Shown here: piece by piece, positions 1-40,731 of the stretch
Layout of the letters: every line of letters starts with the position of its first letter
Position numbering within the stretch: the stretch's first letter is position 1
Origin: a virus
Reading direction: 5' to 3' (one strand)
DNA: 40,731 nt
IMG/VR virus record: IMGVR_UViG_3300035670_000520
Coordinates: 1-40,731 of that record
Notes under the pieces: generated by a model
The model's database searches: none
The model's input: the letters and a program-made list of their open reading frames with translations, nothing else
What the model was told of the DNA's origin: nothing
Translations under genes and position numbers: made by a program

Positions 1-127
1 CAGGCTTTGATGCCGTAGAGCGTGTAGGTCATTGATTTATATGGAAAAAATTTAGTTCCCCAAATTATCCCCAAATCCTCCCAAAAATTCAGCCCTCAAT
101 CATGCCACAGACGGAGGAGACCGCCCA
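1..127. repeat. Left copy of exact 127-bp terminal direct repeat
   Basis: caggctttgatgccgtagagcg...ggaggagaccgccca at 1-127 is identical to 40605-40731. Confidence 0.95.
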
Positions 128-214
128 CCCGACGAGTGATGCTGGCGGATCGCTTCCACTACGGTAGCCCTTCTGATACAAAGCGTCCGTCCATAGTCAC
201 GGAAGACCATTTCC

Positions 215-1348
215 ATGTCGTTCGATCCAGTAAAATTTGGCCTAGTCATCGGTAGCATCTATTCGAAAATCCCGCTACCAGAGTTGAACGGCAAGCTGAG
301 AGAGCTGCACCTGCCATCGGCTGGTTCGTGGCTTAAAACCGGTCAGGTTTTGACAGACTTGGCCATCACTAAGCTTACTCCCGCCCAGGAAGACGGGATG
401 ATCAAACTCTTGGCATGGATCGAGTCCTACATTTCCTACTCGCACAAAGTCGTCACGATTTTCAATTTAGGCAGACTGAGCTCTACCGACGGATCCAAGA
501 TTTCGGATGATTTTGAACAATCTTTGCCTAGTTCTAATGTGTTGTCTAACCATCCGGGCGGGCCATTCCCAGTCCTGGCTTCAGCTTCGCAGGCTGCAGG
601 CAACAGTGGAAGGGTAGTGTTAAGAGAACGCAGATCTTCCAATAAAGGTGAGGAATTTATATTTTCTTCCTTTAAAGAATACCATGTCAGGGAAAATGTG
701 CCGTTAGCGCAGGGTGATGGTGCGGCACTCCCCAAAATTTCTCAATACTACAAGTTGATCGGCCTCAGGCGGGTTGTTTACGAACACATTGATGTTGTTA
801 GGATTTCTCACGCATCAATAGGGGCAGGTTTAGGTAGCGTAGAAATTTTGTTAGACGGAATAAAACCTGGTGGTGCGACGCTAAATCCAGAGGAGATAGC
901 TTCTCGCTCGAAGATTTACGTGTCCATTCTTAATAAGTCGCTGGCATCATCGGGGTTATCTCTGCCAGCACCTCGAAACTTCTACCATGCTATGGATAAA
1001 ATCTATAATTCTAAAGAGGGTAATATTTGCGAGCTGTTCTTTACCACTACGATTGGCGGCTCAGTGAAGCGGGAAAAAATGAAGAAAAACACCGCTGACC
1101 TACGTAGCGAAACTTGGCATGCCGGCGGTCGGAATGCCATCGCGAGCGCGGTGGTGCCAGATAGCATTGATATTTATAGGTTAAGTGTTTCTTGGAAACT
1201 GGCTTTTTCCTCTGATGAGCCTATACTTTCTATTTTGGGATCATACAAAGCTCTTAGTACAGGAGCTGTTGAACATGCGCTGATAAGCGGGTGTACGGGT
1301 CCTGAGGCCTTCGAGCATGCCTTTTCCAACCTAATTAAATATACGTGA
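215..1348 (+). CDS. Hypothetical protein, 377 aa; gene 1 of AT-rich three-gene cassette
   Basis: ATG at 215, long clean ORF, AT-rich codon usage unlike the rest of the phage, next ORF starts 4 nt after its stop; no motif recognisable by eye. Confidence 0.75.
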   Translation: MSFDPVKFGLVIGSIYSKIPLPELNGKLRELHLPSAGSWLKTGQVLTDLAITKLTPAQEDGMIKLLAWIESYISYSHKVVTIFNLGRLSSTDGSKISDDFEQSLPSSNVLSNHPGGPFPVLASASQAAGNSGRVVLRERRSSNKGEEFIFSSFKEYHVRENVPLAQGDGAALPKISQYYKLIGLRRVVYEHIDVVRISHASIGAGLGSVEILLDGIKPGGATLNPEEIASRSKIYVSILNKSLASSGLSLPAPRNFYHAMDKIYNSKEGNICELFFTTTIGGSVKREKMKKNTADLRSETWHAGGRNAIASAVVPDSIDIYRLSVSWKLAFSSDEPILSILGSYKALSTGAVEHALISGCTGPEAFEHAFSNLIKYT

Positions 1349-1352
1349 ATCT

Positions 1353-1706
1353 ATGGATATCTCCCCAACATCTGAAATAGGTCGAGAGATTATTGCGAGA
1401 TCTCATACCATTTTCAAGGGCATGGGCGGCGCAGTACTAAATTTTCAGCGTCTTTGCTATCTGTTTAATGTCACAGACTTGAGTAAAGGCGCCGAAATAG
1501 CCGCGCTTCTTTGCAAGCGAGATGTTCATATTCTCAAGCATGTGTATTTTTTTATTGATGAAAGTGACTCTCCGTTGCTTTTGCGGGATTCGGTCGTTCA
1601 TAATTATGTAAAGACTGGCGAGCTGTTTAATCCGGTAACTAATGAGCTGGTTCCCTTCGATGAAGCTGAAGAGCGAATTGTTATTGAGTTTGAGGTGATG
1701 GAATGA
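1353..1706 (+). CDS. Hypothetical protein, 117 aa; gene 2 of cassette
   Basis: ATG at 1353, 4 nt after the upstream TGA; its stop overlaps the next start (ATGA at 1703-1706). Confidence 0.7.
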   Translation: MDISPTSEIGREIIARSHTIFKGMGGAVLNFQRLCYLFNVTDLSKGAEIAALLCKRDVHILKHVYFFIDESDSPLLLRDSVVHNYVKTGELFNPVTNELVPFDEAEERIVIEFEVME

Positions 1707-2314
1707 AGCCTCTAACTCTAGGTGCGGTGAGGTCGAAAGATCTTACACCTATGTTCAGAACTTTAATTGCGAATGCCATAGAATCCTATGATGATTTTGT
1801 GGGTGTGATTAATAATCATGTCGCTCACAGTATCAGAAGCATGGTTAGAGGGAAGCACAATCTTCAAGGGTTAAAAGAAGATCAGCTGACTACCCATATT
1901 ACCAACCAGTTTGAGAGCTTCGGTTTTAATGTTAGTCACGATAAGCAAATTGGCGGTCATGTCGATATTGTAATTGAATATGATCGGTACATATGGTTTG
2001 GAGAGGCCAAGATTCATAGTAGCTATAGTAATTTGGAAAAAGGCTGGCATCAATTAACGACACGGTATATGACGGGCATGCCTGGCGAAAACGAAGGATC
2101 GTTCTTCATATATAATTACAACCAGAACGCGTTGGCTGTAACTAATGAGTGGCGTAAGTTTCTTGATGAAAACCACCCCGATGTAGAGCAGGGGGAAATC
2201 GAGGATGGCCTTCACTTCCCGACTCGCTTAAATCATGAAGGCACGGGGTTATCTCTAAAAGTTAACCACTATAATATTCCGCTTTACTTTCAACCAAAGG
2301 ATAGAGGGGATTAA
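1703..2314 (+). CDS. PD-(D/E)xK (restriction-endonuclease-fold) nuclease-like protein, 203 aa; gene 3 of cassette
   Basis: Motif E71 ... GGHVD88IVI ... 12 residues ... GE101AK103I (GAT at 1964-1966, GAG-GCC-AAG at 2003-2011); translationally coupled to gene 2. Confidence 0.65.
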   Translation: MKPLTLGAVRSKDLTPMFRTLIANAIESYDDFVGVINNHVAHSIRSMVRGKHNLQGLKEDQLTTHITNQFESFGFNVSHDKQIGGHVDIVIEYDRYIWFGEAKIHSSYSNLEKGWHQLTTRYMTGMPGENEGSFFIYNYNQNALAVTNEWRKFLDENHPDVEQGEIEDGLHFPTRLNHEGTGLSLKVNHYNIPLYFQPKDRGD

Positions 2315-3417
2315 GCAACATCAATCCACTCAGCGCCACGACTGTCGCGGTACAGATCGGTCATCTTGGCCGAACGGTGACCCAGCAGTCGTTGTGCGTC
2401 TCGACCCTCTTCCTCATGTAGCCTGGCCGCCAAGGAACGCTGTTCGTGGAAGGTTGGCGGGCTGGCTCCCAAGTCGAGACCGAGTTTCTCTGCTGCCCTG
2501 TCCCGGGCGGCGGCGAACTCTTTGCTAATTGTGTCGAGCATAATGGGGGTGCCCGCCTTTGCACGGCTGATTGTTCGGTGGTGATGCACCAGGTGCTTCG
2601 ACAGCACCTGATCCCGGCAGCGTCGTATCACTTCACCCAGGCTCAAGTTGATGCATTTCAGTGTCACGCTGGTGCTGATCCTCAGCCTGGCCCCTGTCTT
2701 CGATTGGACGACCTGCAGGAATCCGTCCACCTCATCCTTGAAAACGAATGACGCGATATCCTCCCTTCGCTGGCCGGTTATAAGGGCGAGCTCCATTGCT
2801 CGCTTGAGCCATGGCTGGGCGGCCTCCTCGTAGATCGCCTTCCACAAGTCCAAGGTGAGGCGTTGGCGCTTGACCTTTACCCTTGCAGCTTTGGTGGCCT
2901 CGACAGGATTGGTGTCGACCCAGCCCCTAGCCATGGCTTCCATGAAAAGGTCGCGCAGTAGCGAACGCATTACCCTGGCCATCTGCGCCTTGCCCTCCTT
3001 GATTAGCGTCGATAGGTTGTCGGCGATGTCCATGGTGGTCAATGAGCGGATACCGCGCTCTCCGAAGGCCTTCTCTAGTCGGTTCAGGCGCATGTGTAGG
3101 TTGCGCATGCTCGACTCTGAAAGCTCGCGCTCCAGCAGGATCTGCCGGTATTCGACGACCCATTCACTGAATTTACGGTCAGGCACCGCCGGCTCGGGGG
3201 CCATGCGCGCTGAAAGGGTGGGAGGGGCAACCTGCAGCGCCATGTTGGCGGCGACCGCCTCCACGATCGCCTTGGCCTTGTCGCTGCCCAGGCCAAACAT
3301 CCGGTTGCTTACGGGGTCGCGGTACGTGTAGTAGGTGACCCCGTTTCGCTTGTCGGTTTTCCTGTAGAGATTGGGCGGTAGGTCCTTTGATCCAGGATTA
3401 CGCGGCCTGGGCGCCAT
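2311..3417 (-). CDS. int: Tyrosine integrase, lambda Int type
   Basis: N-terminus MAPRPRNPGSKDLPPNLYRK...YYTYRDP matches the lambda Int N-terminus (DLPPNLY); C-terminal HEQRSLAARL ... LLGHRS ... TDLY catalytic motifs. ATG at 3417 preferred over the in-frame TTG at 3432. Confidence 0.92.
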   Translation of the reverse strand: MAPRPRNPGSKDLPPNLYRKTDKRNGVTYYTYRDPVSNRMFGLGSDKAKAIVEAVAANMALQVAPPTLSARMAPEPAVPDRKFSEWVVEYRQILLERELSESSMRNLHMRLNRLEKAFGERGIRSLTTMDIADNLSTLIKEGKAQMARVMRSLLRDLFMEAMARGWVDTNPVEATKAARVKVKRQRLTLDLWKAIYEEAAQPWLKRAMELALITGQRREDIASFVFKDEVDGFLQVVQSKTGARLRISTSVTLKCINLSLGEVIRRCRDQVLSKHLVHHHRTISRAKAGTPIMLDTISKEFAAARDRAAEKLGLDLGASPPTFHEQRSLAARLHEEEGRDAQRLLGHRSAKMTDLYRDSRGAEWIDVA

Positions 3418-3640
3418 AACGTGCACTCGCAATTCTATTTACAAGGGAGCTGCCCACGGGAACGCGGGGCAGCGGCTCGGGCTCCCGGTAGCAGGCGTCA
3501 GCCTCAACATAGTAGCTGCGGCCGTGTTTTACCGGTGCCGGGGTGATCAGGCCCTCGCGGGCCCAACGGCGAAGAGTGTTGCTGCTGGGCGGCGTTCTGA
3601 AGTGATCGTGCGCCCATTCGTCGAGTGTGACTTTGCACAT
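3398..3640 (-). CDS. xis: Excisionase, lambda Xis type
   Basis: MCKVTLDEWAHDHFRTPPSSNTLRRWAREGLITPAPVKHGRSYY parallels lambda Xis (LQEW...TVRRWVRE...PPPVKDGREY); GGAG 6 nt upstream of ATG 3640; 20-nt overlap with int start as in lambda. Confidence 0.85.
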   Translation of the reverse strand: MCKVTLDEWAHDHFRTPPSSNTLRRWAREGLITPAPVKHGRSYYVEADACYREPEPLPRVPVGSSLVNRIASARYGAQAA

Positions 3641-3687
3641 GGTGGTCTCCACGCCGCCGGTGGCGGCAGGTTGGTGGTCAGGCCAAT

Positions 3688-4119
3688 TCAGCCAGGGCGA
3701 AAACAATCCTGCGACAGCAGGCCCCGCCATGCGCATAGCTCATTCGGCACCTGGACGGTATCGCCGAGCTTGTCTGCGACGATGGCGCGGCAGGCGGCGA
3801 TCATGGGGCTGTCACCAGCCTGGCAAAACTCCCCGTTGCCGGTGATTCTCCAGCCAGCCCAGACGCCGTCAGCGCTCTGCGGGCAATGCAGGCTGACCAT
3901 GTGCTTCTCTATCAGCGGCCCGCCCAGCGACCAGTCTTCCCATGGGTTGTAGCGCTTGGTTTGCTCGGTCACCGAGTAGCGGTAGCGAGCGAACACCCGC
4001 CAGGGGTTACCGTACTCCGGCGGGGCCAGGAACACGTCCAAGCCCTCCGCTTTGGCTACTGCCCACCCAAGCACTTCGCCGGCCAGGTCGGCTGTCTTCA
4101 CTTCTTTCAGGTCGGTCAT
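3688..4119 (-). CDS. DUF2591 / NinX-like phage protein
   Basis: Internal ATG at 4119 (MTDLKEVKTADLAGEVLGWAVAKAEG...), the motif typical of the NinX/DUF2591 family. Confidence 0.6.
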   Translation of the reverse strand: MTDLKEVKTADLAGEVLGWAVAKAEGLDVFLAPPEYGNPWRVFARYRYSVTEQTKRYNPWEDWSLGGPLIEKHMVSLHCPQSADGVWAGWRITGNGEFCQAGDSPMIAACRAIVADKLGDTVQVPNELCAWRGLLSQDCFRPG

Positions 4120-4168
4120 AGCTTCGCCTTGGCCGCCATATCGCGGCAGTGAATAGAGGGGAGAGGGG

Positions 4169-4321
4169 TTAGAAGTCGAGAGAGTATTCAGCCAAGTAGG
4201 CTTGTTGCGGGGTCTGTCCACGCGCCCAGTTGTATTCCTTCCACAGCTCTGGCATGCCGGGCGTGTGTCCGTGCTTGGCGGCGATAGCCACTAGTTCGGC
4301 CCACCACTGTTCCCAGCTCAT
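4169..4321 (-). CDS. Small hypothetical protein, 50 aa (below the ORF-track cutoff)
   Basis: Hand translation gives MSWEQWWAELVAIAAKHGHTPGMPELWKEYNWARGQTPQQAYLAEYSLDF; its ATG overlaps the stop of the upstream gene (ATGA at 4318-4321). Confidence 0.5.
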   Translation of the reverse strand: MSWEQWWAELVAIAAKHGHTPGMPELWKEYNWARGQTPQQAYLAEYSLDF

Positions 4322-5199
4322 GGCTGGCGCGCCAGGTCAGTGCGGCAATGCTCGTCGTAGATCCGTTGCGACTCTTCGTCACCCTTCAGGCAGCCGCACC
4401 GGTGCGGATGGGCGGTGTAGTCGATATGGCAAAGGCGATTCGGGTATGGGGCGGCAGGCGTGCTTGGCTCCTGACTGGCGGACATAGCTGCTTCGATCAG
4501 CTCTCGCGTCTCATCAAGGCCGGCGTACTCATCCCAGTATTCGCGCTGAAGTGTCTCCTTCAGCTTTTGCAGCAGCGCATCCTGATCGGCAAGTTGGCCG
4601 GACAGCTCCATGGTGCGAGCGATCATTCGGTCACGCTCGCCCTTCACCTGCTCCAATAGCGCTTCGCGAAGGCCATATGACCTCTCAATGGACCTCAGCC
4701 GCTCAACCTCGCCAGGATCGGCGCGGGTGTAGACAGGCTCCCAGCTGTCGCCATCACCCAGCGTATCGCCGCGTACATTGCTGATCATGACTGCATCGCA
4801 GTCATAATCTGGCTCGCCATTTCGGAATCGAACCCACGCCACCGGCTCTCTATGTTTCTGCTCGGCTGGCCCGGTTGCGGTCATCGGCCCCAGGCCAACA
4901 ATCGGCAGCCCAGTCGCCGCCGCATCCCTCTCTGCCTCTTCTTTGGTCCACCAGATGGCAGTACCAACCGTCCACGCTATCGGCTCGGCGTGGGACTGCG
5001 GGGCTGGCGCTGCCAAAATGGTGCGGAGCTTGTTCAAAGCCTGGAACTGATCGTCCTTCTGATCGGTACCGCTTTTGTAGCCGTGCCATTTGAGGCCGGC
5101 GGCGAATTCGATGACTTCGCGCGGCACGCTTACCATATCGATGATCCCCTCGATATGGTCATGCTGCTCGATGGTGCTGGATCGGTTTTCTGTGGGCAT
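4318..5199 (-). CDS. Hypothetical early-left-operon protein, 293 aa
   Basis: Long ORF in the co-oriented leftward gene string; coiled-coil-like central part; no recognised motif. Confidence 0.7.
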   Translation of the reverse strand: MPTENRSSTIEQHDHIEGIIDMVSVPREVIEFAAGLKWHGYKSGTDQKDDQFQALNKLRTILAAPAPQSHAEPIAWTVGTAIWWTKEEAERDAAATGLPIVGLGPMTATGPAEQKHREPVAWVRFRNGEPDYDCDAVMISNVRGDTLGDGDSWEPVYTRADPGEVERLRSIERSYGLREALLEQVKGERDRMIARTMELSGQLADQDALLQKLKETLQREYWDEYAGLDETRELIEAAMSASQEPSTPAAPYPNRLCHIDYTAHPHRCGCLKGDEESQRIYDEHCRTDLARQP

Positions 5200-5212
5200 T
5201 GGTTACTCCGGA

Positions 5213-5599
5213 TCAGGCGGCCTTATGGCTTTCGGGTGTCCAGTCTGCCCAGCCGATAACGGGCATTCTGGTCTTGGGGCTGAGGATCTTCTTGCCCTTC
5301 TCGTCGAGCAGGGCTGCTTTGCAGCGGATCTTGAGGTCGCGGCATGCACCGGCCTTTTTGGCCAGCTCGATGAACTGCCTCGCGTGCTGCGGGGTGTCGA
5401 ACAGGGTGCTGAGCTGCTTGACCTTCACTCCGGCCATGATGGCGTCAGCGTTGCGCTGAACAGCTTCAAGCCACTCTTCGAGAGTGATCTCAACTGGCGG
5501 AACCCCCTGCTTGCCGCTGGGCTTGGTGTTTTTGGTGCTCTTGCGTGCGTCGGCAAGCGCCTGGGCGGCGGTCATGCCAAAAACTGCGAACGTGCTCAT
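5213..5599 (-). CDS. Hypothetical protein, 128 aa
   Basis: ORF closely packed with its neighbours on the minus strand. Confidence 0.65.
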   Translation of the reverse strand: MSTFAVFGMTAAQALADARKSTKNTKPSGKQGVPPVEITLEEWLEAVQRNADAIMAGVKVKQLSTLFDTPQHARQFIELAKKAGACRDLKIRCKAALLDEKGKKILSPKTRMPVIGWADWTPESHKAA

Positions 5600-5602
5600 G
5601 GC

Positions 5603-5911
5603 TCACTCCAGGCAGTTCAGGGCTTCCTTGAGCAGCTGCTCAACCGAAAGCTCGCGGTCATCAGTATCGAGTGCGCGCCGTATCCAGCGGGCGGCATCCT
5701 CGGCGTTGTCTCGAAGCTCGTCGGCATCGCGCGACTCGTCATCGAGCTGATCTTCCAAGCGGCGGATTTCCTCCCGCAGCTCTTCGGCAGCCGCGCTTGG
5801 GTCAAGTCCTTGCTCGGTAATCCGTCGCGCGAGCTCCGCTGCAGCGCCTGGCTCGAGCGCGGCGTAGTGCAGAAGCTCATCTTCTTTCAGGGCATTCACA
5901 GGGATGCTCAC
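5603..5911 (-). CDS. Hypothetical acidic coiled-coil protein, 102 aa
   Basis: ORF 3 nt upstream of the next gene on the minus strand. Confidence 0.6.
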   Translation of the reverse strand: MSIPVNALKEDELLHYAALEPGAAAELARRITEQGLDPSAAAEELREEIRRLEDQLDDESRDADELRDNAEDAARWIRRALDTDDRELSVEQLLKEALNCLE

Positions 5912-5994
5912 GGCAATCTCCAGGCAGGCGCCGCCCTCGCCGGGGAGGCGTTACCGTTGAATAGGGGAAGGCGCTGGCGGGCAGCGACGGAGGG

Positions 5995-6378
5995 TCAGGC
6001 CCTGCGGACCTTGAAGCCGAACATGCACTCGATGTCGTGGTACTCGCACCGCTCGTAGGCCTTGTACTTGGCCTGCGAGGGCGTGCTGGCGAATACATCG
6101 ACGATGGTGCGATTGGTGATATCCCACCAGTCCCAGCCATTGACCAGCACCTGGTATCGCTTCAGCGGCAGCTTCTCGGCCATCTCGCCGTACTGCATCT
6201 CCCAGGTGGGGTGGTAGTTGCGGATGCGCTTCTTCGGGTCGCTGTCGAGGATCACGCCGATGTAGTGTCCACGGTCGGCCATGATCACGCCAGGCTCGCC
6301 GTTGGCGATCACGCGGCGCCCAATCTCGGCCGGCACGTCGTAGTGGCGGCGAACGTAGTCGCAGTTGTAGTTGCTCAT
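5995..6378 (-). CDS. Hypothetical protein, 127 aa (alternative start 6390)
   Basis: ATG at 6378 has GGAG 6 nt upstream; the in-frame ATG at 6390 is also possible. Confidence 0.65.
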   Translation of the reverse strand: MSNYNCDYVRRHYDVPAEIGRRVIANGEPGVIMADRGHYIGVILDSDPKKRIRNYHPTWEMQYGEMAEKLPLKRYQVLVNGWDWWDITNRTIVDVFASTPSQAKYKAYERCEYHDIECMFGFKVRRA

Positions 6379-6486
6379 GGCTTTCTCCATGCATGCGCCG
6401 CCCTCCGTGGCCGTAAGAGGCGGTGGTAAATTCTGATTGGATGCGGTATTGATGCGACCCCCTTAAACAATGCGGAGATTTCCAGA

Positions 6487-6765
6487 ATGGGCGGCATCAA
6501 GCGCTTGATGGAAGACGAAGACGCGAAGTACAGCGAAGCGGTGCATATCGCTATCGAAGCGGGCACCCTGACAGAGTGCGAGGTTCATGACGGTACCTAT
6601 TTCTCAGACTCCGGCGACATCGGCGAAGCCGAGGAACTGGCGCGCGAGAAATTCGAAAAGGGTGAAGTCAGCAACTTCGATGACGTCGAAGAGCTGGTCA
6701 AAAAGGTTGTAGCGGTCTGTGAAGAACTCGGCGCTGAAGAGTGCTTCAGCTGTGACTACGACTAA
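6487..6765 (+). CDS. Small, very acidic hypothetical protein, 92 aa, encoded opposite to the surrounding leftward operon
   Basis: ATG at 6487; by hand count about 27 D/E versus 8 K/R residues; C-terminal CEELGAEECFSC. Confidence 0.55.
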   Translation: MGGIKRLMEDEDAKYSEAVHIAIEAGTLTECEVHDGTYFSDSGDIGEAEELAREKFEKGEVSNFDDVEELVKKVVAVCEELGAEECFSCDYD

Positions 6766-6778
6766 AGAAGGCCGATCG

Positions 6779-7129
6779 TCATAGCGGTGGCATGATCTCG
6801 TCCCCGGGGTCACGCCTAAGCTCGGCAAGGCTGGCGTCGTTGAACTGACGCGCCAGCTTTGGCGATATGTAAAAAGCTGGCGCGTCAGGACGCTCAAGCC
6901 TGCGCGCCCGCTCTTCAGGATCCTGCGCAATCCACGACAGCGCCAAGTCCTGCCAGAGCTCCTGCACCTGGTCGTAACCGTGGTGCTCGATCTCGGCAGC
7001 CATGGCCGACTTGATCCCGGCTGGCATGTTGAAGAACACCTTCTCGATGCCTAGCTTCTCGGCCTTCTTCTTCTCGCGATCGCGGTAGTCCGCCGAGTGC
7101 TTCGCGGCTCCGGTCTTCTCCTCGGCCAT
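6779..7129 (-). CDS. Hypothetical protein, 116 aa
   Basis: ATG at 7129 preceded by GGGAGG; sequence MAEEKTGAAKHSADYRDREKKKAEKLGIEKVFF... looks like genuine protein. Confidence 0.65.
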   Translation of the reverse strand: MAEEKTGAAKHSADYRDREKKKAEKLGIEKVFFNMPAGIKSAMAAEIEHHGYDQVQELWQDLALSWIAQDPEERARRLERPDAPAFYISPKLARQFNDASLAELRRDPGDEIMPPL

Positions 7130-7616
7130 GGCCGATACCTCCCAAGCCGCTGGGCGGCAAATTGATGTGCTGCTGACTCCAGGCGCCGACAGCGGCAAAG
7201 ACCTTTGCGGCCTCTGCTTCGTCGAGCGTTGTGTCTGTGGGTATGGCGATCCAGCCGGCCGCCACCAGGTGATTAGGGTTTGCGGTGGCCCGCAGATCCA
7301 TGTAAGTAGCGTCGATCACGTCGGCCAGATGCTCGCCGCGATAGTTACCCTGCGGCACGATCTCGATCGACTTGTGGTACCGCTCACCGAGTTCTGTCCG
7401 GCAAAGCACGCTGAGGTAGATGGTCCAGCGGTGCGGGATGTCGCAGACCGCGTCGACGACCTGCCGCACGCAGATCTGCTTGAGGTTCTTCCGATTGATC
7501 AGAACCTGCTGCCCACTGGGGTCGATGTTCATCACGGCCGCGTGGTTGGCAGATACCAGGGCCCTACTGGTGCGCTCAAGCCGGGAGCGCATGTTGTGGG
7601 GCTTACGCTTGCTCAT
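6915..7616 (-). CDS. Hypothetical protein, 233 aa as read; the last ~70 aa overlap the next gene in another frame (3' end uncertain)
   Basis: ATG at 7616 overlaps the upstream stop (ATGA). The N-terminal ~160 aa look protein-like; the R/G-rich tail after ...AAVGAWSQQ looks like off-frame sequence. Confidence 0.55.
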   Translation of the reverse strand: MSKRKPHNMRSRLERTSRALVSANHAAVMNIDPSGQQVLINRKNLKQICVRQVVDAVCDIPHRWTIYLSVLCRTELGERYHKSIEIVPQGNYRGEHLADVIDATYMDLRATANPNHLVAAGWIAIPTDTTLDEAEAAKVFAAVGAWSQQHINLPPSGLGGIGHGRGEDRSREALGGLPRSREEEGREARHREGVLQHASRDQVGHGCRDRAPRLRPGAGALAGLGAVVDCAGS

Positions 7617-7882
7617 TGCATGCCGCCTTGCTTGCTCGCCGCGCCTGCCTCCATGACATCTACAAACCGGAGGGCGGTCTCGTAGGTGAAGGCGAAACCC
7701 TGCTTGGTGCCGGTGGCGATCTCGACCACATCCCAAACTTTGCCCTTTCCCGAAGCCTGGTAGCGCGGCGCACCTTTGCCGATCTTGGCGAATGCTTCGT
7801 TGCGGGCCTCCTGGGTGCGCGCCAGAAGCGCCTTGAGCATGTCCACCTTCTCTTGGAAGGCCGGGTGCATTGTGGTCTGCAT
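7613..7882 (-). CDS. Hypothetical protein, 89 aa
   Basis: ATG at 7882 with GAGGA 6 nt upstream. Confidence 0.65.
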   Translation of the reverse strand: MQTTMHPAFQEKVDMLKALLARTQEARNEAFAKIGKGAPRYQASGKGKVWDVVEIATGTKQGFAFTYETALRFVDVMEAGAASKQGGMQ

Positions 7883-7900
7883 GGTTGATCCTCGAGTGGG

Positions 7901-8284
7901 TCAGGCGTGGTATTCGAAGGCCTCGGCCTTGCGAACGATTCGAACTTGGGCGGTGCGGCGCTCAGGGGCGCGGCGGTCGCGGCGCATTGGGTCGCCGTCG
8001 TCGATCACCGCATGCATGGCGATGAGGCTGGCGAGCATGATGCAGAGCGGGCTGATGATCTGTTGGCGCATGGCCTTGGTGACCGCCTCGATGCGGCGTC
8101 CGGCTTCCAGCTTGAACAGCGCGGCCTCGATACGGTTGGCCACGGTGCCAGGGCTGACCGCCATCTCGCGGGCGATTTCTTTGGTGGTGAGGCCTTGAGC
8201 CACCCACAGCAGAGCTTCGAGCTCACGGGGAGCCAGCGCCTTGCCGAGCTGGCCAATCCATGAGCCGCAAGTGATCGTTTCCAT
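7901..8284 (-). CDS. LuxR/GerE-type HTH protein with a C-terminal hydrophobic segment, 127 aa; first gene of the leftward operon
   Basis: LAPRELEALLWVAQGLTTKEIAREMAVSPGTVANRIEAALFKL is a LuxR C-terminal-type HTH; it is followed by ISPLCIMLASLIAMHAVI; ATG at 8284 with GAGGA upstream. Confidence 0.75.
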   Translation of the reverse strand: METITCGSWIGQLGKALAPRELEALLWVAQGLTTKEIAREMAVSPGTVANRIEAALFKLEAGRRIEAVTKAMRQQIISPLCIMLASLIAMHAVIDDGDPMRRDRRAPERRTAQVRIVRKAEAFEYHA

Positions 8285-8877
8285 GAAGTGTCCTCGGTGA
8301 GCTGCATTGGTGTGTGATCTGGCCGGTGCTGCGTTCTTTCCGGCTTGCCGCATCAAGGGCGGTGGTTAGATGAGTAGCCCTACGGAGCGTCGGTGCACGA
8401 GAGTCGGGTAAGGAAAGTCGTGCAAAGCCCGTTGGGTCTTTCCCTGCGCATCAGCCTGCGCATTCAGATCACACACCGATGCAGCCTGGTGATGGGGAAC
8501 CAGGTAGATCGGGCCGGTTACGTGTCCGGCGTCGTTGCCATCGACCGTCGCTGTGCAGCACTCACGGCTGGCTATCGGGGCTGGTGGCAACCAGCGCGCT
8601 CCGGGCGGCTATTCTCTCGGCCTGCCAGCGACCAGCTCTGTAGCGTCTGGTTAGGCTGCCATTTCCCATGGCTGGGTTAGGCGTTTCGTCTACTACTTCA
8701 TGATGGCGTCCCTCCTTTGGCTATTTGGTCCGCGCCATGCTCGTCGCCGGGTTTCCCCACCACTGCCTGCTGCAGCTACTGGCTACGCATCAGGTGGCTT
8801 GCATGGTTTGGCGTCCTCCATGTGGGAGTCCGGCAGCTATCCAGAGGCTGCGTGGTCGACGACTTAGCTTGTCCCGA

Positions 8878-8932
8878 CCCAGGTAATGGCCTGGGTGCGT
8901 CGAGGTGGTCACGTCTGTTTGTGTAAAGAGCG
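8878..8932 (-). promoter_or_regulatory. boxA-like element plus hairpin (candidate nutL-like site) in the leftward leader
   Basis: Minus-sense CGCTCTTTACACAA (8932-8919) resembles boxA (lambda CGCTCTTA, rrn TGCTCTTTAACAA); hairpin CCCAGG-CCATTA-CCTGGG lies at 8895-8878. Confidence 0.4.
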
Positions 8933-8951
8933 GTGGCTGCCGTGGCTGCCT

Positions 8952-9013
8952 ATAACCTGTGTTATGGATCGAATCATAACCCAGGTTTTCGCCATGTCAA
9001 TAACCCAAGTTAT
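8952..9013 (-). promoter_or_regulatory. Leftward early promoter (PL-like) with three operators (OL1-3)
   Basis: 14-bp sites ATAACCTGTGTTAT (8952-8965), ATAACCCAGGTTTT (8976-8989) and ATAACCCAAGTTAT (9000-9013), spaced 24 bp start to start. Minus-sense TTGACA (9000-8995), 16-nt spacer, TATGAT (8978-8973). Confidence 0.75.
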
Positions 9014-9023
9014 AAATCAGGCC

Positions 9024-9048
9024 AAAAAAAAGCCCGCGTTATGCGGGC
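9024..9048 (-). terminator. Rho-independent terminator after the SOS-controlled small gene
   Basis: Stem GCCCGC / GCGGGC (9032-9037 / 9043-9048), 5-nt loop, run of eight T on the minus strand (9024-9031). Confidence 0.75.
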
Positions 9049-9054
9049 GCTTGC

Positions 9055-9303
9055 TCATGATTCTGTAAAACCTCGCCATCCGATCCTGATCACGCCTGAC
9101 TCCAAGGTGTCGATCGTGATGCCGGAAGTCTCCTCGAGGTCGGAGATCAATCGCTTCCAATCGGTAGGGGATTCATCTGCGCTCGGCTTGACCTCAACAA
9201 ACTGCCTTTTCTGCACATGGGGTGACGAGATTGCTTGCTGGATACGGTAACCGAGCCGCTCGTAGGACCGCGCAGGGGATTGTGAGAAGGCAGGCTGAGG
9301 CAT
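9055..9303 (-). CDS. Small hypothetical protein, 82 aa, downstream of a LexA box (candidate SOS-induced antirepressor or similar)
   Basis: ATG at 9303 with AAGGAG upstream; SOS box 19 nt upstream; own terminator downstream. Confidence 0.7.
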   Translation of the reverse strand: MPQPAFSQSPARSYERLGYRIQQAISSPHVQKRQFVEVKPSADESPTDWKRLISDLEETSGITIDTLESGVIRIGWRGFTES

Positions 9304-9321
9304 GGCGTGAAACTCCTTTTA

Positions 9322-9337
9322 CTGTATGCATATACAG
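9322..9337. promoter_or_regulatory. LexA (SOS) box
   Basis: CTGTATGCATATACAG is a perfect CTGT-N8-ACAG palindrome matching the gammaproteobacterial LexA consensus CTGTATATATATACAG. Confidence 0.8.
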
Positions 9338-9402
9338 TTGCTCTTTGCTTAAGGAATTTCAATAGCTTATAGCTAATTTTTTTAGCTTGCGTTCGACCGG
9401 CC

Positions 9403-9426
9403 AAAAAAAAACCAGCAATTCGCCGG
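9403..9426 (-). terminator. Probable terminator downstream of the repressor gene
   Basis: Minus-sense CCGGC-GAATT-GCTGG hairpin (one G-U pair) followed by nine T. Confidence 0.5.
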
Positions 9427-9453
9427 GTCATTGGAGGCAGGGCAGGTATACCG

Positions 9454-10110
9454 TTAGAGCTTGATGGTAGCGCGTACCACGACCCCTACGATTCTGCAGC
9501 CCTCCATGCACATCTCCATAGGGTAGGCCGGATTGAGTGGTTTTAAGAACCGTCGCCCTCCGTCCTCCACCAGCTTTTTGAACGTCGCTTCATTGCTGTC
9601 GGCCAACTTTGCAACGACAAGCTTTCCAGGGATCGCTTCAGCCTCGGTGTCGACCAAGATGAGCATGCCCTCAGGGATGCTTGTACCCACTGGTGAAGTC
9701 ATCGAATCGCCTTTGACCTCAAGCCAAAATGCTGCCCCTTTGGAGTTGTAATCAGACATTTCGTAGCGATCAGAAAATCCAGGGGGGAATGGCTCGACCG
9801 CCTCCGCCCAAGCCCCAGCAGCTACCCAGCTGATCACCGGATACTTGAATGACTCGGGCTGCTCTCCCAACGCCCTCACATTGCTCGGCTCTCGCTGCGA
9901 GCCTTGTCCGGATGCCAGCCATTCGGCAGTCACGCCAAGAGCTCTCGCTATTTCAAGCAGCTTCTTAGAAGTCGAGTTTCGACCACTTTCCAGGTGCTGG
10001 ATCGTGACCTGGCTAACCCCGGCTTTCTCCGCCAGCTGGGCCTGGCTCAGGCCCAACGCCGTGCGACGTTCAAGGATTCGGTCTTTGAGCATTTCGGAAG
10101 GTTTGTTCAT
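9454..10110 (-). CDS. cI: CI-type prophage repressor (N-terminal XRE HTH, C-terminal S24 LexA-like autoprotease)
   Basis: ATG at 10110 (MNKPSEMLKDRILERRTALGLSQAQLAEKAGVSQVTIQHLESG). C-terminus AFWLEVKGDSMTSP...GMLILVD...ATFKKL...FLKPLNPAYPM is nearly collinear with lambda CI; AA-G cleavage motif in VISWVAAGAW. Confidence 0.92.
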   Translation of the reverse strand: MNKPSEMLKDRILERRTALGLSQAQLAEKAGVSQVTIQHLESGRNSTSKKLLEIARALGVTAEWLASGQGSQREPSNVRALGEQPESFKYPVISWVAAGAWAEAVEPFPPGFSDRYEMSDYNSKGAAFWLEVKGDSMTSPVGTSIPEGMLILVDTEAEAIPGKLVVAKLADSNEATFKKLVEDGGRRFLKPLNPAYPMEMCMEGCRIVGVVVRATIKL

Positions 10111-10122
10111 GCCTGCAAGGGT

Positions 10123-10185
10123 AAAACACACGTTATTAGTCATCAAATAACATGTGTTTGCCTTATCCATAACTTGAGTTATCAT
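10123..10185 (+). promoter_or_regulatory. Rightward early promoter (PR-like) with three operators (OR1-3)
   Basis: Sites AAAACACACGTTAT (10123-10136), ATAACATGTGTTTG (10147-10160) and ATAACTTGAGTTAT (10169-10182); TTGCCT (10158-10163), 16-nt spacer, TATCAT (10180-10185). Confidence 0.7.
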
Positions 10186-10215
10186 CGAGTGCACGATCCA
10201 TTGAGGCACGCAGAC

Positions 10216-10446
10216 ATGCCGAACACAGAAAGACCCATTGACGAGGTCGTGCGCTTGGCCGGAGGCCAGGCAGAGCTCGCCCGAAGATGTAACACCAGCC
10301 AACCACGTATTTGGCAGTGCGTGCACCGGAACCAGAAGGTGCCGGCAGATCTGGTGATCCCCCTCGAGAAGGCAGTAGGGGGTCAGGTTACCCGCCATCA
10401 GCTGAGACCTGACCTCTACCCGGCAGAGGATAAGTGCGCTTCGTGA
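10216..10446 (+). CDS. cro: Cro-like repressor (YdaS/Cro HTH family), 76 aa
   Basis: ATG at 10216 with GAGG upstream. GGQAELARRCNTSQPRIWQCV ... VPADLVIPLEKAVGGQVTRHQLRPDLYP matches the YdaS/Cro pattern; divergent from cI across the operators. Confidence 0.8.
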   Translation: MPNTERPIDEVVRLAGGQAELARRCNTSQPRIWQCVHRNQKVPADLVIPLEKAVGGQVTRHQLRPDLYPAEDKCAS

Positions 10447-10527
10447 TGAGCATTGTGCATCCGAAGGCTTTTAGCCAGTAGATGACCGAAACACCTGCGA
10501 ATCCATCCAGTAGCTGAATCGCAGACG

Positions 10528-10612
10528 AAAAAAAACCGCCTGGCAGGGCGGCTTTCTCTACAGCAAAGATCGAGGTCGATTATGCACCGCGCAGACGATG
10601 CAGGCAACACCA
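10528..10612 (-). ncRNA. Candidate oop-like antisense small RNA (about 80 nt)
   Basis: Minus-sense TTGGCG (10645-10640), 16 nt, TG-n-TATGGA extended -10 (10623-10618). Hairpin CCGCC/GGCGG (10536-10551) is followed on the minus strand by eight T (10535-10528). Confidence 0.3.
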
Positions 10613-10686
10613 CGCATTCCATATCAGGTTTTGGCATTTCGCCAAATCTGACGCGTCAGGCTTTCAGTCATGGAGGGCGTTCGTAA
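10582..10686 (+). CDS. Possible 34-aa upstream ORF coupled to the O-like gene
   Basis: GAGG 6 nt upstream of ATG 10582; TAATG overlap with the start at 10686; MHRADDAGNTTHSISGFGISPNLTRQAFSHGGRS. Confidence 0.25.
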   Translation: MHRADDAGNTTHSISGFGISPNLTRQAFSHGGRS

Positions 10687-11414
10687 TGGCACGTATCCGC
10701 ACCATCAAGCCTGAGTTCTGGACCAGTGAACAGGTCATGGAGTGCTCGGCGATGGCTCGACTCCTGTTCATCGGGATTTGGAACTTCTGCGACGACGCAG
10801 GCAACCACCCGATGTCCCCCAAGACCATCAAAGCTCTCGTTTTTCCTGGCGACGACATCACTGCGCTAGCGGTGGAAGGGCTACTCGCTGAGCTGGTATC
10901 GAACCGACTAATCACCATCTACGAGGCGGCATCGAAGCGGTACCTGCATGTCAACGGATGGCACCACCAGAAGATCGATAGACCTACCGTAAAGCACCCT
11001 GAATTCGTTGAGCCTTCGCCGAGCACTCACCGAGAGGTCGGCGAAGGCTCGTCTAGCGGTGATCGAGGCCTCACCCCCGGAAGGGAAGGGAAGGGAAGTA
11101 ATACACACTCTCCGCGTGAGCCGTTCGCGATGTTCCTCGATTGGCTTCCCGACCAGGTTCAGCTTGAGGCTTACGCCAAGCGCTCAGGGGTGGCCATCGA
11201 GGAGTTCTCGGAAAAGGCCATTTCGGGCTTTGTCGTCCATCACGACGCGAAGGGGTTGGCAAAAACCGAGAGCCAGTGGATCGCCGATCTGGTCGGCTGG
11301 AGAAAACGCGACATTGCGAATGCAGCGAAGGTCGTTCCTCTGAGGGCGGGGCCTTGTGGCCAGCAGCTCGACGACAGTGATACGTCGTGGATCGAGCAAG
11401 GAAGCGCCCAATGA
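10686..11414 (+). CDS. Putative replication initiator / replisome organiser in the lambda O position (DnaT-like C-terminal domain)
   Basis: MARIRTIKPEFWTSEQV N-terminus is common in phage replication proteins; the C-terminal region W-x-P...EEF...QW...WRKR is DnaT-domain-like; immediately precedes the P homologue with an ATGA overlap. Confidence 0.55.
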   Translation: MARIRTIKPEFWTSEQVMECSAMARLLFIGIWNFCDDAGNHPMSPKTIKALVFPGDDITALAVEGLLAELVSNRLITIYEAASKRYLHVNGWHHQKIDRPTVKHPEFVEPSPSTHREVGEGSSSGDRGLTPGREGKGSNTHSPREPFAMFLDWLPDQVQLEAYAKRSGVAIEEFSEKAISGFVVHHDAKGLAKTESQWIADLVGWRKRDIANAAKVVPLRAGPCGQQLDDSDTSWIEQGSAQ

Positions 11415-12097
11415 ACCGAGTCGCAGTTTTAACTCATGGCCTGTGGGCCAAGATTCAGACCGGCCAGCACGTCTCTGCTGGATACGAGCTGCCCGAAGAC
11501 GTGAGGGCAGAACTCAACCGGAAGACAGCGAAGGTGATCAACGATCTGTTCCGCGATCTGCGATCGATTTGCACAGCCTGGAAGCAGGCTTGGCCAGACC
11601 AGGCCACATACGACGCGTCCAAGCAGCAATGGCTGACCGCTTTTCTTGAGGCCGGCATCTGCAATCCCGAGCAGTTGCAGTTTGGGCTGATGCGCTGCCG
11701 CCAGTCGGGTGCGGCGTTCATTCCGCCACCCGGTGAGTTCATCCAGTGGTGCCAGCCGTCGCCCGAAATGCTCGGCCTCCCAGCATTGGCGGCCGCTTTC
11801 CGCGAAGCAACTCGCAATGCCCATCCTGCTATGGCTGGCAGGGGCAAGTGGAGTCACGACGCGGTATGGCACGCGGCCAAAGAGTGCGGCTTCGAGAACC
11901 TTAACAAGCTGCCGTCCGATGCCAGTTCGAAGCTGTTCGAGCGCAACTACAGCATTGCGGTTCGTCGGCTGATGGCTGGGGAGCCGCTGCAGAAGATGCC
12001 ACTGGCCCTTCCCGCAGAGGTTGCCGCACGCAGCACCCCGCAAGTCGGAAACTCTGCCCTAGTCGCCATGCGTGCCCGCTTGGCGGGGCGCCGATAA
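11411..12097 (+). CDS. P: Replication protein P (lambda P-like helicase loader)
   Basis: QQWLTAFLEAGICNPEQLQFGLMRCRQSGAAFIPPPGEFIQWC parallels lambda P RQWVLAFRENGITTMEQVNAGMRVARRQNRPFLPSPGQFVAWC. Confidence 0.8.
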   Translation: MNRVAVLTHGLWAKIQTGQHVSAGYELPEDVRAELNRKTAKVINDLFRDLRSICTAWKQAWPDQATYDASKQQWLTAFLEAGICNPEQLQFGLMRCRQSGAAFIPPPGEFIQWCQPSPEMLGLPALAAAFREATRNAHPAMAGRGKWSHDAVWHAAKECGFENLNKLPSDASSKLFERNYSIAVRRLMAGEPLQKMPLALPAEVAARSTPQVGNSALVAMRARLAGRR

Positions 12098-12121
12098 ATC
12101 AACCTGCAAGGAGGCGATCTT

Positions 12122-12418
12122 GTGCGCCAAACAAAACTGACCAAGGCCGCCCGTGGCCGGGAGTGCCAAGTGCGCATTCCGGGCGTGTGCAACGGCAACC
12201 CGGAAACCACCGTCCTGGCGCATTACCGCATGGCTAGCACCTCTGGCATCGGCAGCAAGCCGCATGACCTGCAGGGCGCCTGGGCCTGTAGCACTTGCCA
12301 CGATGTCTGTGACGGGCGTAGCAAAGCCGTGGATCGAGAGACGGCGCGCCATTACCACGCTGAGGGAGTGATGCGCACCCAGGCGATCCTGCTGGCTGAG
12401 GCGGTAGTGGTCGCATGA
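12122..12418 (+). CDS. ybcO: YbcO-like putative nuclease (DUF1364)
   Basis: KAARGRECQVRIPGVCNGNPETTVLAHYR ... ACSTCHD is almost identical in pattern to E. coli DLP12 YbcO; GTG start with AAGGAGG upstream. Confidence 0.85.
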   Translation: MRQTKLTKAARGRECQVRIPGVCNGNPETTVLAHYRMASTSGIGSKPHDLQGAWACSTCHDVCDGRSKAVDRETARHYHAEGVMRTQAILLAEAVVVA

Positions 12419-13740
12419 GCGCGACCCGGGAAGTGAAGTTGAGCGAGGCCGAGGTGCGCCGGCAAGCCGCTGATAAGGCCGTACGCGACCTGCGCGACCC
12501 ACGTTACCCGGGCTTGCGGTTTCGATTCGACCAGAGCCGGCAGGCTGGAACGTGGTTCCTGGTTGTTCGCCGCAAGTGGAACCGGCTAGCGCGCTTCCCT
12601 GAGTATGGTCCGGCGGCAATCTTTGCCGAGCTTCCCGGACTACGGCAGCGCTTGCTGTGCCGTCCGGACGAGATGGTTGCTCTGGCTGGCCTGGTGACAT
12701 TCCACGACCTGCTGGTCTGGTTCAAGGGGCGGGTCGTCACTGACGCCTCGCTGTCCGATTCGTGGAAGAGCACTGTTCGCACGGTAGTCGATAAGCACTT
12801 GCAGCCCCGCCTCGGCGAGTTGCCGATACTCGCCCTCACCCCAGCAGTGCTGGACAAGTCGCTGATGTGGCCGCTCCAGGCTAAATGTTCCACGTCCTAC
12901 GTTCGGCAGATTTTCAGAGTGTTAAGCCTGGCAGTGAGCACGGCGCGGGCGCTTGGGCTAATCCCCAGCAATCCCATGGCTGAGATGAAATTCACGAACT
13001 TTATCAAGACCAAGATCGCGCCGAAAGATGGGCGACTGCGCGCGGATCATCTGCAAGAGGTGGTGCCCGCGCTCGGCGCTCTCTTCAGCACCGCGCCCGT
13101 CGATGCCATGTTGGCGCTGCTGATGATCTGCCACGGCACCAGGGTTGGCGAGAGCCGTAGGGCAGAGTGGCCCGACTTCGCCTTGGGCCATGGCGAGTGG
13201 GTCATTCCCGCCAAGCACACCAAGACGCGCACCGAACACCGTTTGCCACTAACCCCGCAGATGTGCGCGCTGTTGCGCCGTTATCGGGCCGTCCAGCTCG
13301 ATAGCGGGTACACCGGCAAGTACCTGTTCCCAGGTCGCAAAGGGCAGCCCATGAGTTCCAGCCAGGCCTCGTCGGTATTTCGTCGTTTGGCCAGCCGCGA
13401 GTGGTCGAGCCACGACCTGCGGAAGGTGGCGCGTACCGCTTGGCTCGACATGGGGGTGGACGGATTTATTGGCGAAATGCTGCTCAATCACTCGCTAGGG
13501 AAAGTTGCTGATACCTACATCAAAACCAAGGGCAACGGCTTGCGTCGCGAGGCTCTGGAGCAATGGCATGAGTGGTTAGACGGGATTGGCTTTGCGTCGA
13601 TCCATGGGTTGACCGGCGTGCAATCCGCAATTCCTCACAATGGGCCGCAAGCCAAGCCGCGCAAGGCACGCAGCCCAATCAACGAATTAGTTACAGGGGA
13701 GAATGCAGAACGTGAAAAATCGCCCTCAGGATGGCTTTAA
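12415..13740 (+). CDS. Second tyrosine recombinase (P4/CP4-57-type integrase with DUF4102-like arm domain), 441 aa
   Basis: N-terminus GLRFRFDQSRQAGTWFLV; catalytic set HGTRVGE (R), HDLRKVA (HxxR), LLNHS (H), ADTYIK (Y); ATGA overlap with ybcO. Confidence 0.85.
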   Translation: MSATREVKLSEAEVRRQAADKAVRDLRDPRYPGLRFRFDQSRQAGTWFLVVRRKWNRLARFPEYGPAAIFAELPGLRQRLLCRPDEMVALAGLVTFHDLLVWFKGRVVTDASLSDSWKSTVRTVVDKHLQPRLGELPILALTPAVLDKSLMWPLQAKCSTSYVRQIFRVLSLAVSTARALGLIPSNPMAEMKFTNFIKTKIAPKDGRLRADHLQEVVPALGALFSTAPVDAMLALLMICHGTRVGESRRAEWPDFALGHGEWVIPAKHTKTRTEHRLPLTPQMCALLRRYRAVQLDSGYTGKYLFPGRKGQPMSSSQASSVFRRLASREWSSHDLRKVARTAWLDMGVDGFIGEMLLNHSLGKVADTYIKTKGNGLRREALEQWHEWLDGIGFASIHGLTGVQSAIPHNGPQAKPRKARSPINELVTGENAEREKSPSGWL

Positions 13741-14032
13741 ACGGCCGCGCCTGGACTTGGTTCAGTGCCCGGTATGCAGGGGTAATGCGGTAGTGAAGGG
13801 AGTGTTTTATGAGTTGTTGTGCACCGACTGCAATGGCTCTGGTTGGGTTATTGAAGGGTCCAGGTTGGTGCTTCCCCTCGAGGAGCTGGTCACGCAGCTG
13901 AGTTTTAAGTTGCAGCAGGCTCAGAGACAAATCAAAGCGCTGGAAAGGCCGACCAAAGTAGTTGGTCCGCAGCAGCAATACCAAGAATCGAACCGCCTGG
14001 GGGCGGGCGGCACAAATTACACAGGGGATTGA
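13703..14032 (+). CDS. Zinc-finger protein (DnaJ-type CxxCxG motifs), 109 aa
   Basis: CPVCRGNA ... CTDCNGSG; GGGGAG upstream of ATG 13703; overlaps the recombinase 3' end by 38 nt. Confidence 0.65.
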   Translation: MQNVKNRPQDGFKRPRLDLVQCPVCRGNAVVKGVFYELLCTDCNGSGWVIEGSRLVLPLEELVTQLSFKLQQAQRQIKALERPTKVVGPQQQYQESNRLGAGGTNYTGD

Positions 14033-14424
14033 TCATGATGATTCGCAAGCCAGCCGGCCGCCCATTGGGTGATACCGAGTATTTGCTAGAGCAGTGGGGG
14101 TGGTGGCGAATGGATGGAGCGGGTGTGCCTACCTGCGTCTCCCCAACATTGGCTTTGATGCATCAGGCAGTGCCGCAGGCGTCCGCCAGTCGAAACTACT
14201 GCATCACTGACGACTGGGCGCTTGCAATTGATAGTGCCGTCGCCAGGCTTGCGCACCGCGATCTACAAATGGGCGACATCATCTGGCTGTACTACGGGGC
14301 AAAATGGCCCATGTTGCGGGTGGGTAAGCACTTCGGCCTGAGTGAGGGCAAAGCTAGGGAGCTGGCTAGGGCAGCGGCAGCCTGGATCGACTGCGCTGTA
14401 AGCGTAATGCGCGACGCGGCATAA
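14029..14424 (+). CDS. Q: Late-gene antiterminator Q (QuuD / phage-82 type)
   Basis: LEQWGWW ... ITDDWALAIDSAVARL ... collinear with E. coli QuuD (LERWGAWA ... CDDDAMIICGCMARL); located after the nin-type genes and before the late promoter. Confidence 0.8.
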   Translation: MIMMIRKPAGRPLGDTEYLLEQWGWWRMDGAGVPTCVSPTLALMHQAVPQASASRNYCITDDWALAIDSAVARLAHRDLQMGDIIWLYYGAKWPMLRVGKHFGLSEGKARELARAAAAWIDCAVSVMRDAA

Positions 14425-14433
14425 AGTGCGTAA

Positions 14434-14462
14434 TTGCACGAATGTAGCCACCCTCCTATATT
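14434..14462 (+). promoter_or_regulatory. Late promoter (PR'-like)
   Basis: TTGCAC (14434-14439), 17-nt spacer, TATATT (14457-14462), 10 nt after the Q stop; AATTGCAC repeated at 14432 and 14476. Confidence 0.7.
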
Positions 14463-14635
14463 GCGACTGAAGGGGCAATTGCACTGTAGTGACGACCGGC
14501 AGAACACGACCCTTGGCTGCCCTCCGTGGAGGTCAGCTAACGGCTAGTAACAATCAGTCGCCATAGCTCATTAAGATTGTGAGCTGTTCTCGATGAGGTT
14601 AGCCTTACCAAGGCTTAACACAGTCAGTTGAGGAG

Positions 14636-15307
14636 ATGTGCGTGAGTCCAAACGAGGAAGCGGAAACGACCAAGGCCTCCAATGTGGTTGATATGGCTTT
14701 GACATTCACCGCAATGATTCGACTATTTGAGACGGGTTCAAAGCAAAGAATCTTGGATCAGCTACATAAGTCGTTCAGTAAGCTTTCTGATGTTTCCAGT
14801 TATCAGGAATATCATTTAATACACCTTGAATTTTGCAAGTGGTTTGAAGGTAATATATTTACCGCGTCGAAGATTCTTAAGAATAAGTCTGAAAAAATCA
14901 GCGGGCCGGCATCATATGGGCACGCCGCCAAAATATTCGACATCGCTGTGAAGGTTTATGTGCATTATAGTTATTTGCCGAATTCCAAGGCCGCAGCGAC
15001 GCTGTTACCGTTTCTTCGTGGTGCAATCGATACTCCAATAATGAGCTTTCTCAAGGCTAAGTATCCCCTTGCGGGAATAAAGGCCAAAACAATAGAGGCG
15101 CTTGGAATGCCGGAGTATGAAGCGCTCCAGGGTCTGATTGCTAGACATATCCAAGAGGAGTTTCAGGGTAAGATATTCCCAGTGCAATACGATGACGTTA
15201 TGTGGCATAGGCTAAACCGAAGTGACAGAAATGAGGATTCGCTTCAGAAGCAACGAAACCAAAGGCTCTCAGCCTCGGTTAAAATTTTAGAGCCTACTTT
15301 GGATTGA
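14636..15307 (+). CDS. Low-GC moron protein, 223 aa, unknown function (start may be GTG 14642)
   Basis: AT-rich ORF between the late promoter and the tandem terminators. AGGAG abuts ATG 14636 and lies 6 nt from GTG 14642; no recognised motif. Confidence 0.75.
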   Translation: MCVSPNEEAETTKASNVVDMALTFTAMIRLFETGSKQRILDQLHKSFSKLSDVSSYQEYHLIHLEFCKWFEGNIFTASKILKNKSEKISGPASYGHAAKIFDIAVKVYVHYSYLPNSKAAATLLPFLRGAIDTPIMSFLKAKYPLAGIKAKTIEALGMPEYEALQGLIARHIQEEFQGKIFPVQYDDVMWHRLNRSDRNEDSLQKQRNQRLSASVKILEPTLD

Positions 15308-15469
15308 TTCTGCAACGTCGCGCCCAGGCCGATTGATCAGGCTGGACGCAACCAGACGGAGCGGTGGAGCGCAATTTTTGCATAAAGCAAAAAAAGTACT
15401 TTTCCGCGCGGAATAGATTTGATTTTATATCAGCGTGTGTTGCTGTGAACGCAGCGCGACGCTTTAAAG

Positions 15470-15494
15470 AACCCGGCCCCGAGTCGGGTTTTTT
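15470..15494 (+). terminator. Rho-independent terminator (first of a tandem pair, tR'-like)
   Basis: AACCCG / CGGGTT stem followed by a T run. Confidence 0.65.
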
Positions 15495-15506
15495 ATGCCC
15501 GTTTCA

Positions 15507-15538
15507 AGCCCTGCCATTGAGCGGGGCTTTTTCGTTTT
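15507..15538 (+). terminator. Rho-independent terminator (second of the tandem pair)
   Basis: AGCCCTGC-cattga-GCGGGGCT stem followed by TTTTCGTTTT. Confidence 0.7.
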
Positions 15539-15604
15539 CGGCCCTACGCCTGCTCCTCGCTTCAAGCGGATGCCAGTGACGTGGGAGCCGACCTAATTTG
15601 AGGA

Positions 15605-15934
15605 ATGCAGATGAACAATGAGCATCAGGCGCTCGCTGATGTGCCCCTGTGGCTGTTGGTGCTGCTGAGCATGGCTGGCCTCTCGGGTGAAATGTTGCGT
15701 GCCTCGGGTGCTGATTTGAGTCTCCGGCAAATTCTGCAACGGGTAGCTCTGCGGTTTCTCGCATCAGGGCTGCTCGGCATGGCTACGCTGCTGTTGGCCA
15801 TGGCCCTCTGGAGCAATCTCTATCTAGCTGCTGGCCTGGGAATTGTGATCGCAGTGATTGGTGCGGATGTCGCCGGAGGCCTTTACACCCAGTTCCTGGC
15901 CAAGCGCGCCGGGGTTTCCACCGAAGAGCGTTGA
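15605..15934 (+). CDS. Putative class I holin (three TMDs, charged C-terminus)
   Basis: Three hydrophobic segments (VPLWLLVLLSMAGL, LASGLLGMATLLLAMALW, LAAGLGIVIAVIGADVAGGL) then KRAGVSTEER. MQM dual ATGs at 15605 and 15611, the second 6 nt after GAGGA. Confidence 0.6.
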   Translation: MQMNNEHQALADVPLWLLVLLSMAGLSGEMLRASGADLSLRQILQRVALRFLASGLLGMATLLLAMALWSNLYLAAGLGIVIAVIGADVAGGLYTQFLAKRAGVSTEER

Positions 15935-15944
15935 GGGCTGGTCA

Positions 15945-16685
15945 ATGATTGATCTTAAGCTGAATGTGGGAAGCGTTCCGCTTGCTCGCGAGATCTCGGA
16001 CATCCAGCGAAAGCAAATACCCTTTGCCTTGATTCTCGCGCAGACGCGCCTGGCCACCAAGCGCATCAAGCCGGGCATTACCGAGGTCATGGCCAAGCGA
16101 CTGGATCGGCCGACGCCGACCACCATGCGCAGTCTGTTCGCCCAGGCGGCGACCAAGAGTCGCGGCGCGAAAGTCTGGTTCAAGGATCAATGGACCACGG
16201 GCATACCCGCAGACACCTACCTGCAGCAAGCGGTGCAGGGTGGGGCCCGACCGCATAAGCGCTTTGAGAAATCGCTGATCGCCCAGGGCCTGATGAAGGT
16301 CGGGCAGTACGCGGTGCCCAATCCTGGGCTGTTGAACCAGTACGGCAACGTCTCGCGTGGCGTGATGACCCGCATCTTGTCAGGCCTTGGCGCTGCCGAG
16401 GGGCGACGCGGCTATCAGGCCAATGCCACTGGCAGCAAGCGCAGTCGTCGCAAGGGTAACGCTGAGCGCTATTTCGTCGGCACAGTCGGCGAAGAGTCAG
16501 GCGTATGGGAGCGCAAGGCTTCGGCGTTTGGTGATGGCGTCAAACCGGTGTTCCTCTACACCAACAGCGCGCCGCAGTACCGCGTCATTTTCCCGTTCTT
16601 CAAGATCGGCGAGAACATCGCCAAGGCGCACGGGCAGACCGAGCTGGCCGCAGCTCTGCGCGAGGCGATCCTAACCGCGAACTGA
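15945..16685 (+). CDS. Hypothetical phage protein, 246 aa
   Basis: ATG at 15945 (MIDLKLNVG...); basic protein upstream of the packaging genes; no motif recognised. Confidence 0.65.
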   Translation: MIDLKLNVGSVPLAREISDIQRKQIPFALILAQTRLATKRIKPGITEVMAKRLDRPTPTTMRSLFAQAATKSRGAKVWFKDQWTTGIPADTYLQQAVQGGARPHKRFEKSLIAQGLMKVGQYAVPNPGLLNQYGNVSRGVMTRILSGLGAAEGRRGYQANATGSKRSRRKGNAERYFVGTVGEESGVWERKASAFGDGVKPVFLYTNSAPQYRVIFPFFKIGENIAKAHGQTELAAALREAILTAN

Positions 16686-16843
16686 AGTCGCGCGAGGCGC
16701 GGCAGGCCCCCAGCACCCCTGGGGCGCCATCCCCCACCCCCCGGCAACGGGTCCTCCCGGACCGGCCGGGCATAGGGGGTAATTCGGGCCCCGCTCATTC
16801 GCTACTTACGACCCTTTTGCAGAGGTTGGTTGTTGTTTCGACT
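16686..16843. other. Candidate cos region
   Basis: Non-coding G/C-run-rich segment (CCCCCACCCCCC, CCCCAG..CTGGGG, CCGGACCGGCCGG) directly upstream of a Nu1-type small terminase, the position of cos in lambda. Confidence 0.35.
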
Positions 16844-17389
16844 ATGGCTAATCCATCCATTACCCGGCAGCCGTACTGGCTGAACAAGAAACGCATGGCC
16901 GAAAGCCTCGGTATTTCGGTTCAAGCCTTTGACAAATGGGGCGTCGAGCCGGTCGCGAAGATCGGCCGAGAAGCGTTTTACGACACCCGCGCAGTGCTGG
17001 ATAACCGCCTGCAGCACCAAAGCGGCAAACAGCAACCAGGGGCCGACGAAATCGATCCGCTCATTGGTTACAAGATTGATTGCGAGCGCTTGCGCCTGAC
17101 CAAGGAACAAGCGGACGCCCAGGCACGCAAAAACAAGGTCGGCGAGAAGGAGCTGGCTCCGGTCGGTTTCATGGTTTACGCGCTGTCCGACGTGTGCGCG
17201 CAGCTGGCTTCAGCCCTCGACATGACCCCGAAAAACGTAAAGCGCAAGCACCCCGATATCGCGCCCCGGCACCTGGAGGCGTTCGAGGGCGAGATTGCCG
17301 TTACGCGTAACGCGGCGGTCGATCTGGCTGATCGAATACCGAGACTTTTAGATGAATACCTCGCCACTCTGGATGAATCCGCTGGTTGA
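16844..17389 (+). CDS. terS: Terminase small subunit, lambda Nu1 type
   Basis: KKRMAESLGISVQAFDKW (HTH) and ERLRLTKEQADAQARKN parallel Nu1 KKQLADIFGASIRTIQNW and ERHRLTRAQADAQELKN. Confidence 0.85.
   Translation: MANPSITRQPYWLNKKRMAESLGISVQAFDKWGVEPVAKIGREAFYDTRAVLDNRLQHQSGKQQPGADEIDPLIGYKIDCERLRLTKEQADAQARKNKVGEKELAPVGFMVYALSDVCAQLASALDMTPKNVKRKHPDIAPRHLEAFEGEIAVTRNAAVDLADRIPRLLDEYLATLDESAG
17300..17311. repeat. Copy 1 of the 12-bp palindrome GTTACGCGTAAC (inside terS)
   Basis: Read directly: gccGTTACGCGTAACgcg. Confidence 0.95.
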
Positions 17390-19391
17390 GGCCGTTCGGC
17401 GTGGGTTCAAGAACCTGAAAAAAGATCCACCCATGACGGCCTCGGTCTGGGCGGACGAACATTTTTACATGTCCTCGGAGTCCTCCTATGGGGAGGGCAA
17501 GTGGACCACTGAGGCATTCCAGGTGGCGTTGCTCAACGCCATGGGCAATGACCTGATTCAAGAGTTGAACCTGATCAAATCTGCTCGGGTTGGCTACACC
17601 AAAATGCTGGTGGCGAACATCGCCTACAAGCTGGAGCACAAAAAACGCAGCGTGTGCATGTGGAGCCCTACGGACGGTGACGCCGAGGGCATCATGAAAG
17701 AGCACATTGAGCCAATGATTCGCGACGTGCCTGTGATCAAGGCCATGGCGCCCTGGTTCGGCAAGAAGCATAAGCACAACACCATCGAGTCGAAGACCTT
17801 CGAAAACCGCAAGGTGCTGTGGTGGATGGGTGGCAAGGCTGGCGGCAACTACCGGGAGAAAAGCCCGGATGAAGTCGGCTATGACGAGTTGTCGAGCTTT
17901 GACGACGATATCGACAAAGAGGGCTCGCCCACCTTCCTGGGTGACAAGCGTTTGGAAGGGGCGACCTACCCAAAGTCGATTCGGGGATCTACGCCGAAGC
18001 TGGCCGGTAGCTGCCAGATATCGCGGGCGGCCGAGGAATCACCATACCTGCTGCGCTTCCACATTCGCTGCCCGCATTGTCAGACCGAGCAGACCTTGAA
18101 GTGGGGCGGCTCTGACCAGCCGTTTGGGCTCAAGTGGTCCAAGGACGAGCTGGGCCAGGTGGATCACGCGTGGTACCTGTGCGAGTCCGGCAACGGCTGC
18201 ACCTTCGAACATTATGAAATGGTCCTGGCGTCGAAGGCAGGGCGCTACATCTGCGAGAAGACCGGAATATGGACTCGCGACAGCATGGAGTGGTTTGGCG
18301 CGAATGATAAGCCGATTCGCACCCCGCTCCGTGTCACCTTCCATATCTGGACCGTCTATTCGACCTTCACCACCTGGGTGAAGATTGCCGACGAGCGCGT
18401 CAAGGCTGGCAAGGACCGAGGGAAGATCAAGACCTTCGTCAACACGACGCTCGGGGAGACGTGGGAGGAAGACCTTAGCGAGAAGATCGACGCCGAACTG
18501 TTGTACGAGCGTCGCGAGGTTTACGGCTCCCAGGTGCCACAGCGTGCCCTGGTGCTGACAGGCGGCATCGACACCCAAGACGACCGCTACGAACTGCGGG
18601 TTTGGGCTTTCGGCAAGCATGAGGAGAAATGGCTGGTTTACCGTCGCGTGCTGACTGGCGACCCGGCCAGCACCGAGCTGCTGCGCCAAGTCGGGCTGGA
18701 GCTGCACCGCCAGTTCACCCGCGCCGATGGCACCAAGATGAGCGTTATGCGGTGGTGCTGGGACTCCGGCGGCCACCATTCTGAGACGGTCCGGGCGCAA
18801 AGCCGCAAGCATGGCTTGCACTGGGTTATTCCGATTTTCGGGGCCAGCACCTATGGCAAACCCATTGCCAACTTCCCGCGCAAAAAGGACAAGAAGTCGA
18901 AAACCTACCTGACCGAGGTCGGTACCGACAACGCCAAAGAGGTCCTTTACAACCGCCTCAAGCTGCAGCCGGACGGCAATCGTCCGGTACCTGGCCTGAT
19001 TCACTTCCCGGCCGACGATTCGATCTGTGACATGGACGAACTTAAGCAGCTGACCAGCGAAACCAAAAAATGGGTGCTGGTGAAAGGTCGGCGGGTGTTG
19101 CGCTGGGATGCCAGCAAGAAACGAAACGAAGCGCTCGACTGCCTGGTGTACGCCTTGGCGGCGTTGCGTATCAGTCAAGAGCGTTTCGGCCTCGACCTCG
19201 ATCTGCTGGCCAGTCAGAACCCGGAAACCGGGGTTTGGGAGGTGCCAGCAGAACCTGCACAAGCGGCCGAGCCGGACGAGCCACCAGTGCCGGCCGCTTC
19301 GCCGCCGCCGGCGCCGGTGGCGCCGCAACCAGACCACCAGCCTGCCGCCGGCGGCTGGGTTGAAACAGGAGCAAGCGGATGGCTGACGTAG
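17352..19391 (+). CDS. terL: Terminase large subunit, lambda gpA type
   Basis: 679-aa ORF following Nu1 with a short overlap; N-terminal WADEHFYMSSESS...GKW...FQ pattern typical of the GpA family. Confidence 0.9.
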   Translation: MNTSPLWMNPLVEAVRRGFKNLKKDPPMTASVWADEHFYMSSESSYGEGKWTTEAFQVALLNAMGNDLIQELNLIKSARVGYTKMLVANIAYKLEHKKRSVCMWSPTDGDAEGIMKEHIEPMIRDVPVIKAMAPWFGKKHKHNTIESKTFENRKVLWWMGGKAGGNYREKSPDEVGYDELSSFDDDIDKEGSPTFLGDKRLEGATYPKSIRGSTPKLAGSCQISRAAEESPYLLRFHIRCPHCQTEQTLKWGGSDQPFGLKWSKDELGQVDHAWYLCESGNGCTFEHYEMVLASKAGRYICEKTGIWTRDSMEWFGANDKPIRTPLRVTFHIWTVYSTFTTWVKIADERVKAGKDRGKIKTFVNTTLGETWEEDLSEKIDAELLYERREVYGSQVPQRALVLTGGIDTQDDRYELRVWAFGKHEEKWLVYRRVLTGDPASTELLRQVGLELHRQFTRADGTKMSVMRWCWDSGGHHSETVRAQSRKHGLHWVIPIFGASTYGKPIANFPRKKDKKSKTYLTEVGTDNAKEVLYNRLKLQPDGNRPVPGLIHFPADDSICDMDELKQLTSETKKWVLVKGRRVLRWDASKKRNEALDCLVYALAALRISQERFGLDLDLLASQNPETGVWEVPAEPAQAAEPDEPPVPAASPPPAPVAPQPDHQPAAGGWVETGASGWLT

Positions 19392-19609
19392 ATGCCGAAG
19401 AAAACTTGACCCCCCAACAAATGGTCGCGCTGTACATGCGGGCCGAGGCGGACCTGGTGGCAGGCGGCAAGGACGTGACCCTGAACGGGCGACGTTTCGT
19501 GTATGCCGAGCTGAACCAGATTCGCGACGGCCGGCTGTACTGGGAGCGCCGAGCAGCTGCACAGGCGCGCGGGGGGCGTCCGGGCTTTGCCTTGGCGAGC
19601 TTTGATTGA
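19379..19609 (+). CDS. Head-tail joining protein, lambda gpW type
   Basis: 76 aa between terminase and portal; the RGGRPGFALASF C-terminus resembles lambda gpW RRRGPAGFYV. Confidence 0.7.
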   Translation: MADVDAEENLTPQQMVALYMRAEADLVAGGKDVTLNGRRFVYAELNQIRDGRLYWERRAAAQARGGRPGFALASFD

Positions 19610-21159
19610 GTGGCATGAACCTGCTGGACCGGGCGCTTGCGCCGCTGTTTCCGGGCATGGTGGCCGAGCGCTTGCGGGCGCGTAACGTGATCATGGCGTT
19701 TGAAGCCGCCAAGCCAACGCGGACCCACAAGGCGAAAAAGCAGAAGGGCAGCGCTGACCGTTCGCTGAATCACACGCTCAAGTCTATGCGCGAGCAGTGC
19801 CGAAAACTGGACGAGGATCACGACATTGTCACCGGGCTGTTTGATCGCCTGGAGGAGCGCGTGGTGGGCGGTTCGGGTATCGCGGTTGAGCCGATCCCCC
19901 TGCACCTGGATGGCACAGTGCACCGCGAGTTCGCCGCCGCTATCAACGCGCTGTGGGGGGAGTGGTCGCTTAAGCCCGAGGCCTCTGGCGAACTGACCCG
20001 GCCGCAGATGGAGCGCCTGGTGTGCCGAAGCTGGCTGCGCGATGGTGAGGCGCTTGCCCAGGAACTGATGGGCAAAGTGCCGAACTATCAGTATTTGCAC
20101 GGCGTGCCCTATGCCCTGGAGCTGCTGGAGGCGGATTATCTGCCGGTCGAGTACACCGACGACTCCAAGGGCATCGTCCAGGGTATCGAGCGCAACGGGT
20201 GGCGTCGCGTGCAGGCTTACCACCTGTACAAGGCGCACCCTGCAGGGCTGCGCGGCGCCCTGGCGCAAAACACCAAACGCGTGCCAGCTGAGCAGGTGAT
20301 TCACGTTGCCTACCGCAAGCGCATTGGCCAAAGCCGTGGCCAGCCGCTCCTGCACGCGGTCCTGATCCGCCTGGCGGATATTAAGGATTACGAGGAAAGC
20401 GAGCGGGTGGCAGCGCGGATCAGTGCGGCGCTGGCCATGTACATCAAGAAAGGTACCCCCGACGACTATGTGCCGGCGGGGCCGGGCGAGACGCGGGCCG
20501 AGCGTACTTTCCCCATTGCGCCTGGCGTAGTGGTCGACACCCTGCTGCCGGGTGAAGACGTGGGCATGATCGAAAGCAACCGGCCTAACCCATTCCTTGA
20601 GGGGTTCCGCAATGGGCAGCTCAAGGCGGTGGCGGCCGGCACGCGGGGCACCTATTCCAGCGTGGCGCGCAGCTACGACGGTACCTATTCGGCGCAACGC
20701 CAGGAACTGGTCGAGGGCCAGCTGGGTTACGACCTGCTGCAGCATGAGTTCATCGACTACTGGTGCCGCCGTGTGTACCGCAACTGGCTGCGCATGGCGA
20801 TCCTGAGCGGGCAGCTCAAGGTGCCGCCAGACGTGGACCCCCGGACGATCTATGGCGCGTTCTATCAAGGCCCTGTGATGCCGTGGATCAACCCGGTGCA
20901 TGAGGCTGACGCCTGGGAAACGCTGATCAAGATCGGTGGTGCTGACGAGGCGGAAATGGCCCGCTCGCGTGGCCGCAACCCGTCCGAGCTTAAGGCGTCT
21001 CGCAAGTCCGAGATTGCCGCCAACCGGGCAGACGATCTGGTGTTCAGTTCGGATGCCTACCACGAGTATTACGGGAGAAATCAACCCAATGAACAAACGA
21101 AGAAAGCGGGCAAGGCTGCCCGTCCTGGGGCCGCGCGGGGCGGTGGCGGCGACGGCTGA
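19606..21159 (+). CDS. Portal protein, lambda gpB family (ATG at 19615 is an alternative start)
   Basis: 517-aa ORF in the portal position after gpW; TTG at 19606 overlaps the upstream stop. Confidence 0.85.
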   Translation: MSGMNLLDRALAPLFPGMVAERLRARNVIMAFEAAKPTRTHKAKKQKGSADRSLNHTLKSMREQCRKLDEDHDIVTGLFDRLEERVVGGSGIAVEPIPLHLDGTVHREFAAAINALWGEWSLKPEASGELTRPQMERLVCRSWLRDGEALAQELMGKVPNYQYLHGVPYALELLEADYLPVEYTDDSKGIVQGIERNGWRRVQAYHLYKAHPAGLRGALAQNTKRVPAEQVIHVAYRKRIGQSRGQPLLHAVLIRLADIKDYEESERVAARISAALAMYIKKGTPDDYVPAGPGETRAERTFPIAPGVVVDTLLPGEDVGMIESNRPNPFLEGFRNGQLKAVAAGTRGTYSSVARSYDGTYSAQRQELVEGQLGYDLLQHEFIDYWCRRVYRNWLRMAILSGQLKVPPDVDPRTIYGAFYQGPVMPWINPVHEADAWETLIKIGGADEAEMARSRGRNPSELKASRKSEIAANRADDLVFSSDAYHEYYGRNQPNEQTKKAGKAARPGAARGGGGDG

Positions 21160-23164
21160 CCCCGCCGCACAGACCTGGTACACGCTGCGCGCATCCAGTC
21201 AGCGCGGCGTGGTCGATCTGATGCTGTACGGCGAGATTGGCGCCTGGGGCATCTCGGCTAACCAGTTTGCCCGCGACCTAAAAGCCCTCGGTGACGTGTC
21301 ACAGATCAATTTGCACGTTCATTCCCCCGGCGGCGACGTGTTCGAAGGCATGGCCATGTACAACCTCCTGCGCAACCACCCGGCGCGCGTGGAGGGCACT
21401 GTGGACGGTCTGGCCGCTTCCATGGGTAGCGTGATCCTGATGGCTTCCAACGTTATCCGCATTCCTGAAAACGCCATGATCATGGTGCACAAGCCCTGGG
21501 GCATTCAGGGCGGGGATGCGGACGAGATGCGCCGTTACGCCGATCTGCTGGACAAGGTCGAGGATTCCCTGGTGGCGGCGTACACCAACAAGACCGGCAA
21601 GACCGCCGAGGAAGTCAAAGCGCTGCTTTCCGCTGAAACGTGGATGACCGGCGCCGAGGCTGTAGAGCTGGGCTTTGCCGATGAACTGGTGGGGGCGCTG
21701 GAAGCCTTCGCCGCACTCAACTCTCAACGCATGCAGGAGTACACCAACATGCCTACCGCTGCACAACCGATGTTCGTCCCGCGTGGCCAGACCCAGCCAT
21801 CGGCGCCGGTCAACCAGCCGGCACCACCGGCCCATCAGCCGCCGGCGAACGAAACCCCGGCACAGATCGAGGCCCGCGTGCTGCAGGCCGAGGCAACCCG
21901 TCGTTCCAGTATCACAGCCGCTTTTGCCATGTTCCCGACCGTCGAGGGCGGGGCAGCCCTGCGTGACGAGTGCCTGAACGACACCAATTGCAGCCTGGAG
22001 TCGGCCAACGCCAAGCTGCTGGCCCACATGGGCAAGTCGACCACGCCGACCGGTAGCCAAGTGCCTGGCCAGCACGGCCACATCTCCAACGGCAACCTGG
22101 TGGGCGACTCGGTACGCGCAGCCCTGGCGGGCCGGATTGGCCAAGCCGAGAACGAGGCCGACAACGCCTATAACCACATGAGCCTCAAGGAGCTGGCCCG
22201 CGCCTCGCTGACTGATCGCGGCATTCTGGTGGCATCGCTCAACCCCATGCAGATGGTCGGCCTGGCCTTCACGCATGACACCAGTGATTTCGGCAACATC
22301 CTGATCGACATTTCCCAAGCATCGGTGCTGGCCGGCTGGGACGAGGCGCCGGAAACCTTCGACCTGTGGACCAAGCGCGGCCGCCTGAGTGACTTCCGTA
22401 TCGCCAAACGTGTGGGTATGGGCTCGTTCCCAAGCCTGCGTGAAGTGCGTCCAGGTGCAGAGTACAAGTACATCACCACCGGCGACCGTGGCGAAACCAT
22501 CAGCCTGGCGACCTACGGTGAACTGTTCTCGATCACCCGTCAGGCCATCATCAACGACGACCTCGATATGCTGAGCAGCGTGCCTTACAACATGGGTCTG
22601 GCCGCGCGCGGCACCATCGGCGATCTGGTCTATGCGGTGCTGATCGACAACAAGCCGATGAGCGACAAGAAAGCGCTGTTCCATGCTGACCGCAAAAACC
22701 TGTTCACCGGCGGCGGCTCGGCGCTTTCGATTGAGTCGATGATTGCTGCCAAGAACGCCATGGCCACGCAAAAGGCGCAGGTTGAGGGTGGCAAAGCGCG
22801 CACCCTGAACATCCGCCCGGCCTTCCTGCTGTGCCCGGTGGCCCTGGAGGATCGCGCCAAGCAGCTGATCCGTTCTGCCTCGGTGCCCGGTGCCGACGTT
22901 AACGCCGGCGTTGATAACCCGATTCGCAACTTCGCCGACGTGATCGCCGAGCCGCGTCTGGACGATGACTCGGCCAAGACTTGGTACCTCGCGGCGGCCC
23001 AAGGGCGTGACACCATTGAAGTGTCTTACCTGGATGGCGTCGACAAGCCGTACATGGAGCAGCAAGAAGGCTTCACCGTCGATGGCGTGGCCACCAAGGT
23101 GCGGATCGACGCTGGCGTCGCCGCGCTGGACTCGCGGGGCCTCAACAAGTCTGTCGGCGCGTAA
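21089..23164 (+). CDS. Fusion of ClpP/S14-type prohead protease, scaffold-like linker and major capsid protein, 691 aa
   Basis: ATG at 21089 with GGGAGA upstream. N-terminal HVHSPGGDVFEGMAMYN...ASMGSVI...MVHKPWG is a Clp-protease motif set; a Pro/Gln-rich linker follows; the ~300-aa C-terminal capsid-like domain is in the same uninterrupted frame. Confidence 0.8.
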   Translation: MNKRRKRARLPVLGPRGAVAATADPAAQTWYTLRASSQRGVVDLMLYGEIGAWGISANQFARDLKALGDVSQINLHVHSPGGDVFEGMAMYNLLRNHPARVEGTVDGLAASMGSVILMASNVIRIPENAMIMVHKPWGIQGGDADEMRRYADLLDKVEDSLVAAYTNKTGKTAEEVKALLSAETWMTGAEAVELGFADELVGALEAFAALNSQRMQEYTNMPTAAQPMFVPRGQTQPSAPVNQPAPPAHQPPANETPAQIEARVLQAEATRRSSITAAFAMFPTVEGGAALRDECLNDTNCSLESANAKLLAHMGKSTTPTGSQVPGQHGHISNGNLVGDSVRAALAGRIGQAENEADNAYNHMSLKELARASLTDRGILVASLNPMQMVGLAFTHDTSDFGNILIDISQASVLAGWDEAPETFDLWTKRGRLSDFRIAKRVGMGSFPSLREVRPGAEYKYITTGDRGETISLATYGELFSITRQAIINDDLDMLSSVPYNMGLAARGTIGDLVYAVLIDNKPMSDKKALFHADRKNLFTGGGSALSIESMIAAKNAMATQKAQVEGGKARTLNIRPAFLLCPVALEDRAKQLIRSASVPGADVNAGVDNPIRNFADVIAEPRLDDDSAKTWYLAAAQGRDTIEVSYLDGVDKPYMEQQEGFTVDGVATKVRIDAGVAALDSRGLNKSVGA

Positions 23165-23184
23165 CCGCAGACCGCACCCAAACA

Positions 23185-23210
23185 CCCCGCCTAAGCGGGG
23201 TTTGTTGTTT
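23185..23210 (+). terminator. Hairpin / partial terminator after the capsid gene
   Basis: CCCCGC-ctaa-GCGGGG followed by TTTGTTGTTT. Confidence 0.6.
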
Positions 23211-23224
23211 CTGGACAGGAGAAA

Positions 23225-23545
23225 ATGGCCATGGCCAAGAACTACGTTCAAGCCGGCGGCAGCATCAGCCTGCCGGCTCCCACCGGCGGCTCAGTTGCCG
23301 GTGTTCCGCAAGTGATCGACAGCCTGGCGGTGATGCCGCTGCAGTCCGGCCCCAAGGGCACCATGATCACCTACCGCATCTGTGATGTATGGCGGGTGCC
23401 TTCCACCCCCGGCTTGAAGTCCGGCGCCAAGGTAAGCGTGCTCGCCGGCGTGATCGTGGCCGACGGGACCGCCGATGCGAAGCCTTACGGCAAGCAGCTG
23501 ACCGACACCGTCGACGGCTTCGCCGACGTGCTGATCGTGCAGTAA
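23225..23545 (+). CDS. DUF2190-family head protein (decoration-protein position)
   Basis: MAMAKNYVQAGGSISL N-terminus typical of DUF2190; lies immediately after the capsid gene; AGGAGA RBS. Confidence 0.65.
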   Translation: MAMAKNYVQAGGSISLPAPTGGSVAGVPQVIDSLAVMPLQSGPKGTMITYRICDVWRVPSTPGLKSGAKVSVLAGVIVADGTADAKPYGKQLTDTVDGFADVLIVQ

Positions 23546-23922
23546 TGGCGCGCCCGAGCTTTCGCGAGCGCATGGCTTTTCGCACCGTCCAAATCCTTGA
23601 GCGGGTGGGTGACCGCGCGACCCTGGAGGACGGCACGCCGGTCATGGGCACCTTCGAGAATCCCTTTCTCGATCCGCAGATGATGGGCAAGGGCGGCAAG
23701 GGGCTGGCGGCGTCAGTCGATGCGGCAGCCGTAGGGGAGCCCCGGTTTAGCGTGCTGGCCGCTGTGGCAGCGCGCTTGCCGAAGGGCTCGAAACTGACCA
23801 TTGACCTGCCGGCCGATGAGGGTGGCGGGAAATACCGGGTGATCCGGCCGGAGCCAAGTGGCGATGGCATGGTGGCCCTGGTGCTGGGGGTTGAGCGTGA
23901 GCGAACCGCAGACATCCGATAA
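23545..23922 (+). CDS. Head-tail attachment protein, lambda gpFII-like
   Basis: TAATG coupling. GTFENPF ... PRFSVLAAVAARLPKGSKLTI ... YRVIRPEPSGDGMVALVLG follows the gpFII pattern (GVFDDP ... PSLFVRTDEV..L..GDTLTI ... WVDRVSPDDGG...LWLG). Confidence 0.55.
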   Translation: MARPSFRERMAFRTVQILERVGDRATLEDGTPVMGTFENPFLDPQMMGKGGKGLAASVDAAAVGEPRFSVLAAVAARLPKGSKLTIDLPADEGGGKYRVIRPEPSGDGMVALVLGVERERTADIR

Positions 23923-24454
23923 CGAGGGGCCGCTGCATGAGCTGACCCAGCTGCATGAAGCCATGACGGCGCGTATCAAGGCGGAAATTCCACAGCTGGA
24001 GCACGTTGCAGACTACCCCGTGCTGGAAGAAGGCATGCCCATGCCGCTGCTGATCTACGCCATGACCAATGTGCAGCCTGGAGAGGATCCAGGCGACGGT
24101 CGGGTGTGCATCGTGGCGACGTTTGAGGCCTGCATTCTGGTCGAGTCGTCGCGCCCCAAGGCGCCCCTGCAGGCGGCCATTCTGGCTACCAAGTTGGCCG
24201 CCTTGCTGCATTACGAGCAATGGGGGCTGGATTTCACCATGCCGGTCGATGGTGTTCAGGCCATGCCAACGGTGCCTATCCCTGAGCTGGCCGAGTGCGC
24301 GGCCTGGGCGGTGCAGTGGCAACAAACCCTTTACCTGGGTGACACCACTTGGCTTTGGGAGGACCAGCCGCCGGGCTCGCTGGTGTTCGCCATCGACCCC
24401 GACACCGGCCCCGGAAACGAGCGCAACTACCAGTCGCCGGAGTCCATGGCATGA
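23897..24454 (+). CDS. Hypothetical neck/tail structural protein (start uncertain)
   Basis: ORF between the head and baseplate genes; GTG at 23897 chosen; ATG at 23963 is an alternative. Confidence 0.55.
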   Translation: MSEPQTSDNEGPLHELTQLHEAMTARIKAEIPQLEHVADYPVLEEGMPMPLLIYAMTNVQPGEDPGDGRVCIVATFEACILVESSRPKAPLQAAILATKLAALLHYEQWGLDFTMPVDGVQAMPTVPIPELAECAAWAVQWQQTLYLGDTTWLWEDQPPGSLVFAIDPDTGPGNERNYQSPESMA

Positions 24455-25053
24455 GCTACCCGACTGCGCAGCATGACCGGATGATTTCCGACCAGGTGAT
24501 CAAAGGGTATGTGGTGGCCGTGGACTTGGCGGCCGGCAGGCTGCGCATGTCGGACGGTACCGACTGGGTCAGTGCCTGGGTGAAGTGGCATGCACTGGCC
24601 GCCGGCAAGGCCCGCCATTGGCGGTCGCCTAGCGTGGGCGAGCAGGGCGCGCTGATCAGCCCGAGCGGTGACCCTGCCCAAGGCACGTTCGTGCCGGGGC
24701 TGTACGGCAATGCCGGCCCCCAGCCGGACAACCGCGACCATGTCGAGGTGTGGCGTTTCGATGATGGCGGCTCGCTGGTCTACGACTGGGAAGCTAACAC
24801 CTACACCATCAAGCTGCCCACGGGCACGGTCACCATCGAGGTCGGCGGCAGCAAGGCGGTGATCACCGACGACACGATCAGCGCCAAGACCACGACGCTG
24901 ACGGCCGAGGCGCAGGCCGCCACGATCAAGGCGCCGTCGATCACCCTGGAAGGTGAGGTGCTGATCAAAGGCCCGTTACGCGTAACGGGCGATATCAACG
25001 GCGGCGGGAAGATCATCGACACCGCCGGCAACACGGCAAATCACAAGCACTGA
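24451..25053 (+). CDS. Baseplate spike/assembly protein, P2 gpV type
   Basis: ATGA coupling; the ...GNTANHKH C-terminus and overall pattern are typical of Phage_base_V; precedes the W-J-I genes. Confidence 0.8.
24975..24986. repeat. Copy 2 of GTTACGCGTAAC (inside gpV; extended 20-bp palindrome 24971-24990)
   Basis: GCCCGTTACGCGTAACGGGC. Confidence 0.95.
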
Positions 25054-25054
25054 C

Positions 25055-25080
25055 AGCCCGCATTCGCGGGCTTTGTCTTA
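25055..25080 (+). terminator. Hairpin after the gpV gene (weak terminator or RNA-stability element)
   Basis: AGCCCGC-attc-GCGGGCT followed by TTGTCTTA. Confidence 0.4.
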
Positions 25081-25095
25081 TCTGGAGGACGCCTT

Positions 25096-25365
25096 ATGGC
25101 TGCCAAGAAAACTGTTTCAACTGACGAGGCAATCGCCTCGGACGCTACCGACGCCGCCGTTGCATCCGCACCGGAGGCGGGCGAAGCCGTGGCACAAGTC
25201 ACTTTCGCCGACACCGTCTATACCTCGCGCTCGCTGTACCTGGCCAAGGGCGAGGACCTGCGCGAGTTCAAGGTGGTGGCCAAGCGCGTCAGCGTGCCGG
25301 CCGACGACGCCGAGGCGCTGGCCTTCCTGGCTGATCACCCTGAACTGCAGCGCCTGGACGGCTGA
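25096..25365 (+). CDS. Hypothetical protein, 89 aa, inserted between the V and W genes
   Basis: GGAGG RBS; alanine/acidic-rich N-terminus. Confidence 0.6.
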
Positions 25366-25367
25366 CC

Positions 25368-25694
25368 ATGATTGGCCTGGATCGCCGCACCGGCGAATCA
25401 ATCTCGGGCCTTGATCACCTGCGCCAATCCATCGAAGACATTTTGACCACGCCACTCGGCAGCCGCCGCATGCGGCCGGAATACGGCAGCAAGCTGCGGC
25501 GTTACGTCGACATGCCGGTCAACGATGGGTGGAAAAGCGCGGTACAGGCCGAGGTGGCCCGCGCCTTGGGCCGCTGGGAACCGCGCTTGAGGCTAGAGCG
25601 GGTGGTGGTCACCTCGGTGCTTGACGGGCAGATCGGCATGACGCTGACCGGCGAGTACCTGGGCAGTTCTGCCGTCATGGAGGTAACCGCATGA
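25368..25694 (+). CDS. Baseplate protein, P2 gpW / gp25 type
   Basis: [26 protein letters not shown] matches the GPW_gp25 signature. Confidence 0.88.
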
Positions 25695-26671
25695 TTGACC
25701 TTTCCCTGCTGCCCCCGCCCGACGTGGTGGAGAGCGTGGATTTCGAGGAGCTGTATCAGGAAACACTGGGCATCTTCCGCGAGTTCATGACGGACCAATG
25801 GACGGCGGCGCTGGAGTCCGACCCGGTGGTCAAGCTGATGGAGGTCATGGCCTACCGGGAAATGTTGGTACGGGCGCGGGTCAACGCGGCGGCCAAGGCG
25901 AGCTTGCTGGCCTTTGCCAAGGGCAATGACCTGGTAAACCGGGCCGCTGACTATGGAGTGGAGAAACTGACCATTCGCCCGGCCGACCCCGACGCAGTGC
26001 CCCCTGTCGAGGCAGTGATGGAAGACGACGAAGCGCTGCGTTACCGCACGCGGCTGTCGCTGGAAGCATTGTCAGTGGCGGGCAGCAGCGGGGCCTATGA
26101 GTTTCACGGGCTGAGTGCGTCGGCCGAACTGACCAATGTGTCGGTCGATTCGCCCCGCTTTTCCGGGGTGGAATTGGCACCGGCGGTCCGCGCCCAGCTG
26201 CCGCCAGGGGCCATTGTCGTGGTCTGCGATTACGACGCAGGCCTGGCCAACCCGCTACCCGGCGACGTGTCGCTGGCCATCCTGCCCAGCCTCACCAGCA
26301 CCACGCCGGTGGCGCAGCTGGTGGCCAAGGTTAAAGCGGCCTTGTCGGCCGAGGAAGTGCGGCCGATCACTGACCGGCCCCGCGTGGCCGCCGGCATCCC
26401 CTCCGACTTCAAGGTGGAGGCTGAACTGCAGATCGAGGAAGGGCCCGACCCGGATGTGGTGAAAGCCACGGCGCGGGCCGGCCTGAATGCGGCCATTGCA
26501 GACGCCCGCCGCCTGCAGGGGCAGTTGCCCCTGTCGGCCATCTACGCCGCGTTACACGTAACGGGGATTCGTAGCGTGACCTTGAAGTACCCGGCGGCTG
26601 GGGTGGTGTGTGACAAGCGGCATTACCCCAACTGTACGTCGGTCACGCTGACAACGAAGGTGGTGGCATGA
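25691..26671 (+). CDS. Baseplate protein, P2 gpJ type
   Basis: [25 protein letters not shown]-terminus typical of gpJ; ATGA coupling to W. Confidence 0.85.
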   Translation: MIDLSLLPPPDVVESVDFEELYQETLGIFREFMTDQWTAALESDPVVKLMEVMAYREMLVRARVNAAAKASLLAFAKGNDLVNRAADYGVEKLTIRPADPDAVPPVEAVMEDDEALRYRTRLSLEALSVAGSSGAYEFHGLSASAELTNVSVDSPRFSGVELAPAVRAQLPPGAIVVVCDYDAGLANPLPGDVSLAILPSLTSTTPVAQLVAKVKAALSAEEVRPITDRPRVAAGIPSDFKVEAELQIEEGPDPDVVKATARAGLNAAIADARRLQGQLPLSAIYAALHVTGIRSVTLKYPAAGVVCDKRHYPNCTSVTLTTKVVA

Positions 26672-27480
26672 GCCTGTTGCCGCACAACGCCACCCAGCTG
26701 GAGCGTGCCTTGGAGGCGGGCGCCGACCTTGGCCTGGACCCGGACATTATCCGGGGCGTGGCCGACTCGGCGCGCTGCCCGCCTAACTTCCTGCCTTGGC
26801 TGGCTTGGTCGTGGAAGGTCGAGGGTTGGGAGTCGGCATATACCGACGAGCAGCGCCGCGCGCTGATCCGCGAGGCGATTCCGGTTCACAAGACCAAGGG
26901 CACGGTCGGCGCAATTCGGCGCGTGCTCAAGGCGGTTCGGGTTAACGCGGATTACAAGGAATGGCGCGAGATCCCCAACGCGGCGCCGTATACGTTCCAG
27001 GTCACGGCGTGGGCCAACGATAACCGGCCGGGCGAAGGCTCGATCATCTCGCCGCAGCTGGAGGAGCGCCTGCGCGCCCTGGTCGACGCGACGAAGAACG
27101 AGCGCAGCCACTACACCTTCCGCCTCGGTGCGCGCTTCGATGACGGCCTTGTGGCGGCCAATGCCTCGCACCTGCGGCAGCGCACGCGCCGCTCGGCCGA
27201 AGCGCAGCCGATCCCCATGCCGCCCTCTGAGCAAGGCCTGGGTCTGGTCAACGCTTCGCGTCTGCAGCTGGTCCAGCGGCGCCCGGCGGATGCCCAGGCA
27301 GTGCCCATGCCCTTGTCCGAGCAGGCCCTGCAGGCGGCCAACGCAACCCACATACGCTGTGTCTCTCGGTGGCCCGCCAAGACGCAAAGCGTACCGATCC
27401 ACAACGAAACGGTGCTGTTGGCGGCTAATGGCGTCAGCAACCGTACTGTCGTGCGCGTCACGATGGAGGCAGTTCTATGA
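26668..27480 (+). CDS. Tail protein, P2 gpI type
   Basis: LLPHNATQLERALE ... FLPWLAWSW ... KTKGTVGAIRRVL signature; three ~27-aa internal repeats at the C-terminus. Confidence 0.85.
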   Translation: MSLLPHNATQLERALEAGADLGLDPDIIRGVADSARCPPNFLPWLAWSWKVEGWESAYTDEQRRALIREAIPVHKTKGTVGAIRRVLKAVRVNADYKEWREIPNAAPYTFQVTAWANDNRPGEGSIISPQLEERLRALVDATKNERSHYTFRLGARFDDGLVAANASHLRQRTRRSAEAQPIPMPPSEQGLGLVNASRLQLVQRRPADAQAVPMPLSEQALQAANATHIRCVSRWPAKTQSVPIHNETVLLAANGVSNRTVVRVTMEAVL

Positions 27481-28163
27481 GTACCGCTTTGCAACCCCAG
27501 ATCACCAAGGCCGGGCTGGCGGCGATCTGGAACGCCACCAGCACTGGCCTGTCGGCCGAGATTTCCCACATCGGCCTGGGCTCTGCGGGCTACACGCCCA
27601 GCGCTGACCAGAAGACCTTGCGCGCCCAGGTGGTCAAGTACCCCATTTCGGGCGGCGAGAAGCTGAGCAGCACGCTGATTCACCTCACGGCGGTCGCCGA
27701 CGATGCGGCCGCGTTTTGGGTGCGAGAGGTCGGCTTCTTCTTGAGCGATGGCACGTTGCTTGCGGTTTGGTCGCATGCCACCGAGGCGCTGACCTACAAG
27801 TCGCCCAATACCGAGCTGCTGCTGGCCTACGACCTGTCGCTAGAAGCCCTGCCGGCCAACAGCGTGACCATCAACAGCACCTCGGCCGGGCTCAACCTGA
27901 CCATGGCCGAACCGATGGCGGCAGTGGCCACGGCCATGATCGCCGAGCAATTGCGCAACCTGCTGCAGGGTGACCGCCTGACGGAGGAGGAGCGCCGGCA
28001 GACGGTGGCCGGCAATCAAATTGCCCTGCTGATGGGGCGCATGTCTTCGGCCGAGCAGGCCCACACGGAGGCGCGGGATGGTCTGCTGAGTTCGGCCATC
28101 GCCAATGCCCTGGCAACCACCAACCTGCAAGTCATGGTTCTCAAACACATCCACGGAGCTTAA
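27477..28163 (+). CDS. Tail fibre protein, N-terminal (tail-collar / DUF3751-type) module
   Basis: ITKAGLAAIWNATSTGLSAEISHIGLGSAGYTP ... VREVGFFLSDGTLLAVW is typical of P2 gpH-like fibre N-termini. Confidence 0.8.
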   Translation: MSTALQPQITKAGLAAIWNATSTGLSAEISHIGLGSAGYTPSADQKTLRAQVVKYPISGGEKLSSTLIHLTAVADDAAAFWVREVGFFLSDGTLLAVWSHATEALTYKSPNTELLLAYDLSLEALPANSVTINSTSAGLNLTMAEPMAAVATAMIAEQLRNLLQGDRLTEEERRQTVAGNQIALLMGRMSSAEQAHTEARDGLLSSAIANALATTNLQVMVLKHIHGA

Positions 28164-28170
28164 TCCCCCT

Positions 28171-28899
28171 ATGAGTCTTGAATCTCAAATCGCCGAATTG
28201 GTCATCGTCAACAACAAGCTGGCCGAATACTTCAACACCAAAAAAGCGGCAATTGATGCCGCCGTGTCGGCGGCCGTGGCTGCCGCTCCGGCCATCTTCC
28301 GCGAGTTTTATGTGGACCCTGAGCTGGGTCTGGACACCAACCTGGGTACCAAGGCGAGCCCGTTCCGCACCATTCAGCGCGCAGTCGACTCCACGCCCAA
28401 GGGTGGTCGTTGCGAAGCCTGGTTGATGAACCACTACGTTCTCGACTCCCACGTTCGCCATGAGGGTCGCGAGGTCGCTGTGCGCGGGGAAATCGGCGCC
28501 GGCACCCGCCTGGTCATCAATGAATTCCTGCGTGATGGCGACCCGCTGCCGCGCATGGGTTCGTTCTGGCAGAGCTATGGCTCGTCGCTGGACCTCAGTA
28601 ACTTGACCCTGAGCTTGCCGGCATCAGCTGCCGGTGACCTCAGTGCCTATAACGCACTGACGTTCTCCAGTGGCTCCACTGCGCCGAACATCCTGCAACT
28701 GCGCCTGCACAACATCGCGTTCGAGCTGCGCGGCACGTTCCGAGGCCGCATTCTCGGCCCGGATTCGCCAATGGTTGCGCTGGGCCTGACGGGTACCACC
28801 CTGCCATCGGCACTGGCGGGCCGCATCGTCACCAACGTGGCCGCAGGGACCGAAAGCAAGACCCTGCCGCACGTCATCACCAACGTTCCTACCCTCTGA
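28171..28899 (+). CDS. Distal tail fibre / receptor-binding protein candidate
   Basis: ATG at 28171; the segment SPFRTIQRAVDS resembles the N-terminal cap of beta-helix (pectate-lyase-like) proteins; position follows the fibre N-module. Confidence 0.55.
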   Translation: MSLESQIAELVIVNNKLAEYFNTKKAAIDAAVSAAVAAAPAIFREFYVDPELGLDTNLGTKASPFRTIQRAVDSTPKGGRCEAWLMNHYVLDSHVRHEGREVAVRGEIGAGTRLVINEFLRDGDPLPRMGSFWQSYGSSLDLSNLTLSLPASAAGDLSAYNALTFSSGSTAPNILQLRLHNIAFELRGTFRGRILGPDSPMVALGLTGTTLPSALAGRIVTNVAAGTESKTLPHVITNVPTL

Positions 28900-28906
28900 G
28901 GTCAGC

Positions 28907-29368
28907 ATGCAAAAGAGTTCTCTGAACGTCGTCTTTGGCGACAACAACTACATCGGTTTCGAGTTCGGCAACCTCCCGGTCGGCGCGGCCTTGCTGGTAG
29001 CCGCCCAGCAGATCGAGCAAGCGGCCGACCAGGCGCGTGCGGCGGTGCTGGGCGATCCCCTGCGTGCGGTGGAGTACCAGATGGCCGAAGCCGACGCCAA
29101 GGCGTTCATGGTGGCCGGTTTCGACGGCGAAGTGCCGGCGACCGTACAGGCGGTGGTCGATGCCTCGGAGGTGACGCCTCAGGCTGCAACCGAGCTGATC
29201 CTGTCCGAGTCGGCGGCCTGGCGGGGCGCCCTGTGCGAGATTCGCGCGGCGCGCCTCATGGGCAAGCAGGCCATGCTCAAGGCCACGACTCACGCCGAGG
29301 CCGAAGGCTACGCCGACACTGCAATCGACGCGATTCGTGCGATCTCCAAGGCTTACAACCCCGCCTGA
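28907..29368 (+). CDS. Hypothetical protein in the tail-fibre chaperone position
   Basis: GAGG RBS; last gene before a terminator and the sheath gene. Confidence 0.5.
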   Translation: MQKSSLNVVFGDNNYIGFEFGNLPVGAALLVAAQQIEQAADQARAAVLGDPLRAVEYQMAEADAKAFMVAGFDGEVPATVQAVVDASEVTPQAATELILSESAAWRGALCEIRAARLMGKQAMLKATTHAEAEGYADTAIDAIRAISKAYNPA

Positions 29369-29398
29369 CCCCTCCCAGGCCACACCGTTACCCCCGAG

Positions 29399-29418
29399 GC
29401 CGCTAAGCGGCTTTTTTT
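29399..29418 (+). terminator. Rho-independent terminator after the fibre genes
   Basis: GCCGC-taa-GCGGC followed by seven T. Confidence 0.65.
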
Positions 29419-29468
29419 GTGTCCGGGCCGCGCATTGTCGCGGCCTGGTGCTTTCTGGAGCATTCCCC

Positions 29469-30635
29469 ATGGCTGGATTCTTTCACGGCGTTACCGTAAC
29501 GCTCGTTGACACCGGTGCGCGCAATATCGCGCTGCCGTCCTCCTCGATCATTGGCTTGGTCGACACCTTTACCGAAGGCGCAGGCGCCACGGCGAAGTAC
29601 AACGACCTGGTGCTGATCACCAACGAGCGTGAGGCGGTCGCCGCGTTCGGTGAAACCTCGGCCATCACCAAGGCCTGCCGGGCTATTTACACCCGTGCCA
29701 AGGCGGTGATCGTCTGCTGCGGTGTGGCAAAGGCGGTCGACGCGGCGGCACAAACGTCCTCGATCATTGGCGGCGTGTTGGCCAACGGCAAGCGTACCGG
29801 CCTGCAGGCGCTGCTGGATGGCAAGAGCCGTTTCAACGCCCAGCCGCGGCTGATCGTAGCGCCTAAGCACAGCGCGACCCAGGCGGTGGCCACTGCCATG
29901 GATGCCTTGGCAGCCAAGCTGCGTGCCATTGCCATCGTTGACGGTCCCGGCACCACTGATGAGGCCGCCATGCTCTACGCCAAGAACTTCGGTTCTAAGC
30001 GCATCTTCATGGTCGACCCCGGCGTGCAGCAGTGGGACACCACCAGCAACGGCACCGTCGATATGCCGGCTTCGGCCTGGACGGCTGGCCTGTTTGCCTG
30101 GACCGATACCGAATACGGCTTCTGGGCCTCGCCGTCCAACAAGGAATTCGTCGGCATCACTGGCACCACCCGTTCGGTGGAATTCTTGGACGGCGACGAC
30201 ACCTGTCGGGCCAACCTGCTGAACAACGCCAATATCGCGACCATCATTCGCGACGACGGCTTCCGCCTGTGGGGCAACCGCACACTGTCGAGTGATGCGA
30301 AGTGGGCCTTTGTCACCCGCGTTCGAACGCTCGACATTGTGATGGACGCGATCATGTACGGGCATAAGTGGGCAGTCGATCGCTCGATTACCGCGACCTA
30401 CGTCAAGGACGTGACGGAGGGGCTGCAGGCGTTCATGCGCGACCTCAAGAATCAGGGCGCCATTGTCAACTTCGAAGTGTATGCCGACCCGGTGCTCAAC
30501 ACGGCCAGCCAGCTGGAGCAGGGCAAGGTGTATTGGAACATCCGTTTCACCGACGTGCCGCCGGCCGAAAACCCCAATTTCCGTTTCGATGTCACCAACC
30601 AATGGCTGACCGAAGTCCTCAACGCTGCCGCCTAA
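29469..30635 (+). CDS. Contractile tail sheath protein, P2 FI type
   Basis: MAGFFHGVTVTLVDTGARNI N-terminus typical of the sheath; 388 aa; followed by the tube gene. Confidence 0.9.
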   Translation: MAGFFHGVTVTLVDTGARNIALPSSSIIGLVDTFTEGAGATAKYNDLVLITNEREAVAAFGETSAITKACRAIYTRAKAVIVCCGVAKAVDAAAQTSSIIGGVLANGKRTGLQALLDGKSRFNAQPRLIVAPKHSATQAVATAMDALAAKLRAIAIVDGPGTTDEAAMLYAKNFGSKRIFMVDPGVQQWDTTSNGTVDMPASAWTAGLFAWTDTEYGFWASPSNKEFVGITGTTRSVEFLDGDDTCRANLLNNANIATIIRDDGFRLWGNRTLSSDAKWAFVTRVRTLDIVMDAIMYGHKWAVDRSITATYVKDVTEGLQAFMRDLKNQGAIVNFEVYADPVLNTASQLEQGKVYWNIRFTDVPPAENPNFRFDVTNQWLTEVLNAAA

Positions 30636-30647
30636 GGAGCCCCCGAC

Positions 30648-31157
30648 ATGGCATTCATTCCCCAAATTCTCGCCAACACCAACCTGTTCGTGGATGGCAA
30701 AAGCTTCCAAGGCGATGTACCCAGCCTGACCCTGCCCAAGCTCACCCTCAAGATGGAGGAGTACCGCCCAGGCGGCATGGATATGCCGATTGAGATGGAC
30801 GTGGGCATGGAGAAGATGGAAGCCAACTTCACCACCACCGGCGTGCGCAAGGACTCGCTCAAGTTCTTTGGCCTGGCCGATGGCAACGCCTTCAACGGCG
30901 TGTTCCGTGGCTCGTTCAAGATCCAGAAGGGCGAAACCCTCGCGGTCGTCGTCACCCTGCGCGGCACCCTGAAAGAGCTGGACATGGGCGACTGGAAGGC
31001 CGGCGACAAGGCCGAGCTCAAGCACGGCATTGCCGTCACCTACTACAAGCTCGAAGTCGGCGGCGAGGTCATTTACGAGATTGACCCGGTCGGCATGAAG
31101 CGTGTCATCAACGGCACCGACCAGCTGGCCAGCCAGCGCGCCGACCTCGGCCTGTAA
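30648..31157 (+). CDS. Tail tube protein, P2 FII type
   Basis: MAFIPQILANTNLFVDGKSFQGDV is typical of FII; AAGGAG RBS. Confidence 0.9.
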   Translation: MAFIPQILANTNLFVDGKSFQGDVPSLTLPKLTLKMEEYRPGGMDMPIEMDVGMEKMEANFTTTGVRKDSLKFFGLADGNAFNGVFRGSFKIQKGETLAVVVTLRGTLKELDMGDWKAGDKAELKHGIAVTYYKLEVGGEVIYEIDPVGMKRVINGTDQLASQRADLGL

Positions 31158-31202
31158 CCCCCATTCCTCTCGCAACCCTTTCCGTATCAAGGACACTCTT
31201 TC

Positions 31203-31499
31203 ATGAGCAAGCCAACCCCGAAGTACCTGACCCTGACCGCTGAGAACGTCACCGTTCGCCTGTCCAAACCCACCACCCTCAACGGCATTGATCAGGGCAC
31301 CATCACCCTGCGCGCGCCGACTGTGAAGGATATTCGCAGCTCGGGGCAGACCTCGGACGGTGACGAGGAGCAGCGCGAGCTGAACCTGTTCGCCTCCCTG
31401 GCCGACGTGGGGGTCAAGGACCTGGAAGGCCTCACCTACAAGGACTACAACCGCGTCGCCACCGGTTACAACTTTCTGGTGCGAGAGGACGAACTGTAA
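31203..31499 (+). CDS. Tail assembly chaperone, P2 gpE type
   Basis: 98-aa ORF between the tube and tape-measure genes. Confidence 0.8.
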   Translation: MSKPTPKYLTLTAENVTVRLSKPTTLNGIDQGTITLRAPTVKDIRSSGQTSDGDEEQRELNLFASLADVGVKDLEGLTYKDYNRVATGYNFLVREDEL

Positions 31500-31611
31500 T
31501 CCCGCGACCCTCAAGCACGCCGCCAAGCGTCTCGCGGCCGAGCTGCATTTCTCGGCCGCTGAAATCATGACCATGTCGTATGCCGACATGGTTTGGTGGC
31601 TTACCGATTGA
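31203..31611 (+). CDS. Predicted E+E' frameshift product (shift into the +1 frame somewhere in 31384-31496)
   Basis: The +1 frame is open over 31384-31608 and encodes ...NPATLKHAAKRLAAELHFSAAEIMTMSYADMVWWLTD, which resembles the conserved GpE' C-terminus (FHWPPSE...W); it has no own start codon. Confidence 0.55.
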
Positions 31612-31631
31612 GCTTGCACAGGGGGTAACCG

Positions 31632-34600
31632 ATGGCAAGCAAGGTAGCGTTATCGCTGGTGATCGGCGGCGCCGTCGCGTCGTCACTCGGTGCCGCGTTC
31701 AAGACCGCCGAAAACGGCATCCAGAAGCTGGAAGCCAAGGGCAACAAGGCCAAGGTGCTGAAAAGCACCATTGGCGAAACCATCAAGCTGCGCGAGGAAT
31801 GGAAGCGGGCGCATGACAGCGGCGCGGCCGGTGCCGACAAGCTGCTGCGCAAGTTGGACGGCAACCTGGATGCTTTGCGCAAGCAGGGGGTCGAGGTCGG
31901 CAAGCTCGGCCGCGAGTACCAGCGCTTGGGGCGTGAAGCGAAGGCCGCCGATCTGCAGCTCAAGGGTCACCAGCAGCTGCAGGCGGGCAAGGAATCGCTC
32001 AAGTCGAATATCGGCAGGGCGGTGGTGGCCACGGGCGCCGCCGCTGTACCGACGATGATCAGCGCGAACTATCAAGCGGTCATCCGTGACATTGCGATCA
32101 AGGCCGATATCGCCAACAAGCCCGAAGAGCAGCAGCTTAGCCGGACGGTGATCGACACGGCCAAAGACACCGGCATGTCACGCAATGACGTGGCCGACCT
32201 GGTCAACCAGCTGGTCGGCGCCGGTATGGAGCTGGACAAGGCGCTGTCGTATGCGCCGGTCGCGGCCAAGTTCGCGGTGGGTCAAGGCGCTTCGGGGGTC
32301 GACACCGCGTCGATGATCCAGGCACTGGAGCAAAACGCCAAGATCAGCGACCCCAAGGTCATGCAGCAGGCACTGGAGGCCATCGCCTACCAAGGCCAGG
32401 CGGGCAGCTTCGAGGCCAGCGATATGGCCAAGTGGTTCCCGCAACTGCTGGCCGGCATGGAAAAGAACGGCATCACCGGGCTGGACGCGGTGACCTCGCT
32501 GGGCTCCATGCTGCAGGTCCAGATGAAGACCGCCGGCAGTTCCGACGAAGCGGCGAACAACTTCAAGAACTGGATGGAGAAGATCGGCGCCGGCGATATC
32601 AAGAAGGCCTACAGCGATGTGGGCATTGATTATCAGGCGTCGCTGAATACCGGCCTGCAGAAGGGCATGAACGTCATTGAGGCGTCCATGGCCCTGGCCA
32701 TGCGTTATGTCGAGAAGACCGACCCGGCCAAGGCCAAGCAGATCAAGGACGCCCAAGCCAAGATCGACAAGGAGGTCGACCCGGAGAAGGCCAAGGCGGC
32801 GCTGGAAGCCCTGGAGAAAACCCTGCGCACCGGCGATATCTTCGCCGACATGCAGGTCAAGGCCGCGCTCACCGCCTACGGGCAGAACCGGGGCCTGTAC
32901 GAAGAACTCAAGGCCGACTCCAAGAAGGCCTCGGGCATCCTCGACAAGAACCTGGCTGAGCGCCGCGAGACTTCGGCGCAGCAGTGGGCCGAGCTGGGGC
33001 AGGCGGTGGACGACTCCATGCGCAGCATTGGCGATGCCATCCGCCCGGCCACCGACCTGGCCGCGCAGGGGCTGACCAAGGTTGCCCGTGGCATCACCTC
33101 GCTGTCGGATCAGTTCCCGTCGATAGCGATGGGGATTGGCGGTATCACGGCGGCGGTGATTGCATTTCTGAGCGCGCGCAGTGCGCTGCGTGTCGGGCGC
33201 GGAGTGCTCAACATTGCCATGGGTCGCGGCCTGGAAGGGCTCGCGGGCCGCGCCGGCAAGGCCGAGCGCGCGCCGATCAAGCTGCCCAAGACCGGCAGCA
33301 AGGTAGTCGACACCGGTCTGGGGCTGCTGGGCAAGGTGTTTTCGCCAAGCTCGAAAGTGCCTGGCCAAGCCGATGACCCTGGCGCGGCCGCCAATGACAC
33401 ACAGCGCGTGTTTGTGGTCAACGCCGATGCATTCGGCGGGATCGGCAGCAGCGTTGCAAATAGCGGCCCTGCAGGGCCTGCTAGGGGGGGTAGTCGCAGA
33501 AGTCGGCGCCGGGAGCGTCGGCGCGCGGCCCGGCAGGGCGTCCCGGCTCGGCCGGCGCCGACCGTTGAAGCCCCCAAGGCGCCCAAGTCTGCCGTGGCCA
33601 AGGTTCGGCCGCTGCCTGCAGCATTGTCGTCCCTGACCGCCACTGATGACCTGGGCAAGATGGCGCGCTCAATGCGGGGCGTGACCCGTCTGGCCAGGCG
33701 CTTACCTGGTGGCAACGTCATGGACGCCGGAACCGCCGCGCTTGATGTGGCGTTGAATGCCAAGACTCAGGATGAAAAAGCCGAGGGCTACGGCGGCGCC
33801 GCCGGCAGCCTGGCGGGCACCCTCGCCGGTGCTGCAGCTGGTGCGGCCATTGGTTCGGTCGTGCCGGTGATCGGTACCGCTGTGGGCGGCGCGGTCGGCG
33901 CCGTCCTGGGTGGCATGGGGGGCGAGTCCTTTGGTGGTTGGCTGGGCAAGCGCTGGTTTGGTGAAGATCAGCCAGAAGGTGAGCCCAAGGGCGAGGCGCA
34001 AGCACCTGCCGCACCCGGTGAAACGTTACGCGTAACGCTGGATGAAGCGCGGGAGGCCAAGGCCGAGGTAGGCAGTGACATGCCGCCGGCGGGCGAGGCC
34101 GAGGCGCCGGCATCGCGAGCCAAGCCAGCGGCAGAGAAGCCCGAGCCCCAACCGGTCGCCCCTGCGCCGAAGCTGGGGGCCACTGTGCGGGATTCGACGC
34201 CCGCCGTGGCGGCGCCGGTAGAGGCCCCGCGCGTCGCGCGTGAGCCCGAGGTCAAGGCCCCGGTGCGTGGGCCTGCTGTGAGGGCCGGCAAGCCGCGTGC
34301 GCCTGATACCGCCTTGGTGCGGCCTCAGGAAAAGTCGGTACCGCCGGCGCAGCCTGAGCCACAACCCGCGCCGCCTGCGCCGAAGCTTGGCCAGGTGGTT
34401 CGGGAGGCTGCAACCCCTGCGCCTGTGGTGCCGTCAGGGCCGGCCGATCCGTTCGTGGTCCCGGCACTCGCGGCCGACAAGGTGCGTTTCCCGGGAGCGG
34501 ATCTAGTGCGGCCGCAGGCTCAACCAGTACCGTCAGGGCCGGCCGAGCCACCTGCGCCGAAGCTTGGCGCAACGGTGCGTGAGGCAGCCAGTCTGGTGCC

Positions 34601-35036
34601 TGCACCTGCGCGGCCGCGTGAGCCTGAGGCGAAAGCCCCGCCGGTGCCTGTGTTGGGTCGCGCTGCGGGCGATCTGGTGAAAGCCCCTGCCGTGCCGATG
34701 CTGTTTAAGCCCATGGTCGATGTGGCCAGTCCACCGGCAGCGGCTGGGCTGGGTGAGGCGGTGCGCGAGCTGGCCAAGGCGCCGGCGCCCGTACTGCCTG
34801 CGCCCGAGCCCAAGCCCGTCAAGGTGCCCGAGCCTGCCAAGGTGCCGGCGCCGAAGGTGGAGCAGTTGTTTACCTTCGCGCCGAGCATCAAGCTTGACGT
34901 GCACGGTGATGTGAAGGACCCCGAGCAGGTTGTGCGCGAGCTGGAGCCGCCCCTACGGCGCCTGTTCGAGGCCTTCCAGCGCGAAGTCGCTTCGCGCATG
35001 TCCTCGGCGCAGCTGTTCGATCAACCCCACGTTTAA
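31632..35036 (+). CDS. Tail tape measure protein, 1134 aa, with a long Pro/Ala-rich repetitive C-terminal part
   Basis: Position after E/E'; coiled-coil N-terminus, glycine-zipper hydrophobic segment, repeats PAPKLG(A/Q)(T/V)VR(E/D). Confidence 0.9.
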   Translation: MASKVALSLVIGGAVASSLGAAFKTAENGIQKLEAKGNKAKVLKSTIGETIKLREEWKRAHDSGAAGADKLLRKLDGNLDALRKQGVEVGKLGREYQRLGREAKAADLQLKGHQQLQAGKESLKSNIGRAVVATGAAAVPTMISANYQAVIRDIAIKADIANKPEEQQLSRTVIDTAKDTGMSRNDVADLVNQLVGAGMELDKALSYAPVAAKFAVGQGASGVDTASMIQALEQNAKISDPKVMQQALEAIAYQGQAGSFEASDMAKWFPQLLAGMEKNGITGLDAVTSLGSMLQVQMKTAGSSDEAANNFKNWMEKIGAGDIKKAYSDVGIDYQASLNTGLQKGMNVIEASMALAMRYVEKTDPAKAKQIKDAQAKIDKEVDPEKAKAALEALEKTLRTGDIFADMQVKAALTAYGQNRGLYEELKADSKKASGILDKNLAERRETSAQQWAELGQAVDDSMRSIGDAIRPATDLAAQGLTKVARGITSLSDQFPSIAMGIGGITAAVIAFLSARSALRVGRGVLNIAMGRGLEGLAGRAGKAERAPIKLPKTGSKVVDTGLGLLGKVFSPSSKVPGQADDPGAAANDTQRVFVVNADAFGGIGSSVANSGPAGPARGGSRRSRRRERRRAARQGVPARPAPTVEAPKAPKSAVAKVRPLPAALSSLTATDDLGKMARSMRGVTRLARRLPGGNVMDAGTAALDVALNAKTQDEKAEGYGGAAGSLAGTLAGAAAGAAIGSVVPVIGTAVGGAVGAVLGGMGGESFGGWLGKRWFGEDQPEGEPKGEAQAPAAPGETLRVTLDEAREAKAEVGSDMPPAGEAEAPASRAKPAAEKPEPQPVAPAPKLGATVRDSTPAVAAPVEAPRVAREPEVKAPVRGPAVRAGKPRAPDTALVRPQEKSVPPAQPEPQPAPPAPKLGQVVREAATPAPVVPSGPADPFVVPALAADKVRFPGADLVRPQAQPVPSGPAEPPAPKLGATVREAASLVPAPARPREPEAKAPPVPVLGRAAGDLVKAPAVPMLFKPMVDVASPPAAAGLGEAVRELAKAPAPVLPAPEPKPVKVPEPAKVPAPKVEQLFTFAPSIKLDVHGDVKDPEQVVRELEPPLRRLFEAFQREVASRMSSAQLFDQPHV
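34025..34036. repeat. Copy 3 of GTTACGCGTAAC (inside the tape measure gene)
   Basis: aaaCGTTACGCGTAACGctg. Confidence 0.95.
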
Positions 35037-35045
35037 GGAGGGCCT

Positions 35046-35891
35046 ATGCCCTACATGGAGCAGCTGGAATCTTCCCTGTCCAGCCTGGTGGCAGCGGGGG
35101 AGGCCGGCCGGAAAAGCGCCGACGGCATGCTGGTCCCGCTCAACGGCGCTATCAGCAGCATCACCGGTGCCGCGTCCGAGCTGGAGAGCATCCCGTTTCT
35201 GCCGCCCGAGATGGGCGCCAAGGCCGGCCGGCTGGTGCGCAGTATCGGTGTGGCACAGGCACGGGTCGGGCAGATAACGTCGACCTACAGCCGGGCTGTC
35301 TCAGGCGTCAGCCAGGTGCAGGAACGCCTCGGCACCTTCAAGCAGATGGCCAGCAAGGTGTCGTCGGAGGTCAACCGGGTGGCTGGCAAGGTCAGCCCTT
35401 CGCTGTCCAACATCCTGCCCAGTGGCGGGCTGCTGGGCTCGGCCACGCCGACACCGGAGGCTGTGGCGCCTTTCCCGCACCTGCTGATCATCCAGCCGCA
35501 TGAGCCGAACGCCCAGCCGTATTACTTCAACCTCGGTACGGCTGCGTTTGACGAGCTGCGCCGGCAGGCGTCGTTTCGTTGGGCGGGGCAAGAGCGCTTG
35601 CGCCGCAGCGTGGCGCAGCAGGCCGTGGGCCTGGGTGAGGAAAAGATCACGCTCAAGGGCGCGATCTTCCCGAACCACAAGGCCGGGCTCAAGCAGCTCA
35701 ACACCTTGCGCTCCATCGGCCGCAACCTGCGGGCGTTGAACCTGGTGACGGGTTACGGCGAGGTACTGGGCGACTGGTGCCTGGTCAGCATTGAGGAGGA
35801 GCAAAGCCACCTGTTGGCCGGCGGTATCCCCCGAAAACAAGGCTTCACCCTGGAGTTTGTGAGCTATGGCAACGACCTGCAGAACGTCTGA
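35046..35891 (+). CDS. Tail protein, P2 gpU type, with a ~145-aa N-terminal extension
   Basis: The C-terminal half (YYFNLGTAAFDELRR ... ITLKGAIFP ... LVTGYGEVLGDWCLVSIEEE) fits the GpU pattern. Confidence 0.8.
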   Translation: MPYMEQLESSLSSLVAAGEAGRKSADGMLVPLNGAISSITGAASELESIPFLPPEMGAKAGRLVRSIGVAQARVGQITSTYSRAVSGVSQVQERLGTFKQMASKVSSEVNRVAGKVSPSLSNILPSGGLLGSATPTPEAVAPFPHLLIIQPHEPNAQPYYFNLGTAAFDELRRQASFRWAGQERLRRSVAQQAVGLGEEKITLKGAIFPNHKAGLKQLNTLRSIGRNLRALNLVTGYGEVLGDWCLVSIEEEQSHLLAGGIPRKQGFTLEFVSYGNDLQNV

Positions 35892-36072
35892 CGGTGATCT
35901 GCTCGATGTGATCTGTCAGCACCATTACGGGCACCTCAACGGCACGGTCGAGGCCGTGCTTGATGCCAACCCGGATCTGGCCAGGCAGGCGCAGCCGTAC
36001 CGCGCCGGCCTGCTGATCCGGCTGCCGGATCTGCCGGCGCCTGCAGTCGAGCTGCTGCAGCTGTTCGGCTAG
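35866..36072 (+). CDS. Tail protein X (P2 gpX type)
   Basis: DGDLLDVICQHHYG...VEAVLDANPDLA...LPAGLLIRLPD-like pattern of Phage_tail_X. Confidence 0.8.
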   Translation: MATTCRTSDGDLLDVICQHHYGHLNGTVEAVLDANPDLARQAQPYRAGLLIRLPDLPAPAVELLQLFG

Positions 36073-36144
36073 CCATGATGGCAAGTTGCCCGGCCTGGTT
36101 GCGGCCTATACCATCCCGGTCACTTGCATGGAGCTGAGGACAGC

Positions 36145-36474
36145 ATGGGTAATTCAACTGAGTTGCGGCGGTACAAATTAGGCTGGGGCAGTGAGTTCTG
36201 GCGGCGCATGAACTGGCTGTTTTTCGGCACCCTGGTAACGGTGGCGCTGTGCTTCATCCCGTTCATTGGATGGGCTGCCGGCGCCGGTCTGTTCGTGGTG
36301 ATGCTGTGGAAAGCCTTTGGCCCGCGCCCGGTGCTGGTGGAGGGCGATTGCCCGGCCTGCACCAAGTGCCTGCCCATCGACCCCAAGCATGACGACGTAT
36401 TTGCCTGCCCCACCTGCGGCAGTGTCTTGAAGGTGGAGCCGGACGCCTTGGCCCTGGTGCCGATAGACCGATAG
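36145..36474 (+). CDS. Membrane protein with a C-terminal zinc ribbon, 109 aa, inserted between the X and D genes
   Basis: ATG at 36145 with GAGGA RBS; two hydrophobic helices; CPACTKC ... CPTCGS. Confidence 0.65.
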   Translation: MGNSTELRRYKLGWGSEFWRRMNWLFFGTLVTVALCFIPFIGWAAGAGLFVVMLWKAFGPRPVLVEGDCPACTKCLPIDPKHDDVFACPTCGSVLKVEPDALALVPIDR

Positions 36475-36482
36475 CAACACCC

Positions 36483-36511
36483 AGCCCCGCCCAGTGCGGG
36501 GCTTTTCTTTT
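36483..36511 (+). terminator. Rho-independent terminator
   Basis: AGCCCCGC-ccagt-GCGGGGCT followed by TTTCTTTT. Confidence 0.75.
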
Positions 36512-36532
36512 CAGCGCCGGCGCTCGCTCGGC

Positions 36533-36544
36533 GTTACGCGTAAC
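36533..36544. repeat. Copy 4 of GTTACGCGTAAC (intergenic, between the twin terminators upstream of gpD)
   Basis: ggCGTTACGCGTAACGaac. Confidence 0.95.
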
Positions 36545-36546
36545 GA

Positions 36547-36573
36547 ACCCCGCCCTGTGCGGGGTTTTTTGTT
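36547..36573 (+). terminator. Rho-independent terminator (second, 36 nt after the first)
   Basis: ACCCCGC-cctgt-GCGGGGT followed by TTTTTGTT. Confidence 0.75.
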
Positions 36574-36585
36574 CCTGGAGCAAGC

Positions 36586-37629
36586 ATGAAACCCACGTAT
36601 CAAATCGTCGCCGATGGCAACGACATTACCGCGCTGATCAATGACCGCCTGTTGCTGCTGCGCACCTCGGACAAGCCCGGCATGGAGTCGGACGAGTTCG
36701 AGCTGCGCATTGACGACCGCGACCAAGCCGTTGCGCTGCCGGCGCGCGGTAGCAACGTGGTGGTCATGATGGGCTATGAGGGCCAAGGATTGACCCGACT
36801 GGGGGCCTACACCGTCGACGAGGTAGAGCTGAGCGGCCCGCCCGACACCATCGTCATTCGCGGCAAGGCCAGCGACATGCGCGGCAGCGGTAAGACCGTG
36901 CGCAGCGGCAGTTGGGAGGACGTGCCGCTGTCGCAGATCGTCGGTGAAATCGCCAAGCGCAACGGCTGGGAGGTGTCTTGCCCGGTCGACACCAAGGTCG
37001 AGCGCATCGACCAGCGCAATGAGTCGGATTACAACTTTGTCACCCGCCTGGCCAAGCAGTACGACTGCACCGCCAAGGTGGCCGAGAGCAAGCTGCTGGT
37101 GATGCCGCGCCAAGGCGGGCAGAGCACTACCGGCAAGGCGCTGTCGGTCATCACCATCAACAAGACGGACGTTTCCCGCTACCAGTTCCGCCTCGGCGAC
37201 CGCAACTCGCAGAAGGCGGTGAAGACCCAGCACCAAGACCCCAAGACCGGCAAGTTGCAGGTGGTCGAGCTGGCCAACGACGAGTCGCCGGACGGCCTGC
37301 CGCCGGTGCACACCGACCGTCATGTCTACCCCAACAAAACCGCTGCCCAGCAGGCCGCCAAGGCGCGCCTGGCTGCGTTCAATCGCAGCACCGCCGGCGT
37401 GCGGCTGGAAATGCCCGGTCGCACTGATCTGTTTGCCGAACGCTCGATCAACGCCCAGGGCTTCAAGCCGGGGCTCGATGGCGAGTACCTGGTGGACGGC
37501 GTCGAGCAGGTATTCACCCAGTCCGGCTGGTCCACGACCGTCGAGTGCAACGGCGGCAAGAAGGGCAAGGCCAAGGCCTCGGGCAAGAAAAAGAAAGACA
37601 CCAAGCCGCTCGCGGTTGAGCAGCTGTAA
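36586..37629 (+). CDS. Late control / tail protein D (P2 gpD type)
   Basis: MKPTYQIVADGNDITALINDRLLLLRTSDKPGMESDEFELRIDD is a typical gpD N-terminus. Confidence 0.9.
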   Translation: MKPTYQIVADGNDITALINDRLLLLRTSDKPGMESDEFELRIDDRDQAVALPARGSNVVVMMGYEGQGLTRLGAYTVDEVELSGPPDTIVIRGKASDMRGSGKTVRSGSWEDVPLSQIVGEIAKRNGWEVSCPVDTKVERIDQRNESDYNFVTRLAKQYDCTAKVAESKLLVMPRQGGQSTTGKALSVITINKTDVSRYQFRLGDRNSQKAVKTQHQDPKTGKLQVVELANDESPDGLPPVHTDRHVYPNKTAAQQAAKARLAAFNRSTAGVRLEMPGRTDLFAERSINAQGFKPGLDGEYLVDGVEQVFTQSGWSTTVECNGGKKGKAKASGKKKKDTKPLAVEQL

Positions 37630-37665
37630 CCCTACGGCCGCGCGCGGCCAGCACTGGAGCAAGCA

Positions 37666-38214
37666 ATGGCACTATCCATACAGCAACTGCAGCAGATCCT
37701 CCCGAACGCCGGCCCGAAAGCCGGCGTTTTTGCACCCGTCCTCAACGCCGCCATGGGCAAGTTCGGCATCGTCACGCCGGTGCGGCAGGCGGCGTTCATC
37801 GCCCAGGTTGGCCATGAGTCCGGCCAGCTGCGTTACGTGCGCGAACTGGGCAGCAATGCCTATCTGGCCAAGTACGATACCGGCACGCTCGCGGCGCGGC
37901 TGGGCAACACGCCGGCGGCCGATGGCGATGGCCAGAAGTACCGGGGCCGTGGCCTGATCCAGATCACCGGCCTGGACAATTACCTGCGCTGTGGCGAGGC
38001 GCTGGGCCTCGACCTGGTCAACCACCCCGAGCTGCTGGAGCAGCCGCAGCACGCGGCCGCGTCGGCCGCATGGTTCTGGCAGCAGAAGGGCCTCAACACC
38101 CTGGCGGATCGCGGCGACTTCGCCGGCATCACCCGCAAGATCAACGGCGGCCTCAATGGCCAGGCCGACCGTTCGGTGCTGTGGGCGCGCGCCCGCAAGG
38201 TGCTGGGCGTATGA
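37666..38214 (+). CDS. Endolysin, glycoside hydrolase family 19 (chitinase-like)
   Basis: AAFIAQVGHESG ... YRGRGLIQITG ... FWQQKGLN ... INGGLNG signature of GH19 lysins. Confidence 0.9.
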   Translation: MALSIQQLQQILPNAGPKAGVFAPVLNAAMGKFGIVTPVRQAAFIAQVGHESGQLRYVRELGSNAYLAKYDTGTLAARLGNTPAADGDGQKYRGRGLIQITGLDNYLRCGEALGLDLVNHPELLEQPQHAAASAAWFWQQKGLNTLADRGDFAGITRKINGGLNGQADRSVLWARARKVLGV

Positions 38215-38732
38215 CCGGCCTGGACTGGCGTCTGGCGTTACTGGCTCTACTGCTGGGCCTGGCGGTCGGTGGCCGCAGCGCCTGGCTGTGGCAGGCAAAC
38301 GACTACGGCAAGCAGCTGGCCGAGGTGCGTGGGGCGCATGCCCTGGAGCGCGACAAGGCCAGCACGGCCGCCTTGGGCAAGCTGCAGGCCGTCCAGGCCG
38401 AGCGCAGCGCCTTGGAGCAGCGCCTGCAGGCCGACAGCACAACCCACTATCAGGAATTGAAAGATGCTCAAGACGACCGCAAGCGCCTTGCTGGCCAGCT
38501 TGCTACTGCTAATGTCCGGCTGTCAGTCCTCATCGACAACGCCGCCGTCGCCATCGGTGGTGACTGTGGGGTGCCAGCCGCCGCCGGCACCGGACGCGTG
38601 GTTTATGGCCCCGCGCGAGTCCAACTTGACCCAGCGCATGCTCAACGAATTCTCGGCATCACCGGCGACGGTGACGACGGATTGAAGGCGCTGCAGGCGT
38701 GTCAGGCCTACATTCACGGAGTCACTAAGTGA
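38211..38732 (+). CDS. Rz: i-spanin (Rz-like)
   Basis: ATGA coupling to the endolysin; N-terminal TMD (WRLALLALLLGLAVGG), coiled coil, conserved C-terminal RLSVLI region. Confidence 0.8.
   Translation: MTGLDWRLALLALLLGLAVGGRSAWLWQANDYGKQLAEVRGAHALERDKASTAALGKLQAVQAERSALEQRLQADSTTHYQELKDAQDDRKRLAGQLATANVRLSVLIDNAAVAIGGDCGVPAAAGTGRVVYGPARVQLDPAHAQRILGITGDGDDGLKALQACQAYIHGVTK
38464..38685 (+). CDS. Rz1: o-spanin lipoprotein (Rz1-like), embedded in the +1 frame of Rz
   Basis: Signal peptide with lipobox LLMSGC, Pro-rich mature part, ORF lies entirely inside Rz. Confidence 0.75.
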   Translation: MLKTTASALLASLLLLMSGCQSSSTTPPSPSVVTVGCQPPPAPDAWFMAPRESNLTQRMLNEFSASPATVTTD

Positions 38733-38839
38733 AAAGAGACGAGCCAGGCGGATCCTCATAGCAAGAGGGACTTGTGACCTGCTGAGCGCACATCTTATGC
38801 TATCAAAATAATGGCGCCGTTATTTTGTCGAGGTCAAAT

Positions 38840-39061
38840 GTGTCTATTTCAACTTCCTTCTCAATACTGGCCGTTTTTGTTGCGATAAGCATGGGCGCAT
38901 TCTCGCTCAAGATCCTTGAAAGACAGCAAGCCTTTGAAGCGTCATATTCCGATTGTGCGAGGGAAGCGATCCTCTATGGCGATGCGACCTGTGAGCATGC
39001 GCTTGCAGCAGAGAAAAGGGCTTTGGAAGCGACAGCTCGAGCTATCCTGCCAAAAGAATGA
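38840..39061 (+). CDS. Small membrane-anchored hypothetical protein (lower-GC moron), start uncertain
   Basis: GTG at 38840, 6 nt after GAGG; N-terminal hydrophobic segment SFSILAVFVAISMGAFSL. Confidence 0.45.
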   Translation: MSISTSFSILAVFVAISMGAFSLKILERQQAFEASYSDCAREAILYGDATCEHALAAEKRALEATARAILPKE

Positions 39062-39149
39062 TTCCTGAGTCAGAGGTTGGAGTCTAAGCGTTAGACTATT
39101 TGACGTCGGGCCAGCCGATCGTACCTCGATCATAGACTGAAGAATTGCT

Positions 39150-39374
39150 ATGGAAAAACGCACTTTCATTGGAATGGTAGAGGCCGGCGAGCCGCTGATT
39201 CAGCAGGCAGTCGACGCTATGCGCGAGTATCATCAGGCCCAAGATCTAGGCGCGTCGGCAGAAGAGATCGAGCGCCTGCGCCTGCTGGCCGAGTCGCTGT
39301 TCCAGGCGGTCTCCGATTACCAGCTTCGTGTCGTGGCCAAGGCCCGAGGTAAGGAGCTGCCACCGCTGCATTAG
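39150..39374 (+). CDS. Hypothetical protein, 74 aa
   Basis: Clean ATG ORF, helical-looking, no motif. Confidence 0.5.
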   Translation: MEKRTFIGMVEAGEPLIQQAVDAMREYHQAQDLGASAEEIERLRLLAESLFQAVSDYQLRVVAKARGKELPPLH

Positions 39375-39419
39375 GCCGCCGGTCGGTCGTTGCCTGCAAT
39401 CCTGAGGAATTATACGATA

Positions 39420-39435
39420 CTGTTTATTTGTACAG
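39420..39435. promoter_or_regulatory. LexA (SOS) box
   Basis: CTGTTTATTTGTACAG within TACTGTTTATTTGTACAGTA; CTGT-N8-ACAG with conserved TA flanks; ends 12 nt before ATG 39448. Confidence 0.8.
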
Positions 39436-39447
39436 TATCGGTGCCGC

Positions 39448-39741
39448 ATGTACTTCCTTCTCGTTCGACGCCGCAAGCATGGCGTGGCCTTACCCTCCGA
39501 CCGCCTACGGAAAGTCCAACCACTCCGCGCGGATGTCCACATCGGGGATCACCACAGCGAGCCCCTGGGGCGTGTGTCGACTCAGGCTTGGGTGTTCAAC
39601 CCTACACCTGGACCGGACATCATTCCGCGCCTGCACGACGCAAAGGTCAACGGCATGGCCCAGCTCGGCATCAACATCAACGGGGTCGAAGAAATCGACG
39701 GCGTGCTGTATGCGCAGTCTTGGTGGTGCAGGGCAGAATGA
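39448..39741 (+). CDS. Hypothetical protein, 97 aa, first gene of the SOS-box operon
   Basis: ATG directly downstream of the LexA box; its stop overlaps the next start (ATGA at 39738-39741). Confidence 0.6.
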   Translation: MYFLLVRRRKHGVALPSDRLRKVQPLRADVHIGDHHSEPLGRVSTQAWVFNPTPGPDIIPRLHDAKVNGMAQLGININGVEEIDGVLYAQSWWCRAE

Positions 39742-40043
39742 TGACCGGGATACCGCAGGCATGGATGGACGAACTGAATGACCATTTTGCCTTGGTCACC
39801 GATCCCGAAAGCCGCTCCGCGGTGCTGGATGAGATGGCGTATGCCGCCCATCGCAGGGGCGAGGTCAGTGCAGAGCACCTGGTCGACATGTTGGAGCTGT
39901 CCGAGGCCGCAAAGGGTTGGGCCTTGGTGGAGGTCGATGAGGCGTATCACATCGGCCTGTTCAGTTATGAGATTTCAGGTAAATGGGATGGCGACGAGCC
40001 AGGACGGATCATCGTAGGCAGAACGCCGGGGTGGGGGTGTTGA
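39738..40043 (+). CDS. Hypothetical acidic protein, 101 aa, second gene of the SOS-box operon
   Basis: ATG at 39738 coupled to the upstream gene; MMTGIPQAWMDELNDHFALVTDPESR... Confidence 0.6.
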   Translation: MMTGIPQAWMDELNDHFALVTDPESRSAVLDEMAYAAHRRGEVSAEHLVDMLELSEAAKGWALVEVDEAYHIGLFSYEISGKWDGDEPGRIIVGRTPGWGC

Positions 40044-40131
40044 GGCTGTCTAAAACTGCTCGAAAGCTTCTCGGTTTTACTGGGCGAAAGTCGCTGAAAC
40101 TGGCCGAACCGTATTAGACAGGCCGAATGCG

Positions 40132-40154
40132 CAGGCCGCTTTGGGGGCGGCCTG
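40132..40154. terminator. GC-rich hairpin between convergent genes (no clear U tract)
   Basis: CAGGCCGC-7 nt-GCGGCCTG. Confidence 0.35.
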
Positions 40155-40192
40155 AGCGTCGATTCTCACGCTACTGCTGCATTACCCGAAGC

Positions 40193-40468
40193 TTATTGAG
40201 TGTCGCGGACGTACCAGCCGATTTGTTGAGCCTTTCCCGCATATCGTTTGATTGCTTCGGAGTAAGCCTCTTTGAGCTCAGGAGACCGCTTATTGAGAGT
40301 ATTTTCGATTGCTAGGATGACGTCACCAGAGTGTATGTCTGTGCCGAGCTCTTCGTATGCTTGCTTCAAAGCTCTGTGAAAGCGCTGATCATCGAGAATA
40401 TGCGCAGTGTGCCAAGTATCGACGCGGAGCCACGGATTCAGCAGCTCTTCCAACCTTTCTATGTCCAT
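40193..40468 (-). CDS. Hypothetical protein, 91 aa, lower GC, divergent (across the window junction) from the three-gene cassette
   Basis: ATG at 40468 with GGAGG RBS (MDIERLEELLNPW...). Confidence 0.6.
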   Translation of the reverse strand: MDIERLEELLNPWLRVDTWHTAHILDDQRFHRALKQAYEELGTDIHSGDVILAIENTLNKRSPELKEAYSEAIKRYAGKAQQIGWYVRDTQ

Positions 40469-40604
40469 AATCCTCCCCAAAACACATACGCAAGTAACTG
40501 ATTTTGTTGGAGCCAAAAAGGCTATTATCGAGCTTGTTTCAAGTCGAAGATTTCTATTTAAGCCACTGATTTTACTAGGGAAAAATCACAATGGTCATGC
40601 ATCC

Positions 40605-40731
40605 CAGGCTTTGATGCCGTAGAGCGTGTAGGTCATTGATTTATATGGAAAAAATTTAGTTCCCCAAATTATCCCCAAATCCTCCCAAAAATTCAGCCCT
40701 CAATCATGCCACAGACGGAGGAGACCGCCCA
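40605..40731. repeat. Right copy of exact 127-bp terminal direct repeat
   Basis: Identical to 1-127 and ends exactly at the window end. Confidence 0.95.

Follow-up and report, generated by a model that had tools for sequence, protein, structure and literature searches.

The three-gene cassette A-B-C, found beside the integrase gene of a Pseudomonas prophage (IMG/VR record IMGVR_UViG_3300035670_000520; the whole stretch of 40,731 nt that was analysed is hereafter called the window), probably constitutes a defence or exclusion system in which C would serve as the nuclease effector and B as the coupling adaptor. We read A-B-C as a new anti-phage system because the B-C pair is also attached to classical restriction enzymes in other bacteria. 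This link to restriction through fusions of B is the strongest argument for a role in defence, and it could not be seen when the initial annotation was made from the letters of the window alone. That annotation had proposed a candidate defence system, a reading which is supported by the lack of a match to any named system, by the co-conservation of the three genes, by the fold and the catalytic motif of C and by the defence and cargo contexts in which the cassette occurs.

Locus anatomy and integration setting

The features of the window to which we refer throughout are the following.

1-127, no strand: left copy of the terminal repeat, an exact match to 40605-40731
1-32, minus strand: start (32 nt) of an arsC/yffB-family gene of the host (MTYTLYGIKA...), inside the att core, as read from the sequence
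128-214, plus strand: cassette leader, presumed to hold the promoter
215-1348, plus strand: gene A, an ORF of 377 aa
1353-1706, plus strand: gene B, an ORF of 117 aa
1703-2314, plus strand: gene C, an ORF of 203 aa
2311-3432, minus strand: int, a lambda-type tyrosine integrase convergent with the cassette; context, outside the system
40605-40731, no strand: right copy of the terminal repeat, 127 nt

Re-reading the sequence recovered the packing of the three ORFs as first described, with a 4-nt gap at the A/B junction (TGA-atct-ATG) and an ATGA overlap between B and C, and likewise the convergence with int, the stop codons of C and int having TTAA at 2311-2314 in common. Both upstream proteins had been called the larger ones; A alone exceeds C in length, and B is the smallest of the three. 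The block had further been described as AT-rich, and its composition is indeed foreign to the phage: its GC content is 44.4 % (A 46.6, B 42.4 and C 41.5 %) as against 59.5 % in int and 61.8 % in the remaining genome, no other 2.1-kb segment of the genome is lower in GC, and GC3 amounts to 41-48 % in the cassette genes versus 73 % in int. The integrase itself is recognised by Arm-DNA-bind_1 (5e-32), Phage_integrase (9e-13) and also Phage_int_SAM_1.

Given the exact 127-nt direct repeat at both ends of the window, the unit genome measures 40,604 bp. On its left side, the att core is bounded by the left edge of 1-127, where phage and host DNA meet in lysogens; mapping covered this boundary of the core only. 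In an integrated relative (L149), homology starts at window position ~40602/1 and the gene order is host arsC-family gene, A-B-C, int and xis, with the ArsC gene (PF03960) beginning at the position equivalent to the gene at window 1-32 and directly flanking A. In two short contigs (L150 and L151), the break falls at position 5, and the arrangement of cassette and int is the same in all three relatives. Integration would restore the 5' end of the host arsC/yffB-family gene from the 32 nt within the att core. The cassette sits between the att core and int, and the cargo slot proximal to att and int that had been assigned to it holds on the strength of both the repeat and the gene order in L149. 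Conversely, the segment taken initially for the native upstream region (40470-40604 joined to position 1) has to be replaced, as in the lysogen it is the att/host junction (window 1-214) that precedes A. A Shine-Dalgarno-like GGAAG element lies 9 nt ahead of the ATG of gene A. A consensus scan of the plus strand of 1-214 found no sigma-70 promoter, the promoter and terminator scans did no better than on shuffled sequence, and a search for a tRNA at the att site was negative.

The proteins and their search record

The proteins of the window had no match in Pfam, NCBIfam (June 2026) or PADLOC 2.0, whose profiles take in the PD-T4/T7/Lambda, Gao, Millman, Rousset and PDC sets, and 150 diverse family members yielded nothing in these collections except a weak match to the PADLOC profile PDC-S54, so that the failure of the initial annotation to place the cassette in any named system is borne out by far wider searches. 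PHROGs returned families of unknown function only (phrog_12777 for A and phrog_11490 for B, each the sole match, and phrog_9664 for C at 2e-46), PDB sequence-profile searches with A, B and C were empty, and RefSeq (2026) labels the E. coli copies as hypothetical. Within the literature that we covered, which is an incomplete sample, no experimental description of A-B-C was found, nor did motif searches in the supplements of a language-model defence paper give a match. On the other side, WP_001041173.1, the homolog of B in E. coli, independently ranks in DefensePredictor as a 'putative novel defense gene' with a log-odds of 6.28 (strict cut-off, log-odds 4); this homolog is a prediction that lies outside the units cloned and tested there.

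Protein C is, by model and motif, a predicted divergent PD-(D/E)xK nuclease. Its AF2 model (pLDDT 88, pTM 0.84) is helical in the N-terminal part (1-72), and residues 76-193 form the nuclease core, where strand 86-93 bears D88 and strand 96-104 bears E101-A-K103. These adjacent strands thereby carry the D...(D/E)-x-K arrangement of this superfamily in 105/105 homologs, a set reaching down to ~25 % identity, throughout which E59, G85, D88, E101, K103, G114, Q117, R121 and Y122 are invariant. Besides, D60 is conserved alongside E59, and the last three of these residues form a Q117-x3-R121-Y122 helix motif. Among the catalytic residues that had been named at the outset, D88, E101 and K103 therefore stand; E71 is not conserved, whereas E59 and D60 are. 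The restriction-endonuclease fold postulated for C is likewise backed by structure comparison: the model shows the alpha-beta-beta-beta-alpha-beta core, if with weak scores, and five of the six best Foldseek matches in the PDB are annotated PD-(D/E)xK-type nucleases (Cdn1, EndoMS/NucS and R2 endonuclease). The top match (1y88/AF1548, probability 0.99) was deposited as of unknown function and is, we presume, restriction-endonuclease-like. Can2 and R.BspD6I follow further down the list (20th, 23rd and 27th), and the structural matches are weak as a whole (best E 1e-3, TM 0.26-0.32). No Pfam nuclease family matches C. As a separate candidate, descent of C from the Mrr-type nuclease domain of Type ISP enzymes was considered and no relation was found.

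Protein A, which we propose as the sensor or 'front end' of the cassette, belongs to a family of 536 clusters (50 % identity) that consists nearly entirely of stand-alone proteins of 330-400 aa. Pfam, NCBIfam and PADLOC recognise no known domain in it. Its AF2 model (pLDDT 84, pTM 0.83) places two beta-sheet/helix units behind an N-terminal helical bundle (1-75). Residues 265-310 (GGSVKREKMK..ADLRxExWHAGG) make up the conserved core, in which K and R abound; across its family, A is near neutral in charge and not basic. D214 and G305 are invariant, R297 is conserved to 98 % and T278, D193 and E287 to >90 %. Comparison with PDB folds gave nothing significant, the resemblances to CENP-N/L, Bet v 1/SRPBCC and TBP-like folds all falling below significance, and we detected no recognisable DNA-binding or NTPase domain and no reader, HTH or nuclease-associated domain. 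The notion that A senses DNA is consequently a guess. Two further ideas about A, that it might be a cryptic homolog of a part of a restriction enzyme or contain an internal repeat, were dropped (hhalign probability <2 % for either). Its best viral structural match is a protein of Providencia phage Kokobel1 labelled 'Exonuclease', a lead that was abandoned after tblastn found no A-like gene in that phage.

Conservation of the block and its coupling to restriction enzymes

The three genes had been suspected to form a conserved block in unrelated contexts, and this is what we observed. Seeding with C, A+B+C were present in 108/116 informative loci, and the other 8 carried a fusion of a restriction enzyme with B followed by C, with no exceptions. 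The reciprocal test seeded with A recovered the A-B-C block in 27/27 loci, an independent metagenome sample added 51 A+B+C loci, and A and C occur in the same phage records. A and the restriction enzymes are mutually exclusive: A is present wherever B is free and absent wherever B is fused, i.e. in the 8 fusion loci and in further metagenome loci.

In all fusions, a full-length B domain forms the C-terminus of a restriction enzyme of 1,000-1,800 aa, be it a Type ISP, an HsdR-like, a Type III Res or a helicase-type protein, and is recognised there by hmmsearch (E 1e-13 to 1e-19) and hhalign (probability 99.4 %). In the Type I form, B resides on HsdR with HsdM and HsdS encoded upstream; in the Type III form, it resides on an EcoP15I-like Res with Mod upstream; and in the helicase-type form, it resides on the helicase, the methyltransferase being separate. 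Ruegeria provides an example of the Type ISP form. C always lies 3' of the restriction subunit that bears B, usually with overlapping stop and start codons, just as the B/C overlap (ATGA in the window) is -1/-4 nt in most loci. The tree of C shows at least two independent couplings. Three loci depart from this layout: they lack B, and C forms a direct fusion with a HEAT-repeat protein. At one locus (L025), the partner has, by eye, a GIY-YIG/T5orf172-like N-terminus.

With B fused to restriction enzymes and C following, the cassette is tied directly to DNA-restriction biology. Family B is acidic throughout (median pI 4.76, net charge -9), and we infer from these sequences that B would be an acidic adaptor domain coupling C to its partner. 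We further considered C as a replacement nuclease for restriction enzymes that have lost their own. This was rejected, since the Mrr motif is retained in the Type ISP partners, and nuclease or helicase regions persist in HsdR and Res. C should hence be dispensable for the basic cleavage by these enzymes, and a direct role is no better a fit than one as a back-up. We conclude that B-C is a portable adaptor-plus-nuclease module, driven either by A or by NTP-dependent restriction enzymes.

The settings of the cassette include the ends of Pseudomonas prophages, the P2 gpA-gpQ defence hotspot, the Q-stx region, plasmids and chromosomes. The slot between att and int is occupied in two Pseudomonas prophages and the opposite end in a third, and the position varies between related phages. 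Copies are housed in the P2 gpA-gpQ hotspot as defined previously (Rousset 2022, PMC9122126), and in Stx1a and Stx2e phages the cassette lies between Q and stx on the opposite strand. The products of the E. coli Stx-phage operon are WP_000646552, WP_001041173 and WP_000969103. One plasmid copy adjoins AbiEi, and neighbours across the loci include Mokosh, Type I and Type IV R-M, DRT2, Hhe, integrases and resolvases; many of the chromosomal neighbours, however, are housekeeping genes, which counts against a role in defence. Taxonomically, the cassette spans Proteobacteria, Cyanobacteria, Bacteroidota and Firmicutes, with many prophages among its carriers, including Shiga-toxin and Klebsiella P2-like phages. 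It was found in 23/5,426 complete E. coli genomes and in 11/50,697 phage records, the latter all being temperate phages, prophages or prophage-like contigs and Kokobel1 not being among them.

Possible mechanisms and relation to known systems

A-B-C may act as a mobile, prophage-borne superinfection-exclusion system in the order sensor, adaptor and nuclease. The effector C would be a metal-dependent PD-(D/E)xK endonuclease, presumably latent until called upon, and B, made in 1:1 coupling with C, would contact both its neighbours, docking C onto the front end and probably keeping it harmless. This front end would be A in the stand-alone form, as in the window, and elsewhere the R (motor) subunit of a Type I, Type III, Type ISP or split helicase-type enzyme. 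Once invading DNA, the putative trigger, is engaged by the front end, the tethered nuclease might be activated or released and C might then degrade DNA, its likely substrate, such that infection is aborted or the invader destroyed. The control that the helicase of Hachiman exerts over its PD-(D/E)xK partner serves as the analogy. We advance this specific version, in which the front end senses DNA and then activates a tethered nuclease, tentatively and short of calling it probable. Against it stand the A-B-C form itself, which lacks a methyltransferase or other evident self-protection, the weakness of the structural matches of C and the failure to recognise a promoter upstream. The furthest extension of this reading, in which B-C would be a portable plug-in effector (an acidic tether plus a latent nuclease) attached repeatedly to the motors of all NTP-dependent restriction classes (Type I, III and ISP), to HEAT-repeat sensors and to the new-fold A, is possible if somewhat unlikely.

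The retention of nucleases by the restriction partners, which makes C resemble a second layer and not a catalytic subunit, would also suit a guard or back-up of the kind represented by PrrC-EcoprrI and PARIS. Here, a phage inhibitor would disable the front end and B would free C, leading to abortive infection; the trigger would be a phage protein instead of DNA, C might cut DNA or RNA, and A may act as bait. An acidic B translationally coupled to C recalls the masks formed by immunity proteins or antitoxins, a self-protection gene is missing from the A-B-C form, RNA-cutting PD-(D/E)xK enzymes (cap-snatching endonucleases and Can2) also appear, weakly, in the Foldseek list, and there are precedents in PrrC, which is kept silent by a Type Ic enzyme, and in the PARIS nuclease, which is released on sensing Ocr. 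Yet no comparison shows A to resemble a restriction enzyme or a known inhibitor target (hhalign <2 %), four mechanistically different restriction classes would need inhibitors giving one signal through B, and the cassette lacks the kind of ATPase or HEPN module that PrrC, RloC or AriA possess. We therefore regard a guard as unlikely.

It appears quite unlikely to us that the cassette is a constitutive restriction-like enzyme, in which A would recognise DNA (e.g. DNA that is modified or in some other way phage-specific, as Type IV enzymes do), B would bridge and C would be the catalytic part, or would, in the fused forms, add a second cut to enzymes that need two sites or a collision. While every other partner of B-C is a restriction subunit that binds DNA, the core of A is K/R-rich and its weak fold matches include TBP- and CENP-N/L-like ones, the A family is near neutral as a whole, and neither a reader nor an HTH or nuclease-associated domain was detected in it. 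Modification-dependent enzymes typically go without a methyltransferase, as does the cassette, and temperate phages with ordinary DNA would be fitting carriers; we know of no precedent, though, for an acidic adaptor that joins recognition and catalytic subunits.

An addiction module that stabilises prophages, plasmids and R-M islands, with C as toxin, B as antitoxin and A as regulator, is improbable: a small acidic protein encoded ahead of a nuclease with overlapping codons, carriage on prophages and plasmids and the patchy occurrence in E. coli (23 of 5,426 complete genomes) would agree with it, but the permanent fusion of B to enzymes of 1,000-1,800 aa is at odds with a labile antitoxin, A is large, conserved and strictly co-inherited, three loci have C on a HEAT-repeat protein and no B, and many TA modules serve defence anyway. 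A recombination or exonuclease module for the replication of the phage itself, to which the 'Exonuclease' label in Kokobel1 and the predicted nuclease C might point, is very improbable given a cassette outside the functional modules (at the att end, convergent with int and of foreign GC) that shifts its location between related phages, occurs in non-phage chromosomal loci and alongside restriction enzymes, and is present in just 11 of 50,697 phage records, temperate or prophage only and without Kokobel1.

If a defence role is confirmed, A-B-C would represent one more widespread defence system with components invisible to current annotation. More important, the fusions of B hint at an accessory nuclease tethered to restriction enzymes of Types I, III and ISP, an idea that bears on restriction enzymes facing phages that evade or inhibit them and on the assembly of defence systems from exchangeable sensor, adaptor and effector parts. 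Should B-C be a plug-in effector, classical restriction enzymes would at the same time sense infection and let loose an additional nuclease as a general second layer, and A would be a new class of stand-alone infection sensor with the same output. Besides, the cassette between Q and stx may affect which phages superinfect pathogenic E. coli.

Among known systems, Rst_3HP ('hp+hp+hp'), for which experiments showed protection against P1 (Rousset et al. 2022, PMC9122126), resembles A-B-C in being a resident of the P2 gpA-gpQ hotspot made up of three genes that lack predicted domains. Its proteins of ~330/360/225 aa nevertheless differ from those of the A-B-C family (~370/130/215 aa), and identity of the two was rejected by comparison with the three pFR109 proteins, with HMM scores of ~0 bits and hhalign probabilities of ≤1 % in all nine pairings. 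Ten family members match the PADLOC profile PDC-S54 (best E 5e-6), the C of the window itself staying below significance. For the one member whose match position is known, the C of L001, residues 53-164 align to profile positions 258-369 of 410 and cover the nuclease core. PDC-S54 is, by contrast, a 410-aa single-gene candidate that has the nuclease core alone in common and no equivalents of A or B. With NucS/EndoMS, Cdn1, Can2, R2 endonuclease and AF1548, C shares the predicted core fold and the catalytic D...ExK on adjacent strands, from all of which it is set apart by the extra N-terminal helical region with E59-D60 and by the Q117-x3-R121-Y122 motif.

The cassette of the window contains no methyltransferase, helicase or ATPase domain of an NTP-dependent R-M system (Type I/III/ISP); methyltransferase and helicase components are confined to the variant loci in which B is fused to the R subunit. 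PARIS, composed of the ABC ATPase AriA and the Toprim nuclease AriB, is likewise a prophage- or satellite-borne sensor scaffold that holds a nuclease and frees it on infection, and PADLOC found no homology of A, B or C to it. Hachiman pairs HamA, a PD-(D/E)xK nuclease (DUF1837), with the helicase HamB and thus parallels our cassette in combining a PD-(D/E)xK effector with an SF2 helicase-type sensor and in the proposed logic of a sensor on DNA that unleashes a nuclease. The two differ in that the form in the window has no helicase or NTPase and interposes a separate adaptor, and Pfam and PADLOC revealed no DUF1837 or helicase match and no sequence relation. PrrC-EcoprrI and RloC are similar in placing an extra nuclease, presumably held as a second line, in the operon of an NTP-dependent restriction enzyme. 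PrrC and RloC are, however, proteins that unite an ABC ATPase with an anticodon RNase, and neither the ABC-ATPase N-domain nor the anticodon nuclease C-domain was detected in A, B or C. In our case, C is small, of predicted PD-(D/E)xK type and devoid of an ATPase, the coupling would be accomplished by a dedicated adaptor domain, B, on the R subunit, and the B-C pair goes not only with Type I, III and ISP partners but also with the unrelated, stand-alone A.

Position of the A-B-C cassette in the window and at the prophage end

The operon seen in the initial annotation is real, and its junctions are as read: a 4-nt gap separates A and B, B and C overlap in an ATGA, and the stop codons of C and int have a TTAA in common.

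215-1348, + strand: gene A, ORF of 377 aa
1353-1706, + strand: gene B, ORF of 117 aa
1703-2314, + strand: gene C, ORF of 203 aa
2311-3432, convergent with A-B-C: int, lambda-type integrase
1-127 and 40605-40731, termini: exact direct repeat of 127 nt
1-32, - strand, inside the terminal repeat: first 32 nt of a host arsC/yffB-family gene (protein start MTYTLYGIKA)
40193-40468, - strand, other side of the att core: ORF of 91 aa

The suspected AT-richness was confirmed as well. GC content is 44.4 % across A-B-C versus 61.8 % elsewhere in the genome, making the block its lowest-GC 2.1-kb stretch, and GC3 is 41-48 % in the three genes versus 73 % in int. The sole other 2.1-kb stretch with lowered GC (~13400-15600; ~0.52 versus a median of 0.62) may hold another acquired gene.

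With the exact terminal repeat counted once, the unit genome measures 40,604 bp. Similarity to a known phage (PS17) is confined to the sheath and tube genes; outside them, this is a novel temperate Pseudomonas myovirus. In a Pseudomonas genome (L149) encoding an A protein 80 % identical to that of the window, a host arsC-family gene is followed by A-B-C, int, xis and phage genes, and nucleotide homology to the window begins at position ~1, where host DNA meets it. Since homology starts there and positions 1-32 hold the start of the host gene, the left edge of the att core falls at the terminal repeat, and the cassette, lying between att and int, is cargo in the outermost position; the att/int-proximal cargo slot assigned to it from the sequence is thus borne out by gene order and homology edge. 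Because the repeat carries the first 32 nt of the arsC/yffB-family gene, the apparent integration site of the phage is this gene's 5' end, which would be replaced. As 127 is also a common assembler k-mer, the 127-nt repeat itself may reflect an overlap in the assembly graph at the att node. A further Pseudomonas prophage (L152), whose A is 48 % identical, has the cassette at its other end, behind the tail and lysis genes. The 91-aa ORF, for which there was no Pfam match, and gene A point away from each other on the circularised genome, with 349 nt of 46 % GC between them; the ORF may be a second piece of cargo.

Conservation, genomic contexts and database status

C-seeded searches collected 50 genomic, 67 viral and 4 GenBank-phage loci. 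According to family HMMs, A, B and C occur in that order on one strand in 108 of 122 loci, mostly overlapping or almost abutting; eight loci lack A and the remaining six are interrupted by contig ends. Seeding reciprocally with a coherent A subfamily returned 27 viral contigs, all 27 already known via C, and a tblastn search of 50,697 phage records with A recovered the same ones as C. An independent metagenome sample added 51 A-B-C loci, besides one in which A is followed by an extended B of 402 aa. In a split variant (L022:3302-8435), A has a 166-aa N-terminal extension, and two additional ORFs (175 and 540 aa; no Pfam match) lie between A and B-C.

Co-occurrence of the block in unrelated contexts, a check proposed in the initial annotation, is evident from its surroundings. 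In Klebsiella/enterobacterial P2-like phages, it has the replication gene on one side and the portal/terminase genes on the other, an interval corresponding to the gpA-gpQ defence hotspot (Rousset et al. 2022, PMC9122126). The sole described "three hypothetical proteins" system of this hotspot is Rst_3HP, which direct comparison showed to be unrelated to the cassette. In E. coli phages that convert their host with Stx1a or Stx2e (L001:3532-5639; L122:7001-9108), it separates antiterminator Q from the stx genes, lies on the strand opposite the late operon and, in the Stx2e phage, adjoins a DNA methyltransferase and the tRNA cluster; on a Pseudomonas plasmid it adjoins an AbiEi gene. Two genes per side were surveyed in 38 chromosomal loci, revealing integrases, resolvases, a transposase and phage genes, defence genes (Mokosh, Type I and Type IV restriction, DRT2, Hhe and PDC candidates) and also housekeeping genes. 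Directly downstream of one B-C locus (L025:8967-14420), an Hhe-like DUF4011-helicase-REase protein of 1,817 aa combines DUF4011, an AAA_11/12 helicase, an MTES_1575 REase and a GreA/GreB C-terminal domain.

A, B and C of the window had no match in Pfam, NCBIfam (June 2026) or PADLOC-DB 2.0, in keeping with the initial annotation, which saw no familiar signature in the two upstream proteins and could match the operon to no named system. PHROGs returned only families of unknown function (12777, 11490 and 9664), and profile searches of PDB sequences with all three returned nothing. Rescanning 150 diverse family members brought up no family in Pfam or NCBIfam either; in PADLOC, the one signal to recur was a weak match in 10 members to the single-gene candidate PDC-S54, spanning the nuclease core in the one member with position shown (C of the E. 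coli phage locus L001). The E. coli copies, present in 23 of 5,426 complete genomes, are annotated as hypothetical proteins in RefSeq (September 2026). In DefensePredictor, the B homolog from E. coli carries the label "putative novel defense gene" (log-odds 6.28; strict cut-off 4), and none of the three E. coli accessions is in that study's tables of cloned or tested units (PMC13092281). Literature searches by accession, PHROG id and topic, with a coverage that excludes Brenes & Laub 2025, found no description of the cassette.

Protein folds and the fusion of B to restriction enzymes

In the AF2 model of C (pLDDT 88, pTM 0.84), a helical N-terminal region precedes an alpha/beta core with D88 and E101-x-K103 on adjacent strands. 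The best Foldseek matches in the PDB were mostly PD-(D/E)xK-type nucleases, as the initial annotation had anticipated, with weak scores throughout: AF1548 (1y88), deposited as a protein of unknown function, ranked top, Cdn1, EndoMS/NucS and R2 endonuclease were in the top six, and Can2 and R.BspD6I ranked lower. From the proposed catalytic motif, D88, E101 and K103 are invariant in 105 homologs, along with E59, G85, G114, Q117, R121 and Y122, whereas E71 is variable.

The AF2 model of A (pLDDT 84, pTM 0.83) has a helical N-terminus and two beta-sheet/helix units; its sole low-confidence part, residues 293-318, falls inside the most conserved segment (GGSVKREKMK..ADLRxExWHAGG). Structural searches gave no significant match for A, only weak ones to CENP-N/L and Bet v 1/SRPBCC in the PDB and, in BFVD, to a TBP-like protein and one 373-aa phage protein labelled "Exonuclease". 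An exhaustive profile search yielded 536 A-family clusters at 50 % identity, virtually without exception stand-alone proteins of 330-400 aa.

In the eight A-less loci, the gene directly ahead of C, often overlapping it by 4 nt, codes for a large restriction protein that ends in a full-length B domain of ~130 residues (HMM positions 3-131 of 136, E 1e-13 to 1e-19, hhalign probability 99.4 %). Six partners are Type ISP enzymes (Mrr_cat_2, ResIII, Helicase_C, ISP_coupler, N6_Mtase and Type_ISP_C domains) that retain the Mrr catalytic motif; in one, the PADLOC IIG model stops at residue 1635 of 1775. Alphaproteobacterial Type ISP enzymes carry the B homolog as a ~140-aa C-terminal extension past Type_ISP_C, and a C-type nuclease gene is always next. 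Of the other two partners, one is an HsdR of a Type I system, downstream of HsdM and HsdS, and the other a ResIII helicase that comes after an Eco57I-type methyltransferase. The metagenome sample added eight Type ISP fusions, another locus of the split methyltransferase/helicase kind, a Type III system resembling EcoP15I, small proteins joining an unknown N-terminal domain to B, and three loci in which C ends a ~1,125-aa protein with HEAT repeats and B is missing.

L007:2662-7989, L017:2629-7968, L006, L008, L010, L012; L165, L172, L174-L176, L218: Type ISP-B fusions
L039:688-8606: Type I locus, HsdM, HsdS, HsdR-B, C
L161:1502-7618: Type III system (metagenome), Mod, then Res with C-terminal B; C downstream
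L179:755-1918, L212:24-1184: proteins of 386-387 aa, ~245-aa N-terminal domain and B, then C
L215:1385-4762, L228:753-4133, L229:377-3757: HEAT-C fusions; HEAT-type repeats at ~470-666, C domain at 939-1116 with intact catalytic motif

In the loci from genomes, viruses and phages, a free B always comes with A and a B fused to a restriction enzyme never does, and no relationship between A and any part of these enzymes was detectable. B is acidic throughout (median pI 4.76, net charge -9), and a distance tree separates the restriction-linked C proteins into two or more groups. The N-terminal domain of L179 and L212, which by eye may be acyltransferase-like, would be a further alternative front end.

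A candidate modular nuclease system

As far as can be determined, the cassette is an undescribed candidate defence system; the original interpretation to this effect stands, with no named system matched, the block co-conserved and a nuclease fold in C, and the link to restriction enzymes makes it more interesting than the sequence alone could tell. The arrangements support a modular reading, with C as putative nuclease effector, B as coupling adaptor and either A or a restriction motor subunit as front end; on this reading, a C that is itself joined to a repeat-type sensor can dispense with the adaptor. We favour a model in which B would tether and mask C on a DNA-surveying front end, and C would be activated once the front end meets invader DNA; contacts among A, B and C, latency of C, substrate, trigger and defence phenotype are all what we infer. 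Nearly as likely is a guard model akin to PrrC or PARIS, in which a phage protein would be the trigger. A constitutive restriction-like complex is less likely, an addiction module less so, and a role in phage DNA metabolism least of all. The favoured tethering of C and its activation by invader DNA would be analogous in logic to Hachiman.

Follow-up and report, generated by a model that had tools for sequence, protein, structure and literature searches.

The window analysed here is a 40,731-nt stretch of viral DNA, and within its late region a short palindrome recurs at five places, none of which is assigned a strand. The first copy, CGTTACGCGTAACG at 17299..17312, sits at the 3' end of terS, a small terminase gene of Nu1 type, where it is read as the codons V-T-R-N, and its end lies 40 nt from the terL ATG (17352). 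The second, again CGTTACGCGTAACG (24974..24987), falls within the gpV codons P-L-R-V-T-G and is enlarged, as the initial annotation had it, to a 20-bp palindrome, GCCCGTTACGCGTAACGGGC (24971-24990); the gpV stop follows 66 nt downstream and a terminator (25055-25072) about 70 nt downstream. The third is a variant, CGTTACACGTAACG (26550..26563), covering the gpJ codons A-L-H-V-T-G at about J residue 288, with the start of gpI about 105 nt downstream, and the fourth, CGTTACGCGTAACG at 34024..34037, occupies the codons T-L-R-V-T-L at about residue 798 of 1134 of the tape measure gene. As had been described, the reading frame L-R/H-V-T is thus common to gpV, gpJ and the tape measure gene; terS uses another.

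The fifth copy, CGTTACGCGTAACG at 36532..36545, is intergenic; it lies in the X-D spacer between two intrinsic terminators on the + strand, confirming an arrangement that had been noted before. Terminator A (GCCCCGCCCAGTGCGGGGC and a T run, 36484..36511, + strand) lies at the end of a moron (ORF 36124-36474) that has been inserted between X and the motif, and its stem is a near-copy of that of terminator B (CCCCGCCCTGTGCGGGG and a T run, 36548..36573, + strand). The motif is therefore 3' of the moron and its terminator, and 2 nt 5' of the terminator B hairpin, which itself stands directly 5' of the gpD ribosome-binding site (GGAG, 36577-36580); 41 nt separate the end of the motif from the gpD ATG (36586). 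Terminator B is kept in nearly all relatives, whether the motif is present or absent. Inspection of the sequence around all five copies in the window revealed no -35/-10 elements.

Two near-copies had been listed, at 26551 (gpJ) and at 29490 (sheath), and both exist; the gpJ copy is our third site, but membership of the second, an 11-mer, GTTACCGTAAC (29490..29500, no strand assigned; sheath codons 10-13), is doubtful. It is found in 72 of 106 sheath loci regardless of whether the gpV site is present, and is located in a stretch of A/T-ending codons at the start of the gene; it is probably unrelated to the motif. Instead of the 11-mer, another subclade has the exact 12-mer upstream of the sheath gene, with a hairpin on either side. 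A palindrome that had been called related, CTGACGCGTCAG, is indeed present upstream of the O-like gene, as a single copy at 10648, but it has only the central ACGCGT in common with the motif and we found no evidence for a link between them.

The four exact copies of the 12-mer GTTACGCGTAAC were found where they had been claimed (17300, 24975, 34025 and 36533), and GTTACACGTAAC, at 26551, is the single copy with one mismatch. Because all four exact copies share a flanking C and G, we take the unit to be the 14-bp palindrome CGTTACGCGTAACG, with the variant CGTTACACGTAACG at 26550 as its fifth copy; CGTTACGCGTAACG is the most repeated of all 12- to 14-mers within the window. Dinucleotide shuffles give an expectation of 0.06 for matches to the 12-mer with no more than one mismatch, against 5 observed (4+1), and of 0.00 for GTTACNNGTAAC, against 5 observed. 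In a synonymous-codon shuffle control restricted to the late genes (n=300), GTTACNNGTAAC occurred once in 291 shuffles and twice in 9, as compared with five real copies, and no 12-bp palindrome in these shuffles ever exceeded a multiplicity of two. Chance does not account for the copies, as had been argued from a simpler expectation. Confinement of all five to the late region is, taken alone, only weakly significant (about 0.05, an estimate).

The same five positions recur in dozens of related phage contigs in IMG/VR, a group of Pseudomonas phages with a P2-like tail and a lambda-like head; the exact 14-mer is present in 119 viral stretches, about 70% of which are relatives of this late region. 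Site 1 is found at the equal position in 21 related loci, and site 4 is exact at the corresponding place of the tape measure gene in 21. Site 2 is exact in about 35 relatives, with gpV identity down to 64%, while other relatives write LRVTG of gpV as CTG CGG GTA ACC; the AC-centred variant of site 3 occupies the equal gpJ codon in 41 related loci. Site 5 is carried by 36 unbiased loci, where the layout consists of the X stop, a variable spacer, the motif, 3-25 variable nt, a GC hairpin with T run, GGAG and ATG; here the motif is exact among relatives while its flanks differ. The tally of gpV against gpJ site presence is 21/4/8/12, an association confounded by phylogeny. Most sites fall within 3' gene ends, which are tolerant, or in the X-D spacer.

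Codon choice provides a further line of evidence. At site 1, GTT is retained in 17/19, ACG in 18/20 and CGT in 20/25 cases, against backgrounds of 12%, 27% and 18% respectively; at site 2, TTA is used in 35/66 (background 1.2%) and GTA in 41/65 (background 6.5%). Given the phage's own codon usage, the probability of writing L-R-V-T as TTA CGC GTA ACG is about 1e-4, and the late genes hold just 7 TTA codons, 3 of which are inside motif copies. Relatives thus retain TTA, GTA, GTT and ACG at site codons much more often than the background predicts, while the synonymous positions next to them vary; with rare codons kept and neighbouring codons and intergenic flanks drifting, selection must act on the nucleotides themselves. 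Across the relatives the half-sites are fixed (GTTAC and GTAAC; CGTTAC-NN-GTAACG), the centre takes eight forms (GC, AC, TC, TA, AA, CC, GG and AT), and decayed copies are changed on one side alone. Functional retention of the motif, which the initial annotation had proposed, is therefore supported: five positions are kept, and their nucleotides are held against codon bias.

The motif appears to be undescribed so far. In the literature the 12-mer turns up solely in cloning primers, and a paper on Pseudomonas tailocin clusters (PMC4684702) names no such motif. The P. aeruginosa R-pyocin cluster is without it, and INPHARED, which covers cultured phages, holds no close relative of this phage.

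An identical 14-mer is also found in unrelated prophages, where it fills the spacer of a sigma-70 promoter between -35 and -10, in the layout TTG-CGTTACGCGTAACG-N4-6-TATAnT (L019, L117, L036, L047, L054, L301, L316 and L328-330), and so lies in untranscribed DNA. The motif-bearing promoter is directly 3' of a Q-like gene in three of these (L036, L301 and L328); in others no Q gene is nearby, the promoter adjoining an integrase in L316 and pointing away from the lysis genes in L054. In L022, a related prophage, the exact 14-mer is part of a 52-bp unit that is repeated eight times in tandem; this array has a Dam-like methylase gene on one side and umuDC on the other, and partition genes are absent from its neighbourhood. 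Scanning genomes for TTG followed by the 14-mer gave 28 matches, 10 of them in Pseudomonas, these being X-D sites, sheath-upstream sites and one chromosomal site; the last, arranged as permease stop, motif and terminator (L309, L312 and L324), may have arisen once by chance and been passed on to three species.

In 7 of the 7 loci long enough to tell, the operon behind the motif promoter encodes a protein of 50-60 residues, from a family of at least 815 clusters that has no Pfam match. Its predicted fold is helix, beta-hairpin, helix, with no leucine zipper, and a fold search with the small protein model gave no significant match and no solved DNA-binding fold. A signature, N-x2-R-Q-x2-[Y/F]-R, is found almost solely in loci that had been fetched for their 14-mer content; these include replisome-organiser genes with GTTACG iterons. 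The family co-occurs with the 14-mer as promoter operator and with the iterons. In the fungal bZIP protein Pap1 the signature NxxAQxxFR reads TTAC, with the Arg contacting the flanking G (PMC7261193); from this analogy, and from the co-occurrence, we infer that the helix signature is linked to the GTTAC half-site. INPHARED contains no homologue of the small protein. In the window, no member of the N-x2-R-Q family came up in HMM and pattern searches of all six frames, and most relatives are without one within the parts fetched. As a diverged member of the small family, orf6779 (6779-7198) gained no support from BLASTP or hhalign. A LuxR/GerE-type protein (7901-8356) and rec2 were also considered as readers, and searches against PDB and protein families gave generic matches only.

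Synthesising these findings, the explanation that we favour, with a probability of about one half, is that the motif is a cis-acting, operator-type site in dsDNA for a dimeric protein, with a putative reader and a presumed effect on late transcription. Two inverted CGTTAC half-sites, 2 free bp apart, would suit a dimeric protein that recognises a specific sequence, and about five such operator-type copies would be embedded in the late transcription unit. The dyad with fixed half-sites and tolerant centre is as expected of an operator, but overlap with, or adjacency to, a promoter, a further operator feature, is seen in the unrelated prophages only and not in the window. We suggest that the reader may belong to the N-x2-R-Q-x2-[Y/F]-R family of phage proteins, or have the same specificity; since the window encodes no such protein, it would come in trans from the host or from an element resident in the same cell, or else be an unrecognised phage protein, and for the same reason we infer, rather than observe, both the reader and the late-gene effect. 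Once bound, it might, in the lysogen, silence late-operon transcription or stand in its way as a ‘roadblock’; alternatively, it might reinforce the intrinsic terminators that lie 3' of two of the sites. As no window copy is in a promoter, any effect of binding on expression is conjecture. Speaking against a trans reader from another element, there is no evident reason for the phage to conserve such sites.

We also speculate, in a bolder version that we regard as possible though unlikely, that the 14-mer is the common operator of a new family of DNA-binding phage proteins with a helix, beta-hairpin, helix fold, which would read CGTTAC through a Pap1-like N-x2-R-Q-x2-[Y/F]-R recognition helix, and that the late genes of this group are gated in trans. 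Members of the family would serve as promoter autoregulators, with related helices in replication initiators that have GTTACG iterons; these phages would then have written the operator into their packaging and tail genes without encoding the protein, the reader coming from the host or a co-resident prophage.

Rather improbable, in our estimation, is an RNA element, in which the transcribed palindrome would be a small hairpin of the late mRNA that serves in processing, in binding a translational or antitermination factor (nut/boxB- or Com-like), or in stabilising the mRNA where genes meet. The copies do all belong to a single transcription unit, and most stand 10-110 nt 5' of the next start codon (terL 40 nt, gpD 41 nt), with further cases in relatives; the intergenic ones are found between a terminator and a second hairpin directly 5' of the sheath or gpD ribosome-binding site. 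A zinc-ribbon moron adjoins site 5, and Com homologues are linked to cargo genes in Pseudomonas tailocin clusters (PMC4684702), which we count in favour; the sheath 11-mer, with its one-base centre, would also be compatible with a hairpin, but its occurrence is independent of the other sites. The hairpin of the 14-mer is nevertheless weak (-1.3 kcal/mol, z = -1.4), no better than shuffles, and predicted local folds vary among sites, those at sites 1 and 4 lacking the motif hairpin. Moreover, the stem sequence is fixed, with no compensatory or G-U changes seen and with decay that breaks pairing one-sidedly, and the identical 14-mer occurs elsewhere in untranscribed promoter spacers.

A recombination site seems a poorer prospect. 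On this account the palindrome would mark junctions at which modules or cargo are exchanged, by means of a site-specific recombinase (e.g. rec2, the second tyrosine recombinase, 12415-13740) or through micro-homology, and the geography is suggestive: sites stand at gene boundaries and flank variable cassettes, the variable fibre genes lie between the site at the end of gpJ and the one upstream of the sheath gene, and the X-D junction is a cargo ‘hot spot’, with the window's moron exactly between X and the motif and accompanied by a duplicate terminator. A second gene of the integrase family is also conserved beside Q. Yet X-D cargo insertions are seen without the motif as well, and rec2 homologues are also present in motif-less relatives (L290, L298 and L299). 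The conserved unit is just 14 bp, with arms of 6 bp and a mostly symmetric GC centre; that symmetry leaves the motif without polarity, and exchange between two copies would cost the phage essential late genes or invert them. The promoter-spacer copies in other phages would be left unexplained.

Slimmer still are the prospects of centromere-like sites of ParB/KorB type, i.e. dispersed palindromes bound by a partition or silencing protein. Single palindromes dispersed in late genes, together with the tandem array in L022, do parallel both known centromere layouts. Pfam and PHROGs searches, however, found no ParA, ParBc or ParB/Sop-like proteins among the window ORFs scanned, the gene content includes a lambda-type integrase with an arm-binding domain (2311-3432) and does not point to an extrachromosomal prophage, and the L022 array is itself without nearby partition genes.

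We give an equally slim chance to activator sites at late promoters or loading sites for an antiterminator (of Ogr, Q-binding-element or ops type). The initial annotation had suggested a binding site for a late regulator, and, among the options that it listed, a site for a regulatory protein does fit the evidence best; a late promoter or activator site is not supported, there being no -35/-10 elements around any window copy. Although the sites are confined to the late region and precede intrinsic terminators at gpV and gpD, and although in three prophages the motif promoter directly follows a Q-like gene, motif promoters also occur away from Q genes, and the conserved Q-associated promoter at about 15400 has another palindrome, TTCCGCGCGGAA. 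A Q-binding or reloading site was rejected on this difference in the late promoter palindrome, and on BLASTP, which found no similarity between the window Q and the Q-like protein of L036.

A target of restriction-modification or other DNA modification, proposed because the motif contains the palindromic hexamer ACGCGT, is very unlikely, given that the hexamer is neither enriched nor avoided (10 occurrences against 11.9 expected in the window), that it is not kept in the variants since the two central bases are free within the conserved 14 bp, and that no methyltransferase turned up in those window ORFs that were scanned with Pfam. A packaging signal, likewise raised before, was discarded along with a Nu1 site, as relatives with an unrelated head module and terminase hold the tail-gene sites and have none in their head genes. 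The motif was also rejected as a CI/Cro operator, the immunity-region operators being ATAAC-N4-GTTAT with the opposite arrangement of half-sites, and as origin iterons, the window's O-like gene being without a GTTACG cluster.

Regulatory DNA sites inside the structural genes of phages are seldom recognised, and the codon evidence makes this a clean case of dual coding, with protein sequence and a putative binding site on the same bases. Were the reader supplied in trans, the sites would point to ‘cross-talk’ among prophages, or between a prophage and its host, as a control on the expression of tail and terminase genes in Pseudomonas of soils and plants, with relevance to tailocin and prophage engineering; gating in trans, if true, would amount to cross-regulation between mobile elements inside coding sequence. 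As a side finding, a large uncharacterised family (at least 815 clusters), with a bZIP-like helix seemingly tied to GTTAC, offers a testable recognition code.

Among known systems, the Ogr/Delta sites of P2 are TGT-N12-ACA elements at four late promoters, at about -55. These resemble our sites in being a handful of dyad-symmetric elements spread among late genes, in a phage whose tail is of P2 type, but the window copies are promoter-less, differ in sequence, and belong to a phage that uses a Q-type antiterminator (PF06530). With the lambda Q-binding element in the PR' spacer there is likeness in L036, L301 and L328, where the 14-mer fills the spacer 3' of a Q-like gene; unlike that element, the motif is a perfect palindrome, is also found at Q-less promoters, and is missing from the window's own late promoter. 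SopB sites are scattered over the linear prophage N15, and F has the tandem sopC repeats; these centromere sites were reportedly described by Ravin and Lane in 1999 and by Grigoriev and Lobocka in 2001. They too include single inverted repeats dispersed over the genome of a temperate phage, its late-gene regions included, with a tandem version paralleled by the 8 x 52 bp of L022, whereas the window has no Sop/Par, has an integrase, and the sequence is unrelated.

The bZIP proteins of the Pap1/Yap (and PAR) groups bind TTACGTAA / GTTACGTAAC (PMC7261193). They have in common with our motif the GTTAC half-site, and with the candidate family the helix spacing N-x2-(A/R)-Q-x2-(F/Y)-R, but the half-sites of the motif are 2 bp further apart and the candidate readers are bacterial or phage proteins and zipper-less. 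The likeness between Pap1 and the candidate family may be convergent.

Lastly, the RK2 KorA operator O_A (GTTTAGCTAAAC), the KorB operator O_B and the operators of P1 C1 are dispersed sites of global plasmid or phage repressors. Those operators are at promoters and have their reader on the same replicon, whereas the window copies lie inside genes or beside terminators and their reader is not encoded; what they have in common with the motif is a short palindrome of 12-14 bp, scattered in several copies over one replicon and, for the motif putatively, read by one trans-acting dimer, with a similar GTT...AAC form.

The late region of this phage carries a 14-bp palindrome, CGTTACGCGTAACG, built from half-sites CGTTAC-NN-GTAACG, for which the best-supported reading, at a probability of about one half, is that of an operator-type site, placed within late genes, to which a dimeric protein would bind. 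The initial annotation had reported a 12-bp palindrome repeated beyond chance, and this is borne out: GTTACGCGTAAC is found exactly at 17300, 24975, 34025 and 36533, with a one-mismatch copy at 26551, against 0.06 matches expected from shuffles, and GTTACNNGTAAC occurs five times against 0.00 expected. As a flanking C and G are common to all exact copies, the unit is the 14-mer, which is the most repeated 12- to 14-mer of the genome. The synonymous-codon control proposed at that stage agrees, with one or two copies of the motif, never more, and no palindrome above two copies, in 300 shuffles of the late genes. We came across no account of the motif in the literature that could be searched.

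The sites lie in terS (Nu1-type, 16817-17389; site at 17299-17312), in gpV (24349-25053; 24974-24987, ~70 nt ahead of a terminator), as a variant in J (25691-26671; 26550-26563), in the tape measure gene (31632-35036; 34024-34037) and in the X-D spacer (36532-36545), ahead of D (36586-37629); V, J, the tape measure gene and D belong to a P2-type tail module, with W, I, fibre genes, sheath, tube, U and X as further members. The tape measure gene also holds CCTGCGCCGAAGC(T) in three direct copies (34161, 34374 and 34551; spacings 213 and 177 bp), which point to an internal protein repeat.

Relatives retrieved from IMG/VR using gpV, gpD and terL queries carry the motif at the same five places. 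Counting unbiased loci, it stands at the terS 3' end in 21, in gpV (~aa 210) in 41, in gpJ (~aa 288) in 41, as the AC-centred variant in every case, in the tape measure in 21 and in the X-D spacer in 36; one separate subclade has it upstream of the sheath gene. In such sheath-upstream spacers (L241, L246, L257 and L258) some relatives have it between the two hairpins and others have a different mini-palindrome, of type GCGCTTCGGCGC, at that place; in the window, AGCGCCGGCGCT (36513-36524) lies just ahead of the X-D copy. The exact 14-mer is present in 119 IMG/VR viral stretches, ~70% of them from this phage group, and in genomes of P. fluorescens, P. brassicacearum and further Pseudomonas species; the P. 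aeruginosa R-pyocin cluster has zero copies, one mismatch allowed. In chromosomes of three Pseudomonas species (L309 3739, L312 7154, L324 3868) it lies near the end of an amino-acid permease gene, 2 nt past the stop codon and 3 nt ahead of the terminator, the same layout as in the X-D spacer; all three may have inherited it from one chance event.

The motif is genuine and conserved, and selection maintains it as DNA, at the level of its nucleotides. Of the Leu codons in the late genes of the phage 1.2% (7 in total) are TTA, and three of the seven fall inside motif copies; GTA and GTT account for 6.5% and 11.8% of Val codons, and the probability of TTA CGC GTA ACG given L-R-V-T is ~1e-4. Conservation was weighed against synonymous drift, as had been suggested: among relatives, TTA is kept in 35 of the 66 distinct gpV sequences that have Leu there, GTA in 41 of the 65 that have Val and, at the terS site, GTT in 17/19, while adjacent synonymous positions are free to vary, and more distant relatives encode LRVTG as CTG CGG GTA ACC.

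Five rival readings each account for part of the motif's anatomy, and each fails at least one of the tests made. The first, an RNA element, appears unlikely. Among variants GTTAC and GTAAC are kept and the two central bases alone change (GC, AC, TC, TA, AA, CC, GG, AT), and in decayed copies change is confined to one side, a pattern that fits a dimer-read sequence rather than a stem maintained by pairing. As RNA the 14-mer reaches -1.3 kcal/mol, not better than shuffles, and the local folds predicted at the terS and tape measure sites leave its own hairpin unused. Both intergenic contexts run stop codon or terminator, motif, 3-25 variable nt, GC hairpin with T run, GGAG and ATG.

A recombination junction is less probable again. 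In the X-D spacer the motif is exact and both flanks are unalignable between subclades. The window has an X-D moron here (36124-36511), which sits precisely on the upstream side of the motif and ends in a near-copy of the gpD-upstream terminator; its 116-aa product has a membrane segment, a C-terminal zinc ribbon and no family match, and in many relatives differing cargo genes occupy this junction. Centromere-like sites are a doubtful reading. In a related prophage (L022, 8378-8756) eight tandem 52-bp repeats each hold the exact 14-mer; a Dam-like methylase gene lies on one side of them and umuDC on the other, and the neighbourhood has no reader gene. The repeats may serve as a sponge, as a binding array or as a site of the centromere type. 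Equally doubtful are activator or antiterminator loading sites; no promoter elements surround any of the window copies. A modification target at ACGCGT, as the initial annotation had entertained, is very improbable, the hexamer being neither enriched nor avoided in the window. For the operator-type site, we infer both a reader in this phage and an effect of binding, which would likely be a roadblock, silencing or reinforcement of adjacent terminators.

The contig is circular (bases 1-127 recur at 40605-40731), ~62% G+C and, by gene content, that of a temperate phage: a lambda-type integrase (2311-3432, minus strand), a CI-like HTH and S24 repressor (9454-10398, minus strand), O-like and P-like replication genes, YbcO, a second integrase-family gene (441 aa, 12415-13740), a CxxC...CxxC zinc-finger ORF (13703-14032), Q antiterminator (14029-14424), holin, gpA-type terL (17352-19391), a lambda-type portal with a ClpP-capsid fusion and a GH19 endolysin. 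A close relative is absent from INPHARED, Pseudomonas phages matching in fragments only; the trio from second integrase to Q (12415-14424) is kept in relatives with a lambda-like head. The low-GC (45%) segment 1-2314 beside the integrase, with three ORFs lacking a family match (215-1348, 1353-1706, 1703-2314), is probably accessory cargo; a relative (L272) has a 511-aa protein with an R-Q-x2-F-R helix in the equivalent place.

Other palindromes differ from the motif. A conserved late promoter at ~15400, 3' of a low-GC moron (14636-15307) that separates it from Q, is common to L139 and L294; its element (15395-15445), TTTCCGCGCGGA-N-TATA(T/G)C-AGCGTGT, is kept there directly after Q. This probable Q-dependent promoter holds TTCCGCGCGGAA at 15402 and is followed by two terminators (15475-15535), then holin. 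The cI/cro operators are ATAAC-N4-GTTAT, with three such sites (10124-10137, 10147-10160, 10169-10182) in the immunity region (10111-10216), between the cI start (10110, minus strand) and the cro-like start (10217). The 12-bp palindrome noted earlier upstream of the O-like gene, CTGACGCGTCAG, is present in a single copy (10648-10659, 27 nt ahead of the start codon); its supposed relation to the motif reduces to ACGCGT alone.

In several unrelated stretches (L019, L117, L036, L047, L054, the Thauera prophage L301, the gammaproteobacterial L316, L328-330) the 14-mer lies within a near-consensus sigma-70 promoter, TTG-CGTTACGCGTAACG-N4-6-TATAnT; as promoter-spacer DNA is untranscribed, the motif is a DNA site in those elements. 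Comparing the surrounding ORFs all against all gave one shared family of 50-60 aa, consensus KTNAERQxxYRxRK-x6-EVRGIFA-helix (L019, L036, L047, L054, L301, L316, L328-L330; alignments A1 and A2, proteins P0001-P0120), encoded in an operon behind the 14-mer promoter at every locus long enough to tell. Its clusters number at least 815 and all carry the label hypothetical; the family has no Pfam domain and no homologue among cultured phages. The AlphaFold model (helix 10-23, beta-hairpin, helix 36-51; pLDDT 83) matches no solved fold. HMM and pattern searches of all six frames of the window gave no member, orf6779 being similar by eye and unsupported on comparison, and most relatives lack the family within the parts fetched. 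Exceptions are the contigs of L272 and 3300031372_000027 (L043, L073), each of which encodes a protein of the large form and also has a site in the late region; L024 and L118 have the large form too, each with three window homologues.

The family's N-x2-R-Q-x2-[YF]-R signature, almost confined to loci fetched for holding the 14-mer (a collection of ~330), recurs in 360-510 aa proteins beside a 14-mer (L024, L052, L118, L272, L043) and in O-like replisome organisers of unrelated phages (L058 3728-4624, L108 9137-10021, L003 46-948, L115 6811-7578, L095 767-1618). Those organiser genes contain GTTACG/CGTAAC clusters, read as VTRNVT repeats, which are probably origins with GTTACG iterons; the R-Q-x2-Y-R helix is encoded just upstream. 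We infer by analogy that signature-bearing proteins would read CGTTAC half-sites: in the Pap1/Yap bZIP signature, RxxxNxxAQxxFR, residues contact a TTAC half-site and Arg the flanking G (PMC7261193), and the small family's signature has the same spacing.
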